A stretch of 53,503 nt of DNA from Chloroflexota bacterium. Lineage in GTDB: Bacteria > Chloroflexota > Limnocylindria > Limnocylindrales > CSP1-4. The position numbers were made by a program, and so were the translations under genes. Below the pieces are notes generated by a model. It saw only the letters and a list, made by a program, of their open reading frames with translations, did no database searches and had not been told where the DNA came from. The stretch covers positions 1 through 53,503 of the forward strand of contig JAICVI010000002.1 of the NCBI GenBank assembly GCA_025935415.1, written 5' to 3'. This document shows, in pieces, positions 1-53,503 of this stretch. Position 1 is the first letter of the stretch; each line of letters opens with the position of its first letter.

Positions 1-257
1 AGCCAGCCGTCGAGCGCGACGACACTCGGATCCGTGCGCAGGGCTGGTCCCAGCGACGCCGCCACGGCCACGGCCGGAAGCCACCAGTCGAGGGGGTCGG
101 CGGGTCGCCGCCGTCCCAGCAGCGCCGCGAGCGCGAGCGTCGCCAGCGTGGCGATGGGCACGTTGATTCCGAGCGCGACGTTGTCGAAGAGCAGCTCGGC
201 GACGATTCCGCCGGCGAGGGCGGCCATGACGGCGCGACGTGCGATGGATGCGTCCAC
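1..257 (-). CDS. Membrane protein, N-terminal part only; the gene runs off the left edge of the window
   Basis: The reverse strand shows GGAGGA, a 5-nt spacer, then GTG (257..255). It then reads VDASIARRAVMAALAGGIVAELLFDNVALGINVPIATLATLALAALLGRRRPADPLDWWLPAVAVAASLG, which is hydrophobic, GC3-rich and open to position 1. It is absent from the ORF track because no stop lies inside the window. Confidence 0.4.
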   Translation of the reverse strand, partial: MDASIARRAVMAALAGGIVAELLFDNVALGINVPIATLATLALAALLGRRRPADPLDWWLPAVAVAASLGPALRTDPSVVALDGW

Positions 258-366
258 GTAGGTCCTCCAGGTTGCGCGACCACTCTGGGGACGTGGTGCG
301 TCGGGCAATGGGAGACTGGGGGACGCCTCGTCGCGGACCGGTGTGGCGCGAGCAGGAGGACTCGGG

Positions 367-783
367 ATGCACCTCGACATGGCGGAGGCGCTCCGCCGGG
401 CGGCGGCCGCCGACCACGGCGTGCTGGCGACCCTCAATGCAGGTCGCGGCGCAGACCTCGTTCCGGCGTGCTTCGCGATCGACGATGCCTGGGCGGCGAT
501 CCCAATCGATTCCGTCAAGCCCAAGGGCTCCACGGCCCTCGGCAGGATCCGCAACCTCGAGCGCGACCCGCGGGCGACGCTGCTCCTCGAGCATTGGGAT
601 GCGGACGACTGGACGCGCCTGTGGTGGGTCAGGCTGTCCCTGGTCCGCGCCGAGGCGGCGCCGGAGGTCGTCGCGCGCCTGGAGGCGGGCCTTCGTCGCC
701 GCTACCGGCAATACGCGAGCACCAGCTTTGTCGAGCTGCTCACGTTTCGCATCGAGGACGTCGCTGGATGGTCGGCGAGCTGA
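367..783 (+). CDS. PPOX-class (pyridoxamine-5'-phosphate-oxidase-like) probable F420-dependent enzyme, Rv0121/TIGR03668-like
   Basis: Track ORF 343..783. The ATG at 367 lies 6 nt after AGGAGGA. The motifs HGVLATLNAGRGADLVPACFAI and RIRNLERDPRATLLLEHWDADDWTRLWWVRL match my memory of this family. Confidence 0.7.
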   Translation: MHLDMAEALRRAAAADHGVLATLNAGRGADLVPACFAIDDAWAAIPIDSVKPKGSTALGRIRNLERDPRATLLLEHWDADDWTRLWWVRLSLVRAEAAPEVVARLEAGLRRRYRQYASTSFVELLTFRIEDVAGWSAS

Positions 784-802
784 GCTTCTTCCAAGGCGGC
801 GG

Positions 803-1432
803 CTAGGGGGCCGGCGACGTTCCGCGGGCCACGTGCACGGCGTGGTAGCAGAGCAGCGCGACGGCGCTGCGGTACGGTCGGAACACGTCTCCCGCCGCGA
901 GGAGCGCCTTCGGCGCGAGCAGCTCGTCCTGCTCGTGGATCAATCGCCAGCCGTGGCGGACGCCGAGGTCGTCGACGGGCCACACATCCGGTCTCCGGAG
1001 CTCGAACAGGAGGAACATCTCCGCGGTCCACCGTCCGATCCCGCGGACCGTCGTCAGCCGTTCGACGATCTCGTCGTCCGAGAGCGGCTCGAGGTCGTCG
1101 AGCGGCACGCTGCCGTCACTGACCTTCTGGGCGAGATCGAGCAGCGACCGAGTCTTGGCGGTCGAAAGACCCGCGGCGCGCAGCACCTCCGGCGCGGTCG
1201 CGAGGATGGCGGCCGCCGTGACCTCGCCGCCGATGGCCGTCACGAACCGCGCATGGATCGCCGAGGCGGCACGGGTCGCGAGCTGCTGGAAGACGATCGC
1301 CCGGGCAAGCGACGCCAGGGGATCGCCCTGGCGGGGGCGCGGCTCGGGGGCGCCGGCGCGGTCGATGAATGCCCCGATCCGCGGGTCTGCCTTGGCGGCA
1401 TGGGCAAGGGCGACATCGCCGGGATCGGCCAC
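803..1432 (-). CDS. HhH-GPD base-excision DNA glycosylase (DNA-3-methyladenine glycosylase II, AlkA-like short form)
   Basis: This is the C-terminal ~210 aa of track ORF 803..2230. It carries the helix-hairpin-helix/GPD motif TTVRGIGRWTAEMFLLFELRRPDVWPVDDLGV. A GTG at 1432 is the plausible start. The upstream 260 aa of the track ORF overlaps the PAS/MBL genes and is Arg/Ser-rich, so I rejected it. Confidence 0.75.
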   Translation of the reverse strand: MADPGDVALAHAAKADPRIGAFIDRAGAPEPRPRQGDPLASLARAIVFQQLATRAASAIHARFVTAIGGEVTAAAILATAPEVLRAAGLSTAKTRSLLDLAQKVSDGSVPLDDLEPLSDDEIVERLTTVRGIGRWTAEMFLLFELRRPDVWPVDDLGVRHGWRLIHEQDELLAPKALLAAGDVFRPYRSAVALLCYHAVHVARGTSPAP

Positions 1433-1568
1433 GACCGAAGGATCGCATGGCCGTCCGGATGCAGCGTGCGGCCTGGTGCGGCGGGCTAGCGGCCTTCGGA
1501 TCGGCGCGGTGGCGGATGCGGATCCGGCTGTCCATGATCCCTCGGTCCGGCGTACCGTCACCCGTGCC

Positions 1569-1961
1569 ATGGCCCAGCAGCCCATCGAGCTCATCCTGTT
1601 CCGGCAGCTCGCGACCCAGCTCGCCGTGCCGGTCTTCCTCGTGGACAGCCACGGCGACGTGATCTTCCTCAACGAGGCGGCAGAACAGCTGCTTGGCATC
1701 CGCTGGGACGACCTCGAGGAGCTCCCCTTCGAGCAGTGGACCACGCAGTTCCGGCCGCGCCATCCAAACGGCTCGGCGATGAAGGTCGAGGACATCCCCC
1801 TGGCCCACGCCGTGCTCCATCGGCGCCCCGCGCATGCCGCGCTTCGGGTCGTCGGCACCGATGGCGTCGACCACATCATCGAGGCGACCGCCTTCCCCCT
1901 CGAGGGCAGCCGCGGCCGGCTCCTCGGCGCCGTGGCGATGTTCTGGGAGCGCGACCACTGA
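1569..1961 (+). CDS. Small PAS-domain protein
   Basis: The ATG at 1569 lies in the frame of track ORF 1155..1961. It reads MAQQPIELILFRQLATQLAVPVFLVDSHGDVIFLNEAAEQLLG...IIEATAFPLEG, a PAS-fold pattern. Its stop overlaps the next start (TGATG). Confidence 0.7.
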   Translation: MAQQPIELILFRQLATQLAVPVFLVDSHGDVIFLNEAAEQLLGIRWDDLEELPFEQWTTQFRPRHPNGSAMKVEDIPLAHAVLHRRPAHAALRVVGTDGVDHIIEATAFPLEGSRGRLLGAVAMFWERDH

Positions 1962-2793
1962 TGGACGTGACGTTCTGGGGAACGCGGGGATCCATCGCCA
2001 GCGCCGGCAAGGCGACGCAGCGCTACGGCGGGAACACGGCTGCCGTCCAGGTCACCGGGCGGGACGGCACGGTCCTGATCTTCGATGCGGGCACCGGCAT
2101 CCGTGAGATCTCGGAATCGCTTCCTCCGACCCTCCGGCGCGTCGACATCTTCCTGAGCCATCTGCACATGGACCACATCCAGGGGCTCGGGTTCTTCGCG
2201 CCGATGTTCACGCAGAGCATGGACGTCCACCTCTGGGCCCGCCGTCGGCGACGCTCGACCTGCGGCGTCGCCTGACGCGCTACCTCTCGCCGCCGCTGTT
2301 TCCCATCCGGCTCCGGGACCTCTCGCGACATGTCGGTCTGCACAACACCCCCGAGCGCCCCGTGCTGATCGGCGGCCTGGAGGTCACCGCGGCGGAGGTG
2401 ATCCACCCCGGCCCGACGGTCGGCTATCGGGTCCGCGAGAGCGGGGCGACGATGGCCTACATCCCGGACCACGAGCCGGCGCTGGGCAACCCGGCCTTTC
2501 CGGACGGCGGAGCCTGGACGTCCGGCCACGAGCTCGCGAGCGCCGTGGACCTCCTCGTCCACGACGTCCAGTACTTCCCCGAGGAGCGGGCCGCGCGCGT
2601 TGGCTGGGGCCACAGCTCGACGCTCGAGGCGGCGGCCCTGGCGGAGCAGGCGGGCGCCAGGCGCCTCTCGTGCTTCCACCACGATCCCGGCCACGACGAC
2701 GCCACGATCGATCGCCTGGTCGGCGAGGTCGCCGCGGCGGCGCCGGGCGTGGAGGTCAGCGGCGCGAGCGAGGGCCAGACGATCTCGCTGTGA
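1961..2793 (+). pseudogene. MBL-fold metallo-hydrolase split by an apparent 1-nt deletion near 2235..2240 (a real frameshift or an assembly error)
   Basis: The N-terminal half (frame of ORF 1736..2275) reads MDVTFWGTRGSI...DIFLSHLHMDHIQGLGFFAPMF...DVHLW, then runs into ARRRRRSTCGVA and a stop. Shifting one frame at the tgggcc run gives GPPSATLDLRRRLTRYLSPPLFPIRLRDL...PVLIGGLEV..HPGPTVGYRV...YIPDHEP..., which joins ORF 2362..2793 seamlessly. Confidence 0.6.
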
Positions 2794-2920
2794 GCTCCAG
2801 CGGCCCGGCGGCCGGCGCCATCGACGCAGGGGCAGCCGGTCTGCCCGACCACCGCGGGGCGGGCCGTCGTTGCAGGCGCTCGAACGTCAGGACCGCCCCG
2901 GTGGCGTCTTCGAGGCGGAA

Positions 2921-2960
2921 CCCGGGGTCAGCCCGGGTCAGCCCGGGTCAGCCCGGGCAG
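2921..2960. repeat. 10-bp tandem repeat (gcccgggtca), about 4 copies, each containing a CCCGGG palindrome
   Basis: Read directly: cccggggtca gcccgggtca gcccgggtca gcccgggcag. The stop codon (tca at 2948..2950) of the reverse-strand lipoprotein gene lies inside copy 3. Confidence 0.85.
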
Positions 2961-3379
2961 TGGCTCGACGCGAAGGCCGTGATCTGACCGTAGGCGGTGG
3001 CGACGTCGCTCGGTGGCGCCGGCACGGTGCTCATGATCGACATCGATGCCGTCCAGTCGGCGACGGCGAGGAGCGCCGGGGCGATGTCTTTGAACGCCGC
3101 GATGCTCGACCAGTTCCGGAGCAGCGGCGAGATCAACGTGGCGGCGGCGGCATCCTTCGGCGGCCAGTTGGTCGTGATGGTCTCGGTCATGAGCTGGCAG
3201 AAGCCGGCGACCGTGTTCGGATCGACGTCCGTGCCGCCGCCGCTGCCCGTGGTCGCTGCGGCCGTTGCCGCGGCCGTGGCCGGCGGGACCGTTGCCGGGT
3301 TCTGCGTGGCGGTCCCGCTGTTCGAGCAGGCGGCAAGGGCGCTCGAGGCGAGCAGCATGGCGACGAGGCGTCTGGTCAT
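2948..3379 (-). CDS. Small secreted lipoprotein, unknown function
   Basis: The ATG at 3379 is preceded by GAAGGAGA. The N-terminus MTRRLVAMLLASSALAACSNSG is a signal peptide with a lipobox (LAAC). The upstream part of track ORF 2948..3529 runs into the tRNA gene and is rejected. Confidence 0.65.
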   Translation of the reverse strand: MTRRLVAMLLASSALAACSNSGTATQNPATVPPATAAATAAATTGSGGGTDVDPNTVAGFCQLMTETITTNWPPKDAAAATLISPLLRNWSSIAAFKDIAPALLAVADWTASMSIMSTVPAPPSDVATAYGQITAFASSHCPG

Positions 3380-3493
3380 CGGGAAACGGTCTCCTTCGTG
3401 CAGGGCTGGGGCCCAGTGCCCAGGTCGCACGCTACCCAACCCATCGGCGGACAGCGTCAACGCGCCCGTGCGGCGGCTTGCGAATGGGTGAAG

Positions 3494-3570
3494 TGGTCGG
3501 GGCGGCGGGATTTGAACCCACGACTTCATCGTCCCGAACGATGCGCGCTACCAGGCTGCGCTACGCCCCG
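3494..3570 (-). tRNA. tRNA-Pro (anticodon CGG), CCA encoded
   Basis: The reverse complement reads CGGGGCGTAGCGCAGCCTGGTAGCGCGCATCGTTCGGGACGATGAAGTCGTGGGTTCAAATCCCGCCGCCCCGACCA. It folds as a cloverleaf with a 7-nt anticodon loop TTCGGGA and a GGTTCAAATCC T-arm. Confidence 0.9.
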
Positions 3571-3640
3571 ACCGGCCCGTTTCACAGGGCCCGCGGATGA
3601 TACGGCAAGGGCCTCCCGGCCGCCACGCGGGCGGCCGCTG

Positions 3641-4891
3641 TCAGTCGTTCGAGAGCACCGGCCGAGCCTGCCTCGGTGGGTCGTGGACCGGCCACATCAC
3701 CACCGCCGCGGCCAGGAAGGACGCCGCCATGAGGCCGAAGACGATCGGCAGTCCCGCGGTCTCGCCGAGGTTGTCGATGAGCGCCCCGTAGACGCCCGTC
3801 CAGAGCGAGCCGACGCCGAAAGCCAGGGTGAAGTAGAGGGCGAACGCGACGTCCCGGATCCCGGTCGGGACCGCGTCCGCGAGGAGCGCCTGCAGCTGCG
3901 GGCTCTCCGCGAACGAGAACAGGCCCATGATCGCGATACCGACCCAGAGGCCGAGGATGCTCGAGCCGGCCGCGATGAACGCGAGGAAGCCGACGGCGCC
4001 GCCGATGTAGGCACCCAGGATCGTGGGGCGGCGCCCGATCCGGTCGGACAGCCACCCGGCGACCAGGGGCATCGGCACGGACAGGACGATCAGCGCGCCG
4101 TACATCAGGTTCGAGGTGTCCTCGGGCAGGCGCAGGACGTGGGTCACGTAGAGCAGGGCGAAGAGGTTCGCGACACCGAGGCCCCGGCCGCCGCCGCCGA
4201 GCACCGAGGAGAGGTACGTCCGCCTGATCGTCGAATCGCGCCCGATCGCGCGCACGGCGTCCACCACCGAGCCCTGCCGGATGGCCGCGAGGCGGTCGGC
4301 ACCTGTTTCGCGGACCCAGCGGAACATCGCCAGCCCGAGCAGGGCGGTCGGGATGCCGAAGAGCACCACGAGGCCTCGCCAGCCGCCCACGTACACGAGA
4401 AGCCACGGCCCGGCGATGGCGGCGATGACCGACCCGACGTTGCCGCCCGAGATGTGGGCGCTGATCGCGAATCCGCGACGCTCGGGCGGGAACTGCTCCG
4501 CGAGGAGGCCGTTCCCCACCGGGTGCTGCGGCGAGCCGCCGATCCGCGACACGATCGTCGTTGCCGCGAACGCCGCGAACGACGGCACCACCGAGAGCGC
4601 CGCGAAGCCGAGGCCGAAGACCAGCTGCCCGACGGTGAGGATCGGCCGGCGCGCGACCCTGCGCGTGACGAAGGCGTAGGTCGCCTGCACGAGCCCGGAG
4701 GCGACCGCCGACGCCGCAGCGACGAACGCGATCTCCCCGACGCCGACATGGAACTCGTCGATCACTCGCAGGTAGATCAGCGGCAGCAGGACCGCCTGGG
4801 CGTGGTTGAAGGCGTGGGCGATGGACAGCAGCCACAGCGTCCGCTGCGGGTGGATCGTGGCGGCCTCGGACGAAGTCGGCGAGTCGGTCAC
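3641..4891 (-). CDS. MFS transporter
   Basis: Track ORF of 416 aa with a GTG start. It has about 12 hydrophobic segments and an MFS-like loop motif (VTRRVARRPILTVGQL). It sits 25 nt downstream of the PAS gene on the same strand. Confidence 0.85.
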   Translation of the reverse strand: MTDSPTSSEAATIHPQRTLWLLSIAHAFNHAQAVLLPLIYLRVIDEFHVGVGEIAFVAAASAVASGLVQATYAFVTRRVARRPILTVGQLVFGLGFAALSVVPSFAAFAATTIVSRIGGSPQHPVGNGLLAEQFPPERRGFAISAHISGGNVGSVIAAIAGPWLLVYVGGWRGLVVLFGIPTALLGLAMFRWVRETGADRLAAIRQGSVVDAVRAIGRDSTIRRTYLSSVLGGGGRGLGVANLFALLYVTHVLRLPEDTSNLMYGALIVLSVPMPLVAGWLSDRIGRRPTILGAYIGGAVGFLAFIAAGSSILGLWVGIAIMGLFSFAESPQLQALLADAVPTGIRDVAFALYFTLAFGVGSLWTGVYGALIDNLGETAGLPIVFGLMAASFLAAAVVMWPVHDPPRQARPVLSND

Positions 4892-4916
4892 CCGGAGCAG
4901 GCCGTGGCGCGGTCGG

Positions 4917-5396
4917 TCAGGCGGGTTCGGGCACGGGCGCGCGGCGCCGCCACGTGCTCAGGTAGCCATCGCCGAGGCGGATCGCCCGCATGTCGTACAT
5001 GCCACCGACCCAGGCCCCACCGATCACCGTGTCGTCGACCGGCGCGCTGTCGTGGTGGTACGGGCGGCCGGTTTCGACGACCTCGCGGAGCGTGTCGAAG
5101 TACCCGCTGGAGCGGAGCTCGGGAAGCAGCTCGCCCGTGATCAGGCCGACCATCGCCTGCCGCTCGACGCCGGCCCATGCGACGGCAGCCTGGTTCACGA
5201 ACTCGAGCCGGAAGTCGAGGAGGCGGCCGTCTCGATCGCGCACCGCGGACGCGATCGACACCGGCTCCTCGATGCCGTCGAGCAGGTCGACGAGCCGACT
5301 GCCGAGAGATTCGTGTGGGCTGGGCACCTTGCTCGCCAGCATACGCGAGGCCGGTGTGGCGGGGCGCCGGGCAGCCCCACGAGAGGAAGCGACCAT
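4917..5396 (-). CDS. PAS-fold sensor-domain protein
   Basis: Track ORF of 159 aa with AGGAG 4 nt upstream of the ATG. The stretch VSIASAVRDRDGRLLDFRLEFVNQAAVAWAGVERQAMVGLITGELLPEL...REVVETGRPY is PAS-like. Confidence 0.6.
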   Translation of the reverse strand: MVASSRGAARRPATPASRMLASKVPSPHESLGSRLVDLLDGIEEPVSIASAVRDRDGRLLDFRLEFVNQAAVAWAGVERQAMVGLITGELLPELRSSGYFDTLREVVETGRPYHHDSAPVDDTVIGGAWVGGMYDMRAIRLGDGYLSTWRRRAPVPEPA

Positions 5397-5468
5397 GGAG
5401 CTCCTGCGGCAATCGCTGGGTGGGCGCCGCGCCGGAAGCGAAGGGACCGGCGCGACGGTCGCGAAGGC

Positions 5469-5480
5469 TAGCAGTTGCTA
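5469..5480. promoter_or_regulatory. Candidate TetR operator: inverted repeat TAGCA-gt-TGCTA in the divergent PAS/TetR intergenic region
   Basis: The perfect 5+5 inverted repeat tagcagttgcta sits in the only AT-richer stretch (ctagcagttgctatacaagtcgtccagtatcg) between gene starts 5396 (-) and 5542 (+). Confidence 0.25.
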
Positions 5481-5541
5481 TACAAGTCGTCCAGTATCGT
5501 TACGGTGCTATGGTGCGTCCGTGAACATCGCCGTGCCGCCG

Positions 5542-6126
5542 ATGACGAGATCTCGACCCGGGCGGCCCCGGAAGGCCGCCACCGACGCCGCGATCATCCG
5601 TGCCGCGGTCGAGCTGATGACGGCGCACGGGGTCCAGGGCACCACGCTGACCGCCGTCGCCGATCGTGCCGGTGTGGCCCGAGCGACCGTCTACCTGCGC
5701 TGGCCGACGAGGTCGGCCCTGATCGGCGCCGCGGCGCGGGCCGCCGTCGCGGGCAGGACGCTGCCGCTCTCGGGCAGCATCGAGGACGACATCCGCGTTG
5801 CCGCCACGTTCCTGCAGCAGGTCTTCGCGGCCCCAACGTTCCCGGCGATGCTTCCGGAGATCGTCCGGGGCGTGCTGGCGAACCCGCCGGAGGTCGTGTT
5901 CGACTCCGTGGCCCCCCGCCGTCGGGAGCTCGCCAGGATCTACCGCGAACGCGCCGCGGAGCAGGGCTTCGAGACCGAGGTCGACCCCAACCTGCCCTTC
6001 GACATGCTCCTGGGCACGGCCATCGCGCACCTCCTGGCGAACCGCAGGCCGATGTCCGAGGACGACGCCGCGGACCTCGCCGAGGTCGTGATCGAAGGGT
6101 TCCGGGGGACCGCAACGAGGGCCTGA
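5542..6126 (+). CDS. TetR/AcrR-family transcriptional regulator
   Basis: The ATG at 5542 (alternative GTG at 5521) lies in the frame of track ORF 4990..6126. The N-terminal HTH reads AIIRAAVELMTAHGVQGTTLTAVADRAGVARATVYLRWPTRSAL. Confidence 0.85.
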   Translation: MTRSRPGRPRKAATDAAIIRAAVELMTAHGVQGTTLTAVADRAGVARATVYLRWPTRSALIGAAARAAVAGRTLPLSGSIEDDIRVAATFLQQVFAAPTFPAMLPEIVRGVLANPPEVVFDSVAPRRRELARIYRERAAEQGFETEVDPNLPFDMLLGTAIAHLLANRRPMSEDDAADLAEVVIEGFRGTATRA

Positions 6127-6144
6127 CCTGCGCGGGCTGGAGAA

Positions 6145-6168
6145 AGGCCCGCTCTTGCGAGCGGGCCT
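6145..6168. terminator. Bidirectional intrinsic-terminator-like hairpin between the convergent TetR and glnA genes
   Basis: aggcccgctc-ttgc-gagcgggcct forms a 10-bp GC-rich stem with a 4-nt loop. It is flanked by agaa on the left and tccttcc on the right. Confidence 0.6.
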
Positions 6169-6205
6169 CCTTCCCCGGCGATCGAACGGGGCCGAAGCCC
6201 CGTGG

Positions 6206-7558
6206 CTAGAACTGCTCGAGGTAGCGATCGACCTCCCAGTCGGAGACCTGCGTCCGGTACTCGTCCCACTCGGCCCGCTTGGCGTCGACGAAGTGGCTGA
6301 AGACGTGGTCACCGAGCGCCTCGCGGATCACGTCGTCCTTCTCGAGCTCGTCGAGGGCCTCGCCGAGCGTGCCCGGCAGCTCCTTGATCGACTTGGCCGC
6401 GATGGTCGTCGCGTCCATCTCGAAGAGCGACTCTTCGACCGGCTCGCTGAGCTCGAGGCCTTTCTCGACCCCGTCGAGGCCGGCCGCGATCATCGCCGCG
6501 AAGGCCAGGTAGGTGTTCGATGACGGGTCCGGGCAGCGAACCTCGAGCCGCGTGCCCTCGATCGACTTGCCGGGCGAGACCATCGGCACCCGGATGAGCG
6601 CCGAGCGGTTCGTCCGGCCCCAGGTCAGGTACGTCGGGGCCTCGTAGCCCGGGACCAGCCGCTTGTAGCTGTTCACGAGCGGGGCGAGGACCGAGATCAT
6701 GCCCCGGGCGTGGGCCAGGATCCCGGCCGCGTACGACTTCGCCAGCGGCGACAGGCCGTACGACGACTCGGCGTCCGCGAAGGAGTTCCGCGACTCGTCG
6801 ATCGAGTAGAGGCTCTGGTGGGTATGCATGCCCGAGCCGTTGATCCCGTGGATCGGCTTCGGCATGAACGTCGCGTAGAGGCCGTGCTGCTGCGCGATCG
6901 CCTTCAGCGTGAACTTGAACGTGATCGCGTTGTCCGCGGTCTGGAGGGCGTCGGCGTACTCGAAGTCGATCTCGTGCTGGCCGGCCGCAACCTCGTGGTG
7001 CGCTGCCTCGACGCGGATGCCGAACGCCTCCAGCGCATCGACCATGTCGTGGCGGATGGACGTCCCGAGATCCGAGCTGAAGTCGAAGTAGCCGGCCTGG
7101 TCGTGCGGCAGCGGCTCGATCGTCCCGTCCTCGCCGCGGCGGAACAGGAAGAACTCGAGCTCCGGGCCCATGTTCACGATGTAGCCGAGCTTCTTGGCAC
7201 GCTCGACCTGACGCCGCAGCACGTAGCGCGGGTCGCCGGCGAACGGCTCGCCGCGGGGCGTGAAGACGTCGCAGATCACGCGCGCCGCGGTGCCGTTGGA
7301 CCACGGGATCTCCGAGAAGGTCCGCATGTCCGGCATCAGGTACTGGTCGCTCTCGGCGATCCGGGTGAAGCCCTCGACGGACGAGCCGTCGAACCATGTC
7401 CCGTGGCGGACCGAGCCCTCGAGCTGGTGGATCGGGATCGTCACCGCCTTGACGACGCCCATGATGTCGGTGAACTGGAGCTGGACGAAGCGGATCCCCT
7501 GCTGCTTCGCCGCCTCGATCTCCTCTGCGCTGGACACCGCTTCGTAGGGCGCTACCAC
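6206..7558 (-). CDS. glnA: Glutamine synthetase, type I
   Basis: Track ORF 6206..7669. A GTG at 7558 lies 8 nt after AGGAGG. The sequence VVAPYEAVSSAEEIEAAKQQGIRFVQLQFTDIMGVVKAVTIP...MGPELEFFLF...HHEVAAGQHEIDF...NGSGMHTHQSL... carries classic GS-I motifs. Confidence 0.9.
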   Translation of the reverse strand: MVAPYEAVSSAEEIEAAKQQGIRFVQLQFTDIMGVVKAVTIPIHQLEGSVRHGTWFDGSSVEGFTRIAESDQYLMPDMRTFSEIPWSNGTAARVICDVFTPRGEPFAGDPRYVLRRQVERAKKLGYIVNMGPELEFFLFRRGEDGTIEPLPHDQAGYFDFSSDLGTSIRHDMVDALEAFGIRVEAAHHEVAAGQHEIDFEYADALQTADNAITFKFTLKAIAQQHGLYATFMPKPIHGINGSGMHTHQSLYSIDESRNSFADAESSYGLSPLAKSYAAGILAHARGMISVLAPLVNSYKRLVPGYEAPTYLTWGRTNRSALIRVPMVSPGKSIEGTRLEVRCPDPSSNTYLAFAAMIAAGLDGVEKGLELSEPVEESLFEMDATTIAAKSIKELPGTLGEALDELEKDDVIREALGDHVFSHFVDAKRAEWDEYRTQVSDWEVDRYLEQF

Positions 7559-7691
7559 CGACGCTGCCTCCTGGGTTCCAGCCGGGCCGGCTTGTGCACC
7601 GCGCACGAGCGGGGCTCGACTTGCTCTCTCGGGAGGCGATCGTAGCACCGGCCATCGCCCTGGCGACACGCGACCGAGCGCGATTCCCGCG

Positions 7692-9200
7692 TCAGACTTG
7701 GGCTTCTTGCACTAGTTCCACGGCAGTCGCGAGCGCGAGCCGAAGCTCCGGGTCCGCCAGGCGCCAGCCGGTTGCCGCCTCGATCGCGCGCACGCGGTAG
7801 GCCACCGTGTTGCGATGGACACCGAGCGCTGCCGCCGCCTCTCCCACCCCGCCGTAGGCCAGGAGCGCGCGCAGCGTCGCGAGCCGTTCCCGACGCACGT
7901 CCGGGCGGGCGTCGAGGATCGGCGCGAGCACGTTCCGGGCGAGAGCCGGTCCGTCCGGCAGCTTGTGCAGGGCGCCCAGCATCCGGTAGACGGCGAGACG
8001 GTCGGAATGAGCGAGCGCGGGTGGATCCGGGAGGGCGAGTGCCGCGTCCAGCGTGGCCCTCGCCTCGGCTTCCGCGGCCGGCCGGTCGGCGGGATGGTCG
8101 AACGGCCTGGAGATCCCGAGCGGCCGGCCGATCGCCTGTGCGATCGCACCGATCAGGCGATCCCGCTCCGCGCCGTGCGCCCTGTCCGCGGCGGCAACGA
8201 TCCGCACCTCCAGGCTGTCGGCGTCCCCACGGAGGCTCAGACGCCGGGCCGGGGCCAGCAGCCGGAGCTGGCGACGCAGGGCCTCGCGACCCTCGCGGGC
8301 GGCCGGCGCATCGTCCTCTGGTCCGGGCTCGCGCTGGCGTGCCAGCACCACGATCCAGGGAGGCCCGGCCGAGGGCATCGGCTCGGCGCGGCGGGCCCGG
8401 TCCACGGCGCCGCGAACCGCCTCCTCGCGGGCGAGCTCCAGCGCCAGCAGGCCCGCGACACGAGGCAGCGCGGCGCGCCCCAGCTCGGACACCGGCTCGG
8501 TGCCCAGGACGAGCACCTCGCCACCGGCCGCGGACCTGCCCGGCAGCGGCACGCGCAGCGCGACCCCGGCTTCTCCGTCGGCCCGCCGGTGGGTCGCGCC
8601 CTGGTAGCGGCCGGCGGCCGTCGCGGCGGCCGGCACGTCGGGCGGGGCATGAACCACGATCGGCTCGCCGCGGCGCACCTCCAGCACGAGCGCCCGTCCG
8701 AGGAAGGCCGAGACCGCCGCGACCAGGCCGGCCACGCCGGCGCCATCGAGGGCGCGGCGCCGGAGCTCGCCCTCGAGCAGCGCGGCCTGTCGCTCCAGCT
8801 CGGCGCCGCGGGAGACGATGAACCCGACGACGCTCCGCTCCAGGGCCGCCGCGTCCATGCCCTCGACGAGGAGCCCAGCCAGCCCGGCGGCGCGGAGCGC
8901 GCCGGCGACATCGGCGGCTCGCCCGTCCCCGCCCTCGGCTGCAGGCACGAGCACGCCCGAGACGGGCACCGCGGCGAGGGCCGAGAGGAGCTCGCGCAGG
9001 TCGGGCGCGCCGGGCGCGACGACGGCCAGCGCCGAGGGAGGCGCGACCACGAGGTCTCCGGCGTCGAGGCCATCGAAGGCGGGGACGCGCGCCCGGAGGA
9101 CCCGGACCCAGGCGATCTGGCGCGCTGTCGCGGCGGCGCGATCGCCGATCCAGGCCGCGTTGGGCAGCAGCTCCGTCGCGAGCGCGGCGAGGTCGGTCAC
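7692..9200 (-). CDS. PucR-family transcriptional regulator
   Basis: Track ORF of 502 aa. The C-terminal PucR-type HTH reads LATLRALLAYGGVGEAAAALGVHRNTVAYRVRAIEAATG. It starts 12 nt after the resB stop. Confidence 0.8.
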   Translation of the reverse strand: MTDLAALATELLPNAAWIGDRAAATARQIAWVRVLRARVPAFDGLDAGDLVVAPPSALAVVAPGAPDLRELLSALAAVPVSGVLVPAAEGGDGRAADVAGALRAAGLAGLLVEGMDAAALERSVVGFIVSRGAELERQAALLEGELRRRALDGAGVAGLVAAVSAFLGRALVLEVRRGEPIVVHAPPDVPAAATAAGRYQGATHRRADGEAGVALRVPLPGRSAAGGEVLVLGTEPVSELGRAALPRVAGLLALELAREEAVRGAVDRARRAEPMPSAGPPWIVVLARQREPGPEDDAPAAREGREALRRQLRLLAPARRLSLRGDADSLEVRIVAAADRAHGAERDRLIGAIAQAIGRPLGISRPFDHPADRPAAEAEARATLDAALALPDPPALAHSDRLAVYRMLGALHKLPDGPALARNVLAPILDARPDVRRERLATLRALLAYGGVGEAAAALGVHRNTVAYRVRAIEAATGWRLADPELRLALATAVELVQEAQV

Positions 9201-9212
9201 GAGGTGGCGACC

Positions 9213-10730
9213 TCAGGCCGTCCCGGTCGCGCCGGCCGGGGGCGCGGTGCCGCGAGGCTCGCCGGGCCCCGTGGAACGAGCCGCTACGAGCACATCGACG
9301 AGGCCGCCGAACTCGCGATCGAAGTCGACCTGCCGATCGGCGCGGCCCACGAGGTCGAGTCGCCCATCCGGCCGAAGCCGTGCCCACACCCGCCGCCGGG
9401 GCAGGTAGAAGGTGATCGCGAGCCCGAGCAGCAGCGCGGCGAAGGCGAGCCAGACGATCGGCGCGCCCGGGTCGCGCTTGGCGATCAGCAGCGTGTAGTC
9501 GCTGAAGCCCTTGAGGGTGAGTGTCATGTCGAGGCCGCCCATGTCGACCTGCTCGCCCTTGATGGTCGCGACGGGCGTTCCGTACCGGACGTCGGCCGTG
9601 CCGTCGGCGTTCGTGCCATGGATGACGTAGGGCAGGGCGATCAGCGTGCCGACGCCGTCGGGCGTGCGATCGAGCAGCAGCTGCAGCCCGAACTCCCGGC
9701 CCGGAACGGGCAGTGCGCCGAGGGGAAGCCCGCCCGCCGTGTCCGTCATCGGCACCGGCCCGGTCCAGAGGATGGAGCCGTCCTTCGCGCGGAGCTCGAT
9801 GTCCGGCGCCGGCCCGAAGCCGTTCTGGTGGAACGTGTAGCCGCCCGCCGTCAAGGGATCGTTGACCCGGATCACCTTGCGGGCCAGCAGCTTGCCATCC
9901 TGGTACACGGCCAGATCCGTGGTGAAGTCGCTGGCCTGCCCGGTCTCGAGGCCCGGCGCCTCGAAGTCGAGGTTCTGGACCAGCAGCAGGCCCGGCGTGC
10001 CGATCGGCTGGACCGTCAACGTGTCGCCTTCGGCGACGACGAGCCCCTGCTCGTCCCCGAATCGCGCCGTGACCAGGCCCGCCAGCAGGAACAGGATCAG
10101 GCCGAGGTGCGAGATCAGCGTCGCCATCTTGGTCCAGCGGTTGCGATCGCCATAGATGTACGTCGCGCCGTCGGCGCTCACCTCCTGGCGAACCGTGAAC
10201 CTGCGGCGGCGAAGGGCGTCCGCCACCGTGGCCGGCGCCAGCCCGCCCGGGGCGATCGAGACGCGATCCGGAAGGCGCGGATCGAAGTACGAATCCGGCT
10301 GGATGACGCGGATGAAGGCCGACTGCTGCCACAGGCGCGGGGTGCGATCGAGGGTGCAGATGAGGATCGAGACCGCAAGGACGAAGAGGCCGAGGGAGAA
10401 CGGCACCGACGTGAAGACGTGGAACAGCTGGAGCCGCTCCATGAGGTCGACGGCCGGGACGCCGAGCGCCGGCTCGTAGATCGAGCGGAGCTTGCCCATC
10501 TCGGTCGCGTAGTCGCCGGCCGACCGGAACGCGAACCCGGGCAGCTGCCGGATCGTCATCCCGAAGGTGGCCAGGATTGCCACGGCCACGATCTGCACGA
10601 CCGCGAAGTTGACCGAGGTGAAGAGCCGCCACAGGCGCATGCCCGCGCGGGCGGCGAAGCTGGGGCCGGCCCGGCCCTCGTCTCGACCGGCGGCGCGATC
10701 GGCCGGCCGGCCCACGCTGACGCTGGTCAC
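9213..10730 (-). CDS. resB: Cytochrome c biogenesis protein ResB/Ccs1 (System II)
   Basis: Track ORF of 505 aa. The sequence WRLFTSVNFAVVQIVAVAILATFGMTIRQLP...LFHVFTSVPFSLGLFVLAVSILICTLDRTPRLW...KRDPGAPIVWLAFAALLLGLAITFYLPRRRVW shows the ResB topology and motifs. The start is uncertain (GTG 10730 or ATG 10640). Confidence 0.8.
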   Translation of the reverse strand: MTSVSVGRPADRAAGRDEGRAGPSFAARAGMRLWRLFTSVNFAVVQIVAVAILATFGMTIRQLPGFAFRSAGDYATEMGKLRSIYEPALGVPAVDLMERLQLFHVFTSVPFSLGLFVLAVSILICTLDRTPRLWQQSAFIRVIQPDSYFDPRLPDRVSIAPGGLAPATVADALRRRRFTVRQEVSADGATYIYGDRNRWTKMATLISHLGLILFLLAGLVTARFGDEQGLVVAEGDTLTVQPIGTPGLLLVQNLDFEAPGLETGQASDFTTDLAVYQDGKLLARKVIRVNDPLTAGGYTFHQNGFGPAPDIELRAKDGSILWTGPVPMTDTAGGLPLGALPVPGREFGLQLLLDRTPDGVGTLIALPYVIHGTNADGTADVRYGTPVATIKGEQVDMGGLDMTLTLKGFSDYTLLIAKRDPGAPIVWLAFAALLLGLAITFYLPRRRVWARLRPDGRLDLVGRADRQVDFDREFGGLVDVLVAARSTGPGEPRGTAPPAGATGTA

Positions 10731-10837
10731 GTATCCGCCCGATCAGGCTCCGGCAAGCACGTCAGCATCGGCTCGCGCCGCGGCGAGCGCCTGCTCGAAG
10801 TCCTCCATCGCGGCCGATCCTACACCGGGCGGCAGGA

Positions 10838-12160
10838 TCAGCCGGCGCGCTCGCTCCCGCGCTTGGTCGGGGCTTCGATCGGGGTGATGTTGATGGCCAT
10901 CGGCTCGGCGGCCGCGCGCGCCACCCGGTTCTTGCCGCCGCGCTTGGAGGCGTACATCGCGCGGTCCGCGCTCACGAGGAGGGCATCCGCGGATCGCCCG
11001 TCGGCGGGGTAGGACACGACCCCCACGGAGACGGTCGGACCCGGATCGATCCCGGGCAGGCCCTGCTCGGCCACGACCTGCCGGATCTTCTCGGCGACGA
11101 CCCAGCCGCCCGTCGGGTCGGTCTCGGGCAGCAGCGCGACGAACTCGTCACCGCCGTAGCGAGCGGCGGTGTCGATCTTGCGCACGCCGCCGCGGACGAT
11201 GTCGGCCACGGCCCGGAGCACCTGGTCGCCGGCGATATGCCCGAAGCGATCGTTCACCGACTTCAGGTCGTCGAGGTCGAGCATGACCATGCAGAACGCG
11301 CGGCCCGAGCGGTCGCCGCGCGCGATCTCGCGCTCGAGGGCCGTGAAGAAGTAGGAGCGGTTGTAGAGCCCGGTCAGGGCGTCGACCGTGGACAGCCGGA
11401 TGGCGGCGTCGCGGGCGCGCCGCTGCTCCCGCCCGACGGAAGCGCCGATGTAGGCGAGGAGGTACAGGCCGGTCAGGTTGACGGCCATCGTGACCAGCGG
11501 CCCGATCTCCGGCGTCGGATCGACGATCAGGCCCGCGGTGAGATAGGCCGCGGTGGCGAGCACCGCGAGCGCGAGCGCGACCCGCGGCGCCACCAGCAAG
11601 GCGCCCGCTCCCACGATCAGCGGGAAGGTGAACGTGAACGGGCTCTGGAGCCCGCCGGTGAGCGCGACGAGGCTGGAGGCGAAGACGAGCGCAAGGATGC
11701 CCTGGAGCGGTCCCTTGGCCTGCTTCAACGGCGTCCGTGGCAGGACGTCCTGCAGGATCAGCAGGGCCTCGCCCGTGACCGCCACGAGGATGACGATGGA
11801 GGCGAGGGCGCCCGGCCAGAGACCGCTCGCCGCGGCGAAGACCGCGACGGCCATGAGGAACGCCCAGCTGACCACGCGGACGACCCGATCCTCGAGGTTC
11901 GGGTCCGTCTTCACCTGCGGCGCATCGGCAGTCAGGGGCAGGTCGAAATCGTCATCGTCCGCGGTGACGACGAGCGCGCGCGAGGTCTCGCCGGGGTTGC
12001 CCTTCGGGTCCGCCATGGCCTCCGCCGTTGCCTCCTTGTCCTGCACGGTCCTGCTCGAGATCCGGCGCCTGAGCCACACGAACGACGGTGCCAGCAGGAG
12101 GGCGAAGGCGATGATCGAGAGGATCGCGATCGCCAGGACCACGAGCTCCGAGACCGGCAT
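10838..12160 (-). CDS. Membrane-anchored diguanylate cyclase (GGDEF domain)
   Basis: Track ORF of 440 aa with several N-terminal TM segments, followed by DALTGLYNRSYF...MVMLDLDDLKSVNDRFGHIAGDQVL...ARYGGDEFVALLP. The start abuts the Lrp stop (TGAATG). Confidence 0.85.
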   Translation of the reverse strand: MPVSELVVLAIAILSIIAFALLLAPSFVWLRRRISSRTVQDKEATAEAMADPKGNPGETSRALVVTADDDDFDLPLTADAPQVKTDPNLEDRVVRVVSWAFLMAVAVFAAASGLWPGALASIVILVAVTGEALLILQDVLPRTPLKQAKGPLQGILALVFASSLVALTGGLQSPFTFTFPLIVGAGALLVAPRVALALAVLATAAYLTAGLIVDPTPEIGPLVTMAVNLTGLYLLAYIGASVGREQRRARDAAIRLSTVDALTGLYNRSYFFTALEREIARGDRSGRAFCMVMLDLDDLKSVNDRFGHIAGDQVLRAVADIVRGGVRKIDTAARYGGDEFVALLPETDPTGGWVVAEKIRQVVAEQGLPGIDPGPTVSVGVVSYPADGRSADALLVSADRAMYASKRGGKNRVARAAAEPMAINITPIEAPTKRGSERAG

Positions 12161-12667
12161 TCAGCGCGTTCCGAACTGGTACGTCTGCTTCACGAGGCGC
12201 AGGTACGAGAACGTCTCGGTGTCGCGCACGCCATCGATCCGCTGAAGGCGGTCCGCCAGGAAGTGCAGGAGCCCCTCGTTGTCCTCCGCGACGGTCTCGA
12301 TCAGGACGTCGAAGCGACCGGCCGTCACGACGACGTAATCGACCTCGGGCATCTCCGCGAGAGCCTCCGCCACCTCGAGGAGCTTCCCCGGCTGGCAGCG
12401 GATCCCGATCAGGGCCTGCTGGAAGCCGAGCTTGTCCGGGTCGGCCACGCCGACGATCTGCAGGATGCCACGCTCCACCAGCCGGTTGGTGCGGGCGCGC
12501 ACCGCTGCTTCGCTGACGCCCAGGGCCGTCGCGATCTGGGTGAACGGCCGGCGGCCATCCTCCTGGAGGTGCTCGATGATCCGCTTGTCGAGGGCCGAGA
12601 GCTCGTCGGGACGGCGATTCCGACGGACGACCGCGTCCGGATTCGAATCTCGCAAGGTCCCGGCCAT
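12161..12667 (-). CDS. Lrp/AsnC-family transcriptional regulator
   Basis: The ATG at 12667 lies in track ORF 12161..13084. The sequence reads LSALDKRIIEHLQEDGRRPFTQIATALGVSEAAVRARTNRLVERGIL and ends in a RAM-like C-terminal domain. Confidence 0.85.
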   Translation of the reverse strand: MAGTLRDSNPDAVVRRNRRPDELSALDKRIIEHLQEDGRRPFTQIATALGVSEAAVRARTNRLVERGILQIVGVADPDKLGFQQALIGIRCQPGKLLEVAEALAEMPEVDYVVVTAGRFDVLIETVAEDNEGLLHFLADRLQRIDGVRDTETFSYLRLVKQTYQFGTR

Positions 12668-12747
12668 GGCTGGCGAATCTAGCACCGGGCCCGTGGCGCG
12701 GCGGGCTGCCATCGGCCGTCCGCGTGACGGTTCCCGTACAGCTCCAC

Positions 12748-13668
12748 TCAGCCCCGGTCGAGCTCGGCCAGCACGGGAGCGAGCGCCTCGATGGACTCGA
12801 TCGTGATCGGATCGACGACGAGCTGGATCTCCGCGAGGCCCAGGGCCGCGTACTCCCGGAAGCGCGCCGCCAGATGGGCGGTCGAGCCCTCCAGCGGCGG
12901 GGTTGCGCCTTCGTCGTACTTCGTCACGCGCCCGCTGCCGCCGGACATGCCCACCAGCACGGCACTCGTCTTCTCGAGCGTCGCAGGGTCGCGACCAACG
13001 GCTCGGCACGCCGCCTCGACCTGGGCGAGGATGGGGCGGAGGCCCTCGATCGAGTTGTTGGACTGCCGATACCAGACGTTCCACTGCTCGACGTGGGGCA
13101 GGGTGATCTCCAGCATCCGCGGCCCGACGCTCCCGACCATCAGCGGCGGCCCGCCGGGCGCGTGGGGCCGCGGCAGGAGCTCGCAGTCGCGGGCCTGGAA
13201 GAACTTCCCGTCGAAGTCGATCCGGCCGTCGCGCAGGAGCGTCCGGATGATCGTGAACGCCTCTTCGAAGCGCGAGATGCGGTTGTCGAACGGAAAGCCG
13301 AAGGCCCGGAACTCGGTCTCGTTCCAGCCGGCGCCGAGGCCGACGATCAGCCTGCCGGCGCTCACCTCGTCGACCGTCGCCGCCATCTTGGCGAGCATCG
13401 CCGGCGCATGGAACGCGGTCGCGGCGACGAGCGGCCCGAGCTTGATCCGCGTCGTGCTGGCGGCGATGGCGGCAAGGAGGGTCCAGACCTCCCAGGGACC
13501 GCGCGTCGAGCCGTCCGCGTAGCGGTACAGCAGGTGATCGCCGAGCCAGATGGTGTCGAAGCCCGCGTCCTCGGCGGCGCGCGCCATCGCGACGTACTCG
13601 GGCCAGCGAACCTCGCGCTCGACCTCGGGGAGCTGGATACCGACACGGAGGGGGCGCGCACCTGCCAT
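12748..13668 (-). CDS. Luciferase-like monooxygenase (LLM) class, probable F420-dependent oxidoreductase
   Basis: Track ORF of 306 aa: RVGIQLPEVER...AEDAGFDTIWLGDHLLYR...GRLIVGLGAGWNETEFRAFGFPFDNRISRFEE. Confidence 0.85.
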   Translation of the reverse strand: MAGARPLRVGIQLPEVEREVRWPEYVAMARAAEDAGFDTIWLGDHLLYRYADGSTRGPWEVWTLLAAIAASTTRIKLGPLVAATAFHAPAMLAKMAATVDEVSAGRLIVGLGAGWNETEFRAFGFPFDNRISRFEEAFTIIRTLLRDGRIDFDGKFFQARDCELLPRPHAPGGPPLMVGSVGPRMLEITLPHVEQWNVWYRQSNNSIEGLRPILAQVEAACRAVGRDPATLEKTSAVLVGMSGGSGRVTKYDEGATPPLEGSTAHLAARFREYAALGLAEIQLVVDPITIESIEALAPVLAELDRG

Positions 13669-13719
13669 GTCGGGGAGGGTAGCCGGGGCCGGTCGCCCCG
13701 GCTGGCGCCGGACCGTGGG

Positions 13720-14172
13720 TCAGGCCGGAGCGTCGGGCGGGACCGGAGCGGTGATCTCGCGGTATTCCGCGCGCAGTCGCTCGACCGCGGCGCGTGCGTC
13801 GGCCTCCTCACGCGAACCCGAGGGAGCGTCGGCGAGCCGGCGCTCGGCGGCGCGCCATTCGGCGAGCACGCCGATGGCATCGCGCCTCGGCGGGGTCTCC
13901 CGGATCGGGATGTTGGCATCGGCATCGCCGGCCTTGACGTCGGCGTGGACCTGCTCGGCCAGCTCGACCTCCTCGCCGCTGGAGAAGAGCAGCGCCCGCG
14001 ACAGGTCCTCGATCTCGCGGGCGAGCCGGATGAACTCGGGGCGCTCGGGCGGCAGCTCGCGTTTCCGGCTCTCGAGCTCGTACAGGCGGTCGAGTCGCTG
14101 CATCAGTGAATCCGACGCGGCGCGCAGGTTCGCTGCGCGCTCGACGTCGTGGAAATCCATGTCCTGGGTCAT
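13720..14172 (-). CDS. Hypothetical helical protein (paralog A of 16004..16423)
   Basis: The ATG at 14172 is preceded by GGGGAGG. The 150-aa product contains LRAASDSLMQRLDRLYELESRKRELPPERPEFIRLAREIEDL...IGVLAEWRAAERRLADAPSGS..RLRAEYRE. It aligns along its length with the product of 16004..16423. Confidence 0.6.
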   Translation of the reverse strand: MTQDMDFHDVERAANLRAASDSLMQRLDRLYELESRKRELPPERPEFIRLAREIEDLSRALLFSSGEEVELAEQVHADVKAGDADANIPIRETPPRRDAIGVLAEWRAAERRLADAPSGSREEADARAAVERLRAEYREITAPVPPDAPA

Positions 14173-14414
14173 GTCGGGCAACCTCCCCGCCGTCCGGCGG
14201 TCGCACGCGGCTCTCACCGGTGCCTCAAGGGCACGATGGTCGACGTTCGGTGCTTTCGGCAAGTGCGCACGCGGTAGCGCCTGGGCCTCACAGCCGGCTT
14301 TCGTGTCGCCCCGTATCCACGGAGTGGCATGGGATCGAAACGCCCGCCAGTGGGATCGTGCGCTCGGGCCGCAATCACGCCTCGCCACCCTTGTCGGTGC
14401 AGGAGGTACGCGAG

Positions 14415-14672
14415 ATGCGGACGGAGCAGAACCCGGGCGAACCGGAGCCGACGACCCCGACCGAGGACGAGCAGCGTTCGCCGTTCGATCGGCCGCCGTT
14501 CGACGAAGACCCCGAGGCGCAGCATGCGCCTGGCGAGAACGAGCAGGATCCCGGCTCACAGCAGACGCCGCCGCCGATGCAGGCCAATGAGCGAGCGGGC
14601 AACGACAACATTCGCGAGGGCCGCGTCGGTGGCGTCATGGGCGCGCCCGGAGCCACGGGCGGTCAGGGCTAG
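14415..14672 (+). CDS. Small (85 aa) acidic, Pro/Glu/Gln-rich, probably disordered protein
   Basis: The ATG at 14415 lies 8 nt after a perfect AGGAGG. Codon third positions are GC-rich. The product reads MRTEQNPGEPEPTTPTEDEQRSPFDRPPFDEDPEAQHAPGENEQDPGSQQTPPPMQANERAGNDNIREGRVGGVMGAPGATGGQG. Confidence 0.45.
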   Translation: MRTEQNPGEPEPTTPTEDEQRSPFDRPPFDEDPEAQHAPGENEQDPGSQQTPPPMQANERAGNDNIREGRVGGVMGAPGATGGQG

Positions 14673-14748
14673 GTCGACGGATTCGGGCGTCGCGGGCGGT
14701 TGGCGCGCGGCGACCTCCAGCGCCGGGGACTGACCGGCCGGCGCTAGG

Positions 14749-15909
14749 ATGGCGCCGATGACCACGATGGAGCAGCGCCCGGCCGCGGGCGCGCCTTCCG
14801 CAGCGGATCGCGCGGACCGGGTCGCCGAGTGGGCAGGTCCCTCGCGGACGCCCACCGACGGGCCGCTGACGTTCGAGGAGCTGCAGCTCGCGGGCCGGAA
14901 CCGCGGCATGCCGCTGGAGGCGCTGCGCTACGACATCACCCCCACCGGCCTGCACTACCTGCTCGTCCATTTCGACATCCCGGCCGTGGATCCCGCGGCG
15001 TGGCGACTCTCGCTGGGTGGCCTCGTCGACCGCCCGCTCGAGCTCACTCTGGACGAGCTGCGAGAACGGCCGAGCCAGACCATCCCAGTCACCCTGGAAT
15101 GCGCCGGCAACGGCCGGGCCCGTCTGACGCCGCGGCCGTTGAGCAACCCCTGGATGTTCGAGGCCATCGGGACCGCGGAGTGGACCGGCACGCCGCTCGG
15201 GCCGTTGCTCGATGCGGCCGGCGTTCGCGACGACGCCATCGAGCTGGTCTTCACCGGCGCGGATCGGGGCGTCCAGGGCGGTGTCGAGCACGACTTCCAG
15301 CGGAGCCTCTCGCTCGCCGAGGCACGTCGCCCGGAGGTGATGCTCGTCTACGCGATGAACGGGCTGCCGCTCCAGCCGCAGCACGGCTTCCCCGTCCGCC
15401 TGGTCGTGCCCGGCTGGTACGGCATGGCGAGCGTGAAGTGGCTGCGGTCGATCGAGGCCGTGGCAGAGCCGTTCGAGGGTTACCAGCAGGCGAGGACGTA
15501 CCGCTACAAGACCGACGCCGACGATCCGGGCGACCCGGTGTCGCGGATCCGCGTCCGGTCGGTGATGGCGCCGCCGGGCATCCCGGACTACTTCTCGCGG
15601 CGCCGGCTCGTCGATGCAGGGCCGGTGACGCTCGGCGGGCGCACCTGGGGCGGGCGCGGGCCGATCCAGCGCGTCGAGGTTGCGGTCGACGGAACCTGGG
15701 CCGATGCGACCCTCGCTCCCGTGGCCGGCGATTTCGCCTGGCGCGCGTGGAGCTTCGAATGGGACGCCACACCCGGCCCGCACACGCTGGCCTGCCGCGC
15801 GACCGACGCCGCGGGCGAGACCCAGCCCGCGGCCGCTCCCTGGAACTACCAGGGCATGGGCAACAACGCGATCCAGTCGATCGAGGTCACCGTCCGACCG
15901 ACCCCCTGA
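14749..15909 (+). CDS. Sulfite-oxidase-family molybdopterin oxidoreductase (SUOX fold plus C-terminal Ig-like dimerisation domain)
   Basis: Track ORF of 386 aa: VTLECAGNGRARL (Mo-ligand Cys region), GTAEWTGTPL, MLVYAMNGLPLQPQHGFPVRLVVPGWYGMASVKWL and a C-terminal RVEVAVDG...W. I see no obvious Tat or Sec signal. Confidence 0.85.
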   Translation: MAPMTTMEQRPAAGAPSAADRADRVAEWAGPSRTPTDGPLTFEELQLAGRNRGMPLEALRYDITPTGLHYLLVHFDIPAVDPAAWRLSLGGLVDRPLELTLDELRERPSQTIPVTLECAGNGRARLTPRPLSNPWMFEAIGTAEWTGTPLGPLLDAAGVRDDAIELVFTGADRGVQGGVEHDFQRSLSLAEARRPEVMLVYAMNGLPLQPQHGFPVRLVVPGWYGMASVKWLRSIEAVAEPFEGYQQARTYRYKTDADDPGDPVSRIRVRSVMAPPGIPDYFSRRRLVDAGPVTLGGRTWGGRGPIQRVEVAVDGTWADATLAPVAGDFAWRAWSFEWDATPGPHTLACRATDAAGETQPAAAPWNYQGMGNNAIQSIEVTVRPTP

Positions 15910-16003
15910 GCCCGGCCGCACGGCCAAGTGTCGTGAACGGAGCGATGCACGTCGTCGCTGTAGCATTGCGCCCGCATTACGCGACACACGGGAGGGCCGG
16001 GGC

Positions 16004-16423
16004 ATGGTCGATGCCACTGCGGAGCTTCGGGCGACATCGGATCTGCTGCTCCTCGATCTCGAGGCGCTCGGGCAGCTGGAAGAGCAGAAGCGACTGACGC
16101 CGCATGGCGACGAGAAGCTCGTGGAGCTCGCCGCGCGCATCGAGGAGATCGCGCAGCGGGTGCTCCGTGGCAGCCGCCGCCAGCGCGAGCTGACCGAGGC
16201 CGTCACCGAGGCGGCGCAGGTCGGCGAAGGCAGCGAGAACGCGACGATCGATTCGATGCGCTCCGTGTCGGCGATCCTCGCCGACTGGCGGGAGGCCGAG
16301 CGGGTGGCCATGCAATTGGCGCCGGGATCCCCGGAACGGACGGAGGCGGAGTCCATGGCCGAGCGCTTCCGCGAGGAATACGGACGGGCCTTCGACGCCG
16401 CGCGCAGCGCGACGGAGTCGTAG
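16004..16423 (+). CDS. Hypothetical helical protein (paralog B of 13720..14172)
   Basis: The ATG at 16004 is preceded by GGGAGGG. The 139-aa product contains LRATSDLLLLDLEALGQLEEQKRLTPHGDEKLVELAARIEEI...SAILADWREAERVAMQLAPGS..RFREEYGR. Confidence 0.6.
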   Translation: MVDATAELRATSDLLLLDLEALGQLEEQKRLTPHGDEKLVELAARIEEIAQRVLRGSRRQRELTEAVTEAAQVGEGSENATIDSMRSVSAILADWREAERVAMQLAPGSPERTEAESMAERFREEYGRAFDAARSATES

Positions 16424-16466
16424 CGCTCGCCTTGCGAAGCTCCCGATTCGACCGGGCGATCCCTGC

Positions 16467-17096
16467 CTAGAGGCCTTTGGGGGTGAGCCACCCCTTGTCG
16501 CGCGCGACCCGCGCCGCCTCGGCTCGATTCCTGGCCCCGAGCTTCTGGATCGCCGCGGACAGGTGGTTCCGAACGGTCCCCTCGCTGAGTGAGACGGCCT
16601 CAGCGATCTCGGCGACCGTCCCCCGCTCCGTCGCCGCGGACAGGATCTCGCGCTCGCGATCCGAGAGCGGGTTTTGCCCTTCCGCGAGGGCGTCGACCGC
16701 CAGTGCCGGGTCGACCACCCGGCGGTTGGCGGCGACCAGGCGGATGGCGTTCGCAAGGTCGCCGGCCGGGGCGTCCTTGAGAACGAAGCCCATCGCCCCG
16801 ATGTCCATGGCCCGCCGCACGTAGCCCGACCTCCCGAACGTCGTCACGATCAAGACCCGACACGTTGGGACGGCGGTCCTGAGCGTGGCCGCAGCCGACA
16901 GGCCGTCGAGGCCGGGCATCTCGATGTCCATCACCGCCACATCCGGCGAGGTTCGCACCGCCTCCGCGACTGCTTGGTCGCCCGTCGCGGCCTGGGCCAC
17001 GATCTCGAGGTCGGCCTCCATCGCCAGGAGCGCGGCCATGGCACCGCGGATCATCGTCTGGTCCTCCGCGAGCAGGACCCGGATCGGGCGCGTCAT
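16467..17096 (-). CDS. Two-component response regulator, NarL/LuxR (DesR-like) family
   Basis: Track ORF of 209 aa. The receiver domain (VLLAEDQ...PDVAVMDIEMPGLDG) is followed by the LuxR HTH LSDREREILSAATERGTVAEIAEAVSLSEGTVRNHLSAAIQKLG. Confidence 0.9.
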   Translation of the reverse strand: MTRPIRVLLAEDQTMIRGAMAALLAMEADLEIVAQAATGDQAVAEAVRTSPDVAVMDIEMPGLDGLSAAATLRTAVPTCRVLIVTTFGRSGYVRRAMDIGAMGFVLKDAPAGDLANAIRLVAANRRVVDPALAVDALAEGQNPLSDREREILSAATERGTVAEIAEAVSLSEGTVRNHLSAAIQKLGARNRAEAARVARDKGWLTPKGL

Positions 17097-18220
17097 CCGG
17101 TCGATGTCCCGGCGGTCGAGACCGGGATGCTGGCGGCCAGGCGGTAGCCGCCCTCGCGCCTCGAGCCGGCCTCGAGCCGGCCGCCGACCTGTCCGAGGCG
17201 CTCGCGCAGGCCCTGAAGCCCGGAGCCGTCGCTCGAAGCCGTGGTCGACGCCGTGCCGTCATCGAGGACCTCGACCTCCGCCATCGCGCCCCGGCGGACA
17301 GTCCGGATCACGCCGTGGCGTGCGTCGCTGTGGCGAACCATATTGGTCACGCCCTCGCGGACCGCCCAGGCCAGGACCGCGTCTTCGGCCGCGGCGAGCG
17401 GGCCGACGCGGTTCTCGATCGTCGGCTCGATCCCGGCCGCGTCCAGGGCGGCGCGCGCCTCCGCGAGCTCGCGATCGAGGGACGGCTGCCGGTATCCGCC
17501 GACCGTCTCCCGGACCGCGCTCAGAGATTCGCGGGCAACCCGCTCGACGTCGCCGATCTCGGCACGCGCCCGGTCCGGATCCGTCCCCAGGAGGCGACCC
17601 GCCAGCTCGCTCTTGATCGCGATGAGCGAGAGGCTGTGGCCGAGCACATCGTGGAGATCACGGGCGATCCGATCGCGCTCTTCGGCAACCGCCAGCGACG
17701 ACAGCTCCTCCTGAGCGGCCTGGAGCTTGACGTTCGTCCGCCGCAGTGCGGCCATCGCGTACACGGTGAGCCCGATGACCGAGACCGAGAGGCCCTGGAT
17801 CACCGCGTTCTCGACGTCGCCGGTCCCGGCGACAAGCGCCGTACCGACCACGCCGGCGAGGACGATAAGACCGAGAGCCCGGCGTTCGGGCAGCAACATG
17901 CTCGCGGCCGTCGAGGCGAAATAGAGGAACAGAACCCAGCCCTGGTCCGGGGACAGGATGACGATGATCGACGCCATCGCCAGGATGCCTAGGTCGAGGC
18001 CGGCGAAGACGAGGCTGGCCCGCCGGGGATCGTCGGCGGGACGCCGCGCCAGTGACCCGACGACGAGCGCGAAGGCCGCGGTCGTGGCGAGGGCGAGCGC
18101 GGCGATCAGGAACTCCGGTGGGTCGCTCAGGACGCGAACGATCGGATAGGTGATGAACGCCAATCCAGCGAGGCGCCAGACCGGGACCCAACTCCGCAGC
18201 CGCGGCGAGCGCTCAACCAT
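17093..18220 (-). CDS. Sensor histidine kinase, HisKA_3 (DesK/LiaS-like) type
   Basis: Track ORF of 375 aa with about 4 N-terminal TM segments. It has the H-box ERDRIARDLHDVLGHSLS and an HATPase region (REGVTNMVRHS...DDG). An ATGA overlap links it to the regulator gene. Confidence 0.85.
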   Translation of the reverse strand: MVERSPRLRSWVPVWRLAGLAFITYPIVRVLSDPPEFLIAALALATTAAFALVVGSLARRPADDPRRASLVFAGLDLGILAMASIIVILSPDQGWVLFLYFASTAASMLLPERRALGLIVLAGVVGTALVAGTGDVENAVIQGLSVSVIGLTVYAMAALRRTNVKLQAAQEELSSLAVAEERDRIARDLHDVLGHSLSLIAIKSELAGRLLGTDPDRARAEIGDVERVARESLSAVRETVGGYRQPSLDRELAEARAALDAAGIEPTIENRVGPLAAAEDAVLAWAVREGVTNMVRHSDARHGVIRTVRRGAMAEVEVLDDGTASTTASSDGSGLQGLRERLGQVGGRLEAGSRREGGYRLAASIPVSTAGTSTG

Positions 18221-19007
18221 CGGAGCGTCGCTCTGCCGCCCGGTACCTCCACCCGACGAGGGCGCTGATCACCGCTGCGTACGCGGCCAGCGCAAGCACC
18301 ACGGCCGGATCGACCGCCGCACCGCGGACTGCCTCCCGGCCCAACTCCGCTAGGTCGTACGAGGGCAGCACTCGGCCGATGGTAGCCACGGACTCCGGGA
18401 AGGAGGAGATGGGCGCCCACAGTCCACCGAGGACGCCGAGCGCGAGGAACGACAGGATCACGGCACCCTGCGCGCCGTCGGGTCCGAAGACGTACCCGAT
18501 CAGGAGACCGAGGGCCGCGAACGGCAATGCGCCGAGCGCGAGGACGGTGAGCACCTCGAGCCAGGTTGCAGGCGGAAGGTCGACATGGTTGACAGCCAGC
18601 GCGACGAGCAGGACGCCGCCCACGGCCGGGACGGTGACGACGTACGAGACGATGAGCTTTCCGAGGACGTAGGCCACTGGTCGCATCGGGGTGACGTGGA
18701 GCTGCCGGGTCCAGCCAGAGGCGCGGTCCTGGGCGATGAGGTTGGCACCGCCGAGCGCCGCGACGATCGCCCCGTACGTCGCCATAGAGACCATGAAGTA
18801 CGCGCCCCAGGTTGTCCCGTCGACGGGTGCGTCGCTCCTCGCGGCCGCGCCGGACAGCACGCCCGTGTAGAGGAGGTAGAACACCGTGGGGAAGGCTACG
18901 CCGAAGATGAGATAGCGGCGGTTCCGGACGACCCGGCGGAGCTCGAGCCGCACGAATGCCGCGACGGTCTGGAGGGCGATGGGGAGCGGCTGCCCGAGCC
19001 TGGTCAT
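18213..19007 (-). CDS. ABC-2-type transporter permease
   Basis: Track ORF of 264 aa with 6 hydrophobic segments. It overlaps both the upstream ATPase gene and the downstream kinase gene, so the genes are probably translationally coupled. Confidence 0.8.
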   Translation of the reverse strand: MTRLGQPLPIALQTVAAFVRLELRRVVRNRRYLIFGVAFPTVFYLLYTGVLSGAAARSDAPVDGTTWGAYFMVSMATYGAIVAALGGANLIAQDRASGWTRQLHVTPMRPVAYVLGKLIVSYVVTVPAVGGVLLVALAVNHVDLPPATWLEVLTVLALGALPFAALGLLIGYVFGPDGAQGAVILSFLALGVLGGLWAPISSFPESVATIGRVLPSYDLAELGREAVRGAAVDPAVVLALAAYAAVISALVGWRYRAAERRSDG

Positions 19008-19930
19008 CGGTTCGTCTCCGTCTGGGATCGATCGGGGTCGGTGAGCGCCAGGAAGGCCTCCTCGAGCCCCGCGCCCGTGACCTCGATGTTGCGAACCGCC
19101 AGGCCCGCCGCGTAGATCGAATGAACCGTCTCGTCGGCGTCGTTGCTGGTGAGCTTCACCTGGTCCCCGTGGATGTCCATGGCGGTCACGCCGGCGACGC
19201 CTGCGAGCATCTCGGCATCGGCACCCGGAAGGTCGAAACGAATGGTCCGGGCGTGAACGCGACCACGGATGGCGCTCCCGGAACCGTCGGCGACGATGGT
19301 CCCGCGGTCCAGGACGAGCACCCGGTCGGCGACCTGGTCCGCCTCCTCGAGGTAGTGCGTCGCGAACAGGATCGTTCGGCCCTCGGAGGCGGACCGGCGC
19401 ATGTCCGCCCAGAACGAGCGGCGCGTCTCGACGTCCATCGCCACGGTCGGCTCGTCGAGGATCACCAGGTCGGGATTGCCGGCGATCGCCATCGCGAAGC
19501 GAAGGCGTTGCGCCTCGCCGCCCGAGATCTGGTCAATCCGGCGATCGCGCAGCGGCGTGAGCCCGGCGCGCTCCAGGATGGCTGAAAGGGCCAGTGGTTC
19601 GGGGTACAGACGGCGTGTGAACTCCAGGAGCTCGGCGACACGCACGTAGGACGGCAGGCCCGAGGCCTGCAGCATCGCTCCGACGCGGCCGCTCGAAACG
19701 GCGCTCGATGGCGACTGGCCGAGGGTCTCGACGCTGCCCGCTGTTGGCGCTGTCAGGCCGAGGATCAGCCCGATGGCGGTCGTCTTGCCCGCCCCGTTCG
19801 GTCCAAGGACGGCGACCGTCTCGCCCGTCGAGATCGAGACGTCGACGGCGTCCAGGGCGCGGACGTCGCCGAATCGCCGGGTGACGCCTCGGAACCGAAC
19901 CGCCTCCGGAGTGGTTGGTGAAGATTGCAT
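19004..19930 (-). CDS. ABC transporter ATP-binding protein (DrrA-like)
   Basis: Track ORF of 308 aa with Walker A GPNGAGKTT, signature SGGEAQR and Walker B LVILDEPT. Confidence 0.9.
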   Translation of the reverse strand: MQSSPTTPEAVRFRGVTRRFGDVRALDAVDVSISTGETVAVLGPNGAGKTTAIGLILGLTAPTAGSVETLGQSPSSAVSSGRVGAMLQASGLPSYVRVAELLEFTRRLYPEPLALSAILERAGLTPLRDRRIDQISGGEAQRLRFAMAIAGNPDLVILDEPTVAMDVETRRSFWADMRRSASEGRTILFATHYLEEADQVADRVLVLDRGTIVADGSGSAIRGRVHARTIRFDLPGADAEMLAGVAGVTAMDIHGDQVKLTSNDADETVHSIYAAGLAVRNIEVTGAGLEEAFLALTDPDRSQTETNR

Positions 19931-19965
19931 GCCGTCAGGTTCCGACCGAAACTCGGCGGAGCCCA

Positions 19966-20003
19966 GTCACGGCCGTCGCGAATGAACCGTGACGGACGTC
20001 ACG
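19966..20003. promoter_or_regulatory. Candidate operator: three GTCACG/CGTGAC half-sites 36-73 nt upstream of the ABC/kinase/regulator operon
   Basis: Read directly: GTCACGG-n14-CCGTGAC-ggac-GTCACG. CGTGAC-N4-GTCACG is a perfect inverted repeat, and a third half-site forms a second inverted pair. Confidence 0.3.
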
Positions 20004-20143
20004 CCGGCACCGCCCGTCGATGCGCCGCCCGACCGGCGCCTGGAGTCGGAGGCGCGTGCCGCTCGTCGATTTGCGGCCTGCGTTGCCGCAGCTGGCGCAT
20101 CGTCAGGACAGCCGCGGCCCCGGCCATCTCGTCAACGGACGAA

Positions 20144-20947
20144 TCATCCGGCAGCGACGTCGCGGCGCCGAATGGCCTCGACACCGACCAGGGTGAGGAG
20201 CACGGCCGGGAGCGCGAGGCTGGCATACCGCCACGGCTCGGTCGGCATCTCGAGCGGATTGCCGCCGAAGGCCCAATCCCACGGCGAGAGATGCCGGAAG
20301 GGGTCCAGAACGTCGCTCAGTGGGAAGAGGGCGGCCACGATGTATCCCGCCAGGGCCAGCCCGAGCCCGAGGCCAAGCACGAGTGACGGCCGGGCGCGAA
20401 GGCCGGCAATCGCCACGGCCAGGCTCCCGTGGAGGGCTCCGAGAAGGGCGCACAGAAGGATCGTCGACAGCAGCCGTCCGGTATCGATCGCCAGGTCGGC
20501 CACGGCATCCATCACGATCTGGGTGAGCGCCGTCGCGATCGTGATCACGGCGAGCGCCAGAAGGACCGCGAATGCGCGTCCGAGGACCACCTCACGGCGA
20601 TCGAGCGGCTGGGCGAACAGCAGCTCGAGGCGGCCGCCCGCTTCCTCCCCGGCCGTCTGTCCGTTCACCAAGGCAATCGCGGCGGCGGCGAAGAGGAGCG
20701 GCACGAAAAGCTCATAGAGGTTGCCGCGCAGGAACCCTGCCGGCGTCCCGAAGTTGGCAAGCCCGAAGGCCTGGATGACACCCGCGGGAAGCTGTTCGAT
20801 CGCGTCGGTGATGCCAGACGAGCCGCGGAAGGCCGGCCAGAAGGCGACCGTGACGGCAACGAGGCCCGCGAGGCCAACGGACCACCAGAACACTCCTCGT
20901 CGCATGGCCCGCAGGGGACCGGCGACGAGCTCCAGCAGGCGGCTCAT
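20144..20947 (-). CDS. ABC-2-family transporter permease
   Basis: Track ORF of 267 aa with about 6 hydrophobic segments. Its start overlaps the stop of the upstream ATPase gene by 4 nt. Confidence 0.7.
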   Translation of the reverse strand: MSRLLELVAGPLRAMRRGVFWWSVGLAGLVAVTVAFWPAFRGSSGITDAIEQLPAGVIQAFGLANFGTPAGFLRGNLYELFVPLLFAAAAIALVNGQTAGEEAGGRLELLFAQPLDRREVVLGRAFAVLLALAVITIATALTQIVMDAVADLAIDTGRLLSTILLCALLGALHGSLAVAIAGLRARPSLVLGLGLGLALAGYIVAALFPLSDVLDPFRHLSPWDWAFGGNPLEMPTEPWRYASLALPAVLLTLVGVEAIRRRDVAAG

Positions 20948-21846
20948 GCGGCACTTCCACCGTACAGATCGAGGAAGGCCTCCTCGAGATCGGGCTCTTC
21001 CACGAGCATCGACGTGACGCGATGGCGAGCGAGCACCTCGATCAACGGCTGGATCGATCCGGCGAGGCTGGCCGTGAAGCGCCGGTCTTCCACCCGCGGG
21101 TCGACGATCCCCGGCAGCACGGCGAGCTCGGCCTCGGGCGCCACACCGTCGAACACGATGTCGACACGAAGCCGGGTACGGCCACGAAGCTCCGGCACGG
21201 TCCCGAGGGCAACGATCCTGCCCGCCCGCAGGACGGCGACCCGATCCGCGGCGTGCTGGACCTCGGACATCACGTGCGACGAAAGGAAGATCGTCGAGCC
21301 CGCTGCCTGGGCTTCGCGGACGAGGCTGAGGAACTCGTGCTGCATGAGCGGATCGAGCCCGCTCGTGGGCTCGTCGAGGACGAGCAGGTCCGCGTCACTG
21401 AGGAACGCCAGGATCAAGGCAACCTTGCGCCGATTCCCGCTCGAGAGGTCGCGGAGCGGGCGCCGCAGGTCGAGCTGGAGTCGCTCGGCGAGACCGTCGC
21501 GCCGCGCAGCGTCGAAGCCGCCGCGCAAGCGTCCGATGCTGGCAATGAGGTCGAGGCCCGAGATCCGCTCCGGGAGCCGGAGCTCGCCCGGCACGTAGGC
21601 GAGCCGGCGACGAAGCGCGACGCCGTCGCGCGTTGCGTCCAGGCCGAAAGCCGTGATGCGCCCGGCCGTCGGCCGCAGAAGCCCCAGCAGGCAGCGGATG
21701 GTCGTGCTCTTGCCGGCTCCGTTCGGGCCAAGGAAGCCGAAGACCTCGCCCCGAAGCACGTGGAGGTCGATGCCGCGTACGGCCTCGACCTGGCCGTAGC
21801 GCTTGACGAGGGCCTCGATCTCGACGACCGCCTCCGTCCCGCTCAT
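20944..21846 (-). CDS. ABC transporter ATP-binding protein
   Basis: Track ORF of 300 aa with Walker A GPNGAGKST, signature SSGNRRK and Walker B LLVLDEPTSGLD. Confidence 0.9.
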   Translation of the reverse strand: MSGTEAVVEIEALVKRYGQVEAVRGIDLHVLRGEVFGFLGPNGAGKSTTIRCLLGLLRPTAGRITAFGLDATRDGVALRRRLAYVPGELRLPERISGLDLIASIGRLRGGFDAARRDGLAERLQLDLRRPLRDLSSGNRRKVALILAFLSDADLLVLDEPTSGLDPLMQHEFLSLVREAQAAGSTIFLSSHVMSEVQHAADRVAVLRAGRIVALGTVPELRGRTRLRVDIVFDGVAPEAELAVLPGIVDPRVEDRRFTASLAGSIQPLIEVLARHRVTSMLVEEPDLEEAFLDLYGGSAA

Positions 21847-21933
21847 TCGACCTCCTCGTGCGGTGTCACTGCCGAATCGGCGTCGGCTTTGGGTGCGCCC
21901 CCCGGGCGTGCGTCAGCGTGGACCGTGGCCGCC

Positions 21934-22359
21934 TCATGAGAACGCCTCGAAGGCCCGTGCGATGGACCGCAGGTCTTCGGCATCCACCGCCCTCACCGGG
22001 CTCGATCCCGCCATGGACTCGAGGTCGCGCCGCCGATGGTCGAGGACCTTCCGCCGCAGCTCGCGTCCGCGTTCGCTCAGACGGATCCGGGCAATGCGAT
22101 GGTCGACCGCGTCCCGCTCGCTGAGCACGACGCCGCGCTGCTTGAGCCGCGAGATCAGGCGACTGGCTGGGGACCCGCGAGCCCCGATTCGCGCCGCGAC
22201 CTCACCCACGGTTGCCCCCTCCGAACGTTCTCCGACGATGAGCAGCACCCGCCATTGGACGAACGTGAGGTTGGTTCCGGCCGCCGCGATCGCGCGCTCG
22301 GTCATCGCAACCGAGCCGACGACGAGGCGCTCGAGCAGCTCGACCTTGTCGACCACCAC
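21934..22359 (-). CDS. MarR-family transcriptional regulator
   Basis: Track ORF of 141 aa. The winged-helix region reads LTFVQWRVLLIVGERSEGATVGEVAARIGARGSPASRLISRLKQRGVVLSERDAVDHRIARIRLSERG. It lies upstream of, and co-directional with, the second ABC pair. Confidence 0.85.
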   Translation of the reverse strand: MVVDKVELLERLVVGSVAMTERAIAAAGTNLTFVQWRVLLIVGERSEGATVGEVAARIGARGSPASRLISRLKQRGVVLSERDAVDHRIARIRLSERGRELRRKVLDHRRRDLESMAGSSPVRAVDAEDLRSIARAFEAFS

Positions 22360-22410
22360 ATCGGCATCGTAGCGAAGATGTGTTCCATTCGGAAGCTATC
22401 TCGCCGGACA

Positions 22411-22588
22411 CTCCAACGTTCGTGAGCGAGCGCCCGGAGCCGGCGACGCGGCGAACGGCCCACGTCGCCGACCGCCCGCGCTGCGAGGTGGGTCGGTCGC
22501 AAGGCGGAGCCGAGGACGCTCGCGAGCGCGCTCGAAGGTGCGTGAGCGAGCGCCCGGAGGCGACAACACCGCGAACGGCCCGCATCGC
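22411..22588. repeat. Two copies of a ~58-bp direct repeat at an exact 120-bp offset, ending 11 nt from the tRNA-Pro 3' end
   Basis: 22421..22468 and 22541..22588 are identical at 41 of 48 positions with no gaps (core cgtgagcgagcgcccggag ... gcgaacggccc). The 10 nt before each copy match at 7 of 10. Confidence 0.6.
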
Positions 22589-22599
22589 AACGCGGGCAG

Positions 22600-22676
22600 T
22601 GGTCGGGGCGGTCGGATTCGAACCGACGACCTCATGCTCCCAAAGCATGTGCGCTACCAGGCTGCGCTACGCCCCG
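22600..22676 (-). tRNA. tRNA-Pro (anticodon TGG), CCA encoded
   Basis: The reverse complement reads CGGGGCGTAGCGCAGCCTGGTAGCGCACATGCTTTGGGAGCATGAGGTCGTCGGTTCGAATCCGACCGCCCCGACCA. The anticodon loop is TTTGGGA. Confidence 0.9.
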
Positions 22677-22844
22677 CGGACCGGTGCCAATTCTAGGTCC
22701 ATCGACCGAGGGCTCCGAACGACGATGGCACCGCCGGTCACACCCGGGCGGTGAGGAGGCTCGTACAGGCAGCCGAGATCGCCGGGAACCGCCCGTCGAG
22801 CACCGGCGTCTTTGGCCCGGCGCCGGGCGGGAGCTGGCAGGCTG

Positions 22845-23942
22845 ATGGAACCGTCCGGCGTCGTTTCCCTTTCCTCGACAACCACCACGCGCCTTCGCCG
22901 CGCGCTCGTCGCGGCCTCGATCGCGCTTGTCGCGGCGTGCCAGGCACCCGCGGCGACCACGAACCCGGCATCCGCCGGACCCACCGCCGCACCGCCGTCG
23001 AGCCCGCCGGCATCGGTCGCACCGACGAGGAACGCCACCGGCCTCTTCCACATCGTGGGGACGGCGCCGGTGATCGCGCATGCGACATTCCCGGACCGCG
23101 GGGCGGTCCTGCCGGGCGCGGCCACCGTCGACTCGGACGGCAAGTACCACGCCTGGGTCGTCGCCTTCGCGGCGACGCCGGGCACGCAGGAGGTCCATTA
23201 CCTGACCTCGGATGACGGTGTCGCCTGGACGGAGGTGACCGACGGCTCGCTCAAGGGGCTGTCCGACGGCTTCGGCAACCCCGGTGCGATCCCGACAAGC
23301 GTCTTCGAGGACCGCGACGGCTGGACGATGTACCTCACCGGGACCACGGACAACGTCGGCTGGGACATCTGGCGCGCGACGGCGTCAAAGGCCGCCGGCC
23401 CGTGGAAGCGCAGCGCCAAGCCCGTGCTGGCCCGCGGCGGAACGGGTGCGTGGGACGCGGGGACACTGGACTTCCCGTCGGTCTACCCGACGGCCGACGG
23501 CTACACGATGCTCTATTCCGGCCAGGCTGCGGGCGACCAGACGGGCGGATCCATCGGGCGCGCCACCTCCAGGGACGGCATCGCCTGGACGAAGGATCCC
23601 GAGCCCGTCGCCAAGCCCGGCCTCTGCGGCGGCTTCGACGATCGGGCGATCCATCAGCCGCGGGTGACCTCGACGGCAGACAACACCGTGCTGGTCTACG
23701 CAGGCTATGCAGGTGCGGCCGACTCCGCGGCGAGCGTCGGCTACGCGGACAGCCTGGACGACGGTGCGACCTGGGGCTGCGAGTGGAAGAACCCGGCCCT
23801 CGACACGAGCGGCCTGCCCGACGGCTTCATCCACACGCTGGCGTCGTTCCAGCGCGGCGATCGCCTGGCCCTGCTCGTCGAGTGGCTGTCCGGCGGCAGC
23901 TCCGACATCTACCTCGCCGACCTCGGGTTCGGCGCTCCGTGA
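22845..23942 (+). CDS. Secreted lipoprotein with BNR/Asp-box repeats (sialidase-like or glycoside-hydrolase-like beta-propeller)
   Basis: The ATG at 22845 (alternative TTG at 22812) lies in track ORF 22812..23942. The signal and lipobox read RLRRALVAASIALVAAC. Three Asp-box-like motifs are present: SDDGVAWT, SRDGIAWT and SLDDGATW. Confidence 0.6.
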   Translation: MEPSGVVSLSSTTTTRLRRALVAASIALVAACQAPAATTNPASAGPTAAPPSSPPASVAPTRNATGLFHIVGTAPVIAHATFPDRGAVLPGAATVDSDGKYHAWVVAFAATPGTQEVHYLTSDDGVAWTEVTDGSLKGLSDGFGNPGAIPTSVFEDRDGWTMYLTGTTDNVGWDIWRATASKAAGPWKRSAKPVLARGGTGAWDAGTLDFPSVYPTADGYTMLYSGQAAGDQTGGSIGRATSRDGIAWTKDPEPVAKPGLCGGFDDRAIHQPRVTSTADNTVLVYAGYAGAADSAASVGYADSLDDGATWGCEWKNPALDTSGLPDGFIHTLASFQRGDRLALLVEWLSGGSSDIYLADLGFGAP

Positions 23943-23987
23943 TCGGATCCACCGCGCCGTAGCCCGGCGCAACCCCATCGAGGGGCG

Positions 23988-24656
23988 TCAGCTCGCAGGC
24001 GGGCGCCCCTCGATCAACCCCTGGAGCACGGGCAGCATCCGCCGGACCGCGCGCCCGCGATGCGAGATGGCGTCCTTCTCCGCGGGCGCGTACTCGGCGA
24101 AGGTCCGGCCGCCGGCGCGCTCCCGCGCCGGCTCGAACAGCGGGTCGTAGCCGAACCCGCCATCTCCGCGAGGCTCGAAGCCGACGCGGCCGCGCGAGGT
24201 CCCGCGGCGCTCGATGATCCGCAGTCCGCCTGCGGCGGCCTCGTCCGGAAGCGCCAGCGCCAGCACGCAGACGTAGCGCGCGTCGCGCTTGCCTGCGGGC
24301 ACGTCGGCGAGCTCCCGCAGGAGCTTGGCGTTGTTCTCCTCGTCGGTGGCGTCCGGGCCGGCGTAGCGCCGGGTCCAGACGCCCGGCGCGCCTGCGAGTG
24401 CCTCGACCTCGATGCCCGAGTCGTCGGCAAGGGCCGGCAGCCCCGTCGCGCGGGCCGCGAAGCGGGCCTTGATCCGGGCGTTCGTCTCGAAGGTCAGGCC
24501 GTCCTCGACCGGCTCGCCCGGGACGCCCAGGTCGTCGAGGGAGACGAGCTTGAGGCCGTCGAGGAGGAGCATGTGGCGCAGCTCGCGCAGCTTGTGCGCG
24601 GAGCGCGTCGCGACGACGACCGTGGGGTTCGCGCGGGCGGCCGCCGCGGGCTTCAG
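23988..24656 (-). CDS. rdgB: Non-canonical purine NTP pyrophosphatase (RdgB/HAM1 family); start codon uncertain (possibly CTG)
   Basis: This is the C-terminal ~220 aa of track ORF 23988..25298: [14 protein letters not shown]...[10 protein letters not shown]...[24 protein letters not shown]...[12 protein letters not shown]...[14 protein letters not shown]. There is no ATG, GTG or TTG between the conserved N-terminus and the rph stop. Confidence 0.8.
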
Positions 24657-25390
24657 CGCCGGATTGAGGCGAGGGCCTGGCCCTGCGCCTCGAACAGACG
24701 CGCCAGTCCGCCGTCGGCGAGGTCCAGCAGCGTCGCGACCCTCGAGCGATCGAACGGGAGGCCCTCGGCCGTGCCCTGGAGCTCGATGTACGTCCCGGCG
24801 TCCGTGCCGACGACGTTCATGTCGACCTCGGCCGTGGAGTCCTCCGAGTAGTCGAGGTCGAGCATCGCGAGCCCGTGGATCACGCCGACCGACACGCCGG
24901 CGACCTTCCCGGTGAGGACGCGCTCGAGGCCGGCACCCATCAGCGCCGCGGCCAGGGCGACGTAGCCGCCCGTGATCGAGGCGCAGCGGGTGCCGCCGTC
25001 CGCCTGGAGCACGTCGCAGTCGATGGTGACCGTCTTCTCGCCGAGCTTGGTCATGTCGACGACACCACGAAGGGAGCGGCCGATCAGCCGCTGGATCTCG
25101 TGCGTCCGACCGCCGAGGCGGCCTTTCACGGCCTCCCGATCCGATCGCTCCGCGGTCGCTCGCGGGAGCATCGAGTACTCGGCGGTCACCCAGCCGCTGC
25201 CCTTGCCGCGGAGGTGCGGTGGGACGCGGTCGCCGATCGTGGCGGCGCAGAGCACCTCGGTGTCGCCCTGCCGGATCCGGCACGAGCCCTCGGCCCACTT
25301 CTGCACGCCCATCGTGATCGACACGGCACGCAGGTCGCCCGGCCGGCGACCGTCATTGCGGACCGACGGCGGCCGATTGCCCAGCGTCAT
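24653..25390 (-). CDS. rph: Ribonuclease PH
   Basis: The ATG at 25390 lies in track ORF 24653..26173. The sequence reads [41 protein letters not shown]...[17 protein letters not shown]...[19 protein letters not shown]...[18 protein letters not shown]. An ATGA overlap links it to mazG. Confidence 0.9.
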
Positions 25391-26580
25391 CGCGCCACCT
25401 CTGCTCGCTCTTCCACCTTGGCAGCATCCCACAGATCGTCGAGGGCCTCGAAATCGAGGTCCCGGATGGCCAGCCCACGCTGGGCGACCATACGCTCCAC
25501 GCGCCGGAAGCGGCCGCGGAACTTCTCGTTGGCGGCCCTGAGCGCACCCTCGGTCTCGATGCCCAGCTTGCGCCCGACGTTGACGACGACCAGCAGGAGG
25601 TCGCCGAACTCCTCCCGCCGCTCGGTGGCATCGCCCGCCCGGGCCAGCTCCTCCAGCTCCTCGGCAACCTTGTCGAGCACGCCGTCGACGTCCGGCCAGT
25701 CGTAGCCAAGGGCCGCCGCGCGCTCCTGCATCTCCTGGCTCGCCGCGAGCGCCGGCATGGAGCTGCTGATGCCGTCGAGCGCGCTGCGGGCGGGCGCCTC
25801 GGCCGTTGCCGCCTCGGCGCGCTCGTCGGCCTTGATCCGTTCCCACTGGCGATTGACGTCGGCGGCCGTCTTGGCGACGGCGTCCCCGAAGACGTGCGGG
25901 TGCCGCCGGACGATCTTCCGCGCGATCGAGGCCTGGACGTCCGCGAGGTCGAAGACGCCCTCCTCGGCGGCGAGCTGAGCGTGGAGGATGACCTGCAGGA
26001 GGAGGTCGCCGAGCTCCTCGGCGAGCGCCGGCGTCGCGCCATGCTGGAGCGCGTCGTAGACCTCGTAGGCCTCCTCGAGGAGGTGCTTGCGGAGCGACTC
26101 GTGCGTCTGCTCCCGGTCCCAGGGGCAGCCGTCGGGACGGCGGAGGCGGTCGCTGATGAACGGCATCGCCCACGGGCCGGCGGCGGCGAGCTCCGGCGCG
26201 AGCGGGGCGAGGTAGAGCGGCAGGGCGAGGTCCGCCGGGACGAGCGACCCGACGGTCGGCGCCCGCTCGTTGCCGCGTTCGGGGCTCGCCAGGAACGCGA
26301 CGGGGGCTGCCGCCGGGTAGAGCCGCCGGAGGAGCGAGATCGGGTCATGCCCCGAAGGCCCGTGGCGTCCCGGCAGCGGTCGCGCGCCCTCCGACGCGTC
26401 CGTGGCCGCATCCCGGCTCGGGCCGGACGCGGGCGCGAGCATCGCCAGTGGGACGACGAGCAGCGGCCGTGAGGCCTCGATCGGGGTCGCCGTCAGCCGC
26501 TCGGCCGCGACGACCTGGATCCCCGCGGCGACGTCCAGGCCGTGCTCGCGGACCGCCTGCTCGACCAGGGCGTCGAGCAT
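25387..26580 (-). CDS. mazG: MazG-family nucleoside triphosphate pyrophosphohydrolase (tandem MazG domains) with a ~140-aa N-terminal extension
   Basis: Track ORF of 397 aa: [27 protein letters not shown]...[14 protein letters not shown]...[10 protein letters not shown], followed by a second MazG repeat ([20 protein letters not shown]...[14 protein letters not shown]). Confidence 0.8.
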
Positions 26581-26583
26581 CGG

Positions 26584-28314
26584 CTAGCCGGTGGTGCTGG
26601 ACGAGAGCGGCCGCTCGATCTTGGCCTTGTCCTTCTCCCGCGTGTACCAGTTGGTGAAGCCGCTGTCCTTCACGATCTGGATCTGCTCGTCGGTCAGCGG
26701 CTTCGTCTCCTCGGCCAGGATGCGGAACAGGTAGGCCCCGTCGCCGGAAACCGTCACGACGTCCGACATCGAGCCCACCGGCGTGTCGAAGACCGCGCTG
26801 TCGAGGTCGCTGGAGAGCTGGCCGCGGATGACCCAGCCGATGTCGCCGCCGTCCTTGGAGCCGTCACCCTCGCTGTTGTCTCGGGCGAGCTGGCGGAAGG
26901 TCGCCTCATCGGTGGCCTTGGCCTTGAGGCCCTCCAGGAAGGTGTCCTCGCCGTCGGTCGTGCGTCGCATGATCTGGATGAGGTACCAGCCGGCCGTGCC
27001 CTTGACGGGGTCGAGGATCGTGCCGTCCGGCTGGTTGTTGGCCACGATCGCGTTCTTGACGGACGCATCGATCGTCGCCGACGGATAGATCCAGACCTGC
27101 TTGCCGCCGTTGGTCTTGCCGGTCGACTCGTCCGAGCTGCTTCGCGCGAGCTCGTCGAACTTGTCGGGGTTCGCCTTCAGGATCGCGGCGAACTCGTCGG
27201 CATCGGCCTTGGCCTTGGTCCAGGCGGGATCGTCGGCGGGGACCGTGGGCGCGGCGGCCATGCTGTCCTTGGGCGCGAACACGATCCAGCGAACCTTGGT
27301 GCCCGTCTCTGTCTGGGCCTGCGAGGAGTCCGGCTCCGGGAGGCGGATCTGGAGGACGTGTCGCTGGGGGCCGGGCTGCTGCAGGTCGGCCGTGATCTTG
27401 TCCGAGAGCTTCTTGCGCAGCACGTCGCCGCGGACGGCGACCCGATAGTCCGCGAGGTTGATGTTGGCGGCGGCGATCGTGGCCTGGAAGTCCGGATCCA
27501 CCGACTCGGGCTCGTCTTCGGTGTAGCGGCCGATGTAGTAGTTGCCGTCGGTGCCCTCGACGATGTCGGTCGGCTGGTTGATCTTCGCCGCGAAGACGGC
27601 CTCCATGAGCTTCTCGTCGTAGCCACTGTCCTTGGCGATGAAGCCGAGGTCGCCTGCCTGCGCGGCGAGGGCCGAGTCCGAGGCCGTCTTGGCCACGTCA
27701 TCCCAGGCCTCGCCGCGGGTCAGCCGGCCGAGGGCCTTCTGGGCCCGTACCAGGGCGGCCTGCTTCTGCTCTGCCGTCGGCTTGCCGGTGTCGGGGTCCA
27801 CCTCGGGATCGATCTCGATCATCCAGGTATGGCGCTGCTCCGCGGTCGTCGCCTCCTGGACGAGCTGCGCGTCGATGTCCGCGTCGGTGATGGTGATGCC
27901 GTTGTCCGCGCCGAGCTTCGTCATCAGCGAGACGTCGATCAGCCGCTCGAGGGTCAGGTCGGCCAGCTGCTGGCGGCGCTGGTCGATGAACGAGAGCTGC
28001 TGGGCGCCGTCCTCCGGGGTGATCTTGCGGCTCGCCATGAGCGTCTGGATCCGGCTGGCGACGTAGTCGAGCCGGAAGCTCTCGATCTTGAGGCGGGCGA
28101 CCAGGTCGTCCTTCGTGATGACCTGGCCGTTGACCACGGCGGCCGCGCCGTAATGGCCGTCGTACCAGCTCCAGGCGGCATAGCCGACGAGGATCAGGAC
28201 GGAGAAGCCGATGGCGAGGAAGAAGCCGAGGTTGATGAGGCTGTTCCGGCGGTCACCGGAATCCCAGCCGGCGCGGCTGCGACGCCGCGCTACGGGCCTG
28301 GCTCGGAGCGTCAT
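26584..28314 (-). CDS. Membrane-anchored peptidyl-prolyl isomerase (SurA/PrsA-like), with up to three parvulin-like repeats
   Basis: Track ORF of 576 aa with an N-terminal TM segment (LINLGFFLAIGFSVLILVGYAAW). Parvulin-like segments end in GDLGFI...GNYYIGRY, ...GTAGWYLIQI and GGDIGWV...GDGAYLFRI. Confidence 0.75.
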   Translation of the reverse strand: MTLRARPVARRRSRAGWDSGDRRNSLINLGFFLAIGFSVLILVGYAAWSWYDGHYGAAAVVNGQVITKDDLVARLKIESFRLDYVASRIQTLMASRKITPEDGAQQLSFIDQRRQQLADLTLERLIDVSLMTKLGADNGITITDADIDAQLVQEATTAEQRHTWMIEIDPEVDPDTGKPTAEQKQAALVRAQKALGRLTRGEAWDDVAKTASDSALAAQAGDLGFIAKDSGYDEKLMEAVFAAKINQPTDIVEGTDGNYYIGRYTEDEPESVDPDFQATIAAANINLADYRVAVRGDVLRKKLSDKITADLQQPGPQRHVLQIRLPEPDSSQAQTETGTKVRWIVFAPKDSMAAAPTVPADDPAWTKAKADADEFAAILKANPDKFDELARSSSDESTGKTNGGKQVWIYPSATIDASVKNAIVANNQPDGTILDPVKGTAGWYLIQIMRRTTDGEDTFLEGLKAKATDEATFRQLARDNSEGDGSKDGGDIGWVIRGQLSSDLDSAVFDTPVGSMSDVVTVSGDGAYLFRILAEETKPLTDEQIQIVKDSGFTNWYTREKDKAKIERPLSSSTTG

Positions 28315-28392
28315 GCGGTGCGTATTTCCTGGTGGGATGGGGCGCGCCGATCAGGCCTGGCGCAAGGGGCGGGGCCGAATGGTACCGCAAGG

Positions 28393-29550
28393 TCACTCGA
28401 GCGCCGGGAGGAGGACCTCGTCCACGAACCGCCGGCTCGACTGGCCGTCGGCGATCTCGAAGGCGTCGTCGCGGAACCGGGCGACGCGATCGAGGTCGAA
28501 GTCGGCGGCGCGGAGCCAGGCGGCGAGCTCCGCGGTCGTGTCGAAGACCGGACCGGGCACGCCCGATCGGTAGTCGAAGTAGAACCCGCGCTCGCCCTCG
28601 TAGTCGGCGAGGTCCGGGGCGAAGAACGCCATCGGACGGCCCAGGAGCGAGTACTCGTAGATCGCGCTGGAGTAGTCGGTCACGAGGACGTCGCTGACGA
28701 GCATCAGGTCGTGGATGTCCGGGTGGTCCGAGACATCGACCACGAAGCCCTCGAGGTCCGGTCCCAGGACGGTCGAGCGGCGGACGAAGGGATGCTGCCG
28801 AAGGAGCAGCACGTGGTCCTGGCCCAGGGCCGCGCGAAGCCCGTGGAGGTCCAGCTCGACCGGCTGCCGCGCCACCAGCGCGCTCTCGCCCCGGAACGTC
28901 GGCGCGTACAGGACCGTCCGCTTCCCGGCGATCGCGGGATAGGCGGCGCGGACCGCGGCTTCGGCGGTGTGGCGGCGCTCGCCGAAGAGCTGGTCGGTCC
29001 GGGGGACGCCGGTGGACGCGTGGAAGCGCTCCAGCGGCTGGTTGAACGCCTCGGCGTACGCCGGGGCGAAGCGCATCGAGGACACGAGGCAGTAGTCGTA
29101 GTTCGTGTGGATCGGGAGCTGCGCGACGTCCGCCTCGGTCTGGCCGAAGCCCTTGTCGAGGACGCTGTAGCCGAACTTCTTGAATGCGCCCGAGGCATGC
29201 CACACCTGGACGAAGGTCGTGCGACTGCGCGGCCGGACCGCATACATCGGCAGGAAGTAGTCGTCGACGACGAAGGCCCGCGCCCCCGCGAGGTGGTAGC
29301 CGGAGCGGATGGAGGCGAGGGCCGCGGTGACGAGGCCACGCAGCGAGGTGCTGGGCTCGAAGGCAATCGTTGCGACCGGGATGCGAGGCGACCGGCCGGC
29401 CAGCTCCGCGCGAACGGCCGCGAGATTGCCCCCGAGGCGCCGGGCGTGGCTGGTCGCGAGCACGACCCGGCGTCGCGGCGGGCCGGCGAGGCGCCCCACG
29501 AGGAACCCGAGACGAACCAGCGCAAGCCTGGCGGCGAGCCGTGGGGACAT
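28393..29550 (-). CDS. TagF/TarL-family CDP-polyol phosphotransferase (teichoic-acid-type polyol-phosphate transferase)
   Basis: The ATG at 29550 lies in track ORF 28393..29793. The sequence reads VQVWHASGAFKKFGYS...GVPRTDQLF...RTVLYAPTFRGE...VLLLRQHPFV...SDVLVTDYSSAIYEYSLLGRPMAFFAPDLADYEGERGFYFDY, which carries the Glyphos_transf motifs. Confidence 0.85.
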   Translation of the reverse strand: MSPRLAARLALVRLGFLVGRLAGPPRRRVVLATSHARRLGGNLAAVRAELAGRSPRIPVATIAFEPSTSLRGLVTAALASIRSGYHLAGARAFVVDDYFLPMYAVRPRSRTTFVQVWHASGAFKKFGYSVLDKGFGQTEADVAQLPIHTNYDYCLVSSMRFAPAYAEAFNQPLERFHASTGVPRTDQLFGERRHTAEAAVRAAYPAIAGKRTVLYAPTFRGESALVARQPVELDLHGLRAALGQDHVLLLRQHPFVRRSTVLGPDLEGFVVDVSDHPDIHDLMLVSDVLVTDYSSAIYEYSLLGRPMAFFAPDLADYEGERGFYFDYRSGVPGPVFDTTAELAAWLRAADFDLDRVARFRDDAFEIADGQSSRRFVDEVLLPALE

Positions 29551-29612
29551 GACGCGACGGGATGATAGCGATCGACCTCGGGGCTTCCGGCGCGTCCTAT
29601 GCTCTCCGGCGC

Positions 29613-31037
29613 ATGCAGATTCACGCCCTCGTGCTGGCCGGCGGATCGGGCGACCGCTTCGCCGCGGAGATGCCCAAGCAGTTCGTCCGGCTCGCCGGCG
29701 AGCCGATCCTGCTCCGGAGCCTGCGAACCGTGGCCGGCGCCGGCATCGATCGGCTCGTCGTCGTCTCGCACCCGTCGTGGATCGCGGAGACACGCGAGAT
29801 CGTGGAGGGAGCGGAGCTCGGGGTGCCGACGGTGGTCGTGGCGGGCGGCGTCACCCGCAACGAGAGCACGCTTCGTGGACTGGCGGCCCTGGAGGCGGAC
29901 CCGGACGACATCGTGCTCGTGCACGACGCGGTGCGGCCCCTGGTCCCGACCGAGGTCATCCAGCGCTCCATCGAGCCGATCCTCTCGGGTCGCGCCGACG
30001 GGACGGACACCGTCATTCCCACGGCCGACACGCTGGTCGTGGTGGAGGGCGACCGGGTCGTGGAGATTCCGCAGCGAGCCCGCTACCGGCGTGGCCAGAC
30101 GCCCCAGACGTTCCGGATGTGGGTTCTGAAGGAGGCCTACGAGAAGGCCGCGGCAGCCGGTGACCTCACCGCGACCGACGACTGCAGCCTGGTCCTCCGC
30201 CACGTGCCCAACGTCCGCCTCGTGGCGGTCGCCGGCGACGAGGTCAACCTCAAGATCACGACGCGCACGGACCTCGTGCTCGCCGACCGGATGATCCAGA
30301 TGCGGACCCTCGAGACCGCGGATCCGGTGCCGACGCGCTCGCTCGAGGAAGCCCGCGTCTACGTCGTCGGAGGAACCGACGGGATCGGGCGGTCGATCGC
30401 GGACGCGGCGGGGGCCGCCGGGGCCCGGGTCGCCGTGGACGGCCGGCGATCCGGCCTCGACGTGCGCGATGCCGCGGGAATCGCGGCCCGCATGGACGCG
30501 GTCGCGGCGGCCTTCGGGGGGATCGATCACGTCATCTGCACGGCCGGGGTCATGCGGGTCGGGCCGTCCGCGGCGGCGAGCGCCGAGGAGCTGGCCGAGG
30601 TCATCGACGTCAACGTCACGGGAACGCTCTCGGTGGCGCGAGCCGCCTATCCCCATCTGCGGGCCTCGCAGGGGTCGTTCACCGTGTTCGCGTCGAGCTC
30701 GTTCAGCCGTGGGCGCGCGAACTACGTGGCCTACTCGGGCAGCAAGGCGGCAGTCGTCAACATCGCCCAGGGGCTCGCGGAGGAGTGGGCGCCCGATCGG
30801 ATCCGGGTGAACGCCGTGAGCCCGGAGCGAACCGACACCCCGATGCGTCGCTCGGCCTTCCCCGAGGAGTCGCGCGCCGGGATGCTGCAACCGGGCGAGG
30901 TCGCCGAGGCAACGCTGCGGCTGATCCGATCCGACCTCACCGGCCAGGTGCTGGACGTGCGGCGCCATGACAGCGCGCCGGTGGATCCGGGCCGGCCGGA
31001 AGCGGGGCGCGCCGAGCCGGCCCCGGAACGGCGGTGA
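29613..31037 (+). CDS. Bifunctional CDP-ribitol synthase-like protein: N-terminal IspD/TarI-type cytidylyltransferase fused to a C-terminal short-chain dehydrogenase (Bcs1/Acs1 architecture)
   Basis: The ATG at 29613 lies in track ORF 29562..31037. The N-terminal part reads ALVLAGGSGDRF....PKQFVRLAGEPIL...VLVHDAVRPLV...RGQTPQTF. The C-terminal part reads VVGGTDGIGRSIA...CTAGV...SSSFSRGRANYVAYSGSKAAV...NAVSPERTDTPM. Confidence 0.85.
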   Translation: MQIHALVLAGGSGDRFAAEMPKQFVRLAGEPILLRSLRTVAGAGIDRLVVVSHPSWIAETREIVEGAELGVPTVVVAGGVTRNESTLRGLAALEADPDDIVLVHDAVRPLVPTEVIQRSIEPILSGRADGTDTVIPTADTLVVVEGDRVVEIPQRARYRRGQTPQTFRMWVLKEAYEKAAAAGDLTATDDCSLVLRHVPNVRLVAVAGDEVNLKITTRTDLVLADRMIQMRTLETADPVPTRSLEEARVYVVGGTDGIGRSIADAAGAAGARVAVDGRRSGLDVRDAAGIAARMDAVAAAFGGIDHVICTAGVMRVGPSAAASAEELAEVIDVNVTGTLSVARAAYPHLRASQGSFTVFASSSFSRGRANYVAYSGSKAAVVNIAQGLAEEWAPDRIRVNAVSPERTDTPMRRSAFPEESRAGMLQPGEVAEATLRLIRSDLTGQVLDVRRHDSAPVDPGRPEAGRAEPAPERR

Positions 31038-32158
31038 CCCGGCTCGATTACCGGATCGCGTCGACGGTCCTGCGGCTGCTCGGCTGGCTGTTCGGGTTCC
31101 TCCCGGCGCGGCGGAACGTGGTGGTCCTGGCGTCGCCGAGGAAGCGGGCGCTCGACGGCAACCTCCTTGCCATACGCGACGAGATCCGGGCCCGCCGTCC
31201 CCGCGCCCGGATCGTGGAGCTGGCGGAGACCTACGGCTACGGCTTCCGCGGGAAGCTGCTCTACGCCCTCCGGATGGTCCGGGCGATGTACCACCTCCGG
31301 ACGGCCGGGCTGGTCGTCCTCGACAATGCCTGGCTGCCGGTCCATGTGGCGCCCCACCCGGCTCGGACCACGGTCGTGCAGGTCTGGCACGCCGTCGGGG
31401 CGCTGAAGCGCTTCGGCGTGGACACGGTCCCGCCGCCCCGCGAGCCCGAGCGCTCCTTCCTGCATCGTCACTACGACTGGGTCGTCGCGAGCGGCGAGGC
31501 CTCTCGCGGTCCCTGGGCGCGGGCGCTGCGAACGAACCCGGACCACGTGCTCGCGCTGGGCTCGCCGCGTACGGACGCGCTCCTCGACCCGGCCGCCCTC
31601 GCGGCCGAACGCGCGCGCATCGTGGCGCGCTACCCCGGGCTCGTGGGCCGCCGCGTGATCACGTACGCGCCCACGTTCCGAGGCCGCGGACGCGGGAAGG
31701 AGCCGGCGCGTGGGCTCGATGCGCCGCGCCTGCGAGCCGCTCTCCCAGCAGGCGACGTGCTCGTGCTCAAGAGCCATCCGAACCTGGACTTCGACCTCGT
31801 GGAGACCTCCGGTTTCGACGTCGTGGTGGACCCAGCGGAGGACATGAACGCCGTGCTCGCAGCGACCGACATCCTCGTGACCGACTACTCGTCCTCGATC
31901 TTCGAGTACGCCCTGCTGCGCCGGCCGCTGGTGTTGCTGGTGCCCGACCTGGAGGCCTACGAGCGCGAGCCGGGGATGTACCTCGACTACCGCCGGGAGA
32001 TGGTCGGCACGCAGGTGCGATCGACCGACGAGGTCGCCGCGGCGATCGCGGCGGACGCGTTCGACCTGTCGCCCTACGAGGCCTTCATCCGCCGCCACCT
32101 CGGCTCGCCGGACGGGCGCTCGAGCCGACGGTTCGTGGATCGATTTCTTCCCGGCTGA
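31034..32158 (+). CDS. Second TagF/TarL-family CDP-polyol phosphotransferase
   Basis: Track ORF of 374 aa with a GTGA start/stop overlap with the preceding gene. The sequence reads VQVWHAVGALKRFG...GSPRTDALL...ITYAPTFRG...VLVLKSHPNL...TDILVTDYSSSIFEYALLRRPLVLLVPDLEAYEREPGMYLDY. Confidence 0.85.
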   Translation: MTRLDYRIASTVLRLLGWLFGFLPARRNVVVLASPRKRALDGNLLAIRDEIRARRPRARIVELAETYGYGFRGKLLYALRMVRAMYHLRTAGLVVLDNAWLPVHVAPHPARTTVVQVWHAVGALKRFGVDTVPPPREPERSFLHRHYDWVVASGEASRGPWARALRTNPDHVLALGSPRTDALLDPAALAAERARIVARYPGLVGRRVITYAPTFRGRGRGKEPARGLDAPRLRAALPAGDVLVLKSHPNLDFDLVETSGFDVVVDPAEDMNAVLAATDILVTDYSSSIFEYALLRRPLVLLVPDLEAYEREPGMYLDYRREMVGTQVRSTDEVAAAIAADAFDLSPYEAFIRRHLGSPDGRSSRRFVDRFLPG

Positions 32159-33797
32159 TCGCCGCCATCACGGGCTCGGTGCCGTTCCCGGCATCGTGCT
32201 CGTCCGGCCCCGGCAGGCTGGCCAGCGTCTCGATCGTCGGCATCGAGCCGGCGAGGATGTCCGGCAAGAGCTCCGACCAGTTGTGCCCGCGGACACGGAT
32301 CCGCACGCGGTTCGCGCGCTGGATCGCCTGCCGGAGCAACGCCCGCTCGCGTGTCAGCAGCTCGTGGTTCGAGAGGCCGCCGATGACCAGCAGCGGCGCG
32401 AACGTCGCAAATGGCGGGAAGGTGTACGCATCCTCGGTGTTCTGGAGGAGCTCGTCGAGGGTGTGCTCCGGCGTCGGCTGCTCGACCAGCGGCTCGCCCC
32501 GTTCCATGAGCACGACGGCCCGAACGCGCGATCGATCGACGACGTCGCAATCGACCAGTGACGTCACGTGGTACTTCGGCGGCGGGATGAACAGCTGGAC
32601 CCAGGCGTTGAGGGTCACGATCGGGATCGGCAGGCGGCCGAGGGCATGCCCGACGGCGCGGCCCTCGCGGGAGTGCAGCTTCGAGCGCACCGCGAGCATC
32701 ATCCGATCGGCCCAGGGGAGAGCCTTGTCGCTGACCGCGTTCATCGTGTGCGACGACAGGGTCATGGGCTTGGGGTAGCCGAGGATCTCGCCGCCGGCGC
32801 CGAGGATCGCCATGTCGTCCGACAGGAATCCATAGTCGTGGTTCACGAGCAGCCGGAGCACGGTGCTGGTCTTGCCCGTGTCCGTCTTCGCCGACATGAC
32901 GAGGGCGCCGGCGTCGCCGTCGATGGCCGCGCAGTGGAGCAGCACGTAGCCACGAGCGACGAGCACGAACCGCAGCAGTGGCTCGACCATGTTCGTGTAG
33001 AGGACGTGGTGTGACCACAGCAGCAGCCAGTTGGCATCGAGCGTGATCGGCTCGCGGGACTCCGGCGGCTGCAGCCCGATGTCGAAGGCCGCGCTGAGCG
33101 CGCCCAGCTGCTCGCGGTACCGGATCGTCCGGCCGTCCCGCCACGTGGCGATCCGCAGCCTGGGCCAGCCCCCGAGCCAGCGCCGTCGGACGACGAGATC
33201 GGGCTCGTCCACCTCGCGGTCGACGTTGAATGCCGCGAGCTCCGGGAGGGCGACGGCCGAGCGGATCCGCAGCAGGCCGTGGATGTCGTACTGGAAGGCC
33301 CCGGCCACGGGCCGTTGCGCGCGCTGGTCACGTCCTGCCCAGATCCAGTTGTCGGCGATGAGGTAGCGGATGCCGAACGTCAGCCCGATCGCCACCAGGT
33401 TGGAGATCGTGTAGTGGAGCCCGGCGTGGTCGGTCAGGAAGTAGAGCACCGGGATGCGGATGAGCAGCGTCGCCATGTTGACGGCGTTGAAGATCAGGTA
33501 GCGGATGAGCACCTGGCCGCGGGCTTCCCGGGCTCGGAAGACCCAGAACTCGGTCAGCAGGAAGTTGCTGAGCGTGGAGACCTGCGAGGACAGGATCGAG
33601 GACACGATGTAGTAGACGCCGAGGACCTCGGTGAACAGGACCAGGGCGAGCTGGTTGACGACGATTCCGAGGATGCCGACGATCGCGAACTTCGAGGGCG
33701 ACGCCAGGACCCGCAGGGCTCGCCGGGCGATCCCGTGGCGGTGGCGCGGCTCGGCAGGCTGGTTCGGCTCGGCAGGAAGCTGCCGTTCCTCGGTCAT
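32085..33797 (-). CDS. Fusion protein: N-terminal GtrA-like 4-TM domain plus C-terminal HPr-kinase-like (HprK-related) P-loop domain
   Basis: Track ORF of 570 aa. Residues ~30-150 (FAIVGILGIVVNQLALVLFTEVLGVYYIVSSILSSQVSTLSNFLLTEFWVFR...ISNLVAIGLTFGIRYLIADNWIW) look like GtrA. Residues ~280-330 (GYVLLHCAAIDGDAGALVMSAKTDTGKTSTVLRLLVNHDYGFLSDDMAIL) match the LHA..v...G..ll.G.sG.GKST..l.L...G....sDD pattern of HprK C-terminal-like proteins. The last 74 nt overlap the convergent TagF-like gene. Confidence 0.7.
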   Translation of the reverse strand: MTEERQLPAEPNQPAEPRHRHGIARRALRVLASPSKFAIVGILGIVVNQLALVLFTEVLGVYYIVSSILSSQVSTLSNFLLTEFWVFRAREARGQVLIRYLIFNAVNMATLLIRIPVLYFLTDHAGLHYTISNLVAIGLTFGIRYLIADNWIWAGRDQRAQRPVAGAFQYDIHGLLRIRSAVALPELAAFNVDREVDEPDLVVRRRWLGGWPRLRIATWRDGRTIRYREQLGALSAAFDIGLQPPESREPITLDANWLLLWSHHVLYTNMVEPLLRFVLVARGYVLLHCAAIDGDAGALVMSAKTDTGKTSTVLRLLVNHDYGFLSDDMAILGAGGEILGYPKPMTLSSHTMNAVSDKALPWADRMMLAVRSKLHSREGRAVGHALGRLPIPIVTLNAWVQLFIPPPKYHVTSLVDCDVVDRSRVRAVVLMERGEPLVEQPTPEHTLDELLQNTEDAYTFPPFATFAPLLVIGGLSNHELLTRERALLRQAIQRANRVRIRVRGHNWSELLPDILAGSMPTIETLASLPGPDEHDAGNGTEPVMAAISREEIDPRTVGSSARPASRGGGG

Positions 33798-33829
33798 GGA
33801 CGGGTGGATTGTAGGTACCTCGCGGATGG

Positions 33830-35986
33830 CTACGGAGCCGCGACCGACCGCAACCGTGCGAGGGCCGCGTCCGCGGCGTCGCCAGGGGGCACCACGATCA
33901 ATCGGTCGAGGAATGCGGTTGCGGCATCCCGGGAGCCATCCTCCGCCAGCATCCGGGCGAGAACGTCGACCGCCTCCGGCTGGGCGTACGTGACGTCCGG
34001 CCTGAACTCGAGCCCGGCGAGATCGAGCCAGAACGCCGACACCACGAGCTCTCCTGCCTTGAGCGGATAGGACCAGCGCATCGCGAGCCGTGCCCCTGCG
34101 GCGTTCTTCAGGGCCTCGGTCAAGGGCGTGGACTCGACGTCCGGCGCCAGGTACCCGGCCTCGATCCAGAGGACCGCACCGGCAACCCTGAGCTGCTTCA
34201 GCAGATGCTCGCTCGAATAGGTGTCCAGGCTGTCGACCTTGCGCAGCGCGGTCTCGAGCGTGAGCGGCGCGACGCCCGCGCTCTTCGACAGCCGGAGGCC
34301 CGTCGGGGTCGAAGGGTCGGCGATGGCTCGTTCTGGCAGGGCCCGCACCACCCTGAGGCTGCCGTGGACCTCCAGCGCCAGCTCATAGGCGAGCGCCGGC
34401 CCGATCGACACCGTCTGGCCCGGCGGGACGGTCGCGCGAAGCCAGGCACCGATCTCCGCGAGCGCGCGGTTGCGGTTCGCAATGCTGGCCTCGCCAGCTG
34501 ATCCCCTCGCCGCGGTCGCCGTTGCGATTGCCGCGGATGAAAGGAAGACCGCGGTCAGGACGAGCGTTCCCGCGAGACGTGGCCGGACGGCCGTGAGGCG
34601 GCGTTCGAAGCGCAGCCAGGTCCACCGCAGCAGGCCGAAGGCGATGAGCAGCGCGACGCCAGCGGCGAGCGCACGCGGCGCGTTCAGGGACACGTGCCTG
34701 GAGTGGAGCAGCTGTGCGCCGCCGGCGAGGACCACGATCCCGACGGCGCCCAGGAGGAGCCACCGGTCCGAGCCGGCGAACGCGCGTCTCGCCACTGCGA
34801 CGAAGCCGACGCCACCCAGCGCGGCGCCGAGGCACAAGGTCGCCAGGTAGTGGCGGGGTGTCTCGCCGATGCCCAGCACGAGGACGATGAGGGCGACCTG
34901 CGCGACGCCGGCGAACAGGAGCTGCCAGACCGGCTGGGAGCGCGCCGCGCGAAGGGCCAGGAGCGCCCCGACCACGCCGATCGCCACGATCATGCCGATC
35001 TGCGGCAGATACCTGCTCACATCCGCGACCAGCTGCGAGAGGCGGACGATGGAGGCGCCGCTGAGCTTCGGGGCGACGGCGTAGATCGCCAGCTGCCCCA
35101 GGAGCCAGACGCCCAGGCCGCCCCACGCGACCACGGCGCGGAGGACCCGACTCCTGCGACCGCTGAGCCGGGCGTCGAGTGCCTGGCCGAGTGCGCTCCT
35201 GGAGAGTCGAGGCAGCGCAAGGCCGACGATGACCACGACGACGACGGCCAGGCCGATCGGGACCAGGAGCCACGCAGGCCCACCGACGCGGTAGACCTGG
35301 CCTGTGAGCTGCGCGTAGAGGACGAACCACCACGCGCTGGTCACCGCGGCCGCGAGGAGCGCGGCGGCGGAGACGCGTCCGATCGTCCGCGCCGGAACCA
35401 TCCCGAGCAGCGCGGCGAGGAAGGGGACCGGGGCGAACGGGATGACGGTCTCCTTGATGAGGAAGCCCGCGCCGAAGAGCAGGCCCGCCAGGAGGCCGAG
35501 TCGAGCGGACCCCCGTTCGATCGCGACGACGGCGACCCACAGGTACGCGAGCACGAACGCCGTCGCCGGGAGATCGATCCCTGCACTCCGGGCCAGGTTC
35601 GCGAGGTACGGCGTCGCGAGAAGCGCGGCGGCCGTGACCCCGCCGGCGGCGGGACGGTACCGCCAGGCCAGCGCGGCCGCGAAGAGCATCGAGAGCGCGG
35701 CCGCGATCGCCTCGATCACGTGGCCCAGCGCGAACGGATCGAGCCCGAGCCAGGCTTTCGGGACGGCGAGCACCAGCGGCCAGACGGGCGCGTGATACAG
35801 GATCGGTGCGCCGAAGTCGGTGACGAGGCCCTTGCCGTCGAGGATGTTGAGCCCGAGGCCGACGTATTTGGCGTCATCCGGGGTCTGGAACGCCGGCCCC
35901 TGGATCGCGAAGAGGGCAAGGAACAGGGCCACGGAGGCACCGACGATGGCGAGGGCGATGCGCCGCTCGTCGAGGCGATCCGTCAC
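33830..35986 (-). CDS. GT-C-fold polyprenyl-phosphate-sugar-dependent glycosyltransferase (PMT_2/ArnT/YfhO-like) with a C-terminal extracytoplasmic domain
   Basis: Track ORF of 718 aa with a GTG start and about 12-14 TM segments. An acidic first-loop motif (QTPDDAKYVGLGLNILDGKG) is followed by a ~230-aa soluble C-terminal region. Confidence 0.7.
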   Translation of the reverse strand: MTDRLDERRIALAIVGASVALFLALFAIQGPAFQTPDDAKYVGLGLNILDGKGLVTDFGAPILYHAPVWPLVLAVPKAWLGLDPFALGHVIEAIAAALSMLFAAALAWRYRPAAGGVTAAALLATPYLANLARSAGIDLPATAFVLAYLWVAVVAIERGSARLGLLAGLLFGAGFLIKETVIPFAPVPFLAALLGMVPARTIGRVSAAALLAAAVTSAWWFVLYAQLTGQVYRVGGPAWLLVPIGLAVVVVVIVGLALPRLSRSALGQALDARLSGRRSRVLRAVVAWGGLGVWLLGQLAIYAVAPKLSGASIVRLSQLVADVSRYLPQIGMIVAIGVVGALLALRAARSQPVWQLLFAGVAQVALIVLVLGIGETPRHYLATLCLGAALGGVGFVAVARRAFAGSDRWLLLGAVGIVVLAGGAQLLHSRHVSLNAPRALAAGVALLIAFGLLRWTWLRFERRLTAVRPRLAGTLVLTAVFLSSAAIATATAARGSAGEASIANRNRALAEIGAWLRATVPPGQTVSIGPALAYELALEVHGSLRVVRALPERAIADPSTPTGLRLSKSAGVAPLTLETALRKVDSLDTYSSEHLLKQLRVAGAVLWIEAGYLAPDVESTPLTEALKNAAGARLAMRWSYPLKAGELVVSAFWLDLAGLEFRPDVTYAQPEAVDVLARMLAEDGSRDAATAFLDRLIVVPPGDAADAALARLRSVAAP

Positions 35987-36054
35987 GGTCGGCCATGTTA
36001 GGGGATGCTCGATATGCTCCGGTGCCTAACCGGCTCGCGGAACGAGGAGAAGGC

Positions 36055-37449
36055 ATGACCCAGGATCGCCGGGTCGCGATCATCGGCCTCGGCTACGTCG
36101 GCCTGCCGCTCGCCGTGGCGTTCTCCGAGGCGGGTCTCGAGGTCCAGGGCCTTGACGCCGCCGAGCCCCGCGTGCGCGAGCTGAACGACGGCCATTCGCC
36201 GATCGAGGACATCTCCGACGAGCGGCTCCGCGCGGCCCTCGCGCAGGGGCTGCGGGTCGTGAGCCCGGACCACGCGAATCTGGCCGACGCGGACGCGGTC
36301 TTCGTCTGCGTCCCGACACCGATCACGGCAACGAAGGATCCGGACCTCGGGCCTGTCCTCACCGCCGGCGCGACCGTTCGGTCCGGCCTCCGCGCCGGCC
36401 AGCTCATCATCCTGCAGTCGACCACGTTCCCTGGAACCACGGCCGGGCCGTTCCGCGAGGTCCTCGAGCGCGGCGGTCTCCGCGCGGGCACGGACTTCGA
36501 CCTCGCCTTCGCGCCGGAGCGGGTGAACCCGGGGGACCCCGCCAGCTCGAGCCGCTCCGTGCCTCGCCTCGTCGGCGGCACGACGCCGCAGGCGACGGCC
36601 CGGGCCGCCGCCCTGCTCCGCAACATCAACGAGAAGGTCGTCGAGGTCTCCTCGCCAGACGCCGCGGAGCTCGCGAAGCTCCTCGAGAACGTCTTCCGAA
36701 ACGTCAACATCGCACTGGTCAACAACCTTGCCCTGCTGTGCGAGCGGATGGGCCTCGACGTCTGGGAGGTCATCGACGCCGCGGCCACGAAGCCCTTCGG
36801 GTTCATGCGCTTCACCCCCGGGCCCGGGGTCGGGGGGCACTGCATCCCGGTCGATCCGTATTACCTGTCATGGCGGGCGCGCGAGTTCGACTTCATCGAC
36901 CGCTTCATCGAGCTCGCCGGCGACATCAACATCGGCATGCCTCGACACGTGGTGGAGCTCACGATCGAGGCCCTGAACGATCGGGGCAAGGCGCTCAAGG
37001 GCGCCCGCGTCGGCGTCCTCGGGGTGGCCTTCAAGCCGAACGTGTCGGATGCCCGCAACTCCCCTGCCGCCGACGTCATCGCGGACCTCGTCGGCCGCGG
37101 GGCGGCCGTCACGTTCCACGATCCCCACGTCGACACCTTCCGCGACGCCGCCGCCGCAACCCATCGCGGCCGCGAGCTCGACGCGGTCCTCGACGACTCT
37201 GACGTCGTCGTCATCCTCGTGCGCCATCAGGCGATCGACTGGGACCGCGTCTACGACCGGGCAAGGCTCATCGTCGACACCGTGAACAGCTCCGCCGGGC
37301 GCCAGACGCGGGGTCATCAGGTCCGGCGCCTCGGCGCGGGATGGTCGACGGAGGCCCCGGGCGTCGTCGCCAGCGGATCGGCGGAGATCCAGAAAACAAG
37401 CCCGTCCGAGGTGGCCGCGGTCGGCTCCGCCGAAGGCGCGCGGGCCTGA
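36055..37449 (+). CDS. Nucleotide-sugar 6-dehydrogenase (UDP-glucose/GDP-mannose dehydrogenase family; WecC/WbpA/TviB-like)
   Basis: The ATG at 36055 follows GGAGAAGG. The sequence reads RVAIIGLGYVGLPLAVAF..., FVCVPTP, FAPERVNPGD, and GPGVGGHCIPVDPYYL (catalytic Cys). Confidence 0.85.
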   Translation: MTQDRRVAIIGLGYVGLPLAVAFSEAGLEVQGLDAAEPRVRELNDGHSPIEDISDERLRAALAQGLRVVSPDHANLADADAVFVCVPTPITATKDPDLGPVLTAGATVRSGLRAGQLIILQSTTFPGTTAGPFREVLERGGLRAGTDFDLAFAPERVNPGDPASSSRSVPRLVGGTTPQATARAAALLRNINEKVVEVSSPDAAELAKLLENVFRNVNIALVNNLALLCERMGLDVWEVIDAAATKPFGFMRFTPGPGVGGHCIPVDPYYLSWRAREFDFIDRFIELAGDINIGMPRHVVELTIEALNDRGKALKGARVGVLGVAFKPNVSDARNSPAADVIADLVGRGAAVTFHDPHVDTFRDAAAATHRGRELDAVLDDSDVVVILVRHQAIDWDRVYDRARLIVDTVNSSAGRQTRGHQVRRLGAGWSTEAPGVVASGSAEIQKTSPSEVAAVGSAEGARA

Positions 37450-37460
37450 TCGCCGGAGTC

Positions 37461-37480
37461 GCGCCGGCCTGATCCGGCGC
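37461..37480. terminator. GC-rich hairpin between the convergent dehydrogenase and FkbH-like genes (no U-tract)
   Basis: gcgccgg-cctgat-ccggcgc forms a 7-bp stem with a 6-nt loop, 12 nt after the stop at 37449. Confidence 0.3.
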
Positions 37481-37519
37481 ACATCGTTCCAGCGTCAGCG
37501 GCGCCGCACGAGCCCGCCC

Positions 37520-39439
37520 TCAGTCACGGCGCGGCGCGATGCGGCGGAGGCCATGGCGGAGCACACGTCTCGCGGCGGGAACGAGGCCGCCGGTCCGGGG
37601 TGGCCGGCGCAGGTCGATGGTCGGACCGGCGCGCGCCTGGCGTCGCTCGGACGGCGCACCATCCCAGATCCGCCCGGAGAGCTCGCGGGCGATGTCGTGA
37701 TAGACGCGGCGGCTGTAGTGGCGAATCGAGTTCGTGAAGTCATCGCGGCCGTGGAGCAGCGGATCGACCGCGATGACACGGGCGTTGGGGAACTCGGCGG
37801 CGACCCGCGTGATCAGCTCGTTGTGGTGGCGGTGGGTCGCCTCGCGTTCGGCGTCGAGGCCGAAGGCCTCGGTGGCCCCGAGCAGGATCGTCAGGGCGCT
37901 CCCCGGCGAGACCAGGGCGAACAGCCGGCGGAGCTGGTTCCGCCAGACCTCGTCCGGTTTCTCGACCGGGTGCCAGCGCTGGGCGAACGCCCGGAGCGCA
38001 TGCGGGTCGAGGTCGTAGCGCGCTGCGAGGGCCGCGATCCGGGCGGCGTCGATCTCCGGCTGCTCCACGTCCCCGAACGACAGATAGACGCCGCGGTGAT
38101 CGTCGCTGGCGTACTTCGCCTGGACATAGTCGATGAGCGGGCTGTAGACGACCTCGTCGTACGAGCTCCAGTCCGGCGGCCGGAGCGCGTCGGCATCGAG
38201 GAACGGGGCCTCGGCGAGCAGCGCCGTTCGGGTCGCTTCGGGCAGCCCAGCGGCGAGGAGGTAGTCGATGCTGTCGCGGTGGACGATGAGTCGCGGCCTG
38301 TCCGCAGGGCTGTAGTTGAAATGCGTGACGACGGCCTCCGGCCGGTCGAGGAACGGCAACGCGGACTCGAGGTCGCAGCCCCCGACGAACAGGATCCGGC
38401 GCGCTTCGGATCCGGCGCGCTCACCGCTCGGCTGGGTGGCTGATGGCAGTCGGGGCGCGCCTTCGTCGGCCGGCGTCTCGATGAGCTGCAGCCAGTCGAT
38501 CGGCTCGCCATCGAGCGGCGCGCTCACGGGCTCCGCAATGGAGATCGAGGGCCGGCCCAGCCAGTCGTAGACGGCGCGCTCGACGCCCATCCCCAGGATC
38601 CGGCAGGAGAACGCGAGCTGCTCGACCCGGCCGTCGGTGACGGCGGCGAACCCGACGAGGCCATGATCCCCAAAGCGGTCCCGGACCCGTACGGCGACCG
38701 CCCGGGTGTGGGGATCACGCAGGAGGCGGCCCACCCCGTCGCGGTCGAGGCGCTGCTTCGTGTAGTTGAGCTGGTTGGTTCGGGCGACGAGCTCGGCGAG
38801 GCGATCCTCGTCGGCGAGCGGCCGCGCCGTCAGCCGGACCTCGATGTTCGACGCGCGAAGGAACGCCCGGTTGTCCGAGAACGCCGCGGAGGCGGCGCTT
38901 CGCGCCTCGAGGAGCCGGTACTCGGCCAGGCGCCGGCGCGTGGGATCGGCCTTGCCGGAGGCCGCGATCGCCGCCATCCGCGCCTGGAACGCAGGGTCGG
39001 CCGGGTCCGCGAGCTGGAGCCCGGGAGCGAAGAAGGCCGCTTCCTCGCGGTTGAGGTGGTTGTCGTCGACGAAGAGCACGTTGGGCGGGCGGAGCTGCGC
39101 GGCCGCGATGAGGTCGCGGACCTGCGCGCCCTTGGCCTCCCAGTTGATGCGCGCGAAGACGACGAGCTCCCAGAGGCCCTGCCGCTCCAGCTCCGCACGT
39201 GCGCCCTCGTGATCGTTGCGCGAGCTCACCGAGTTCATGACGCCGTGATCGACGAGGTCGCGGAGCAGCGCTGCCCGACCCTCGATCATCCGGACGGGCC
39301 CCTCGGAGAGCACGCCCGACCAGAGCGTCTCGTCCAGGTCCCAGATCACGAGCTTCACCTGCTCCGTGGCGACGCCCTCCGCGGCGCCCTCAGCGGCGTC
39401 CTGCGCGATGTCCTCGCGGATGCTCGTCATCGGGCGCAC
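37520..39439 (-). CDS. FkbH-like HAD-superfamily (subfamily IIIC) protein with a GNAT-like middle domain and an extra ~300-aa C-terminal domain
   Basis: Track ORF of 639 aa (GTG at 39439 or ATG at 39430). HAD motif I reads KLVIWDLDETLW and a later motif reads NVLFVDDNHLN. The FkbH-type middle region is LVARTNQLNYTKQR...GDHGLVGFAAV...LAFSCRILGMGVE. The C-terminal part (ILFVGGCDLE...HRDSIDYL...) is unassigned. Confidence 0.7.
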   Translation of the reverse strand: MRPMTSIREDIAQDAAEGAAEGVATEQVKLVIWDLDETLWSGVLSEGPVRMIEGRAALLRDLVDHGVMNSVSSRNDHEGARAELERQGLWELVVFARINWEAKGAQVRDLIAAAQLRPPNVLFVDDNHLNREEAAFFAPGLQLADPADPAFQARMAAIAASGKADPTRRRLAEYRLLEARSAASAAFSDNRAFLRASNIEVRLTARPLADEDRLAELVARTNQLNYTKQRLDRDGVGRLLRDPHTRAVAVRVRDRFGDHGLVGFAAVTDGRVEQLAFSCRILGMGVERAVYDWLGRPSISIAEPVSAPLDGEPIDWLQLIETPADEGAPRLPSATQPSGERAGSEARRILFVGGCDLESALPFLDRPEAVVTHFNYSPADRPRLIVHRDSIDYLLAAGLPEATRTALLAEAPFLDADALRPPDWSSYDEVVYSPLIDYVQAKYASDDHRGVYLSFGDVEQPEIDAARIAALAARYDLDPHALRAFAQRWHPVEKPDEVWRNQLRRLFALVSPGSALTILLGATEAFGLDAEREATHRHHNELITRVAAEFPNARVIAVDPLLHGRDDFTNSIRHYSRRVYHDIARELSGRIWDGAPSERRQARAGPTIDLRRPPRTGGLVPAARRVLRHGLRRIAPRRD

Positions 39440-39470
39440 CGTACCATTACCCCTCCCACGCTCGCCGGAG

Positions 39471-42400
39471 GTGCCGCCGATCGCCAGGACAGGTCCGAAG
39501 CCGCGGCTCCCCTGGAAGCGCAGGCGACCGGCGCGGCACTCGCGCAGGCCGACCGTCGCGTTCCTGTCGTATTCGACCGGGGAGTTCGACGCGCGGACGT
39601 TCCGGATGGCGGAGTCGGCGCTCGATGCCGGCTACCGCGTCCGCGTGTACAGCCGCTGGCACCCCGGCCAGCTGCCCCGCGAGGATCGTGGCGACTACGA
39701 GCTGATCCGCGTGCCCTTCGACTGGCAGCTCGCCGTCCCCTTCCTCCGGGACGGCGCCCGCAAGCGTGCGGCCGCGGCCATGGCGGCCGCGCCCACGGAG
39801 GCCGCGATTGCCGCGGCGGCCGCCGCCGAGGAAGCCGCCAGGGAAGCCGCTGCCGCGGAGGCCGAAGGCACCGCGGGTGCGATGTCCCCGGACGTGCCGG
39901 CGTTCTCGTCCTCCACGGACCTCGGCGTCTCGGAGGCGACTTATGCCGCCGCCATCGAGCGGGCGAGGGCCCGGTCCGCGCACGGCAGGAAGGGGAAGGG
40001 CCGCCGCGCTCGACTCCAGCGCCGCGTCCGACGGGTAGCCGGGGCCGGTTTGACCCTCGCGGGCAAGGTGGCCCGAACCCTGCGGCGGCCGCAGCGTATC
40101 CCGGGCCTCCTCGTGAGCCTCCCGCGCCGTGCCGTCGGGCGGGTCCGCCGGCGCGTGGGTCGCCTGTGGCGCCAGCTCGTGATGTTCCCCCTCGGCCCGC
40201 GCGCCTGGGCCGTGGCGCTGGAGTCGGTGGCGGAGCCGGCCGACATCTGGCACGGCATGTGGGCAGGCTCGCTCCCGGCGCTCGTCCGGCTCCGCCGTCT
40301 CCACGGCGGTCGCTCGATCTACGACAGTCGCGACATCTTCATGGAGTCCCGCGACTGGGCCCGCCTGCGTCGCCCGATCCGCTCCGTCCTCCAGCGGCTG
40401 GAGCGGCGCTGGGCCCAGCGCGTCGACCTGGTGCTGACCGTCAACGAGTCCTACGCCAGAATCCTCGAGCGCTTGCTGGAGGTGCCGCGACCGCCGGTCG
40501 TGATGAACTGCCAGCCCCGGTGGACGCCTCCGGATCCACCCCCGGATCTGATCCGCGAGGCCCTCGGCATTCCCCCCGAGGTCGCGATCGCCCTGTACCA
40601 GGGCCGGCTCCAGTCGGATCGCGGCATCGAGCAGTCGATGGAGGCCATCCTCGAGGTCCCCAACACGGTGCTGGTCCTGCTCGGCTTCGGCGGGTGGGAG
40701 AAGCGTCTTCGCGAGGAGATCGCAGCACCACCCTACGAAGGGCGCGTCTTCCTGCTCCCCGCGGTGCCGCCGGATCAGCTGGTCGCTTGGACCGCATCCG
40801 CGGACGTGTCGGTGATGGCGATCCAGCCGAGCAGCCTCAACCACCGCTGGACGACGCCGCAGAAGCTGTTCGAGAGCCTGGCCGCCGGCACCCCGGTGGT
40901 CGCCTCGGACCTGCCCGGCATGGCGGAGATCGTCCGGCCCGCGCGGGCAGGCTCGCTGGCCGATCCCACGGATCCTCACGACATCGCGCGCAAGATCCGG
41001 GACATCATCGAAGGCTCGCCAGAGGAACGGCGGGCCCTTCGAGCCCGCGTCACGGCAGCGGCGAGGGAGCGCTTCACGTGGGAGGCGCAGGCCGTGACGC
41101 TCCTGCAGCTGTACCGCGAGCTGCTCGGCGAGGATCGCGCTGCGCAGCTTCGACCGCGCCTCCGACAGGTGTCAGGCCCGACCCTGCACCTCGTCACGGT
41201 CGTGGGCGAGGCCCAGGCGGGCGACGTCCAGCTGGTCCTCGACCCCGGATGGGTGCCACCCGTCGGTGAGCCCGGCGTGCTCGCAGATCGCGGCCTCCTG
41301 AGCGCCCTGTCAATCGGCGAGGAGGTCCTCCGTACGCGCGACATCGCCCGGGAGGCGATGGACCTCCTCGACCAGTGGTCCGAGCGTGCCGACATCCCGG
41401 CTCGGACCACGCTCCACGGCACCTCCTTCTGGTACGGGCTGCGCCTGCAGTTCTGGGCCTGGGTGCTCCACACGAGCCTCTGGCTGGCGGTCCTCCGGCG
41501 CGTCCTCGACGAGCATCCCGAGATCGAGCGGTTGAGCTGCCCCGCGGATTCCGAGGAGCAGCTCATCCAGGCCTGCGAGCTCATTGCCGATGCCCGCGGG
41601 CTCGTCTTCGACCCGGGGCCCCCGGCAAGCCCGCGGAAGCCCGCAGCGGAGTCGAAGGCCCCGGCGGCCGACGCCTTCCAGGCGCCCACGGACATGCTCG
41701 GACGCCTCCGCTGGCGGCTCCGACCACCGGCCCTCGCCCGCAGGCAGCGAACGATGCTGGACCGGCTGCTCCATCTCGAGCGGGTCGGGCATCGGAGGCT
41801 CCTCGTGGTCGGCGCGCATGTTCCCCAGCTCATCAACGGCCCGGGCGGGCCGCGGCTGATGAACGCCTACCTCGGCCCGATCGTCGATCGACTCGCCGGG
41901 GGCCGGCTTGATCCGATCGAGCTCGACCTCCGGGCGGATCTCGCCAACGACGCCCACTGGCAGCGGCTCAACGGACCACGTGCCAGCCGCACCCTCTCGG
42001 GCTCCGTGCTGACGCTCGCCGAGATCGGCTACGCCGCGAGCTCCGCGCGGGCGCTGGCCAATCGCCTGGCCGCGGAGATCGCCGAAGACCGCACCGCGCT
42101 GCTCGTCGACGGCGTCGATCTCGGCCCATCGCTCCGACGCGTGGTCGCACAGCGCGTCGGGAGCGGCCTGCCGCGCCGGGTTCGCGACGTTGCTCAGATC
42201 CGCGCCCTCCTGCGCCGGCTCAAGCCCGCGGGCATCCTGCTCGCCGACGAGTACCACCGCCAGGATTGGCTGGCGGCGGCGGCGCTCGAGTCCGTGCCCG
42301 TGGCGGCGGTGCAGCACGGTGTCATTCACGAAACCCACGTCGGCTACATCCATCGAACCCGGACGCCCGAGCTGCGCCTTCCGGACCGGACGTACGTCTT

Positions 42401-43124
42401 CGGCGCGTGGGAGCGATCGCTGCTGCTCCGCCAGAGCGTGTACCGCGCCGACGAGGTCGTCGTCGGTGGCTCCCCCCGGCTCGACCTCGTGCATACCGGC
42501 GCCGGCGACCCAGCGGCGGTCCGTCGACGGCTCGGTCTCGACGAGGGCCGGCGCCTCGTGGTCCTGTCGGCATCCTGGGGCCCGCTCCAGCGTCGCTTCT
42601 ACTACCCGATTGCCCTCCGAAGCCTCTTCGACCGCGAGATCGACGGCATCCACCTCGTCGTCAAGCTCCATCCGACCGAGACGGACGAGGGCCCGTACCG
42701 CAGCGTGATCGAGGCCGTCGCCGAGCGTGGTGGCTTCCGGGCGCCACCGATCACGGTCGTCCAGGACATCGACCTCTACGAGCTGCTCGAGGCGGCTGAT
42801 GCCCACCTCGGCGTCCGGTCGACCGTTCTCACCGAGGCCGTGGTGGCAGGCACGCCCAACATCATCGCGGCGGGGCTCGCCGGCTACGACCAGCTCGACT
42901 ACGTGAGCTCCGGCGTGGCGATCCCGGTCGAGAACGGGGCGGAGCTCCAGGCGGCGGTCGCTGCCGGCCCACCGCCCCTCCCGGAGGACGTGCGGGCGGC
43001 CTTCGTCGCGGCCCACTTCGATCCTGCCGGTGGCGCGCAGCGGATCGCGGATGACCTCGAGGCATGGCTCGCCGGGGCGGCGGCGGCGGTCGGCGTCGGG
43101 ATGGACGCGGGTCCGCAAGCCTGA
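39471..43124 (+). CDS. Two-module glycosyltransferase of about 1200 aa: N-terminal GT4 (GT-B) module with a ~140-aa Ala/Arg-rich insert, plus a C-terminal GT-B-like module resembling capsule-synthesis (KpsC/KpsS-type) enzymes
   Basis: Frame of track ORF 39366..43124. GTG at 39471 is the first start that does not overlap the divergent gene, but the start remains uncertain. GT4 motifs are ADIWHGMWAGSLPALV..GGRSIYDSRDIF, VLTVNESYA, ALYQGRL...GIE and PQKLFESLAAGTPVVASDLPGMAEIV. The C-terminal module reads RLLVVGAH..., AAVQHGVI, VLSASWGP, IHLVVKLHPTE and HLGVRSTVLTEAVVAGTPNIIAAGLAGY. Confidence 0.65.
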   Translation: MPPIARTGPKPRLPWKRRRPARHSRRPTVAFLSYSTGEFDARTFRMAESALDAGYRVRVYSRWHPGQLPREDRGDYELIRVPFDWQLAVPFLRDGARKRAAAAMAAAPTEAAIAAAAAAEEAAREAAAAEAEGTAGAMSPDVPAFSSSTDLGVSEATYAAAIERARARSAHGRKGKGRRARLQRRVRRVAGAGLTLAGKVARTLRRPQRIPGLLVSLPRRAVGRVRRRVGRLWRQLVMFPLGPRAWAVALESVAEPADIWHGMWAGSLPALVRLRRLHGGRSIYDSRDIFMESRDWARLRRPIRSVLQRLERRWAQRVDLVLTVNESYARILERLLEVPRPPVVMNCQPRWTPPDPPPDLIREALGIPPEVAIALYQGRLQSDRGIEQSMEAILEVPNTVLVLLGFGGWEKRLREEIAAPPYEGRVFLLPAVPPDQLVAWTASADVSVMAIQPSSLNHRWTTPQKLFESLAAGTPVVASDLPGMAEIVRPARAGSLADPTDPHDIARKIRDIIEGSPEERRALRARVTAAARERFTWEAQAVTLLQLYRELLGEDRAAQLRPRLRQVSGPTLHLVTVVGEAQAGDVQLVLDPGWVPPVGEPGVLADRGLLSALSIGEEVLRTRDIAREAMDLLDQWSERADIPARTTLHGTSFWYGLRLQFWAWVLHTSLWLAVLRRVLDEHPEIERLSCPADSEEQLIQACELIADARGLVFDPGPPASPRKPAAESKAPAADAFQAPTDMLGRLRWRLRPPALARRQRTMLDRLLHLERVGHRRLLVVGAHVPQLINGPGGPRLMNAYLGPIVDRLAGGRLDPIELDLRADLANDAHWQRLNGPRASRTLSGSVLTLAEIGYAASSARALANRLAAEIAEDRTALLVDGVDLGPSLRRVVAQRVGSGLPRRVRDVAQIRALLRRLKPAGILLADEYHRQDWLAAAALESVPVAAVQHGVIHETHVGYIHRTRTPELRLPDRTYVFGAWERSLLLRQSVYRADEVVVGGSPRLDLVHTGAGDPAAVRRRLGLDEGRRLVVLSASWGPLQRRFYYPIALRSLFDREIDGIHLVVKLHPTETDEGPYRSVIEAVAERGGFRAPPITVVQDIDLYELLEAADAHLGVRSTVLTEAVVAGTPNIIAAGLAGYDQLDYVSSGVAIPVENGAELQAAVAAGPPPLPEDVRAAFVAAHFDPAGGAQRIADDLEAWLAGAAAAVGVGMDAGPQA

Positions 43125-43127
43125 CGG

Positions 43128-44393
43128 TCAGGCCGCTCCCGGGCCGACGAACCTCCGACGCGGTCGACGGCGGCGCCGCAGCAACGTCTGCGGGAACCGC
43201 AGCGTGAGCAGCAGCGAAGCGATGACCGTGGCCGGGACGCCGGCGACCCGCCCGCCGCCGGGCCGCGCGAGGATCGCGGTCGCGGCCCGCACCAGGCTCG
43301 GGGTTCGCAGCCACGCCGGGATCGAGGGATGCTCGCGGACAAGGCGCGCCAGGAAAGCCAGGTACGCCGAGCGGACGGATGCCGGCGCGCCGACCCAGTA
43401 GTCGAGCGGGTCCAGGACGAGCCCCTCGGTGACCGCCGGCGAGCGCTCGACCAGCCCTTCCGGCGCGGAGGCGATGAATGCCCCGACCGCATCGAACAGG
43501 TCCTCGGCCCCCTCGTCGGCGCGGGCCAGCGCCCGCGCCATCGGGCCCTCGAGGTCCGAGCGAACGAGCCGCTCGAAGTACGCCCCCACGACACGCTCGC
43601 GATCCCCGGGATCGGCGAGCTGCGCCTGCGCCTCGGCCGCCACGTCGGCGAGGGCGCCGATCGCGACACGCGCCGCTTCTGCGGCGACCCGTGCCGAGCC
43701 GCGCTTGGCCGCGGTGATCGTGCCGTCGCTCTCCACCATCGGACGGCGCCACTCGTAGACATCCTCGGCGATCACCTCGATGGCGTCGCCGGCTCGAAGG
43801 AGCGCACGGACCGTCCACGGTTGGTCGCCCAGCACACGGCCGCTGAAGCGCAGGCCCTGGAACGTCGACGCGTGAAAGAGCTTGCCGGTGGCCGATGCGT
43901 AGAAGAGCAGCCCGGGGCGGCCGGCGAGCGACGTTCGGCCAGGCCGGCGAATGTCGGGAATGTCGTAGGCCGGCGTCCGCCAGCGCCGCCGGCCGTCCGA
44001 CCACACGCGTTGGCCGACGACCACCCGAACGTCGGGCTGCCTGCTCGCCTCGCTGAGGGCCCGGAGACCGCCCGGCAGCAGGACGTCGTCGGCGTCGAGG
44101 TAGGTCAGCCACTCGCCGCGGATCGCGTCGAGCCCCAGGTTGCGCGCGCTCGACACACCGGCGTTGGCCTCGGACCGCACGAGGACGATGCGCGGATCGC
44201 TCGCGGCCCGGGCCACGACCGTCGCCGCGGTGTCGTCGGTCGAGCCATCGTCGACCACGACGCACTCGACGTCCGCGACGCCCTCATCGAGGACGGAATC
44301 GAGCGCTCGCCCGATCGACCGACCCGCGTTCCATGCCGGAATCAGGACCGAGACGGCCGGCCGAGCGGAGGGGGTTGCGATGCTACCCTTCAG
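43128..44393 (-). CDS. GT2-family (GT-A fold) glycosyltransferase; no canonical start codon upstream of its conserved N-terminus (candidate CTG at 44393)
   Basis: Track ORF 43128..44258 begins at VVDDGSTDDT. The frame stays open to an in-frame TGA at 44417..44415 and encodes the expected PAVSVLIPAWNAGRSIGRALDSVLDEGVADVECVVVDDGS. That stretch has only CTG, ATC or ATT as possible starts. The CTG at 44393 lies 7 nt after GGAG. A DxD motif (YLDADD) is present. Confidence 0.65.
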   Translation of the reverse strand: MKGSIATPSARPAVSVLIPAWNAGRSIGRALDSVLDEGVADVECVVVDDGSTDDTAATVVARAASDPRIVLVRSEANAGVSSARNLGLDAIRGEWLTYLDADDVLLPGGLRALSEASRQPDVRVVVGQRVWSDGRRRWRTPAYDIPDIRRPGRTSLAGRPGLLFYASATGKLFHASTFQGLRFSGRVLGDQPWTVRALLRAGDAIEVIAEDVYEWRRPMVESDGTITAAKRGSARVAAEAARVAIGALADVAAEAQAQLADPGDRERVVGAYFERLVRSDLEGPMARALARADEGAEDLFDAVGAFIASAPEGLVERSPAVTEGLVLDPLDYWVGAPASVRSAYLAFLARLVREHPSIPAWLRTPSLVRAATAILARPGGGRVAGVPATVIASLLLTLRFPQTLLRRRRRPRRRFVGPGAA

Positions 44394-45285
44394 CGCGATG
44401 CTCCATTCTGAGGCTCAGGCGCCTCGGCGCGTCGTGCCCGCTGGGAGCAGCTCCCTCTCGCTCCTCCGACAGGCGATCACCGACGTGGTGTCGCGCCGCC
44501 GGCTGATCCGCTATCTCGTCCAGGCGGACATGAAGAAGCGTGGGTCCGATACGTTCCTCGGGAACCTCTGGTGGATCCTCGACCCGCTCCTCCAGATGCT
44601 GGTCTACGTGATCTTCATCTACGCCATCGGGCGCAAGACCAGCAACGATTACCCGCTCTTCATCTTCGCGGCGTTGCTGCCGTGGAAGTGGTTCATCGCC
44701 GCTATCAACGACGCGACCACCTCCGTGATCCGCCAGGGGAACCTCATCAAGGGCATCGCGTTCCCGAAGCTCGTCCTGCCAGTCGCCACCGCGACCGCGG
44801 GAACCGTTGGATTCCTGTGGGGCATGGTGCCGCTGGGCGGCCTGATGCTGATCTACCACGACCGCATCTCGCTGATGCTCCTGTGGATCCCCGTCATCGC
44901 CGGCGTGCAGTACGTGTTCACGCTCGCGGGCGCGGTCTTCGTCTCGGCAGCGAACGTGTTCTTCCGCGATCTCGGCAATGCCATCACCCACCTCCTGCGG
45001 CTGTGGTGGTTCCTCTCGCCGGGGCTGTTCAGCCTCGCGGCGCTCTCCGAGATCGACTTCGTCAAGCACCACCCGATCATCCTCACGATCGCCAGCCTCA
45101 ACCCGTTCGCCACCCTCTTCGCCGCCTACCGCAACGTCATCTACGGCACGCCCGACGGCGTCGGGAAGCCGCTCCCGCCGGACCTCACGGCGCTCGCGGG
45201 ATTGCTGCTCGGGAGCCTCGTGTTCCTGGCCCTCACCGTGATCTTCTTCAAGCGCGTCGAGCCGAACTTCGCGAAGGTCCTGTGA
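44380..45285 (+). CDS. tagG: ABC-2-type polysaccharide/teichoic-acid export permease (TagG/Wzm/KpsM-like)
   Basis: The ATG at 44380 lies 5 nt after GGAGGGG, in the frame of track ORF 44140..45285. The sequence reads RRRLIRYLVQADMKKRGSDTFLGNLWWILDPLLQMLVYVIF and has about 6 TM segments. Confidence 0.8.
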   Translation: MLPFSAMLHSEAQAPRRVVPAGSSSLSLLRQAITDVVSRRRLIRYLVQADMKKRGSDTFLGNLWWILDPLLQMLVYVIFIYAIGRKTSNDYPLFIFAALLPWKWFIAAINDATTSVIRQGNLIKGIAFPKLVLPVATATAGTVGFLWGMVPLGGLMLIYHDRISLMLLWIPVIAGVQYVFTLAGAVFVSAANVFFRDLGNAITHLLRLWWFLSPGLFSLAALSEIDFVKHHPIILTIASLNPFATLFAAYRNVIYGTPDGVGKPLPPDLTALAGLLLGSLVFLALTVIFFKRVEPNFAKVL

Positions 45286-46166
45286 CCACGGACGTTGGCC
45301 AGTCGCCGGCAGCCACCTCGGCGACGCGCGATTCGTCGACCGTCTCGCAGACGATTCCCGTGTCCGCGAGGGACGACTACGCGATCGCGATCGATGACCT
45401 CGGCGTCCGCTACAACCTGCGGTTCAACCGCAAGACCACGGTGCGGCAGTCGTTCGCGAACGTCGTGCTGCGCCGCCCGCCGGAACAGTTCTGGGCACTG
45501 CGAAACGTCTCGCTGCGGCTTGCCCATGGCGAATCGCTCGCGGTCATCGGCCCGAACGGTGCCGGCAAGAGCACGTTCCTCCAGGTCCTCGCCGGGATCA
45601 TGCGTCCGTCGGAGGGCTTCGTCGACGTTCGCGGCCAGGTCTCGGGACTCCTCGGGCTCGGCCTCGGGTTCGACGCCGACCTGTCCGGCGTGGAGAACAT
45701 CCTCCTCGGCGGGGCCTTCCTGGGGTTCGACGACGCCAGGGTCCGCGAGCTCGTGCCGCAGATCGTCGAGTTCGCCGACCTCGGACAGTTCATCGACGCC
45801 CCGATCAAGACCTACTCGTCGGGCATGCGGGCGCGGCTCGGCTTCTCGATCGCGACGGCCGTCGACCCGGACATCCTCCTGCTCGACGAGGTCCTCGCCG
45901 CCGGGGACGCGAACTTCCGCACGAAGTCGAAGGCCCGGGTCATCGAGCTCGTCAGCGGCGCGAAGGCGGTCGTCCTCGTGACCCACGACATGGAATGGGT
46001 CCGGGAGTACTGCAATCGCGCGATCCTCCTCGAGAAGGGCCGCGTCATCCTCGAGGGCCGCCCGGACGAGGTCACGGAGCTGCACCTGCAGCGCCAGGCC
46101 GAGGAAGCCGAGCGCCGCCGCGCGAGAGCGGCGCAGAAAGGTCTCGACCCGCTCGTCGCGAAGTAG
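45282..46166 (+). CDS. tagH: Polysaccharide/teichoic-acid export ABC ATP-binding protein (TagH/Wzt/KpsT-like)
   Basis: The GTG at 45282 overlaps the permease stop (GTGA), in the frame of track ORF 44571..46166. The sequence reads FWALRNVSLRLAHGESLAVIGPNGAGKSTFL, YSSGMRARLGFS and ILLLDEVLAAGD. Confidence 0.85.
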   Translation: MTTDVGQSPAATSATRDSSTVSQTIPVSARDDYAIAIDDLGVRYNLRFNRKTTVRQSFANVVLRRPPEQFWALRNVSLRLAHGESLAVIGPNGAGKSTFLQVLAGIMRPSEGFVDVRGQVSGLLGLGLGFDADLSGVENILLGGAFLGFDDARVRELVPQIVEFADLGQFIDAPIKTYSSGMRARLGFSIATAVDPDILLLDEVLAAGDANFRTKSKARVIELVSGAKAVVLVTHDMEWVREYCNRAILLEKGRVILEGRPDEVTELHLQRQAEEAERRRARAAQKGLDPLVAK

Positions 46167-46169
46167 GGC

Positions 46170-46889
46170 CTACGTCGACGACTTGCCTCGACGGAGCCCT
46201 CGACGGCCGCCGCGCATGCGGGAGACGAGGGCGAAGACCACCCCGGCGACCGCGCCGAACGCCAGCGCGCCGCGCCAGTCCAGCAGGACCCTGATGTTGC
46301 CGTCGACCTTGCGGGCCACGAGGACCATGGCCGCCGATTGGTTCGCGCGAACGTCCGCGGCGATCACGATCCGTGCGGCCGCGCGATCCAGCTGGACCTG
46401 CCGAGCGAGGATCGACCGGGCGTAGCCGCGGCTGACCTCCACCTGATCCGCCATGGCGGCGCCAAGGGCGCTGCGCTCCAACGAGATGTGGTCCGCCTGG
46501 GCGGCCGCCACGGCGCCCTGCTCGACACGGAGCTCATCGCTCTGGAGGTGCGCCACGGCGCTGCGCTGCAGGGTGACGTGCTGGCCGGCGACGCTGCCCT
46601 CGCTGGACCCAGTGATCTTGATCACCTCTGGCTCCGCGGCGGCGCTCGCCGGAGCGCTGGCGGGCGCGGGGGTCGCGGTGCTCGCCGGCGACGTGGCGCT
46701 CGCCGGCGACGTCGCGGGCGCGGCCGTGGCGAGGCTTGCCGCGGCTGCCTCCTCCGCGGCCTCCCGCTCCGCCTTGGCCGCGGCGGCGTCGCGCGCTGCC
46801 TTCTCCGCGATGCGCTGCCGGCGCGGGGGCCGGCGGGCCTTGCTCTTCGCGACCCTGTCGGCGTTCGGGCCATGCACGGCGTCGTCCAT
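46170..46889 (-). CDS. Tail-anchored protein with a basic N-terminus, an Ala/Pro/Ser/Thr linker and six or seven 15-residue repeats (predicted beta-solenoid); unknown function
   Basis: The ATG at 46889 follows GGAGGA, in the frame of track ORF 46170..47039. In register the repeats read VTLQRSAVAHLQSDE / LRVEQGAVAAAQADH / ISLERSALGAAMADQ / VEVSRGYARSILARQ / VQLDRAAARIVIAAD / VRANQSAAMVLVARK. The C-terminus has a TM segment (ALAFGAVAGVVFALV) and a basic tail. Confidence 0.6.
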   Translation of the reverse strand: MDDAVHGPNADRVAKSKARRPPRRQRIAEKAARDAAAAKAEREAAEEAAAASLATAAPATSPASATSPASTATPAPASAPASAAAEPEVIKITGSSEGSVAGQHVTLQRSAVAHLQSDELRVEQGAVAAAQADHISLERSALGAAMADQVEVSRGYARSILARQVQLDRAAARIVIAADVRANQSAAMVLVARKVDGNIRVLLDWRGALAFGAVAGVVFALVSRMRGGRRGLRRGKSST

Positions 46890-47023
46890 CGCCGGTCCTC
46901 CTCGTGGCGTTCGGATGGCCAGCGTAGCGCGAGGGACCGGCGTCAACGACCGGACGGCGCCGGCAGCCGGGACGCGAGTATCCTGCGCGGGCCGGTGCTC
47001 GGGGCGCCGGCCGGGAGGGCAAC

Positions 47024-48244
47024 GTGGCGCAGTCGGCACCTACACGCAAGCTTCCACTTCGGCGCGGGCTGATCACCCTGATCGCCGTGGCGATCGCTGC
47101 CCTCGCGATCGTCGTCTCCGCACGACTGGGGACGCTCACGCCGGGCGGCGCGGCAGCGGCCTCGCACCCGCCGGGCCCGTCCACCGCGGAGTCCCTGGAG
47201 CCGGCGATGAGCCTCGCGCCGACGGCGACGCCCCTGGTATCGCCTTCGCCCACCCCGATCCCCCTCGTGCCGGCACCGCTGACGGGCCGACTCGTCACCA
47301 AGGCCGAGGCCCAGCGGCATCCGATCGCGGTCATGGTCGACGACAGCATCGACGCCCGGCCGCAGGCGGGCTTCAACGCCGCCTCGGTCGTCTGGCAGGC
47401 CCCGGCCGAGGGCGGCGTGCCGCGCTACATGCTCATCTTCCAGGACCAGATCCCGACGTCCGTCGGGCCGATCCGGAGCGCGTGCCAGTACTACATCGAA
47501 TGGGCGTCGGAGCTGAAGGCGATGTACGTCCACCACGGCGGGTCGCCGCAGGCCAAGGAGACGCTCGCCGCCAAGGGCAACGGGACCTGGGTCTACAACG
47601 CCGACGGCTTCCGCTGGGAGGGCCGCTACGTCTTCCGGGTGAAGGATCGCTTCCCGCCGCACAACGTCATGACCGACGGCGGCCACCTCCGCAAGCTCGC
47701 CACGAAGATCGGCGCCGACGACGGGCCGATCAAGCCGATGTGGTCGTTCGCGCCCGACGCGCCGCTGGAGGACCGGCCCACGGGCGGGTCGATCAAGGTC
47801 ATCTACCCGTACGAGCCGATCGAGTATCGCTACGACCGGCTGACCAACACCTACATCCGCTACGTCAACGGCTCGAAGAAGCCCCAGGTCGACATCGCCG
47901 ACGGCAAGGTCGTGGCGCCGAAGAACGTCGTCATCCTGCGGATGTTCTTCGGGCCACTGACCGACGCGCATCCGGAGAAGAAGCGGCTCGAGGCGGCCGA
48001 CGTCGGTCACGGCCAGGCCTGGATCGCCACCAACGGCGTCACGGTCAAGGGCACGTGGCGCAAGGCCTCACCGACGGCGCCGACGTTGCTGTTCGGCCCG
48101 GATGGCGAGCCCATCACACTGACCGTCGGGCAGACGTTCGTGCAGGTGCTCGCCCTCGGCTACGACTACTCGATCAAGAACGGATCACTGCCGGCGGCGT
48201 CCCCGAGCGTGAACCCCGGCGCCTCGGCGAGCCTCGCGCCCTAG
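47024..48244 (+). CDS. DUF3048-domain secreted/membrane-anchored protein (YerB-like)
   Basis: Track ORF of 406 aa with an N-terminal TM segment (GLITLIAVAIAALAIVV) and a Pro-rich linker. This is followed by PLTG...PIAVMVDDSIDARPQAGFNAASVVWQAPAEGGVPRYMLIF, which matches my memory of DUF3048. Confidence 0.65.
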   Translation: MAQSAPTRKLPLRRGLITLIAVAIAALAIVVSARLGTLTPGGAAAASHPPGPSTAESLEPAMSLAPTATPLVSPSPTPIPLVPAPLTGRLVTKAEAQRHPIAVMVDDSIDARPQAGFNAASVVWQAPAEGGVPRYMLIFQDQIPTSVGPIRSACQYYIEWASELKAMYVHHGGSPQAKETLAAKGNGTWVYNADGFRWEGRYVFRVKDRFPPHNVMTDGGHLRKLATKIGADDGPIKPMWSFAPDAPLEDRPTGGSIKVIYPYEPIEYRYDRLTNTYIRYVNGSKKPQVDIADGKVVAPKNVVILRMFFGPLTDAHPEKKRLEAADVGHGQAWIATNGVTVKGTWRKASPTAPTLLFGPDGEPITLTVGQTFVQVLALGYDYSIKNGSLPAASPSVNPGASASLAP

Positions 48245-49005
48245 CGGCGCCGGAGCCGGCGCGAGCGGAGCTCCTCCCAGCGAAGGCGCAGCACCACGAG
48301 CAAGGCCTCGAGGATGATCTTCCGGGACATCTTCGACTGCCCCACGACGCGGTCGCGGAAGGTGATCGGCACCTCGGCGATGCGCGCGCCGGCGCGGCTG
48401 GCGCGGTACGTCATCTCGATCTGGAAGACGTAGCCGCCGGCGTGGATGCCGTCGAACGAGATCGCGCCGAGCGTCGCGGCACGCCAGGCCTTGAACCCGC
48501 CGGTGAGGTCATGCGGCGTGAGTCCCAGCACGGTCCTGGCGAAGAGGCTCCCGCCTCGTGACACGATCCTGCGCCCGACCCCCCAGTCGAGCACCTTGCC
48601 GCCCTTCGTGTAGCGGCTCCCGATGACGAGGTCCGCGCGGCCCTCCAGGATCGGCGCCAGGAGCGATGGCAGCGCTGCCGGGTCGTGGGAGCCGTCCGCA
48701 TCCATCTGGATCAGCGACGTCGCGCCGCCGTCGAGCGCGGTCCTGAAGCCGTCGAGATAGGCGCGCCCGAGCCCGGCCTTCGCGGGCCGGTGCTTGACGC
48801 GCACGCGAGGGTTCTCCGCGGCCATCCGGTCGGCGATGTCACCGGTCCCATCGGGCGAGCCGTCGTCGACGACGAGGAGGGTGGAGCCGGGCACGGCGGC
48901 GAGAATCGCCTCGGCAATGCCGGGCAGGTTCTCCGCCTCGTTGTAGGTCGGCAGGACGATCCAGGTGCCGGTCCCGGGTGTGGAGGGCGAAGGCGCGGTC
49001 GTCAT
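48241..49005 (-). CDS. Polyprenyl-phosphate sugar synthase (Ppm1/DPM1/GtrB/CsbB-like GT2)
   Basis: The ATG at 49005 lies in track ORF 48241..50535; only the last 254 aa are credible. The sequence reads WIVLPTYNEAENL...LLVVDDGSPDGTGDIA...LIQMDADGSHDP...DLVIGSRY...DLTGGFKAW. Confidence 0.85.
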   Translation of the reverse strand: MTTAPSPSTPGTGTWIVLPTYNEAENLPGIAEAILAAVPGSTLLVVDDGSPDGTGDIADRMAAENPRVRVKHRPAKAGLGRAYLDGFRTALDGGATSLIQMDADGSHDPAALPSLLAPILEGRADLVIGSRYTKGGKVLDWGVGRRIVSRGGSLFARTVLGLTPHDLTGGFKAWRAATLGAISFDGIHAGGYVFQIEMTYRASRAGARIAEVPITFRDRVVGQSKMSRKIILEALLVVLRLRWEELRSRRLRRR

Positions 49006-49058
49006 CGTGCCGGGAGTGTAGAGGCGCGGGAGGCGCGGCCCGCCGCCGTACGGCGCCG

Positions 49059-52000
49059 CTAGCGGAGCAGCGCGATCGCGTCGAGGTCGATCCGGGCGTG
49101 GCCCGTGGTCCCACCGACGACCACGAGGCGGAGGCTGTGGGTGCCGGCGCTCGGCCAGCTGTGGGCGAACATGACCTGCCGGTACGCCGTCGAGGCGGCG
49201 GCGGTGTTGATCGTGGTCACGTAGGAACCGTCGAGGTAGACCTTCACCTTGCCGCCATCCGGGCGCCGGCTCAGGACGAGCGCCACGGACCGGCCGCTGA
49301 ACGAGTAGCGGGCTGTGGCCCCCGCGGCGGTGGCGTAGCGGACGGTCCCGCCGGAGTACCCGGACGCCGCCACGAGCTTCCAGGTCCCGCTGTAATCGAT
49401 CGCCGTCGACTCGTTCTGGCGCAGCAGCACCGGGATCGTCGAGCCCACCGCCCAGCCACCGACGTTGCCGGCACGGTCGCGGGCACGGACCTCGAACCGG
49501 TACTCGTGCCCGGGCGTGAGTGCCACCACCATCGAGCGGGAGGTCGTGTCGATCGCCAGGTCCGCCCAGGCCCCGCCATCGACGCTGCGGCGCACGTCGT
49601 AGTCGCGGATACCGGCGCCACCGACATCGGAGGCGGACCAGGTGAGGGTGGCCCCGAGGCTCGCACCGGCGGACGCCGTGGCGAGCCCACCGCCGCTCCG
49701 CAATGCCACCCTCGGCTTGGCGGCGATCGGCCCGGAGCGGTCGATGACGACGCGCGATGCGGCGACGGTTGCCGGCGGCCCGACGTTCGCGACGGCGTCG
49801 CTGACCGAACGGGCGCGGAGCGAGAGCTGCAGGCTGCCGGGACCGCAGCCCGTGACGCGGATGAACCATGTCGTCCCGGATCCGGTCGGCGCCGCGACAT
49901 GGCAACCCGCGGCGGTGCCGGTCCGGCTGAGATCCGCGGCGCTGAGGCCCTTGATCGCGCCGCCGAAGACGAGCCTGTAGACGAGGTCCCCGGACTGCGT
50001 CGGCGACGCTGGCGTGGTGGTGAAGGACTTCACGGATGTGGGCACCGCCGGACCCACGATGGCCCCCGCCTTCGCGATCTGGGCGGTGGTGACCGGGCTT
50101 GCCGAGGGCGCCGTGTAGACCGCCGACCCGCGCTGGCCCTTCAGCTGCAGGACGTAGGCGCCGGCCGGCAGCAGCGACCCACCCACGCGGCCATTCCAGT
50201 TGTAGGCGTGGCTGGCCTTGCTGGTCCCGTTCAGCCGCACGCTCCCGACGAGGGTGCCGTCGAGACGGAAGACCTGGAGCGCCAGGCTGTCCAGCTCGAT
50301 CTGGTTCCGCCAGGTGACGTGAATCGTGTCGTGGGCCGGGTCCCTGGGCGTGAGCACCCGCTGGCCGCCGAGATTGAGGCGGAGCCCGGTGATCCCGGCC
50401 TTCACCTGCGTCGCATAGGTCGGGCGCCGCGGGGCGGCGTTCTTGACGCCGTTGCCGAATGCCGCAACCCAGCCGCCCACCTGCGGGGGATCGACCGGCG
50501 ACCACTGCGCGATCGGTCCGGTCACCTCGAACCACGTGTAGCCGTTGCGCTCGACGGGGCCGCCGGTCACCCGGAGAGCGTCGCCGCGATCGAGCGTCGC
50601 CATGACCGACGCGCCGGTGGAGGCGCTGCTCCGGAGCCGGAGCCCGTCCGTGAGCACGGTCGCGAACCCGCCCGCCCGGATGGCTGACGGAATGCCGATC
50701 GAGGCCACGGAGCCGGCGCCGCTCCAGCCTGAGACATTGCCGTGCGCGTCCTTTGCACGGACGCGGAACGCGTACGTGTGGCCGTCGTGCCCGGGGTAGA
50801 TGCCGCTCGTCGCCCTGGTCGACGTATACCAGCGGTGCCAGGCGCCGCCATCCGCGGACATCTCGACGTCATAGCCGACGATGGCGCTGTCGTCCCAGCC
50901 TCTCCAGCCGACGCGGAAGCCCTCGTCACGTTGCGTCTGGGGAAGCGTCTCGATGCCGACCACGGGCGGCGTCGTGTCCTGCAGGAACTTCTCCGCGAGC
51001 GCGTTGCGCAGCTCGGGGTGAGCCCCGTCGAACCCGAGGGCCCAGATCCCGACGCCGCGGAGTTGCTCCCGATTGACGAGGTCGTAGCGGCGCTTGAGCG
51101 AGGTCGCGTCGTCGTAGTAGAGCTGGCGCCAGGAGCTCACGCAGCCGTAGGCGCTCGTGCAGGTCTGCTTGCGATAGACGGTCCACGGCGCCTGCTCGAC
51201 GGCGTCCCAGTGTCGGCCGTGGGCCGCCGCAAACTCCACCGCCTGCGAGTACAGCGGCACCGCCGAAGCCCCGTACTTCGCCTGGGAGAGGGTCGCGGCA
51301 TGGACGGAGCTGGTCGCCGTGGACCAGGCACGGCCGTAGTACGGGACGCCGAGGATGATCTTCGATGGCGAGACCTTCGCCGTGAAGGCCTCGATCGTGT
51401 CGGTTAGGTCGTAGGTCGGCCCGGTCAGCGGGGAGATCGAGCCGGCCGTGGCCGAGCCCGCGGTCCGGTAGTCGTAGCCCATGACGAACACGGCATCGGC
51501 GCCACCGGGGGCCGTGGCCGCCGCGATCGGCTGGTTGCCGATGGAGGCCATCGCGTCGAACGTCAGCTGGTAGCCCCTGGCGACGATGTTCAGCTCCGCG
51601 CGGACCTTCCGGACGAGCGCCGTGAACTCGTCGGCGTAGCCGGCGACGATCGGCTCGAAGTCGAGGTTCACGCCGTCCGCGCCACGGTCCCGGATCGCGG
51701 CGGCGAGCTGCTTCGCGAGGGTGGCGCGGGCGGTCGAGCTGCGGAGGATCGCGGCCTGCACGCGAGCGCCGCTGGAGCTCCAGGCAAAGCACGAGACGGT
51801 GAGAACGACCCGGGTGTGGTGGGCGTGGGCGGCGTCGATGATCGAGGTCATCTTCGAGCTCGTCCAGCCGGCCCAGCCGGTCGTCGCCGATCCGTCGGGG
51901 TTCCGCTTGGCGAGGCTGCCGTTGGCGTTGCAGCCGACGCTGAAATAGGCGACGGTCGAGAGCGTCCGCCAGTCGAGGGTCGTCGACCTGTCGGTCATCT

Positions 52001-52667
52001 CCCAGTACGGCAGGAACCCGAAGACCTCACGCCGCAGGCCGCTCGCGCCGACGGCGGCGGTGGTCTCGACGCCGCCTGATGTCGCGCCGCCGGCGGTCGC
52101 ACCGTCGGTTGCGAGCCTGTCCAGCGCGGTAGCCGGATCCGCCACCGCGTCGAGAGGCGCGATCGGCTGGTCGACGGTCTCGTCAAGTCCGTCCACACGC
52201 CCGGATGCGTCGCCGCTCTGGCCCGGCGCTCCGGCGGCCCACGTCGAGTCCTGTGGCGAGTCGCGCATCTGCCGGCCCGTTGCGTGACCGGGCGGGAGCG
52301 CTCGCGGTGTCTCGTCGTCGACGGTCCAGGTGTCGGCGGCGCTTGGCGAGAACGGCACGCTGACGCGACCACCGGGCTCGAAGGCGATGACGTCCCTCGC
52401 GTGCTCCTCGGCGGACAGCCACTGGACCGAGGCGAGGTCCTCCGTGACGCCGCCGCGGTCGAGGCTGCCATCGAGCCCGTCAGATGGCCCGGCGGCCGCG
52501 ACGGGAACGACGGGACCGTCGCCCGAAATCCCTTCCGTGAGCCGGGTGGACGCGGCCACGGGCCCGGGGGCGGCGAGTGGGGCCGCGGTCGCGACGAGGA
52601 GGACGAGCCCGAGGGCTGCCCGCAGACGAGCGAGCCTTGCGGCGACGGCTGTGCTGTGCAGTCTCAA
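49059..52667 (-). CDS. Large secreted multidomain protein (1202 aa): GH18 chitinase-like/YaaH-like domain, FN3 repeats, SH3b-like and FlgD-Ig-like domains, and a C-terminal beta-sandwich module
   Basis: Track ORF. The signal peptide reads LRAALGLVLLVATAAPLAAPGPVAAS. GH18 features are FGFLPYWE..., DGVNLDFEP, FVMGYDY and GVPYYGR. FN3-like units contain GYDVEMS.DGG.W and RDYDVRRSVDGGAW...GHEYRFEVRARDRAGNVG. The SH3b-like stretch reads LRLRSSASTGASVMATLDRGDALRV. Confidence 0.8.
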   Translation of the reverse strand: MRLHSTAVAARLARLRAALGLVLLVATAAPLAAPGPVAASTRLTEGISGDGPVVPVAAAGPSDGLDGSLDRGGVTEDLASVQWLSAEEHARDVIAFEPGGRVSVPFSPSAADTWTVDDETPRALPPGHATGRQMRDSPQDSTWAAGAPGQSGDASGRVDGLDETVDQPIAPLDAVADPATALDRLATDGATAGGATSGGVETTAAVGASGLRREVFGFLPYWEMTDRSTTLDWRTLSTVAYFSVGCNANGSLAKRNPDGSATTGWAGWTSSKMTSIIDAAHAHHTRVVLTVSCFAWSSSGARVQAAILRSSTARATLAKQLAAAIRDRGADGVNLDFEPIVAGYADEFTALVRKVRAELNIVARGYQLTFDAMASIGNQPIAAATAPGGADAVFVMGYDYRTAGSATAGSISPLTGPTYDLTDTIEAFTAKVSPSKIILGVPYYGRAWSTATSSVHAATLSQAKYGASAVPLYSQAVEFAAAHGRHWDAVEQAPWTVYRKQTCTSAYGCVSSWRQLYYDDATSLKRRYDLVNREQLRGVGIWALGFDGAHPELRNALAEKFLQDTTPPVVGIETLPQTQRDEGFRVGWRGWDDSAIVGYDVEMSADGGAWHRWYTSTRATSGIYPGHDGHTYAFRVRAKDAHGNVSGWSGAGSVASIGIPSAIRAGGFATVLTDGLRLRSSASTGASVMATLDRGDALRVTGGPVERNGYTWFEVTGPIAQWSPVDPPQVGGWVAAFGNGVKNAAPRRPTYATQVKAGITGLRLNLGGQRVLTPRDPAHDTIHVTWRNQIELDSLALQVFRLDGTLVGSVRLNGTSKASHAYNWNGRVGGSLLPAGAYVLQLKGQRGSAVYTAPSASPVTTAQIAKAGAIVGPAVPTSVKSFTTTPASPTQSGDLVYRLVFGGAIKGLSAADLSRTGTAAGCHVAAPTGSGTTWFIRVTGCGPGSLQLSLRARSVSDAVANVGPPATVAASRVVIDRSGPIAAKPRVALRSGGGLATASAGASLGATLTWSASDVGGAGIRDYDVRRSVDGGAWADLAIDTTSRSMVVALTPGHEYRFEVRARDRAGNVGGWAVGSTIPVLLRQNESTAIDYSGTWKLVAASGYSGGTVRYATAAGATARYSFSGRSVALVLSRRPDGGKVKVYLDGSYVTTINTAAASTAYRQVMFAHSWPSAGTHSLRLVVVGGTTGHARIDLDAIALLR

Positions 52668-52770
52668 CGGATCGCAGACGGTATCGGCGGGGTGCGCGGG
52701 CGCCCAGCCGTACGAAAGTCAGGTTGGGAGTGGTACCGGGCGGTCTTGTGCGGTTCGGTGCGGTCGCCCG

Positions 52771-53503
52771 CTACTTGACGACCTCGAAGGCGTCGACCGT
52801 GGCGAGCGGCCGGTCAGCGGTCCCCACGACGACCAGCTTGATCGTGTGGGCGCCGTAGCTGGACCAGTACTTGCTGTAGACCACCCGTCGGTAGGTGGCG
52901 GAATCGGCGCGCGTGTCGACGGTCTTCACGAGCACGTTGTCGACCCAGACCTGGACCTGGCCGGCGTCGGGACGAAGCGTGGTCACCCAGGCGATGGCGC
53001 GACCGCTGAAGGCGTAGCTGACGCTCGCGCCGGGCGAGGTCGACGACTTTGCCGAGCCCCCGCTGTTCTGGCTGTTCGAGCCCGAGGTCCACGTGCCGGC
53101 CCACTTGAGCGCGGTGCTCGATTGCTGGGTCAGGCCCGGGTACCAGGTGTACGAGGGCGACCAGCTCCCGACGTTCCCGGCATTGTCCCTGGCGCGGACG
53201 CGGAAGCGGTACGTGTGGCCCGGGTTCATCGTCCAGTTGAGCGACTTGGCCGTGGTCGCGGACGCGATCGTCGTGAAGGTGCCGCCGTCGTAGCTGCGCT
53301 GGACGTCATACGAGGCGATTCCCGCGCCCGCATCCGTGCCGCTCCAGGTCAGCTGCAGCAGGAGCCGCTGCGTCGTGGACGGGCCCTCGAGCGCCACGCC
53401 CGTCCGAAGGACCGGCTTCGCGGTGGCCACGGTCGGCGCCGAGTTGTCGACCGTGACGGTCGCCGCGACGATCGGCCCCGCGGGACCCTTGGCGAGCGTG
53501 CTG
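52771..53503 (-). CDS. C-terminal part of a second secreted FN3-containing protein sharing the terminal FN3 plus beta-sandwich module with 49059..52667; the gene continues beyond the right edge
   Basis: Track ORF 52771..53430. The frame stays open to 53503 (..STLAKGPAGPIVAATVTVDNSAPTVATAKPV..). ASYDVQRSYDGGTF...GHTYRFRVRARDNAGNVG and YAFSGRAIAWVTTLRPDAGQVQVWVDN...HTIKLVVVGT parallel the C-terminus of the GH18 protein. Confidence 0.65.
   Translation of the reverse strand, partial: STLAKGPAGPIVAATVTVDNSAPTVATAKPVLRTGVALEGPSTTQRLLLQLTWSGTDAGAGIASYDVQRSYDGGTFTTIASATTAKSLNWTMNPGHTYRFRVRARDNAGNVGSWSPSYTWYPGLTQQSSTALKWAGTWTSGSNSQNSGGSAKSSTSPGASVSYAFSGRAIAWVTTLRPDAGQVQVWVDNVLVKTVDTRADSATYRRVVYSKYWSSYGAHTIKLVVVGTADRPLATVDAFEVVK

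Follow-up and report, generated by a model that had tools for sequence, protein, structure and literature searches.

A predicted locus for a teichoic-acid-like ribitol-phosphate surface polymer in Limnocylindria (Chloroflexota), with a lineage-specific insertion

Results and discussion

A conserved core and an inserted block

The window, i.e. the whole stretch of 53,503 nucleotides analyzed here, carries what is, judged from sequence, a real and conserved cluster for synthesis and export of a teichoic-acid-type surface polymer made with ribitol phosphate. Gene order in relatives identifies the predicted 18-kb island as a composite of a class-wide conserved core and a lineage-specific 12.3-kb insertion. 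The core comprises a Bcs1-type fused CDP-ribitol synthase with a TarL-like TagF on either side, together with a TagG/TagH-type exporter. We consider it fairly likely that the locus specifies a wall-teichoic-acid-like, ABC-transporter-dependent ribitol-phosphate polymer pathway in monoderm Limnocylindria, into which a lineage-specific decoration block has been inserted.

The host is represented by a metagenome-assembled genome of the Limnocylindria (Chloroflexota); the source organism is uncultured. Because the G+C content of the window is about 71%, a value like that of actinobacteria, and most listed open reading frames are spurious, genes were called by third-position GC; families were assigned with Pfam and NCBIfam. 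All island genes named in the first-pass annotation were recovered at the positions given there with strong domain statistics. Its range of 28393-46166 did not hold as the limit of the functional locus, which extends to 49005 through three usual companions of the core, i.e. genes for a conserved membrane protein, a DUF3048 protein and a DPMS-like GT2. The ribitol locus adjoins MazG/SurA. The features are as follows:

28393..29550, plus/minus: minus; tagF1, TarL/TarK-like ribitol-phosphate transferase, 385 aa (Glyphos_transf E 2.6e-77)
29613..31037, plus; Bcs1-type bifunctional CDP-ribitol synthase, N-terminal cytidylyltransferase (IspD E 8e-45), C-terminal SDR reductase (adh_short E 1e-31)
31034..32158, plus; tagF2, second TarL-like polyol-phosphate transferase (Glyphos_transf E 5e-63)
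32085..33797, minus; GtrA (4 TM) fused to domain X (GtrA E 1.3e-21; HprK_rel_A only E 1.3e-6)
33830..35986, minus; GT-C fold (PMT_2) membrane glycosyltransferase, partner of GtrA-X (PMT_2 E 9.4e-11)
35995..37449, plus; UDP-N-acetylhexosamine 6-dehydrogenase, WecC/TviB type (TIGR03026 398 bits)
37520..39439, minus; FkbH-like protein, HAD-IIIC plus Cys-motif middle domain plus SGNH-like domain (TIGR01686 144.2 bits, cutoff 146.65)
39366..43124, plus; two-module enzyme, 1252 aa, GT4 at aa ~259-587 (Glycos_transf_1 E 1e-23), divergent TagF-like module at aa ~600-1252
43128..44411, minus; GT2 without canonical start codon (Glycos_transf_2 E 5.7e-21)
44380..45285, plus; TagG/Wzm-like ABC-2 permease with TM segments (weak Wzm match, E 1.2e-6)
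45282..46166, plus; TagH/Wzt-type ABC ATPase (ABC_tran E 8e-18; galactan Wzt 192 bits; TagH models 185 and 174 bits)
46170..46889, minus; conserved Ala/Pro-rich protein with C-terminal TM anchor (homologues in related loci)
47024..48244, plus; DUF3048 membrane-anchored protein, conserved locus neighbour (DUF3048 E 5e-39; DUF3048_C E 3e-20)
48241..49005, minus; DPMS/GtrB-like GT2, putative catalytic half of a polyprenyl-phosphate hexose synthase (P. furiosus DPMS 5mlz)

The ribitol-phosphate core

The fused synthase gene starts with ATG at 29613. The three best PDB matches of its product are TarI-type ribitol-5-phosphate cytidylyltransferases (4jis, 2vsh, 3f1c), it aligns co-linearly from end to end with the fusion encoded in region 2 of an E. 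coli group-2 capsule locus (38% identity, E 1e-106), and homologues carry the name ribitol-5-phosphate dehydrogenase/cytidylyltransferase in the JGI annotation. These observations bear out the earlier assignment to the Bcs1 type rather than to isoprenoid IspD. Identity is at least 71% among the 120 clusters listed, and the GxGxxG and YxxxK motifs are invariant. The function of Bcs1 is established (PMC10299916); by homology, the enzyme would reduce ribulose-5-phosphate and activate the product to CDP-ribitol.

Two TagF-family polyol-phosphate transferases do flank the fusion, as had been proposed, and the ribitol-phosphate polymerase TarL is the top-scoring match for both. S. aureus TarL (8va1) reaches 178 bits with tagF1 and 114 bits with tagF2, compared with 114 bits (3l7i) and 56 bits, respectively, for TagF. 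Both catalytic His residues are conserved in the two enzymes, in tagF1 within the motifs QVWHA and RQHP, and the start of tagF2 overlaps the synthase stop. By homology, the pair would prime a lipid-linked acceptor on the inner face of the membrane and build the ribitol-phosphate chain on it. The chain would then be exported by the TagG/TagH-type transporter, whose permease and ATPase genes overlap in GTGA. The ATPase, which has no C-terminal carbohydrate-binding extension, scores 174-192 bits with TagH/Wzt models, under their equivalog cutoffs. As none of the equivalog-level NCBIfam cutoffs (TarL, TagH, ribitol-5-phosphate cytidylyltransferase) was reached, substrate specificity is deduced from best-hit ranking and context. 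The Bcs1-type fusion and the TarL-like TagFs make a CDP-ribitol-dependent, ABC-exported polyol-phosphate polymer the best reading, in agreement with the product suggested at first pass.

The TagF/synthase/TagF triad, and with it tagF1, occurs in 12 of the 13 Chloroflexota loci bearing the fusion; L020 has one TagF-like gene only, located downstream. The permease is 96% identical in L001 and L002 and 57-62% identical in L009, L010, L013, L020 and L023. In L010 and L023 the exporter, permease first, directly follows tagF2, and in L013 it lies close by. The complete gene order of the locus is kept in L001 and L002, and in these two and the host genome the accessory block (32085-44411, 12.3 kb) separates tagF2 from the exporter, with 68-96% protein identity. 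An intermediate form is seen in L009, where the GT2 corresponding to 43128..44411 sits alone between tagF2 and permease. DUF3048 is present in most related loci. Homologues of the Ala/Pro-rich protein, for which Pfam and NCBIfam gave no family, lie between exporter and DUF3048 in L001, L002, L007, L008, L010, L020 and L023, and just after DUF3048 in L013.

Poly(ribitol-phosphate) wall teichoic acid synthesis in S. aureus and B. subtilis W23 (TarI/TarJ, TarK/TarL, TarG/TarH) resembles this locus in CDP-ribitol formation, a TagGH-type ABC exporter and two TarL-like transferases with both catalytic His residues. It differs in using separate TarI and MDR-type TarJ, where our locus has one Bcs1-type fusion whose reductase is an SDR, and the TagFs described here, tagF1 among them, lack the TarL N-terminal domain. 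The present host belongs to the Chloroflexota, its locus carries the extra 12.3-kb decoration block, and TarO, TarA, TarB, TarD and TarF are missing from the window. A search for the same gene order in model organisms found none, in keeping with the earlier view of the island as non-textbook. Literature searches on teichoic acid in Chloroflexota yielded gene-level mentions only, and we know of no chemical demonstration of the polymer in this phylum.

Priming and attachment

Neither Pfam on the other open reading frames nor tblastn queries (WecA and WecG of E. coli, LCP of a relative) detected TagO/WecA, TagA or LCP in the window. Pfam and NCBIfam did not name a stand-alone glycerol-3-phosphate cytidylyltransferase (TagD) or a glycerol-phosphate primase there; TarL is the best match of the TagF-family proteins and TarB a weaker, secondary one. 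The reported lack of TagO/WecA, TagA, TagB/TagD and LCP in the window is thereby confirmed. In five relatives (L007, L008, L010, L013, L020) the locus is immediately preceded by an LCP ligase gene, and L020 holds a WecG/TagA homologue inside its locus, further likenesses to the S. aureus and B. subtilis W23 pathway. TagO/TagA-type enzymes from genes at another site in the genome may supply the lipid-linked primer, and an LCP ligase, whose gene would be displaced in this contig, may attach the polymer to peptidoglycan.

The lack of TagO, TagA and LCP in the window would suit a ribitol-phosphate heteropolymer of capsule type, anchored by lipid or only loosely bound, in place of a teichoic acid bound to peptidoglycan. 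On this reading, which we regard as rather unlikely, the GT4 plus TagF-like enzyme would be the polymerase, as in Gram-negative group-2 capsules. The fused Bcs1-type synthase is the form present in the Haemophilus influenzae type b and E. coli group-2 capsule loci (PMC10299916), a multi-domain GT plus TagF-like architecture is typical of capsule polymerases, and Cps3D (8qoy) is among the PDB matches of both TagFs. Region 2 of H. influenzae type b and E. coli (K18-type), with Bcs1 and the TagF-like polymerase Bcs3/CroT, thus shares with our locus the fusion, TagF-like ribitol-phosphate transferases, the multi-domain enzyme and ABC-transporter-dependent export. However, KpsC/KpsS were not found in the locus (the only Capsule_synth match, E 0.017, is that of the second module of the large GT), nor were KpsD/KpsE or KpsF/KpsU, and PRPP-dependent ribosyltransferase and phosphatase domains were not detected. 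The host phylum is monoderm, LCP genes flank the locus in the five relatives named above and one of these has the TagA homologue, and the conserved part consists of stand-alone TarL-like enzymes, not of the large GT.

The inserted block

GtrA and GT-C had been considered to have no role in the textbook pathway. They do have an established one alongside the DPMS-like GT2 at 48241-49005, just beyond the range first described: on sequence grounds, the three proteins constitute a known three-component transmembrane glycosylation system of the kind that decorates teichoic acids (PMC5836110, PMC7389260, PMC8035078). The best PDB match of the GT2 is the catalytic domain of P. furiosus DPMS (5mlz, E 7e-31), while the GtrA part shares 37% identity with the TM domain of DPMS, such that both halves of this archaeal-type enzyme are represented. 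NCBIfam matches of the GT2 are AglJ, PpgS and dolichyl-phosphate hexose transferase, and its identity amounts to 68-89% in L001-L003, L007, L008, L010 and L023. The GT-C has at least 10 hydrophobic segments and is fused to GtrA-X in P0241, P0254 and P0286. GT2 and GtrA-X would make and present a polyprenyl-phosphate hexose, which the GT-C would pass on outside the membrane to the exported polymer or to proteins. Known systems (GtrB/CsbB, GtrA/GtcA and a GT-C such as YfhO/GtrC) likewise combine a GT2 polyprenyl-phosphate hexose synthase, a 4-TM GtrA-family protein and a GT-C. Here, the GT-C belongs to PMT_2 and not to YfhO, the GT2 gene lies 12 kb from that for GT-C, and GtrA bears a domain absent from all characterized systems.

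This domain X is a new, undescribed kinase-like domain on a sugar-lipid carrier protein. It comprises about 370 aa with a predicted cytoplasmic, phosphotransferase-like P-loop fold of the PEPCK/HprK kind, and its model (GtrA-X, AF2 pLDDT 82) resembles ATP-dependent PEPCK over ~410 columns (E 6e-6) as well as HprK/P (E 1e-2). As in these enzymes, Walker A (A303-T310, AxxxxGKT), a downstream Asp pair (D327-D328) and an upstream His (H288) are invariant. In contrast to them, domain X is tethered to the membrane through GtrA and has no sequence-level membership: a PDB sequence search gave no match, and Hpr_kinase_C stayed under threshold even in relatives. These number about 888 representative sequences and include the single polypeptides GT2-GtrA-X, GtrA-X-PMT_2 and GT2-GtrA-X-PMT_2. 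Domain X may act as an ATP-dependent phosphotransferase-like module, with the lipid carrier or the sugar bound to it as the target.

Among the remaining block enzymes, the dehydrogenase scores best with equivalog models for UDP-ManNAc dehydrogenases (259 and 232 bits), the models for TviB and UDP-Glc dehydrogenase ranking lower; it shares 32% identity with E. coli WecC (E 5e-50) and adjoins a UDP-GlcNAc 2-epimerase in L003 and L004. Given this UDP-HexNAc (WecC/TviB) type, N-acetylhexosaminuronic acid is the probable identity of any uronic acid supplied. By sequence comparison, the large GT has as its second module a divergent TagF-like unit of the sort present in capsule polymerases, not the orphan it had been taken for: a stand-alone L004 homologue (46% identity) has a weak Glyphos_transf match, and hhalign aligns the module with a TagF1/2 profile (87.7% probability, E 3.4e-6), pairing GSPRLD with GxPRTD and KLHP with RxHP. 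The adjacent GT2 (43128..44411) has its first ATG/GTG/TTG only after the beginning of the domain; the orthologue annotated by NCBI in L002 begins at ATC, and the 5' sequence is conserved. Both glycosyltransferases may add glycosyl or glycosyl-phosphate units to the repeat, the linkage unit or a second chain. Of the four genes thought to lack a textbook role, GtrA, GT-C, the large-GT module and FkbH-like, most is thus accounted for; what is new is the domain fused to GtrA.

In principle, the locus could yield two products at one site, with the core making plain poly(ribitol phosphate), the block a teichuronic-acid-like or glycosyl-phosphate polymer, and GT-C/GtrA-X/GT2 serving unrelated protein O-glycosylation. 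We judge this about as improbable as the capsule. FkbH, dehydrogenase and TagF-like modules recur in L004 together with an own ABC transporter and nonulosonic-acid genes, and in L003 FkbH and dehydrogenase accompany Wzx/Wzy. The stretches read of these two loci contain no ribitol genes, so the modules may build a separate polymer. For the uronic acid proposed at first pass, the dehydrogenase is the candidate source; since parts of the block occur elsewhere on their own, this sugar may belong to a second polymer. PMT_2 is the protein O-mannosyltransferase family, and because the GT-C/GtrA-X pair stands amid the housekeeping genes for RNase Y, MiaA, MiaB and HflX in other Limnocylindria (L005 and L006), its target may not be the ribitol polymer. 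Against two products stand the single exporter of the window's locus, the precise and conserved placement of the block between tagF2 and permease, and the L009 intermediate. The weakest alternative, an isoprenoid-pathway IspD fused by chance to an unrelated SDR, with TagF enzymes using CDP-glycerol, is already disfavoured and very improbable: TIGR00453 ispD gives the top NCBIfam score (167.9 bits, under the 181.3 cutoff) and M. smegmatis IspD 2xwl follows the TarI-type matches closely (107.7 bits), but the latter lead despite their distant source phylum, the full-length co-linearity extends to capsule-locus Bcs1-like proteins, TarL-like enzymes stand on both sides of the synthase in all but one locus, and the locus has no glycerol-3-phosphate cytidylyltransferase gene.

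Within the favoured wall-teichoic-acid-like pathway, the dehydrogenase would supply hexosaminuronic acid and the HAD/Cys/SGNH FkbH-like enzyme would add an acyl group, possibly glycerate-derived. The latter is probably an acyl decorator, perhaps for a glyceryl group. Its invariant residues are D34 and D36 (DxDxT), S278-C279-R280 and G353/C355, and its AF2 model (pLDDT 87.7) matches HAD phosphatases (BF1531, MDP-1) and, in the C-terminal domain, GDSL esterases (8ik1, 7e16) in Foldseek. It shares HAD-IIIC DxDxT and the conserved Cys of the middle domain with the FkbH/OzmB glyceryl-transferase-phosphatases of polyketide pathways. Unlike these, it adds a C-terminal SGNH-like domain with GGCD replacing GDS, the locus showed no gene for an ACP partner, and proteins of its kind are found in glycan loci of many phyla.

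Gene content and setting of the locus

The G+C content of the window is about 71% and uniform (range 0.68-0.74), and mechanically derived open reading frames are mostly spurious for this reason. Genes were called by third-position GC and assigned to families with Pfam and NCBIfam. All genes named in the first-pass annotation proved to be present, with boundaries that were identical or shifted by a few codons.

Genes of the proposed ribitol-phosphate locus, with coordinates, strand, product and family evidence
28393-29550, minus: TagF-family transferase, tagF1 (Glyphos_transf, 2.6e-77)
29613-31037, plus: IspD and SDR fusion (IspD, 8e-45; adh_short, 1e-31; start codon read in the sequence)
31034-32158, plus: TagF-family transferase, tagF2 (Glyphos_transf, 5e-63)
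32085-33797, minus: GtrA fusion, GtrA-X (GtrA, 1.3e-21)
33830-35986, minus: GT-C glycosyltransferase (PMT_2, 9.4e-11)
35995-37449, plus: NDP-sugar dehydrogenase (TIGR03026, 398 bits)
37520-39439, minus: FkbH/HAD-IIIC protein (TIGR01686, 144.2 bits against a cutoff of 146.65)
39366-43124, plus: 1252-aa glycosyltransferase, the large GT (Glycos_transf_1, 1e-23)
43128 to about 44400, minus: GT2 glycosyltransferase (Glycos_transf_2, 5.7e-21)
44380-45285, plus: ABC-2 permease (weak Wzm match only, 1.2e-6)
45282-46166, plus: Wzt/TagH-type ATPase (174-192 bits to TagH/Wzt models)

Housekeeping genes flank the locus, with Ham1, MazG and the gene for a SurA-like PPIase on the left and those for DUF3048, a small GT2 and a large protein of family GH18 on the right. 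The full gene order from the GH18 gene through the SurA-like gene is kept in two related loci, L001 (on a 1.05-Mb JGI contig) and L002 (GCA_036265515.1). For three proteins of the island, the nearest homologues stem from MAGs named Candidatus Limnocylindrales, Candidatus Limnocylindria or Chloroflexota, Limnocylindria being a class within Chloroflexota, and the host is an uncultured monoderm member of this phylum. An actinobacterial origin, which the 71% G+C had at first suggested, was rejected on the basis of these homologues. Chloroflexota are monoderm yet stain Gram-negative and, to our knowledge, their wall polymers are essentially uncharacterised. Horizontal acquisition of the island was rejected in view of the uniform G+C content and the conservation of the core at one site throughout the class.

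Several neighbouring genes deserve mention. The GH18 gene (49059-52667, minus) encodes a secreted protein of 1202 aa with SH3, fn3 and CBM6 domains, possibly a hydrolase of the wall or an enzyme that binds polymers; it adjoins the locus in the window, L001, L002 and two further relatives, L007 and L008. The gene at 46170-47039 (minus) encodes an Ala/Pro-rich protein with a C-terminal transmembrane anchor and adjoins the DUF3048 gene, near the exporter, in most related loci; no family could be assigned to the protein, its bactofilin-like signal being faint (E 0.18). Upstream of the locus (19004-22395, minus) lie genes for two ABC ATPases and for a regulator of the MarR family, which are apparently unrelated to it.

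Core enzymes for a probable ribitol-phosphate polymer

The fused gene encodes, in a single chain, an N-terminal cytidylyltransferase (IspD) and a C-terminal SDR domain as defined by Pfam, which is the same order as in the Bcs1/Acs1-type bifunctional CDP-ribitol synthases. Its best three PDB matches are ribitol-5-phosphate cytidylyltransferases from Firmicutes (4jis, 2vsh and 3f1c, 110-117 bits), with M. smegmatis IspD ranking just below these TarI-type structures (107.7 bits). The protein is co-linear over its full length with an E. coli fused protein (38% identity, E 1e-106) that was found in 132 E. coli genomes and whose gene is part of region 2 in a group-2 capsule locus, with the gene for a 1107-aa TagF-like protein on one side and kpsS/C/U/D/E/F on the other. 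JGI annotates the homologues as ribitol-5-phosphate dehydrogenase/cytidylyltransferase, and the SDR motifs GxGxxG (here GGTxGIG) and YxxxK as well as the cytidylyltransferase motifs are invariant in the alignment. Bcs1 has been shown by experiment to be a CDP-ribitol synthase, and a suitable assay is available (PMC10299916). Taken together, the PDB ranking, the co-linearity with a capsule-locus protein, the motifs, the JGI names and the Bcs1 precedent set the fusion apart from isoprenoid IspD, an identity that we thus reject. They uphold the earlier proposal of a CDP-ribitol synthase, and from its sequence we assign the protein to the Bcs1 type.

An exact-sequence look-up of the window synthase (start 29613) returned no match. 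Among loci L016-L034 are full-length Bcs1-type fusions with 33-41% identity from many MAGs of Chlamydiota, from a Methanomassiliicoccaceae archaeon MAG, Vulcanimicrobiota and a Puniceicoccales MAG, and from Heyndrickxia camelliae. The use of CDP-ribitol appears to be much broader than the classic examples suggest.

The products of tagF1 and tagF2 both match TarL, the ribitol-phosphate polymerase of S. aureus, best among PDB entries (8va1, 178 and 114 bits), while the glycerol-phosphate polymerase TagF scores lower (114 and 56 bits, respectively). Both catalytic His motifs are kept in the two proteins. Scores with the NCBIfam TarL equivalog were 211 and 121 bits, under its cutoff of 1000 bits. 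The start of the ATPase gene overlaps the permease stop by GTGA, and the two form a translationally coupled pair. The window thus encodes three features of the poly(ribitol phosphate) wall teichoic acid pathway: a predicted CDP-ribitol synthase, TarL-like TagF enzymes with two His motifs, and a TagG/TagH exporter. The convergent tagF2 and GtrA-X genes share about 71-74 bp at their 3' ends, and this arrangement is kept in three genomes (window 32085-32158; L001 17149-17222; L002 17215-17285); the tail of GtrA-X is predicted to be disordered (pLDDT <50 after residue 536).

Accessory enzymes between tagF2 and the permease

The N-terminal module of the large GT belongs to GT4. Its C-terminal module aligns with the TagF1/2 family profile in a profile-profile comparison (87.7% probability, E 3.4e-6), pairing GSPRLD with GxPRTD and KLHP with the catalytic RxHP, and a stand-alone homologue in locus L004 (46% identity) has a weak Glyphos_transf match. 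We therefore assign the C-module as a divergent TagF-like module. A Capsule_synth (KpsC/S) identity was ruled out, as the match reached only E 0.017 and the profile comparison favours a TagF-like module; this was the sole KpsC/KpsS signal, and Pfam found neither KpsD nor KpsE of a group-2 Kps system in the window. Capsule polymerases of the TagF-like type combine a glycosyltransferase with a TagF-like module in a single chain (PMC10299916), and the large GT is built likewise. One such polymerase, Cps3D (8qoy), is among the PDB matches of the TagF enzymes of the window.

In the FkbH-like protein, D34 and D36 (DxDxT), C279 (S-C-R motif) and a GGCD motif are invariant. Its predicted structure (pLDDT 87.7) matches HAD phosphatases in the N-terminal domain and GDSL/SGNH esterases in the C-terminal domain. 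Pfam identified no gene for an ACP partner in the locus, and literature searches yielded nothing useful on FkbH in glycan loci. We infer that the protein would perform a decoration by acyl transfer, possibly, by analogy with FkbH, of a glycerate-derived group. The dehydrogenase is of the WecC/TviB type and is encoded beside a UDP-GlcNAc 2-epimerase in loci L003 and L004; its product is probably UDP-ManNAcA or UDP-GlcNAcA.

In the 5' region of the GT2 gene at 43128 (44258-44414, minus), any ATG, GTG or TTG ahead of the catalytic domain is lacking, and the L002 orthologue (4935-6194) is annotated by NCBI with an ATC start. Across three genomes the 5' DNA hardly varies (L001 about 5100-5240), and the 5' end abuts or overlaps the start of the divergent permease gene.

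A second GT2 (48241-49005, minus), beyond the range covered by the first-pass annotation, matches dolichyl-phosphate mannose synthase of P. furiosus in its catalytic domain (DPMS; 5mlz, E 7e-31), and a structure search aligned the GtrA part of GtrA-X with the transmembrane domain of the same enzyme (37% identity). A PDB sequence search with the GT-C protein gave no matches. Fusion proteins exist that join GT2, GtrA and PMT_2 GT-C. In Firmicutes, three-component transmembrane systems decorate lipoteichoic and wall teichoic acids (PMC5836110, PMC7389260, PMC8035078), and the DPMS-like GT2, GtrA and GT-C are assigned as such a system on the strength of these matches. The trio is co-located with the ribitol locus in the window, L001 and L002. 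Of the genes first thought to have no place in the textbook pathway, GtrA and GT-C fall into a known system, the second module of the large GT is TagF-like, and the FkbH-like protein is a putative acyl-transfer enzyme.

A PEPCK-like domain fused to GtrA

Unlike in the known three-component systems, GtrA of the window carries an additional domain X, which comprises about 370 residues after GtrA, from about residue 165 to 535, and has no match in the Pfam copy searched and no PDB sequence match. The model of GtrA-X (pLDDT 82.3) was matched by Foldseek to ATP-dependent PEP carboxykinase (1ayl, E 6e-6, about 405-430 columns), with modest TM-scores of about 0.35 over the whole chain; the match to HprK/P was weaker (E 1e-2). 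Invariant residues include those of a Walker A motif (A303-T310), two adjacent Asp (D327, D328) 17 residues further on and a His (H288) upstream, an arrangement common to PEPCK and HprK/P. As modelled, domain X adopts a PEPCK-like two-domain P-loop fold. A true HprK was rejected, since scores missed the Hpr_kinase_C/HprK thresholds (window protein, 27.8 bits and E 1.3e-6 with HprK_rel_A, whose cutoff is 200; relatives, 23.5 against 33.3 bits) and the fold is nearer PEPCK.

An exhaustive search returned 888 representative relatives of GtrA-X, 136 of them at E <= 1e-30. The larger ones include GT2-GtrA-X, GtrA-X-PMT_2 and GT2-GtrA-X-PMT_2 fusions, and in cluster look-ups X-containing fusions came from metagenomic sources only. 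The family is widespread in uncultured bacteria. In the literature searched, no paper linked GtrA to an HPr-kinase-like domain. Domain X should be cytoplasmic because of the GtrA/DPMS topology, and we infer an active phosphotransferase that would work with the lipid-linked sugar machinery. Many homologues (P0134, P0148 and others) carry a precomputed match to PF27840, a family not in the Pfam copy searched, so that domain X may already be covered by a recent Pfam entry.

Conservation of the locus in related genomes

Scanning species-representative genomes with the fusion yielded 80 loci, for which a presence/absence matrix was built. The tagF1/synthase/tagF2 triad is present in 12 of the 13 Chloroflexota loci bearing the fusion, the exception being L020 with a single TagF-like gene positioned downstream. 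The permease gene follows tagF2 directly in L010 and L023 and closely in L013. L007, L008 and L020 also retain the exporter (in L007, detection was confined to the ATPase), a conserved membrane protein and DUF3048 downstream, and the DPMS-like GT2 is found downstream in L007 and L008 but not in L020. The 12.3-kb block between tagF2 and the permease (32085-44411; GtrA-X, GT-C, dehydrogenase, FkbH-like protein, large GT and GT2) occurs only in the window, L001 and L002, and L009 has just a GT2 at this position.

Parts of the block are found separately elsewhere: the GT-C/GtrA-X pair amid RNase Y, MiaB, MiaA and HflX genes in L005 and L006; FkbH, dehydrogenase and TagF-like module beside nonulosonic-acid genes and another ABC transporter in L004; and FkbH and dehydrogenase beside Wzx/Wzy genes in L003. 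L004 (Ham1, RNase PH, MazG and SurA-like) and L003 (DUF3048 and DPMS-like GT2) share flanks with the window locus. Since different glycan genes lie between common flanks, the site looks like a variable, serotype-like surface-glycan locus. No cultured model organism with the gene order of the window was found, and the locus is thus distinct from characterised model-organism loci. L003 and L004, from more distant Limnocylindria, encode NeuB, a CMP-sugar synthase and Wzx/Wzy or the other ABC transporter, with FkbH and dehydrogenase kept.

Initiation, attachment and proposed function

Pfam scans of the other open reading frames and tblastn with E. coli WecA and WecG detected neither TagO/WecA nor TagA in the window, Pfam scans and tblastn with the LCP protein of a relative detected no LCP, and Pfam/NCBIfam scans named no stand-alone glycerol-3-phosphate cytidylyltransferase (TagD), bearing out what had been noted from the sequence. 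The TagO/TagA linkage-unit enzymes could be encoded elsewhere in the genome. In five relatives (L007, L008, L010, L013 and L020), an LCP ligase gene resides just upstream in the order LCP, LOG, Ham1, RNase PH, MazG, SurA, tagF1, and the L020 locus itself contains a homologue of WecG/TagA. These two observations favour a peptidoglycan-linked polymer. In the window, the LCP position (22600-23942) is taken by tRNA-Pro(tgg) and an unrelated 376-aa open reading frame with weak matches to beta-propeller glycosidases. A capsule-like, unanchored polymer is a less likely alternative. Two or three independent products at one site, likewise less likely, would agree with the scattered occurrence of the block parts, but the arrangement kept in three genomes speaks against them.

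We consider it likely that the locus specifies a pathway for poly(ribitol phosphate) resembling that of wall teichoic acid, with a lineage-specific insertion for decoration. The Bcs1-type synthase, the two TarL-like transferases and TagGH-type export would constitute the polymer pathway, with initiation and LCP ligation encoded elsewhere in the genome, and the insertion would add hexosaminuronic acid, glycosyl-phosphate units, acyl groups and an extracytoplasmic hexose. The type of pathway is already known; the novelty lies in the phylum of the host, in the composite organisation and in domain X. A more far-reaching combined proposal, that Limnocylindria make a peptidoglycan-linked poly(ribitol phosphate) teichoic acid and that domain X is an unrecognised fourth, ATP-dependent component of polyprenyl-phosphate-sugar/GT-C systems, is tentative and, as a whole, rather doubtful. 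The first part, if true, would extend the range of wall teichoic acids beyond Bacillota and Actinomycetota. In the second, domain X might act on the lipid carrier or on the lipid-linked sugar by recharging or phosphorylation. The class-wide ribitol-phosphate locus with its adjoining LCP gene leads to the testable prediction that these bacteria, which are abundant in soil and freshwater, possess polymers of the teichoic acid type. Variation between lineages at the site, from ribitol-phosphate to nonulosonic-acid/Wzy-type genes, bears on phage-host interactions in such communities, and the fusion of a PEPCK/HprK-like domain to GtrA, GT2 and GT-C points to an unstudied step in glycosylation from lipid-linked sugars.

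In L007 (5182-13996), the fused synthase gene is followed by a second, unfused pair of IspD-like and SDR genes, and the region contains three Glyphos_transf genes, of which one was called fused to the SurA-like gene. These extra genes hint at a second CDP-alditol.

Follow-up and report, generated by a model that had tools for sequence, protein, structure and literature searches.

At positions 32085..33797 of the window, by which we mean the whole 53,503-nt stretch of DNA analysed, the minus strand encodes a 570-aa protein as one uninterrupted ORF with an ATG start and a strong coding signature (GC3 0.92, GC2 0.45). The protein joins a four-helix GtrA/DPMS transmembrane (TM) domain to a soluble domain, here called domain X, and its gene belongs to an island of teichoic-acid-like type, which also includes two TagF/TarL-like genes, one TarI/J-like gene and an ABC-2 exporter. 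The features of the gene and two further genes of the window are:

32085..33797 (-): whole gene, GtrA/DPMS-TM domain plus PEPCK/HprK-like phosphotransferase domain X (ORF, GC3, 582 full-length homologues)
33693..33797 (-): N-terminal tail, aa 1-35, predicted cytoplasmic, Arg/His-rich (6 K+R), weakly conserved (positive-inside count, low pLDDT, variable in the homologue alignment)
33339..33692 (-): four-helix GtrA/DPMS transmembrane domain, aa 36-153 (PF04138, 5mlz alignment, Foldseek, AF2 model)
33306..33338 (-): short basic linker behind TM4, AGRDQRAQRPV, 3 K+R (conservation, charge count)
32253..33305 (-): domain X, aa 165-515, two-lobed PEPCK/HprK-superfamily P-loop phosphotransferase, predicted cytoplasmic (AF2 model, Foldseek, NCBIfam, hhalign)
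33033..33305 (-): beta-rich N-terminal lobe of X, aa 165-255, with invariant Y170, S180 and E186 (secondary structure, ~420-column PEPCK structural alignments, conservation)
32991..33014 (-): S-H-H-V-L-Y-T-N, aa 262-269, inferred to sit where PEPCK has its Y207-K213 active-site loop (conservation; register from an ungapped extension of the hhalign alignment)
32934..32936 (-): His288 of LLHCAA, equivalent to the His of HprK 'LHG' (S. xylosus HprK/P alignment) and to PckA His232 (conserved 359/364)
32868..32891 (-): Walker A, A303-K-T-D-T-G-K-T310, Lys309/Thr310 equivalent to PckA K254/T255 (alignments, conservation)
32814..32819 (-): Asp327-Asp328 of FLSDDM, equivalent to HprK 'ADD' and PckA D268-D269 (each conserved 369/372)
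32568..32585 (-): P-P-P-K-Y-H, aa 405-410, aligned to PckA 'SYPIYH' just past R333 (hhalign, conservation)
32088..32252 (-): C-terminal tail, aa 516-570, disordered and non-conserved (pLDDT <50, variable in the homologue alignment)
33830..35986 (-): PMT_2-type GT-C glycosyltransferase, 718 aa, 32 nt upstream on the same strand (Pfam PMT_2, E 9e-11)
48241..49017 (-): TM-less GT2 of DPMS/Ppm1 type, 258 aa, candidate for the catalytic partner (phmmer, E 7e-31 over residues 27-251 of 5mlz)

The last 74 nt of the gene (32085-32158, including the stop codon) overlap the 3′ end of a convergent TagF-like gene. No promoter-like or terminator-like site was found between the gene and the GT-C gene, its probable operon partner, whose presence beside it the sequence-only reading had correctly noted. 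The single ORF which that reading described was likewise borne out, and the peptide strings it quoted are all found in the translation. The same architecture is kept in 582 full-length homologues with 58–90% identity, and GtrA is followed directly by X in 54/54 non-redundant species-representative genome loci, so the fusion is no sequencing artefact; in close relatives we saw no split ORF. The remark that no characterised protein is known to couple the two modules is also in line with our literature searches, which found no paper combining a GtrA-type membrane module with an HprK/PEPCK-like domain.

The membrane domain was found where it had been predicted (aa ~30-150), with Pfam GtrA_DPMS_TM (PF04138) matching aa 36-153 across its full model (positions 1-117) at E 1.3e-21 and 77.4 bits, against a gathering cut-off of 26.1. 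Residues 36-154 align to the TM domain of P. furiosus DPMS (PDB 5mlz, residues 258-373, E 1.7e-12), Foldseek matches the domain to 5mlz and 9ep0, and the AF2 model has four helices at 33-58, 63-86, 96-124 and 129-159. The K+R counts of the N-terminal tail, loop 1-2, loop 2-3, loop 3-4 and the segment after TM4 are 6/0/4/0/3, a positive-inside distribution that predicts an N-in/C-in topology and places domain X on the cytoplasmic side. Within the linker that follows TM4, G155-R156-D157 is invariant among close relatives. A canonical free-standing GtrA of ~120-150 aa was considered and rejected, the protein being 570 aa long with a ~360-aa extra domain. Membership of the GtrA family therefore stands, but the role of a free GtrA 'flippase' does not follow with it: because aa 36-154 align to residues 258-373 of 5mlz and the TM-less GT2 of the window to residues 27-251, the GtrA part is, judging from these alignments, better read as the TM half of a DPMS-type polyprenyl-phosphate glycosyltransferase.

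Domain X was modelled by AF2 with a pLDDT of 87 and a pTM of 0.85. In a Foldseek search with this model, the top 34 matches (E <= 1e-3) were all ATP-PEPCK, with a best E of 1.8e-6, followed by HprK/P; nothing else rose above noise, and no ABC, RecA or AAA+ protein was matched. The PEPCK structural alignments are moderate (TM-score 0.43-0.48, RMSD 7-9 Å, ~420 columns, 10-15% identity) and, unlike those to HprK, cover the N-lobe of X. At the profile level, an HprK-related match had been forecast for aa ~270-430, and NCBIfam HprK-related kinase A (HprK_rel_A) indeed matches aa 281-355 (E 1.3e-6), a weak signal that nevertheless recurs in 21/26 divergent members of the X family. The scores for HprK-related kinases A and B and ScmC (TIGR04352, TIGR04355 and TIGR04249/PF27840) are 27.8, 11.4 and 11.8 bits, respectively, against cut-offs of 200, 200 and 125, and weak precomputed PF27840 'ScmC' matches occur in many relatives. 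A Pfam profile search of the target gave no match to Hpr_kinase_C (PF07475) or PEPCK_ATP (PF01293), and HPr kinase (PF07475/TIGR00679) drew sub-threshold matches from just 3/26 family members. With E. coli PckA, hhalign aligned X at E 1.5e-4, covering PckA residues 218-349 only. The fold, together with an equivalent P-loop, His and acidic pair, places X in the PEPCK/HprK ('PEP carboxykinase-like') P-loop superfamily. Within it, X is a separate family and not an HprK, because it falls below all curated HprK, ScmC and PEPCK thresholds and its whole fold is nearer to ATP-PEPCK than to HprK; with this refinement, the soluble domain, like the membrane domain, had been called correctly.

The core of X, LLHCAA...SAKTDTGKTS...FLSDDM, aligns residue for residue with both HprK/P and PckA, and His288, K309/T310 and D327-D328 are each conserved in about 98% or more of ~360 relatives, down to ~31% identity. 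Conservation across the Walker A motif is similar (A303 359/366, D306 360/366, G308 359/365, K309 358/366, T310 359/366). This motif had been called atypical, which is right insofar as it carries a family-specific invariant Asp306 where S-G-x-G-K-[ST] of HprK and PEPCK has Gly, but it otherwise follows the classical [AG]-x4-G-K-[ST] pattern. The two flanking motifs are also nearly invariant, both PPPKYH (P406 354/359, P407 356/359, K408 353/358) and SHHVLYTN (S262 352/353, H264 347/353, Y267 354/357, N269 353/357), the latter lying where, by the ungapped hhalign extension, PEPCK Y207, K212 and K213 would have no identical counterparts in X. About 20 polar residues beyond the Walker A Lys/Thr, the Asp pair and the His are near-absolutely conserved as well, and near-invariant positions include K343, H375, R380, Q401 and K408. 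From this pattern, X is predicted to be enzymatically active.

The combination of GtrA and X is found widely as a module, also fused to GT2 and GT-C, and is not peculiar to this island. More than 2,600 relatives of X occur in Chloroflexota, Actinomycetota and Archaea, with the architectures GtrA-X, GT2-GtrA-X, GtrA-X-GT-C, GT2-GtrA-X-GT-C and stand-alone, the last including soluble X proteins. Among 150 representatives we counted 30 GtrA-X, 26 GT2-GtrA-X, 11 GT2-X, 3 GtrA-X-GT-C and 1 GT2-GtrA-X-GT-C fusions; GT-C is fused to X in P0121, P0134 and P0166, and minimal pairs of X and PMT occur in Archaea. The neighbours of the relatives are almost always a DPMS-type GT2 and a PMT-type GT-C, and the genomic context of the X loci examined was always glycosylation, never PTS or gluconeogenesis. 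In a distant subfamily, GtrA is present at 46/46 loci, GT2 upstream at 26/27 and GT-C downstream at 25/34, and an exported PF04185-like phosphoesterase with a signal peptide stands immediately behind GT-C at 14/21. In the close subfamily, which includes the target, GT-C adjoins at ~28/46 genome loci and 7/8 metagenome loci. An adjacent GT2 was found at 0/9 loci of this subfamily and a same-strand downstream phosphoesterase at 0/5 evaluable metagenome loci, the only PF04185-like matches sitting on the opposite strand (L013, L072).

The GT2 of the window shares 56% and 69% identity with GT2s encoded directly upstream of GtrA-X at two other loci (L066 and L053, respectively), and in NCBIfam it scores best, if still below cut-off, with two polyprenyl-phosphate glycosyltransferases, AglJ and PpgS. 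Since it lies 14.5 kb from the GtrA-X gene, we infer that it docks on the GtrA-X protein as its catalytic half from the orthologous adjacency at these two loci and from the GT2 upstream at 26/27 loci of the distant subfamily.

Taken together, we propose, at roughly an even chance, that a DPMS-type synthase of polyprenyl-phosphate-sugar is split here, with the GtrA-X protein as its membrane subunit and phosphotransferase X as an additional component, and that this synthase supplies the neighbouring PMT-type GT-C. The four-helix domain would hold the polyprenyl-phosphate carrier at the cytoplasmic face and presumably dock the separately encoded GT2, and X, predicted to be catalytically competent, follows ~10 residues past TM4. 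That X acts on a lipid-linked substrate we consider about evenly balanced: on the TM platform it may add a phosphoryl group to, or remove one from, a hydroxyl or phosphate on a lipid-linked species, using ATP or else PPi, as HprK/P can. The substrate could be the carrier itself (polyprenol to polyprenyl-P), X then priming or recycling it, or the sugar of polyprenyl-P-sugar could be phosphorylated prior to export. The exported phosphoesterase right behind GT-C suggests that the exported product or a by-product carries a phosphate ester, and this link favours a pathway step over pure regulation. Several points count against this reading. The target's own subfamily lacks both the same-strand downstream phosphoesterase and the adjacent GT2, the resemblance of the fold to PEPCK is moderate, a kinase of the carrier ought to act for every polyprenyl-dependent pathway and not for one module, and, to our knowledge, no GT-C enzyme transfers a phosphosugar.

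A further point against it is that characterised enzymes of the HprK branch (HprK/P and the lasso-peptide kinases) all phosphorylate protein or peptide serine, not lipid or sugar (PMC8498205). This same point speaks for an alternative that we regard as possible though unlikely, in which X is a regulatory protein-serine kinase/phosphorylase that senses ATP, Pi or a metabolite and switches GT2 or GT-C by Ser phosphorylation. HprK-type kinases are the closest sequence relatives of X, and the GT2-GtrA-X proteins would carry X in cis with its presumed target. The activity of eukaryotic DPM synthase is reportedly raised by Ser phosphorylation, and the classical DPMS-to-PMT pathways of Mycobacterium and Streptomyces (Ppm1/Pmt) run without an X-type domain; X is therefore an add-on, dispensable as a regulator would be and also compatible with such a role. 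Against regulation, X has an additional N-lobe and a conserved loop that would lie at the substrate site of PEPCK, and its whole fold is nearer to PEPCK, which acts on small molecules, than to HprK; the tight conservation, the pathway-ordered GT2-TM-X-GT-C fusions and the archaeal pairs of X and PMT resemble a pathway enzyme; a cytoplasmic regulator would also leave the linked exported phosphoesterase unexplained.

An ATP-driven flippase, in which X energises the passage of polyprenyl-phosphate-sugar through the GtrA-like domain, appears improbable. A P-loop domain that is predicted to be cytoplasmic, fused straight to a membrane domain of a family widely proposed as flippases and placed between the modules for synthesis (GT2) and use (GT-C), would suit such a role, but the fold is of the PEPCK/HprK kinase class with no motor ATPase match, the conserved His and Asp pair are phosphotransfer residues, soluble X proteins stand alone, and the TM domain matches the lipid-binding TM domain of DPMS, which has no established transport role. 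It is very improbable that X is a catalytically dead scaffold, its P-loop a relic or nucleotide binder in a protein that merely anchors the soluble GT2. Soluble DPMS catalytic subunits do need membrane partners (DPM1 needs DPM2/3, and Ppm1 needs Ppm2), and the window has a candidate split-DPMS arrangement of this kind, but near-absolute conservation of the catalytic and ~20 polar residues would be unexpected in a relic, and X persists where GT2 and TM are already fused and no anchor is needed. It is hardly conceivable that a gene fusion has merely carried a true HPr kinase/phosphorylase or a true PEP carboxykinase to this place as the soluble domain. Weak HMM and fold matches to both families speak for this, and the low structural identity and the apparently unmatched PEPCK residues against it; the failed family thresholds (no Pfam match, NCBIfam scores of ~11-28 bits against 125-200) and the glycosylation context effectively refute it.

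Returning to a lipid-linked substrate, we offer as a speculative and rather doubtful extension that X represents a new family of kinases for the carrier lipid, polyprenol/polyprenyl-phosphate phosphotransferases of the PEPCK/HprK fold, which would operate in a recycling cycle. GT-C would transfer the sugar outside the membrane, the exported PF04185 phosphoesterase (behind GT-C in the distant subfamily) would strip the released carrier there, the neutral polyprenol would flip back, and X would re-phosphorylate it with ATP on the DPMS TM platform and pass it to GT2. If true, this would be an ATP-driven carrier recycling shuttle, replacing a polyprenyl-phosphate flippase. More generally, the recurrence of the X family across thousands of gene sets for cell-surface glycosylation, in bacteria as well as archaea, points to a phosphate-transfer step of this pathway that has not been described before.

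Among enzymes of the carrier-lipid pool, which include the UshA/UpsH hydrolases (PMC11898649), X would do the same job as DgkA-type undecaprenol kinase and dolichol kinase if the carrier is its substrate, an analogy of function only, as it is related to DgkA and Sec59-type kinases neither in sequence nor in fold; by the same analogy, the exported phosphoesterases linked to X would have their counterparts in enzymes that release carrier-linked species or trim them. ATP-PEPCK (E. coli PckA and others) is the best whole-domain structural match of X, and the PckA hhalign alignment spans H232, the P-loop, D268-D269, K288 and the 'YPIYH' region, but X is ~150 residues shorter and appears not to keep the oxaloacetate/PEP- and Mn-binding residues R65, Y207, K212 and K213. 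With HprK/P and the HprK-related kinases (lasso-peptide kinases, TIGR04352, TIGR04355, ScmC) X shares a His-x14-P-loop-x16-DD core, but it has T-D-T-G-K-T for S-G-x-G-K-S, scores far below the curated cut-offs, is made PEPCK-like as a whole by its extra N-lobe and C-terminal helices, and is membrane-tethered in a glycosylation setting and not in PTS or RiPP biosynthesis. In P. furiosus DPMS (5mlz, 9ep0), a GT2 is combined with a four-helix GtrA-like TM domain, and many X relatives also carry GT2 and TM on one chain; here the enzyme would be split, the target supplying the TM half and the GT2 of the window the catalytic half, and the TM half bears the extra ~360-aa PEPCK/HprK-like domain, which we found on no solved or described DPMS. 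Three-component systems of extracytoplasmic glycosylation, including that of teichoic acids, pair a GT2 (GtrB/CsbB) with GtrA/GtcA and a GT-C (GtrC/YfhO) (PMC7389260, PMC8035078). The window likewise combines a candidate synthase of polyprenyl-P-sugar with a 4-TM module of the GtrA family and a GT-C, the last two adjoining each other and the candidate GT2 lying 14.5 kb off. It differs in that its GtrA module is part of a larger protein, that the GT-C is of the PMT/PMT_2 type, and that the X family brings in a fourth component, conserved and kinase-like, as a fusion or as a neighbour.

The target gene (32085-33797, minus strand) is a single ATG-started ORF of 570 aa, and it contains every peptide string quoted in the sequence-only reading, which had described a one-ORF fusion of a GtrA-like membrane domain to an HPr-kinase-like domain. 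Its GC3 of 0.92 and GC2 of 0.45 match the codon-position pattern that genuine genes show in this window of 71% GC. We found 582 full-length homologues at 58–90% identity, and the GtrA domain and the C-terminal domain (aa 165-515, hereafter X) are contiguous in all species-representative genome loci, so that the fusion is no artefact, and the possibility raised earlier that related genomes would split the ORF into two genes fell away. In an alignment of 30 of the 582, mean column identity was 61%, with dozens of invariant polar residues across aa 155-515; close relatives of the target come nearly all from Limnocylindria-group Chloroflexota, which makes this group the most probable origin of the window too. 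At its 3′ end the target overlaps a convergent TagF-like gene (31034-32158, plus strand) by 74 nt (32085-32158), and the part of the target within this overlap encodes a disordered, non-conserved tail.

The N-terminal domain matches the Pfam family GtrA_DPMS_TM at aa 36-153 (E 1.3e-21, 77 bits against a cut-off of 26), as the GtrA call had anticipated, and the sole match of the target among PDB sequences is to residues 258-373 of 5mlz, the transmembrane (TM) domain of the P. furiosus dolichyl-phosphate mannose synthase (DPMS; E 1.7e-12). The GtrA assignment therefore holds at the level of the family and is narrowed by this alignment to the TM half of a DPMS, not a free flippase. Counts of Lys plus Arg along the tail and loops (6, 0, 4, 0, 3) indicate by the positive-inside rule that both termini, and hence X, are cytoplasmic.

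Pfam matched no family in the X domain of the target. The HprK-related profile match that the sequence-only reading expected was obtained with the NCBIfam model of HprK-related kinase A at aa 281-355 (E 1.3e-6), at 27.8 bits against a cut-off of 200, and was accompanied by weaker NCBIfam matches to ScmC and HprK-related kinase B. When 26 divergent X domains were compared with NCBIfam, HprK_rel_A matched 21, ScmC 11, HprK_rel_B 10 and true HprK 3, all far under the cut-offs, which marks X as a distinct family within the PEPCK/HprK superfamily. A profile of these 26 domains found nothing relevant among PDB sequences. In a structure search with the full-length AlphaFold model (pLDDT 78), the N-terminal domain matched the DPMS TM domain and the X part matched ATP-dependent PEP carboxykinase (ATP-PEPCK), then HprK/P. 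An X-only model built from the 26 divergent sequences was confident (pLDDT 87, pTM 0.85), and its best 34 PDB matches were all ATP-PEPCKs (E to 1.8e-6, ~420 aligned columns, TM ≤0.48), followed only by HprK/P structures (E ~5e-3), the remainder being noise.

The same relationship was recovered by profile alignment of X to E. coli PckA with hhalign (E 1.5e-4), which pairs ‘LLHC...SAKTDTGKTST...FLSDDM...YPKPMTLS...PPPKYH’ of X with ‘SMHCSANV...GLSGTGKTTLS...LIGDDEHGW...CYAKTIKLS...SYPIYH’ of PckA. For HprK/P, a phmmer alignment to the S. xylosus enzyme, which came from a single more HprK-like relative (P0130), pairs ‘LLHAACISVNGTGVLVTAKTDTGKTSTILRVLSHNHGQFLSDDMTI’ with a 46-residue segment. Taken together, the two alignments place His288, Lys309/Thr310 and Asp327-Asp328 of the target at the catalytic/metal-binding His, the P-loop Lys/Thr and the acidic pair of both enzymes. 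X has a Walker A that fits [AG]-x4-G-K-[ST], with an invariant, family-specific Asp306 replacing the Gly of HprK and PEPCK. Among ~360 members these core positions are 98-100% conserved (H288 in 359/364, K309 in 358/366, D327 and D328 in 369/372 each), and K343 (375/376), R380 (367/367), Q401 (357/358) and K408 (353/358) are conserved as well. Judged from this conserved core, X bears every sign of an active phosphotransferase. The earlier HprK-like call is supported, with the refinement that X belongs to the PEPCK/HprK superfamily and is not an HprK.

A PMT_2 GT-C gene lies 32 nt upstream of the target, as the sequence-only reading had noted of a GT-C neighbour, with no promoter-like or terminator-like site between the two. 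The window also encodes a glycosyltransferase of the kind that a DPMS-type TM domain would accompany:

48241-49017, minus strand: DPMS-type GT2 of 258 aa, an internal-ATG gene within a mechanical 764-aa ORF

This GT2 aligns with the catalytic domain of the P. furiosus DPMS over residues 27-251 (E 7e-31); the alignment stops where the TM domain starts, and the target matches that TM domain. It is 56% identical (E 5e-77) to a separate GT2 that precedes GtrA-X at a relative's locus (L066), and its orthologue in a Limnocylindrales locus (L053), 69% identical, sits immediately upstream of a GtrA-X paralogue. From these complementary alignments and orthologues we infer that the window holds the two DPMS-type halves as separate genes, with X on the TM half. 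The best NCBIfam neighbours of the GT2, all under cut-off, are the polyprenyl-phosphate glycosyltransferases AglJ, PpgS and Dol-P hexose transferase. Ending 41 nt before it on the same strand is a 1,202-aa GH18-SH3-fn3-CBM6 protein (49059-52667, minus strand). A second GT2 (43128-44258, minus strand) was rejected as the partner of the target because it resembles generic polymer GT2s (TuaG, EpsD), not polyprenyl-phosphate glycosyltransferases; the reading frame stays open upstream of the first ATG/GTG/TTG as far as a stop near 44385 and there encodes the complete N-terminus (…VSVLIPAWNAGRSIG…), so that either the start codon is non-canonical or the sequence contains an error.

Searching exhaustively with X by itself, we found 888 cluster representatives, 136 of them at E < 1e-30, and a profile search gave more than 2,600 X proteins from Limnocylindria, Anaerolineales, Kouleothrix, Actinomycetota (Jatrophihabitans) and Bathyarchaeia; a tblastn search of a plasmid collection returned no member. 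By Pfam, the larger proteins have the architectures GtrA-X, GT2-GtrA-X and GtrA-X-PMT_2, and one protein of 1,310 aa is GT2-GtrA-X-PMT_2. Purpose-built HMMs divided 150 representatives into X alone (76, a class that includes many fragments), GtrA-X (30), GT2-GtrA-X (26), GT2-X (11) and forms with GT-C (5). The coupling of a GtrA domain to a kinase-like domain is present as first read, and broadens to a widespread four-part module whose putative GT2 partner is split off in the window.

In called-gene neighbourhoods of X the same order recurs:

Kouleothrix locus: GT2-GtrA-X, PMT, PF04185 phosphoesterase, Big-like protein, GH99/71
L062: GT2-GtrA, stand-alone X, PMT_2, phosphoesterase
L065: GtrA-X, PMT, phosphoesterase
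L066: GT2, GtrA-X, PMT_2, phosphoesterase
Bathyarchaeia contig: X, PMT

The phosphoesterase, Big-like and GH99/71-like proteins all carry signal peptides. We scored 59 further metagenome loci of a distant subfamily (39-50% identity), counting only those with enough flanking DNA, and found GtrA before X in 46/46, a DPMS-like GT2 upstream in 26/27, a GT-C downstream in 25/34 and a PF04185-like gene next in 14/21. In bacteria and archaea alike, X is shown to be almost always associated with a PMT-type GT-C and a polyprenyl-phosphate glycosyltransferase. At one locus (L061), a stand-alone X has a NAGPA-family gene (phosphodiester glycosidase, ‘uncovering enzyme’ family; 4293-5534, plus strand) ~1.5 kb upstream as a further neighbour related to phosphate esters, and immediately after X comes the gene of an 898-aa protein whose one match, to Metallophos, is faint.

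In the target's own subfamily, a GT-C lies within 1.5 kb upstream of GtrA-X at 21/46 evaluable genome loci (20 on the same strand) and at 7/8 evaluable metagenome loci, and downstream at 7/44 evaluable genome loci. These counts use a broader HMM, as tblastn with the window GT-C and a first HMM were too specific to the subfamily and overlooked Pfam-confirmed PMT_2 genes in one locus (L003); heuristic -1/+1 gene calls were noisy, Pfam recovering PMT_2 in just 17/44. An adjacent GT2 was found in 0/9 loci of this subfamily and a same-strand downstream phosphoesterase in 0/5. Genes downstream of GtrA-X (PALP in 10/48, and others) were rejected as partners, since they resemble lineage synteny. Other features were noted at single loci. 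In L003/L004 (~0.7-16.5 kb) the orthologue follows two tandem PMT_2 genes inside a sulfation cluster with three to four sulfotransferases, APS kinase, ATP sulfurylase, a sulfatase and a beta-helix protein; in L002 the orthologue is followed, a few kb downstream (11.9-17.7 kb), by HamA together with a DEAD/Helicase_C protein (a Hachiman-like defence pair) and by another helicase; and in L053, a Limnocylindrales MAG, an ORF of at least 2,598 aa (8963-16758, plus strand) directly follows the GT2 and GtrA-X pair and runs off the contig.

The island around the target looks like a teichoic-acid-type glycopolymer locus, with two TagF/TarL-like genes, a TarI/TarJ-like cytidylyltransferase-reductase, ABC-2 exporters, GT4 and GT2 genes, a UDP-sugar dehydrogenase and an FkbH-like protein. 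GT2/GtcA/GT-C systems are known to decorate teichoic acids (PMC7389260, PMC8035078), and the island fits this use. Within it, a 639-aa protein (37520-39439, minus strand) has an FkbH / HAD-IIIC domain at 144.2 bits against a cut-off of 146.65 and no Pfam match. Elsewhere in the window, paired house-cleaning NTP pyrophosphatase genes (23988-26580, minus strand) encode a Ham1-family domain (aa 227-422 of a 436-aa ORF) and a 397-aa MazG-domain protein, and a 1,065-aa mechanical ORF (7815-11012, plus strand) in the GC-richest stretch (GC 0.76, GC1 0.89), with no Pfam match and a translation rich in Arg/Gly/Ala/Glu/Asp, looks like an antisense artefact.

The target is shown to combine a DPMS-type TM platform with a predicted cytoplasmic, membrane-proximal domain whose PEPCK/HprK catalytic core is intact. 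We propose that X would act by phosphoryl transfer on a substrate that this platform holds. A lipid-linked substrate we regard as the likeliest reading, at about even odds, taking together two versions, in which X would convert polyprenol to polyprenyl-P, priming or recycling the carrier, or would phosphorylate the sugar of a polyprenyl-P-sugar. It is favoured by the position of X ~10 residues from TM4 of a domain that binds dolichyl phosphate in DPMS, by fusions and gene order that mirror the pathway order, by the exported phosphoesterase as the next gene in the larger subfamily, and by the fold of the domain as a whole, which is of the small-molecule kinase type. The main rival, which we consider rather improbable, is that X regulates the GT2 as an HprK-like protein-Ser kinase. 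To our knowledge, classical DPMS/PMT systems function without X, and its absence from these working systems would suit a regulator. The substrate range of characterised HprK homologues (PMC8498205) also speaks for a protein substrate; the fold and the phosphoesterase neighbour lead us to prefer a lipid-linked one. An ATP-driven flippase is unlikely, a motor ATPase having been rejected because the fold is of the PEPCK/HprK class; a dead scaffold is unlikely beside so conserved a core; and a true HprK or PEPCK, rejected on the missing Pfam match and NCBIfam scores far under cut-offs, is unlikely too.

For the X family, no dedicated Pfam or NCBIfam model matched and no solved structure was found, and literature searches on GtrA with HPr kinase or P-loop, on SynChlorMet / PF27840 and on polyprenol kinases found no paper on X; a conserved kinase-type fourth component of GT2/GtrA/GT-C systems is thus, as far as we could find, undescribed. 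The module is of interest because it is widespread, clearly under strong selection and easily tested, X being a soluble ~360-aa domain with defined predicted catalytic residues. Should X phosphorylate the carrier lipid, it bears on the priming and recycling of carrier lipids; should it phosphorylate a lipid-linked sugar, lipid-linked donors of a new, phosphorylated class and phosphoglycan decorations are predicted; and should it regulate, no kinase switch inside a DPM synthase would have been known before in a prokaryote. Polyprenyl-phosphate-dependent glycosylation, in which DPMS/GtrB action is followed by flipping and then by GT-C/PMT transfer, is considered a well-understood three-part scheme common to bacteria, archaea and eukaryotes. 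The parts described here are of known kinds, namely the GtrA/DPMS TM domain, the PEPCK/HprK superfamily and three-component GT2/GtrA/GT-C glycosylation. To that scheme X adds a fourth part, a kinase-type domain fused to the synthase, to the synthase TM domain or to the GT-C, strongly conserved, bearing the predicted marks of a working enzyme and present in Chloroflexota, Actinomycetota and Archaea with thousands of sequences.
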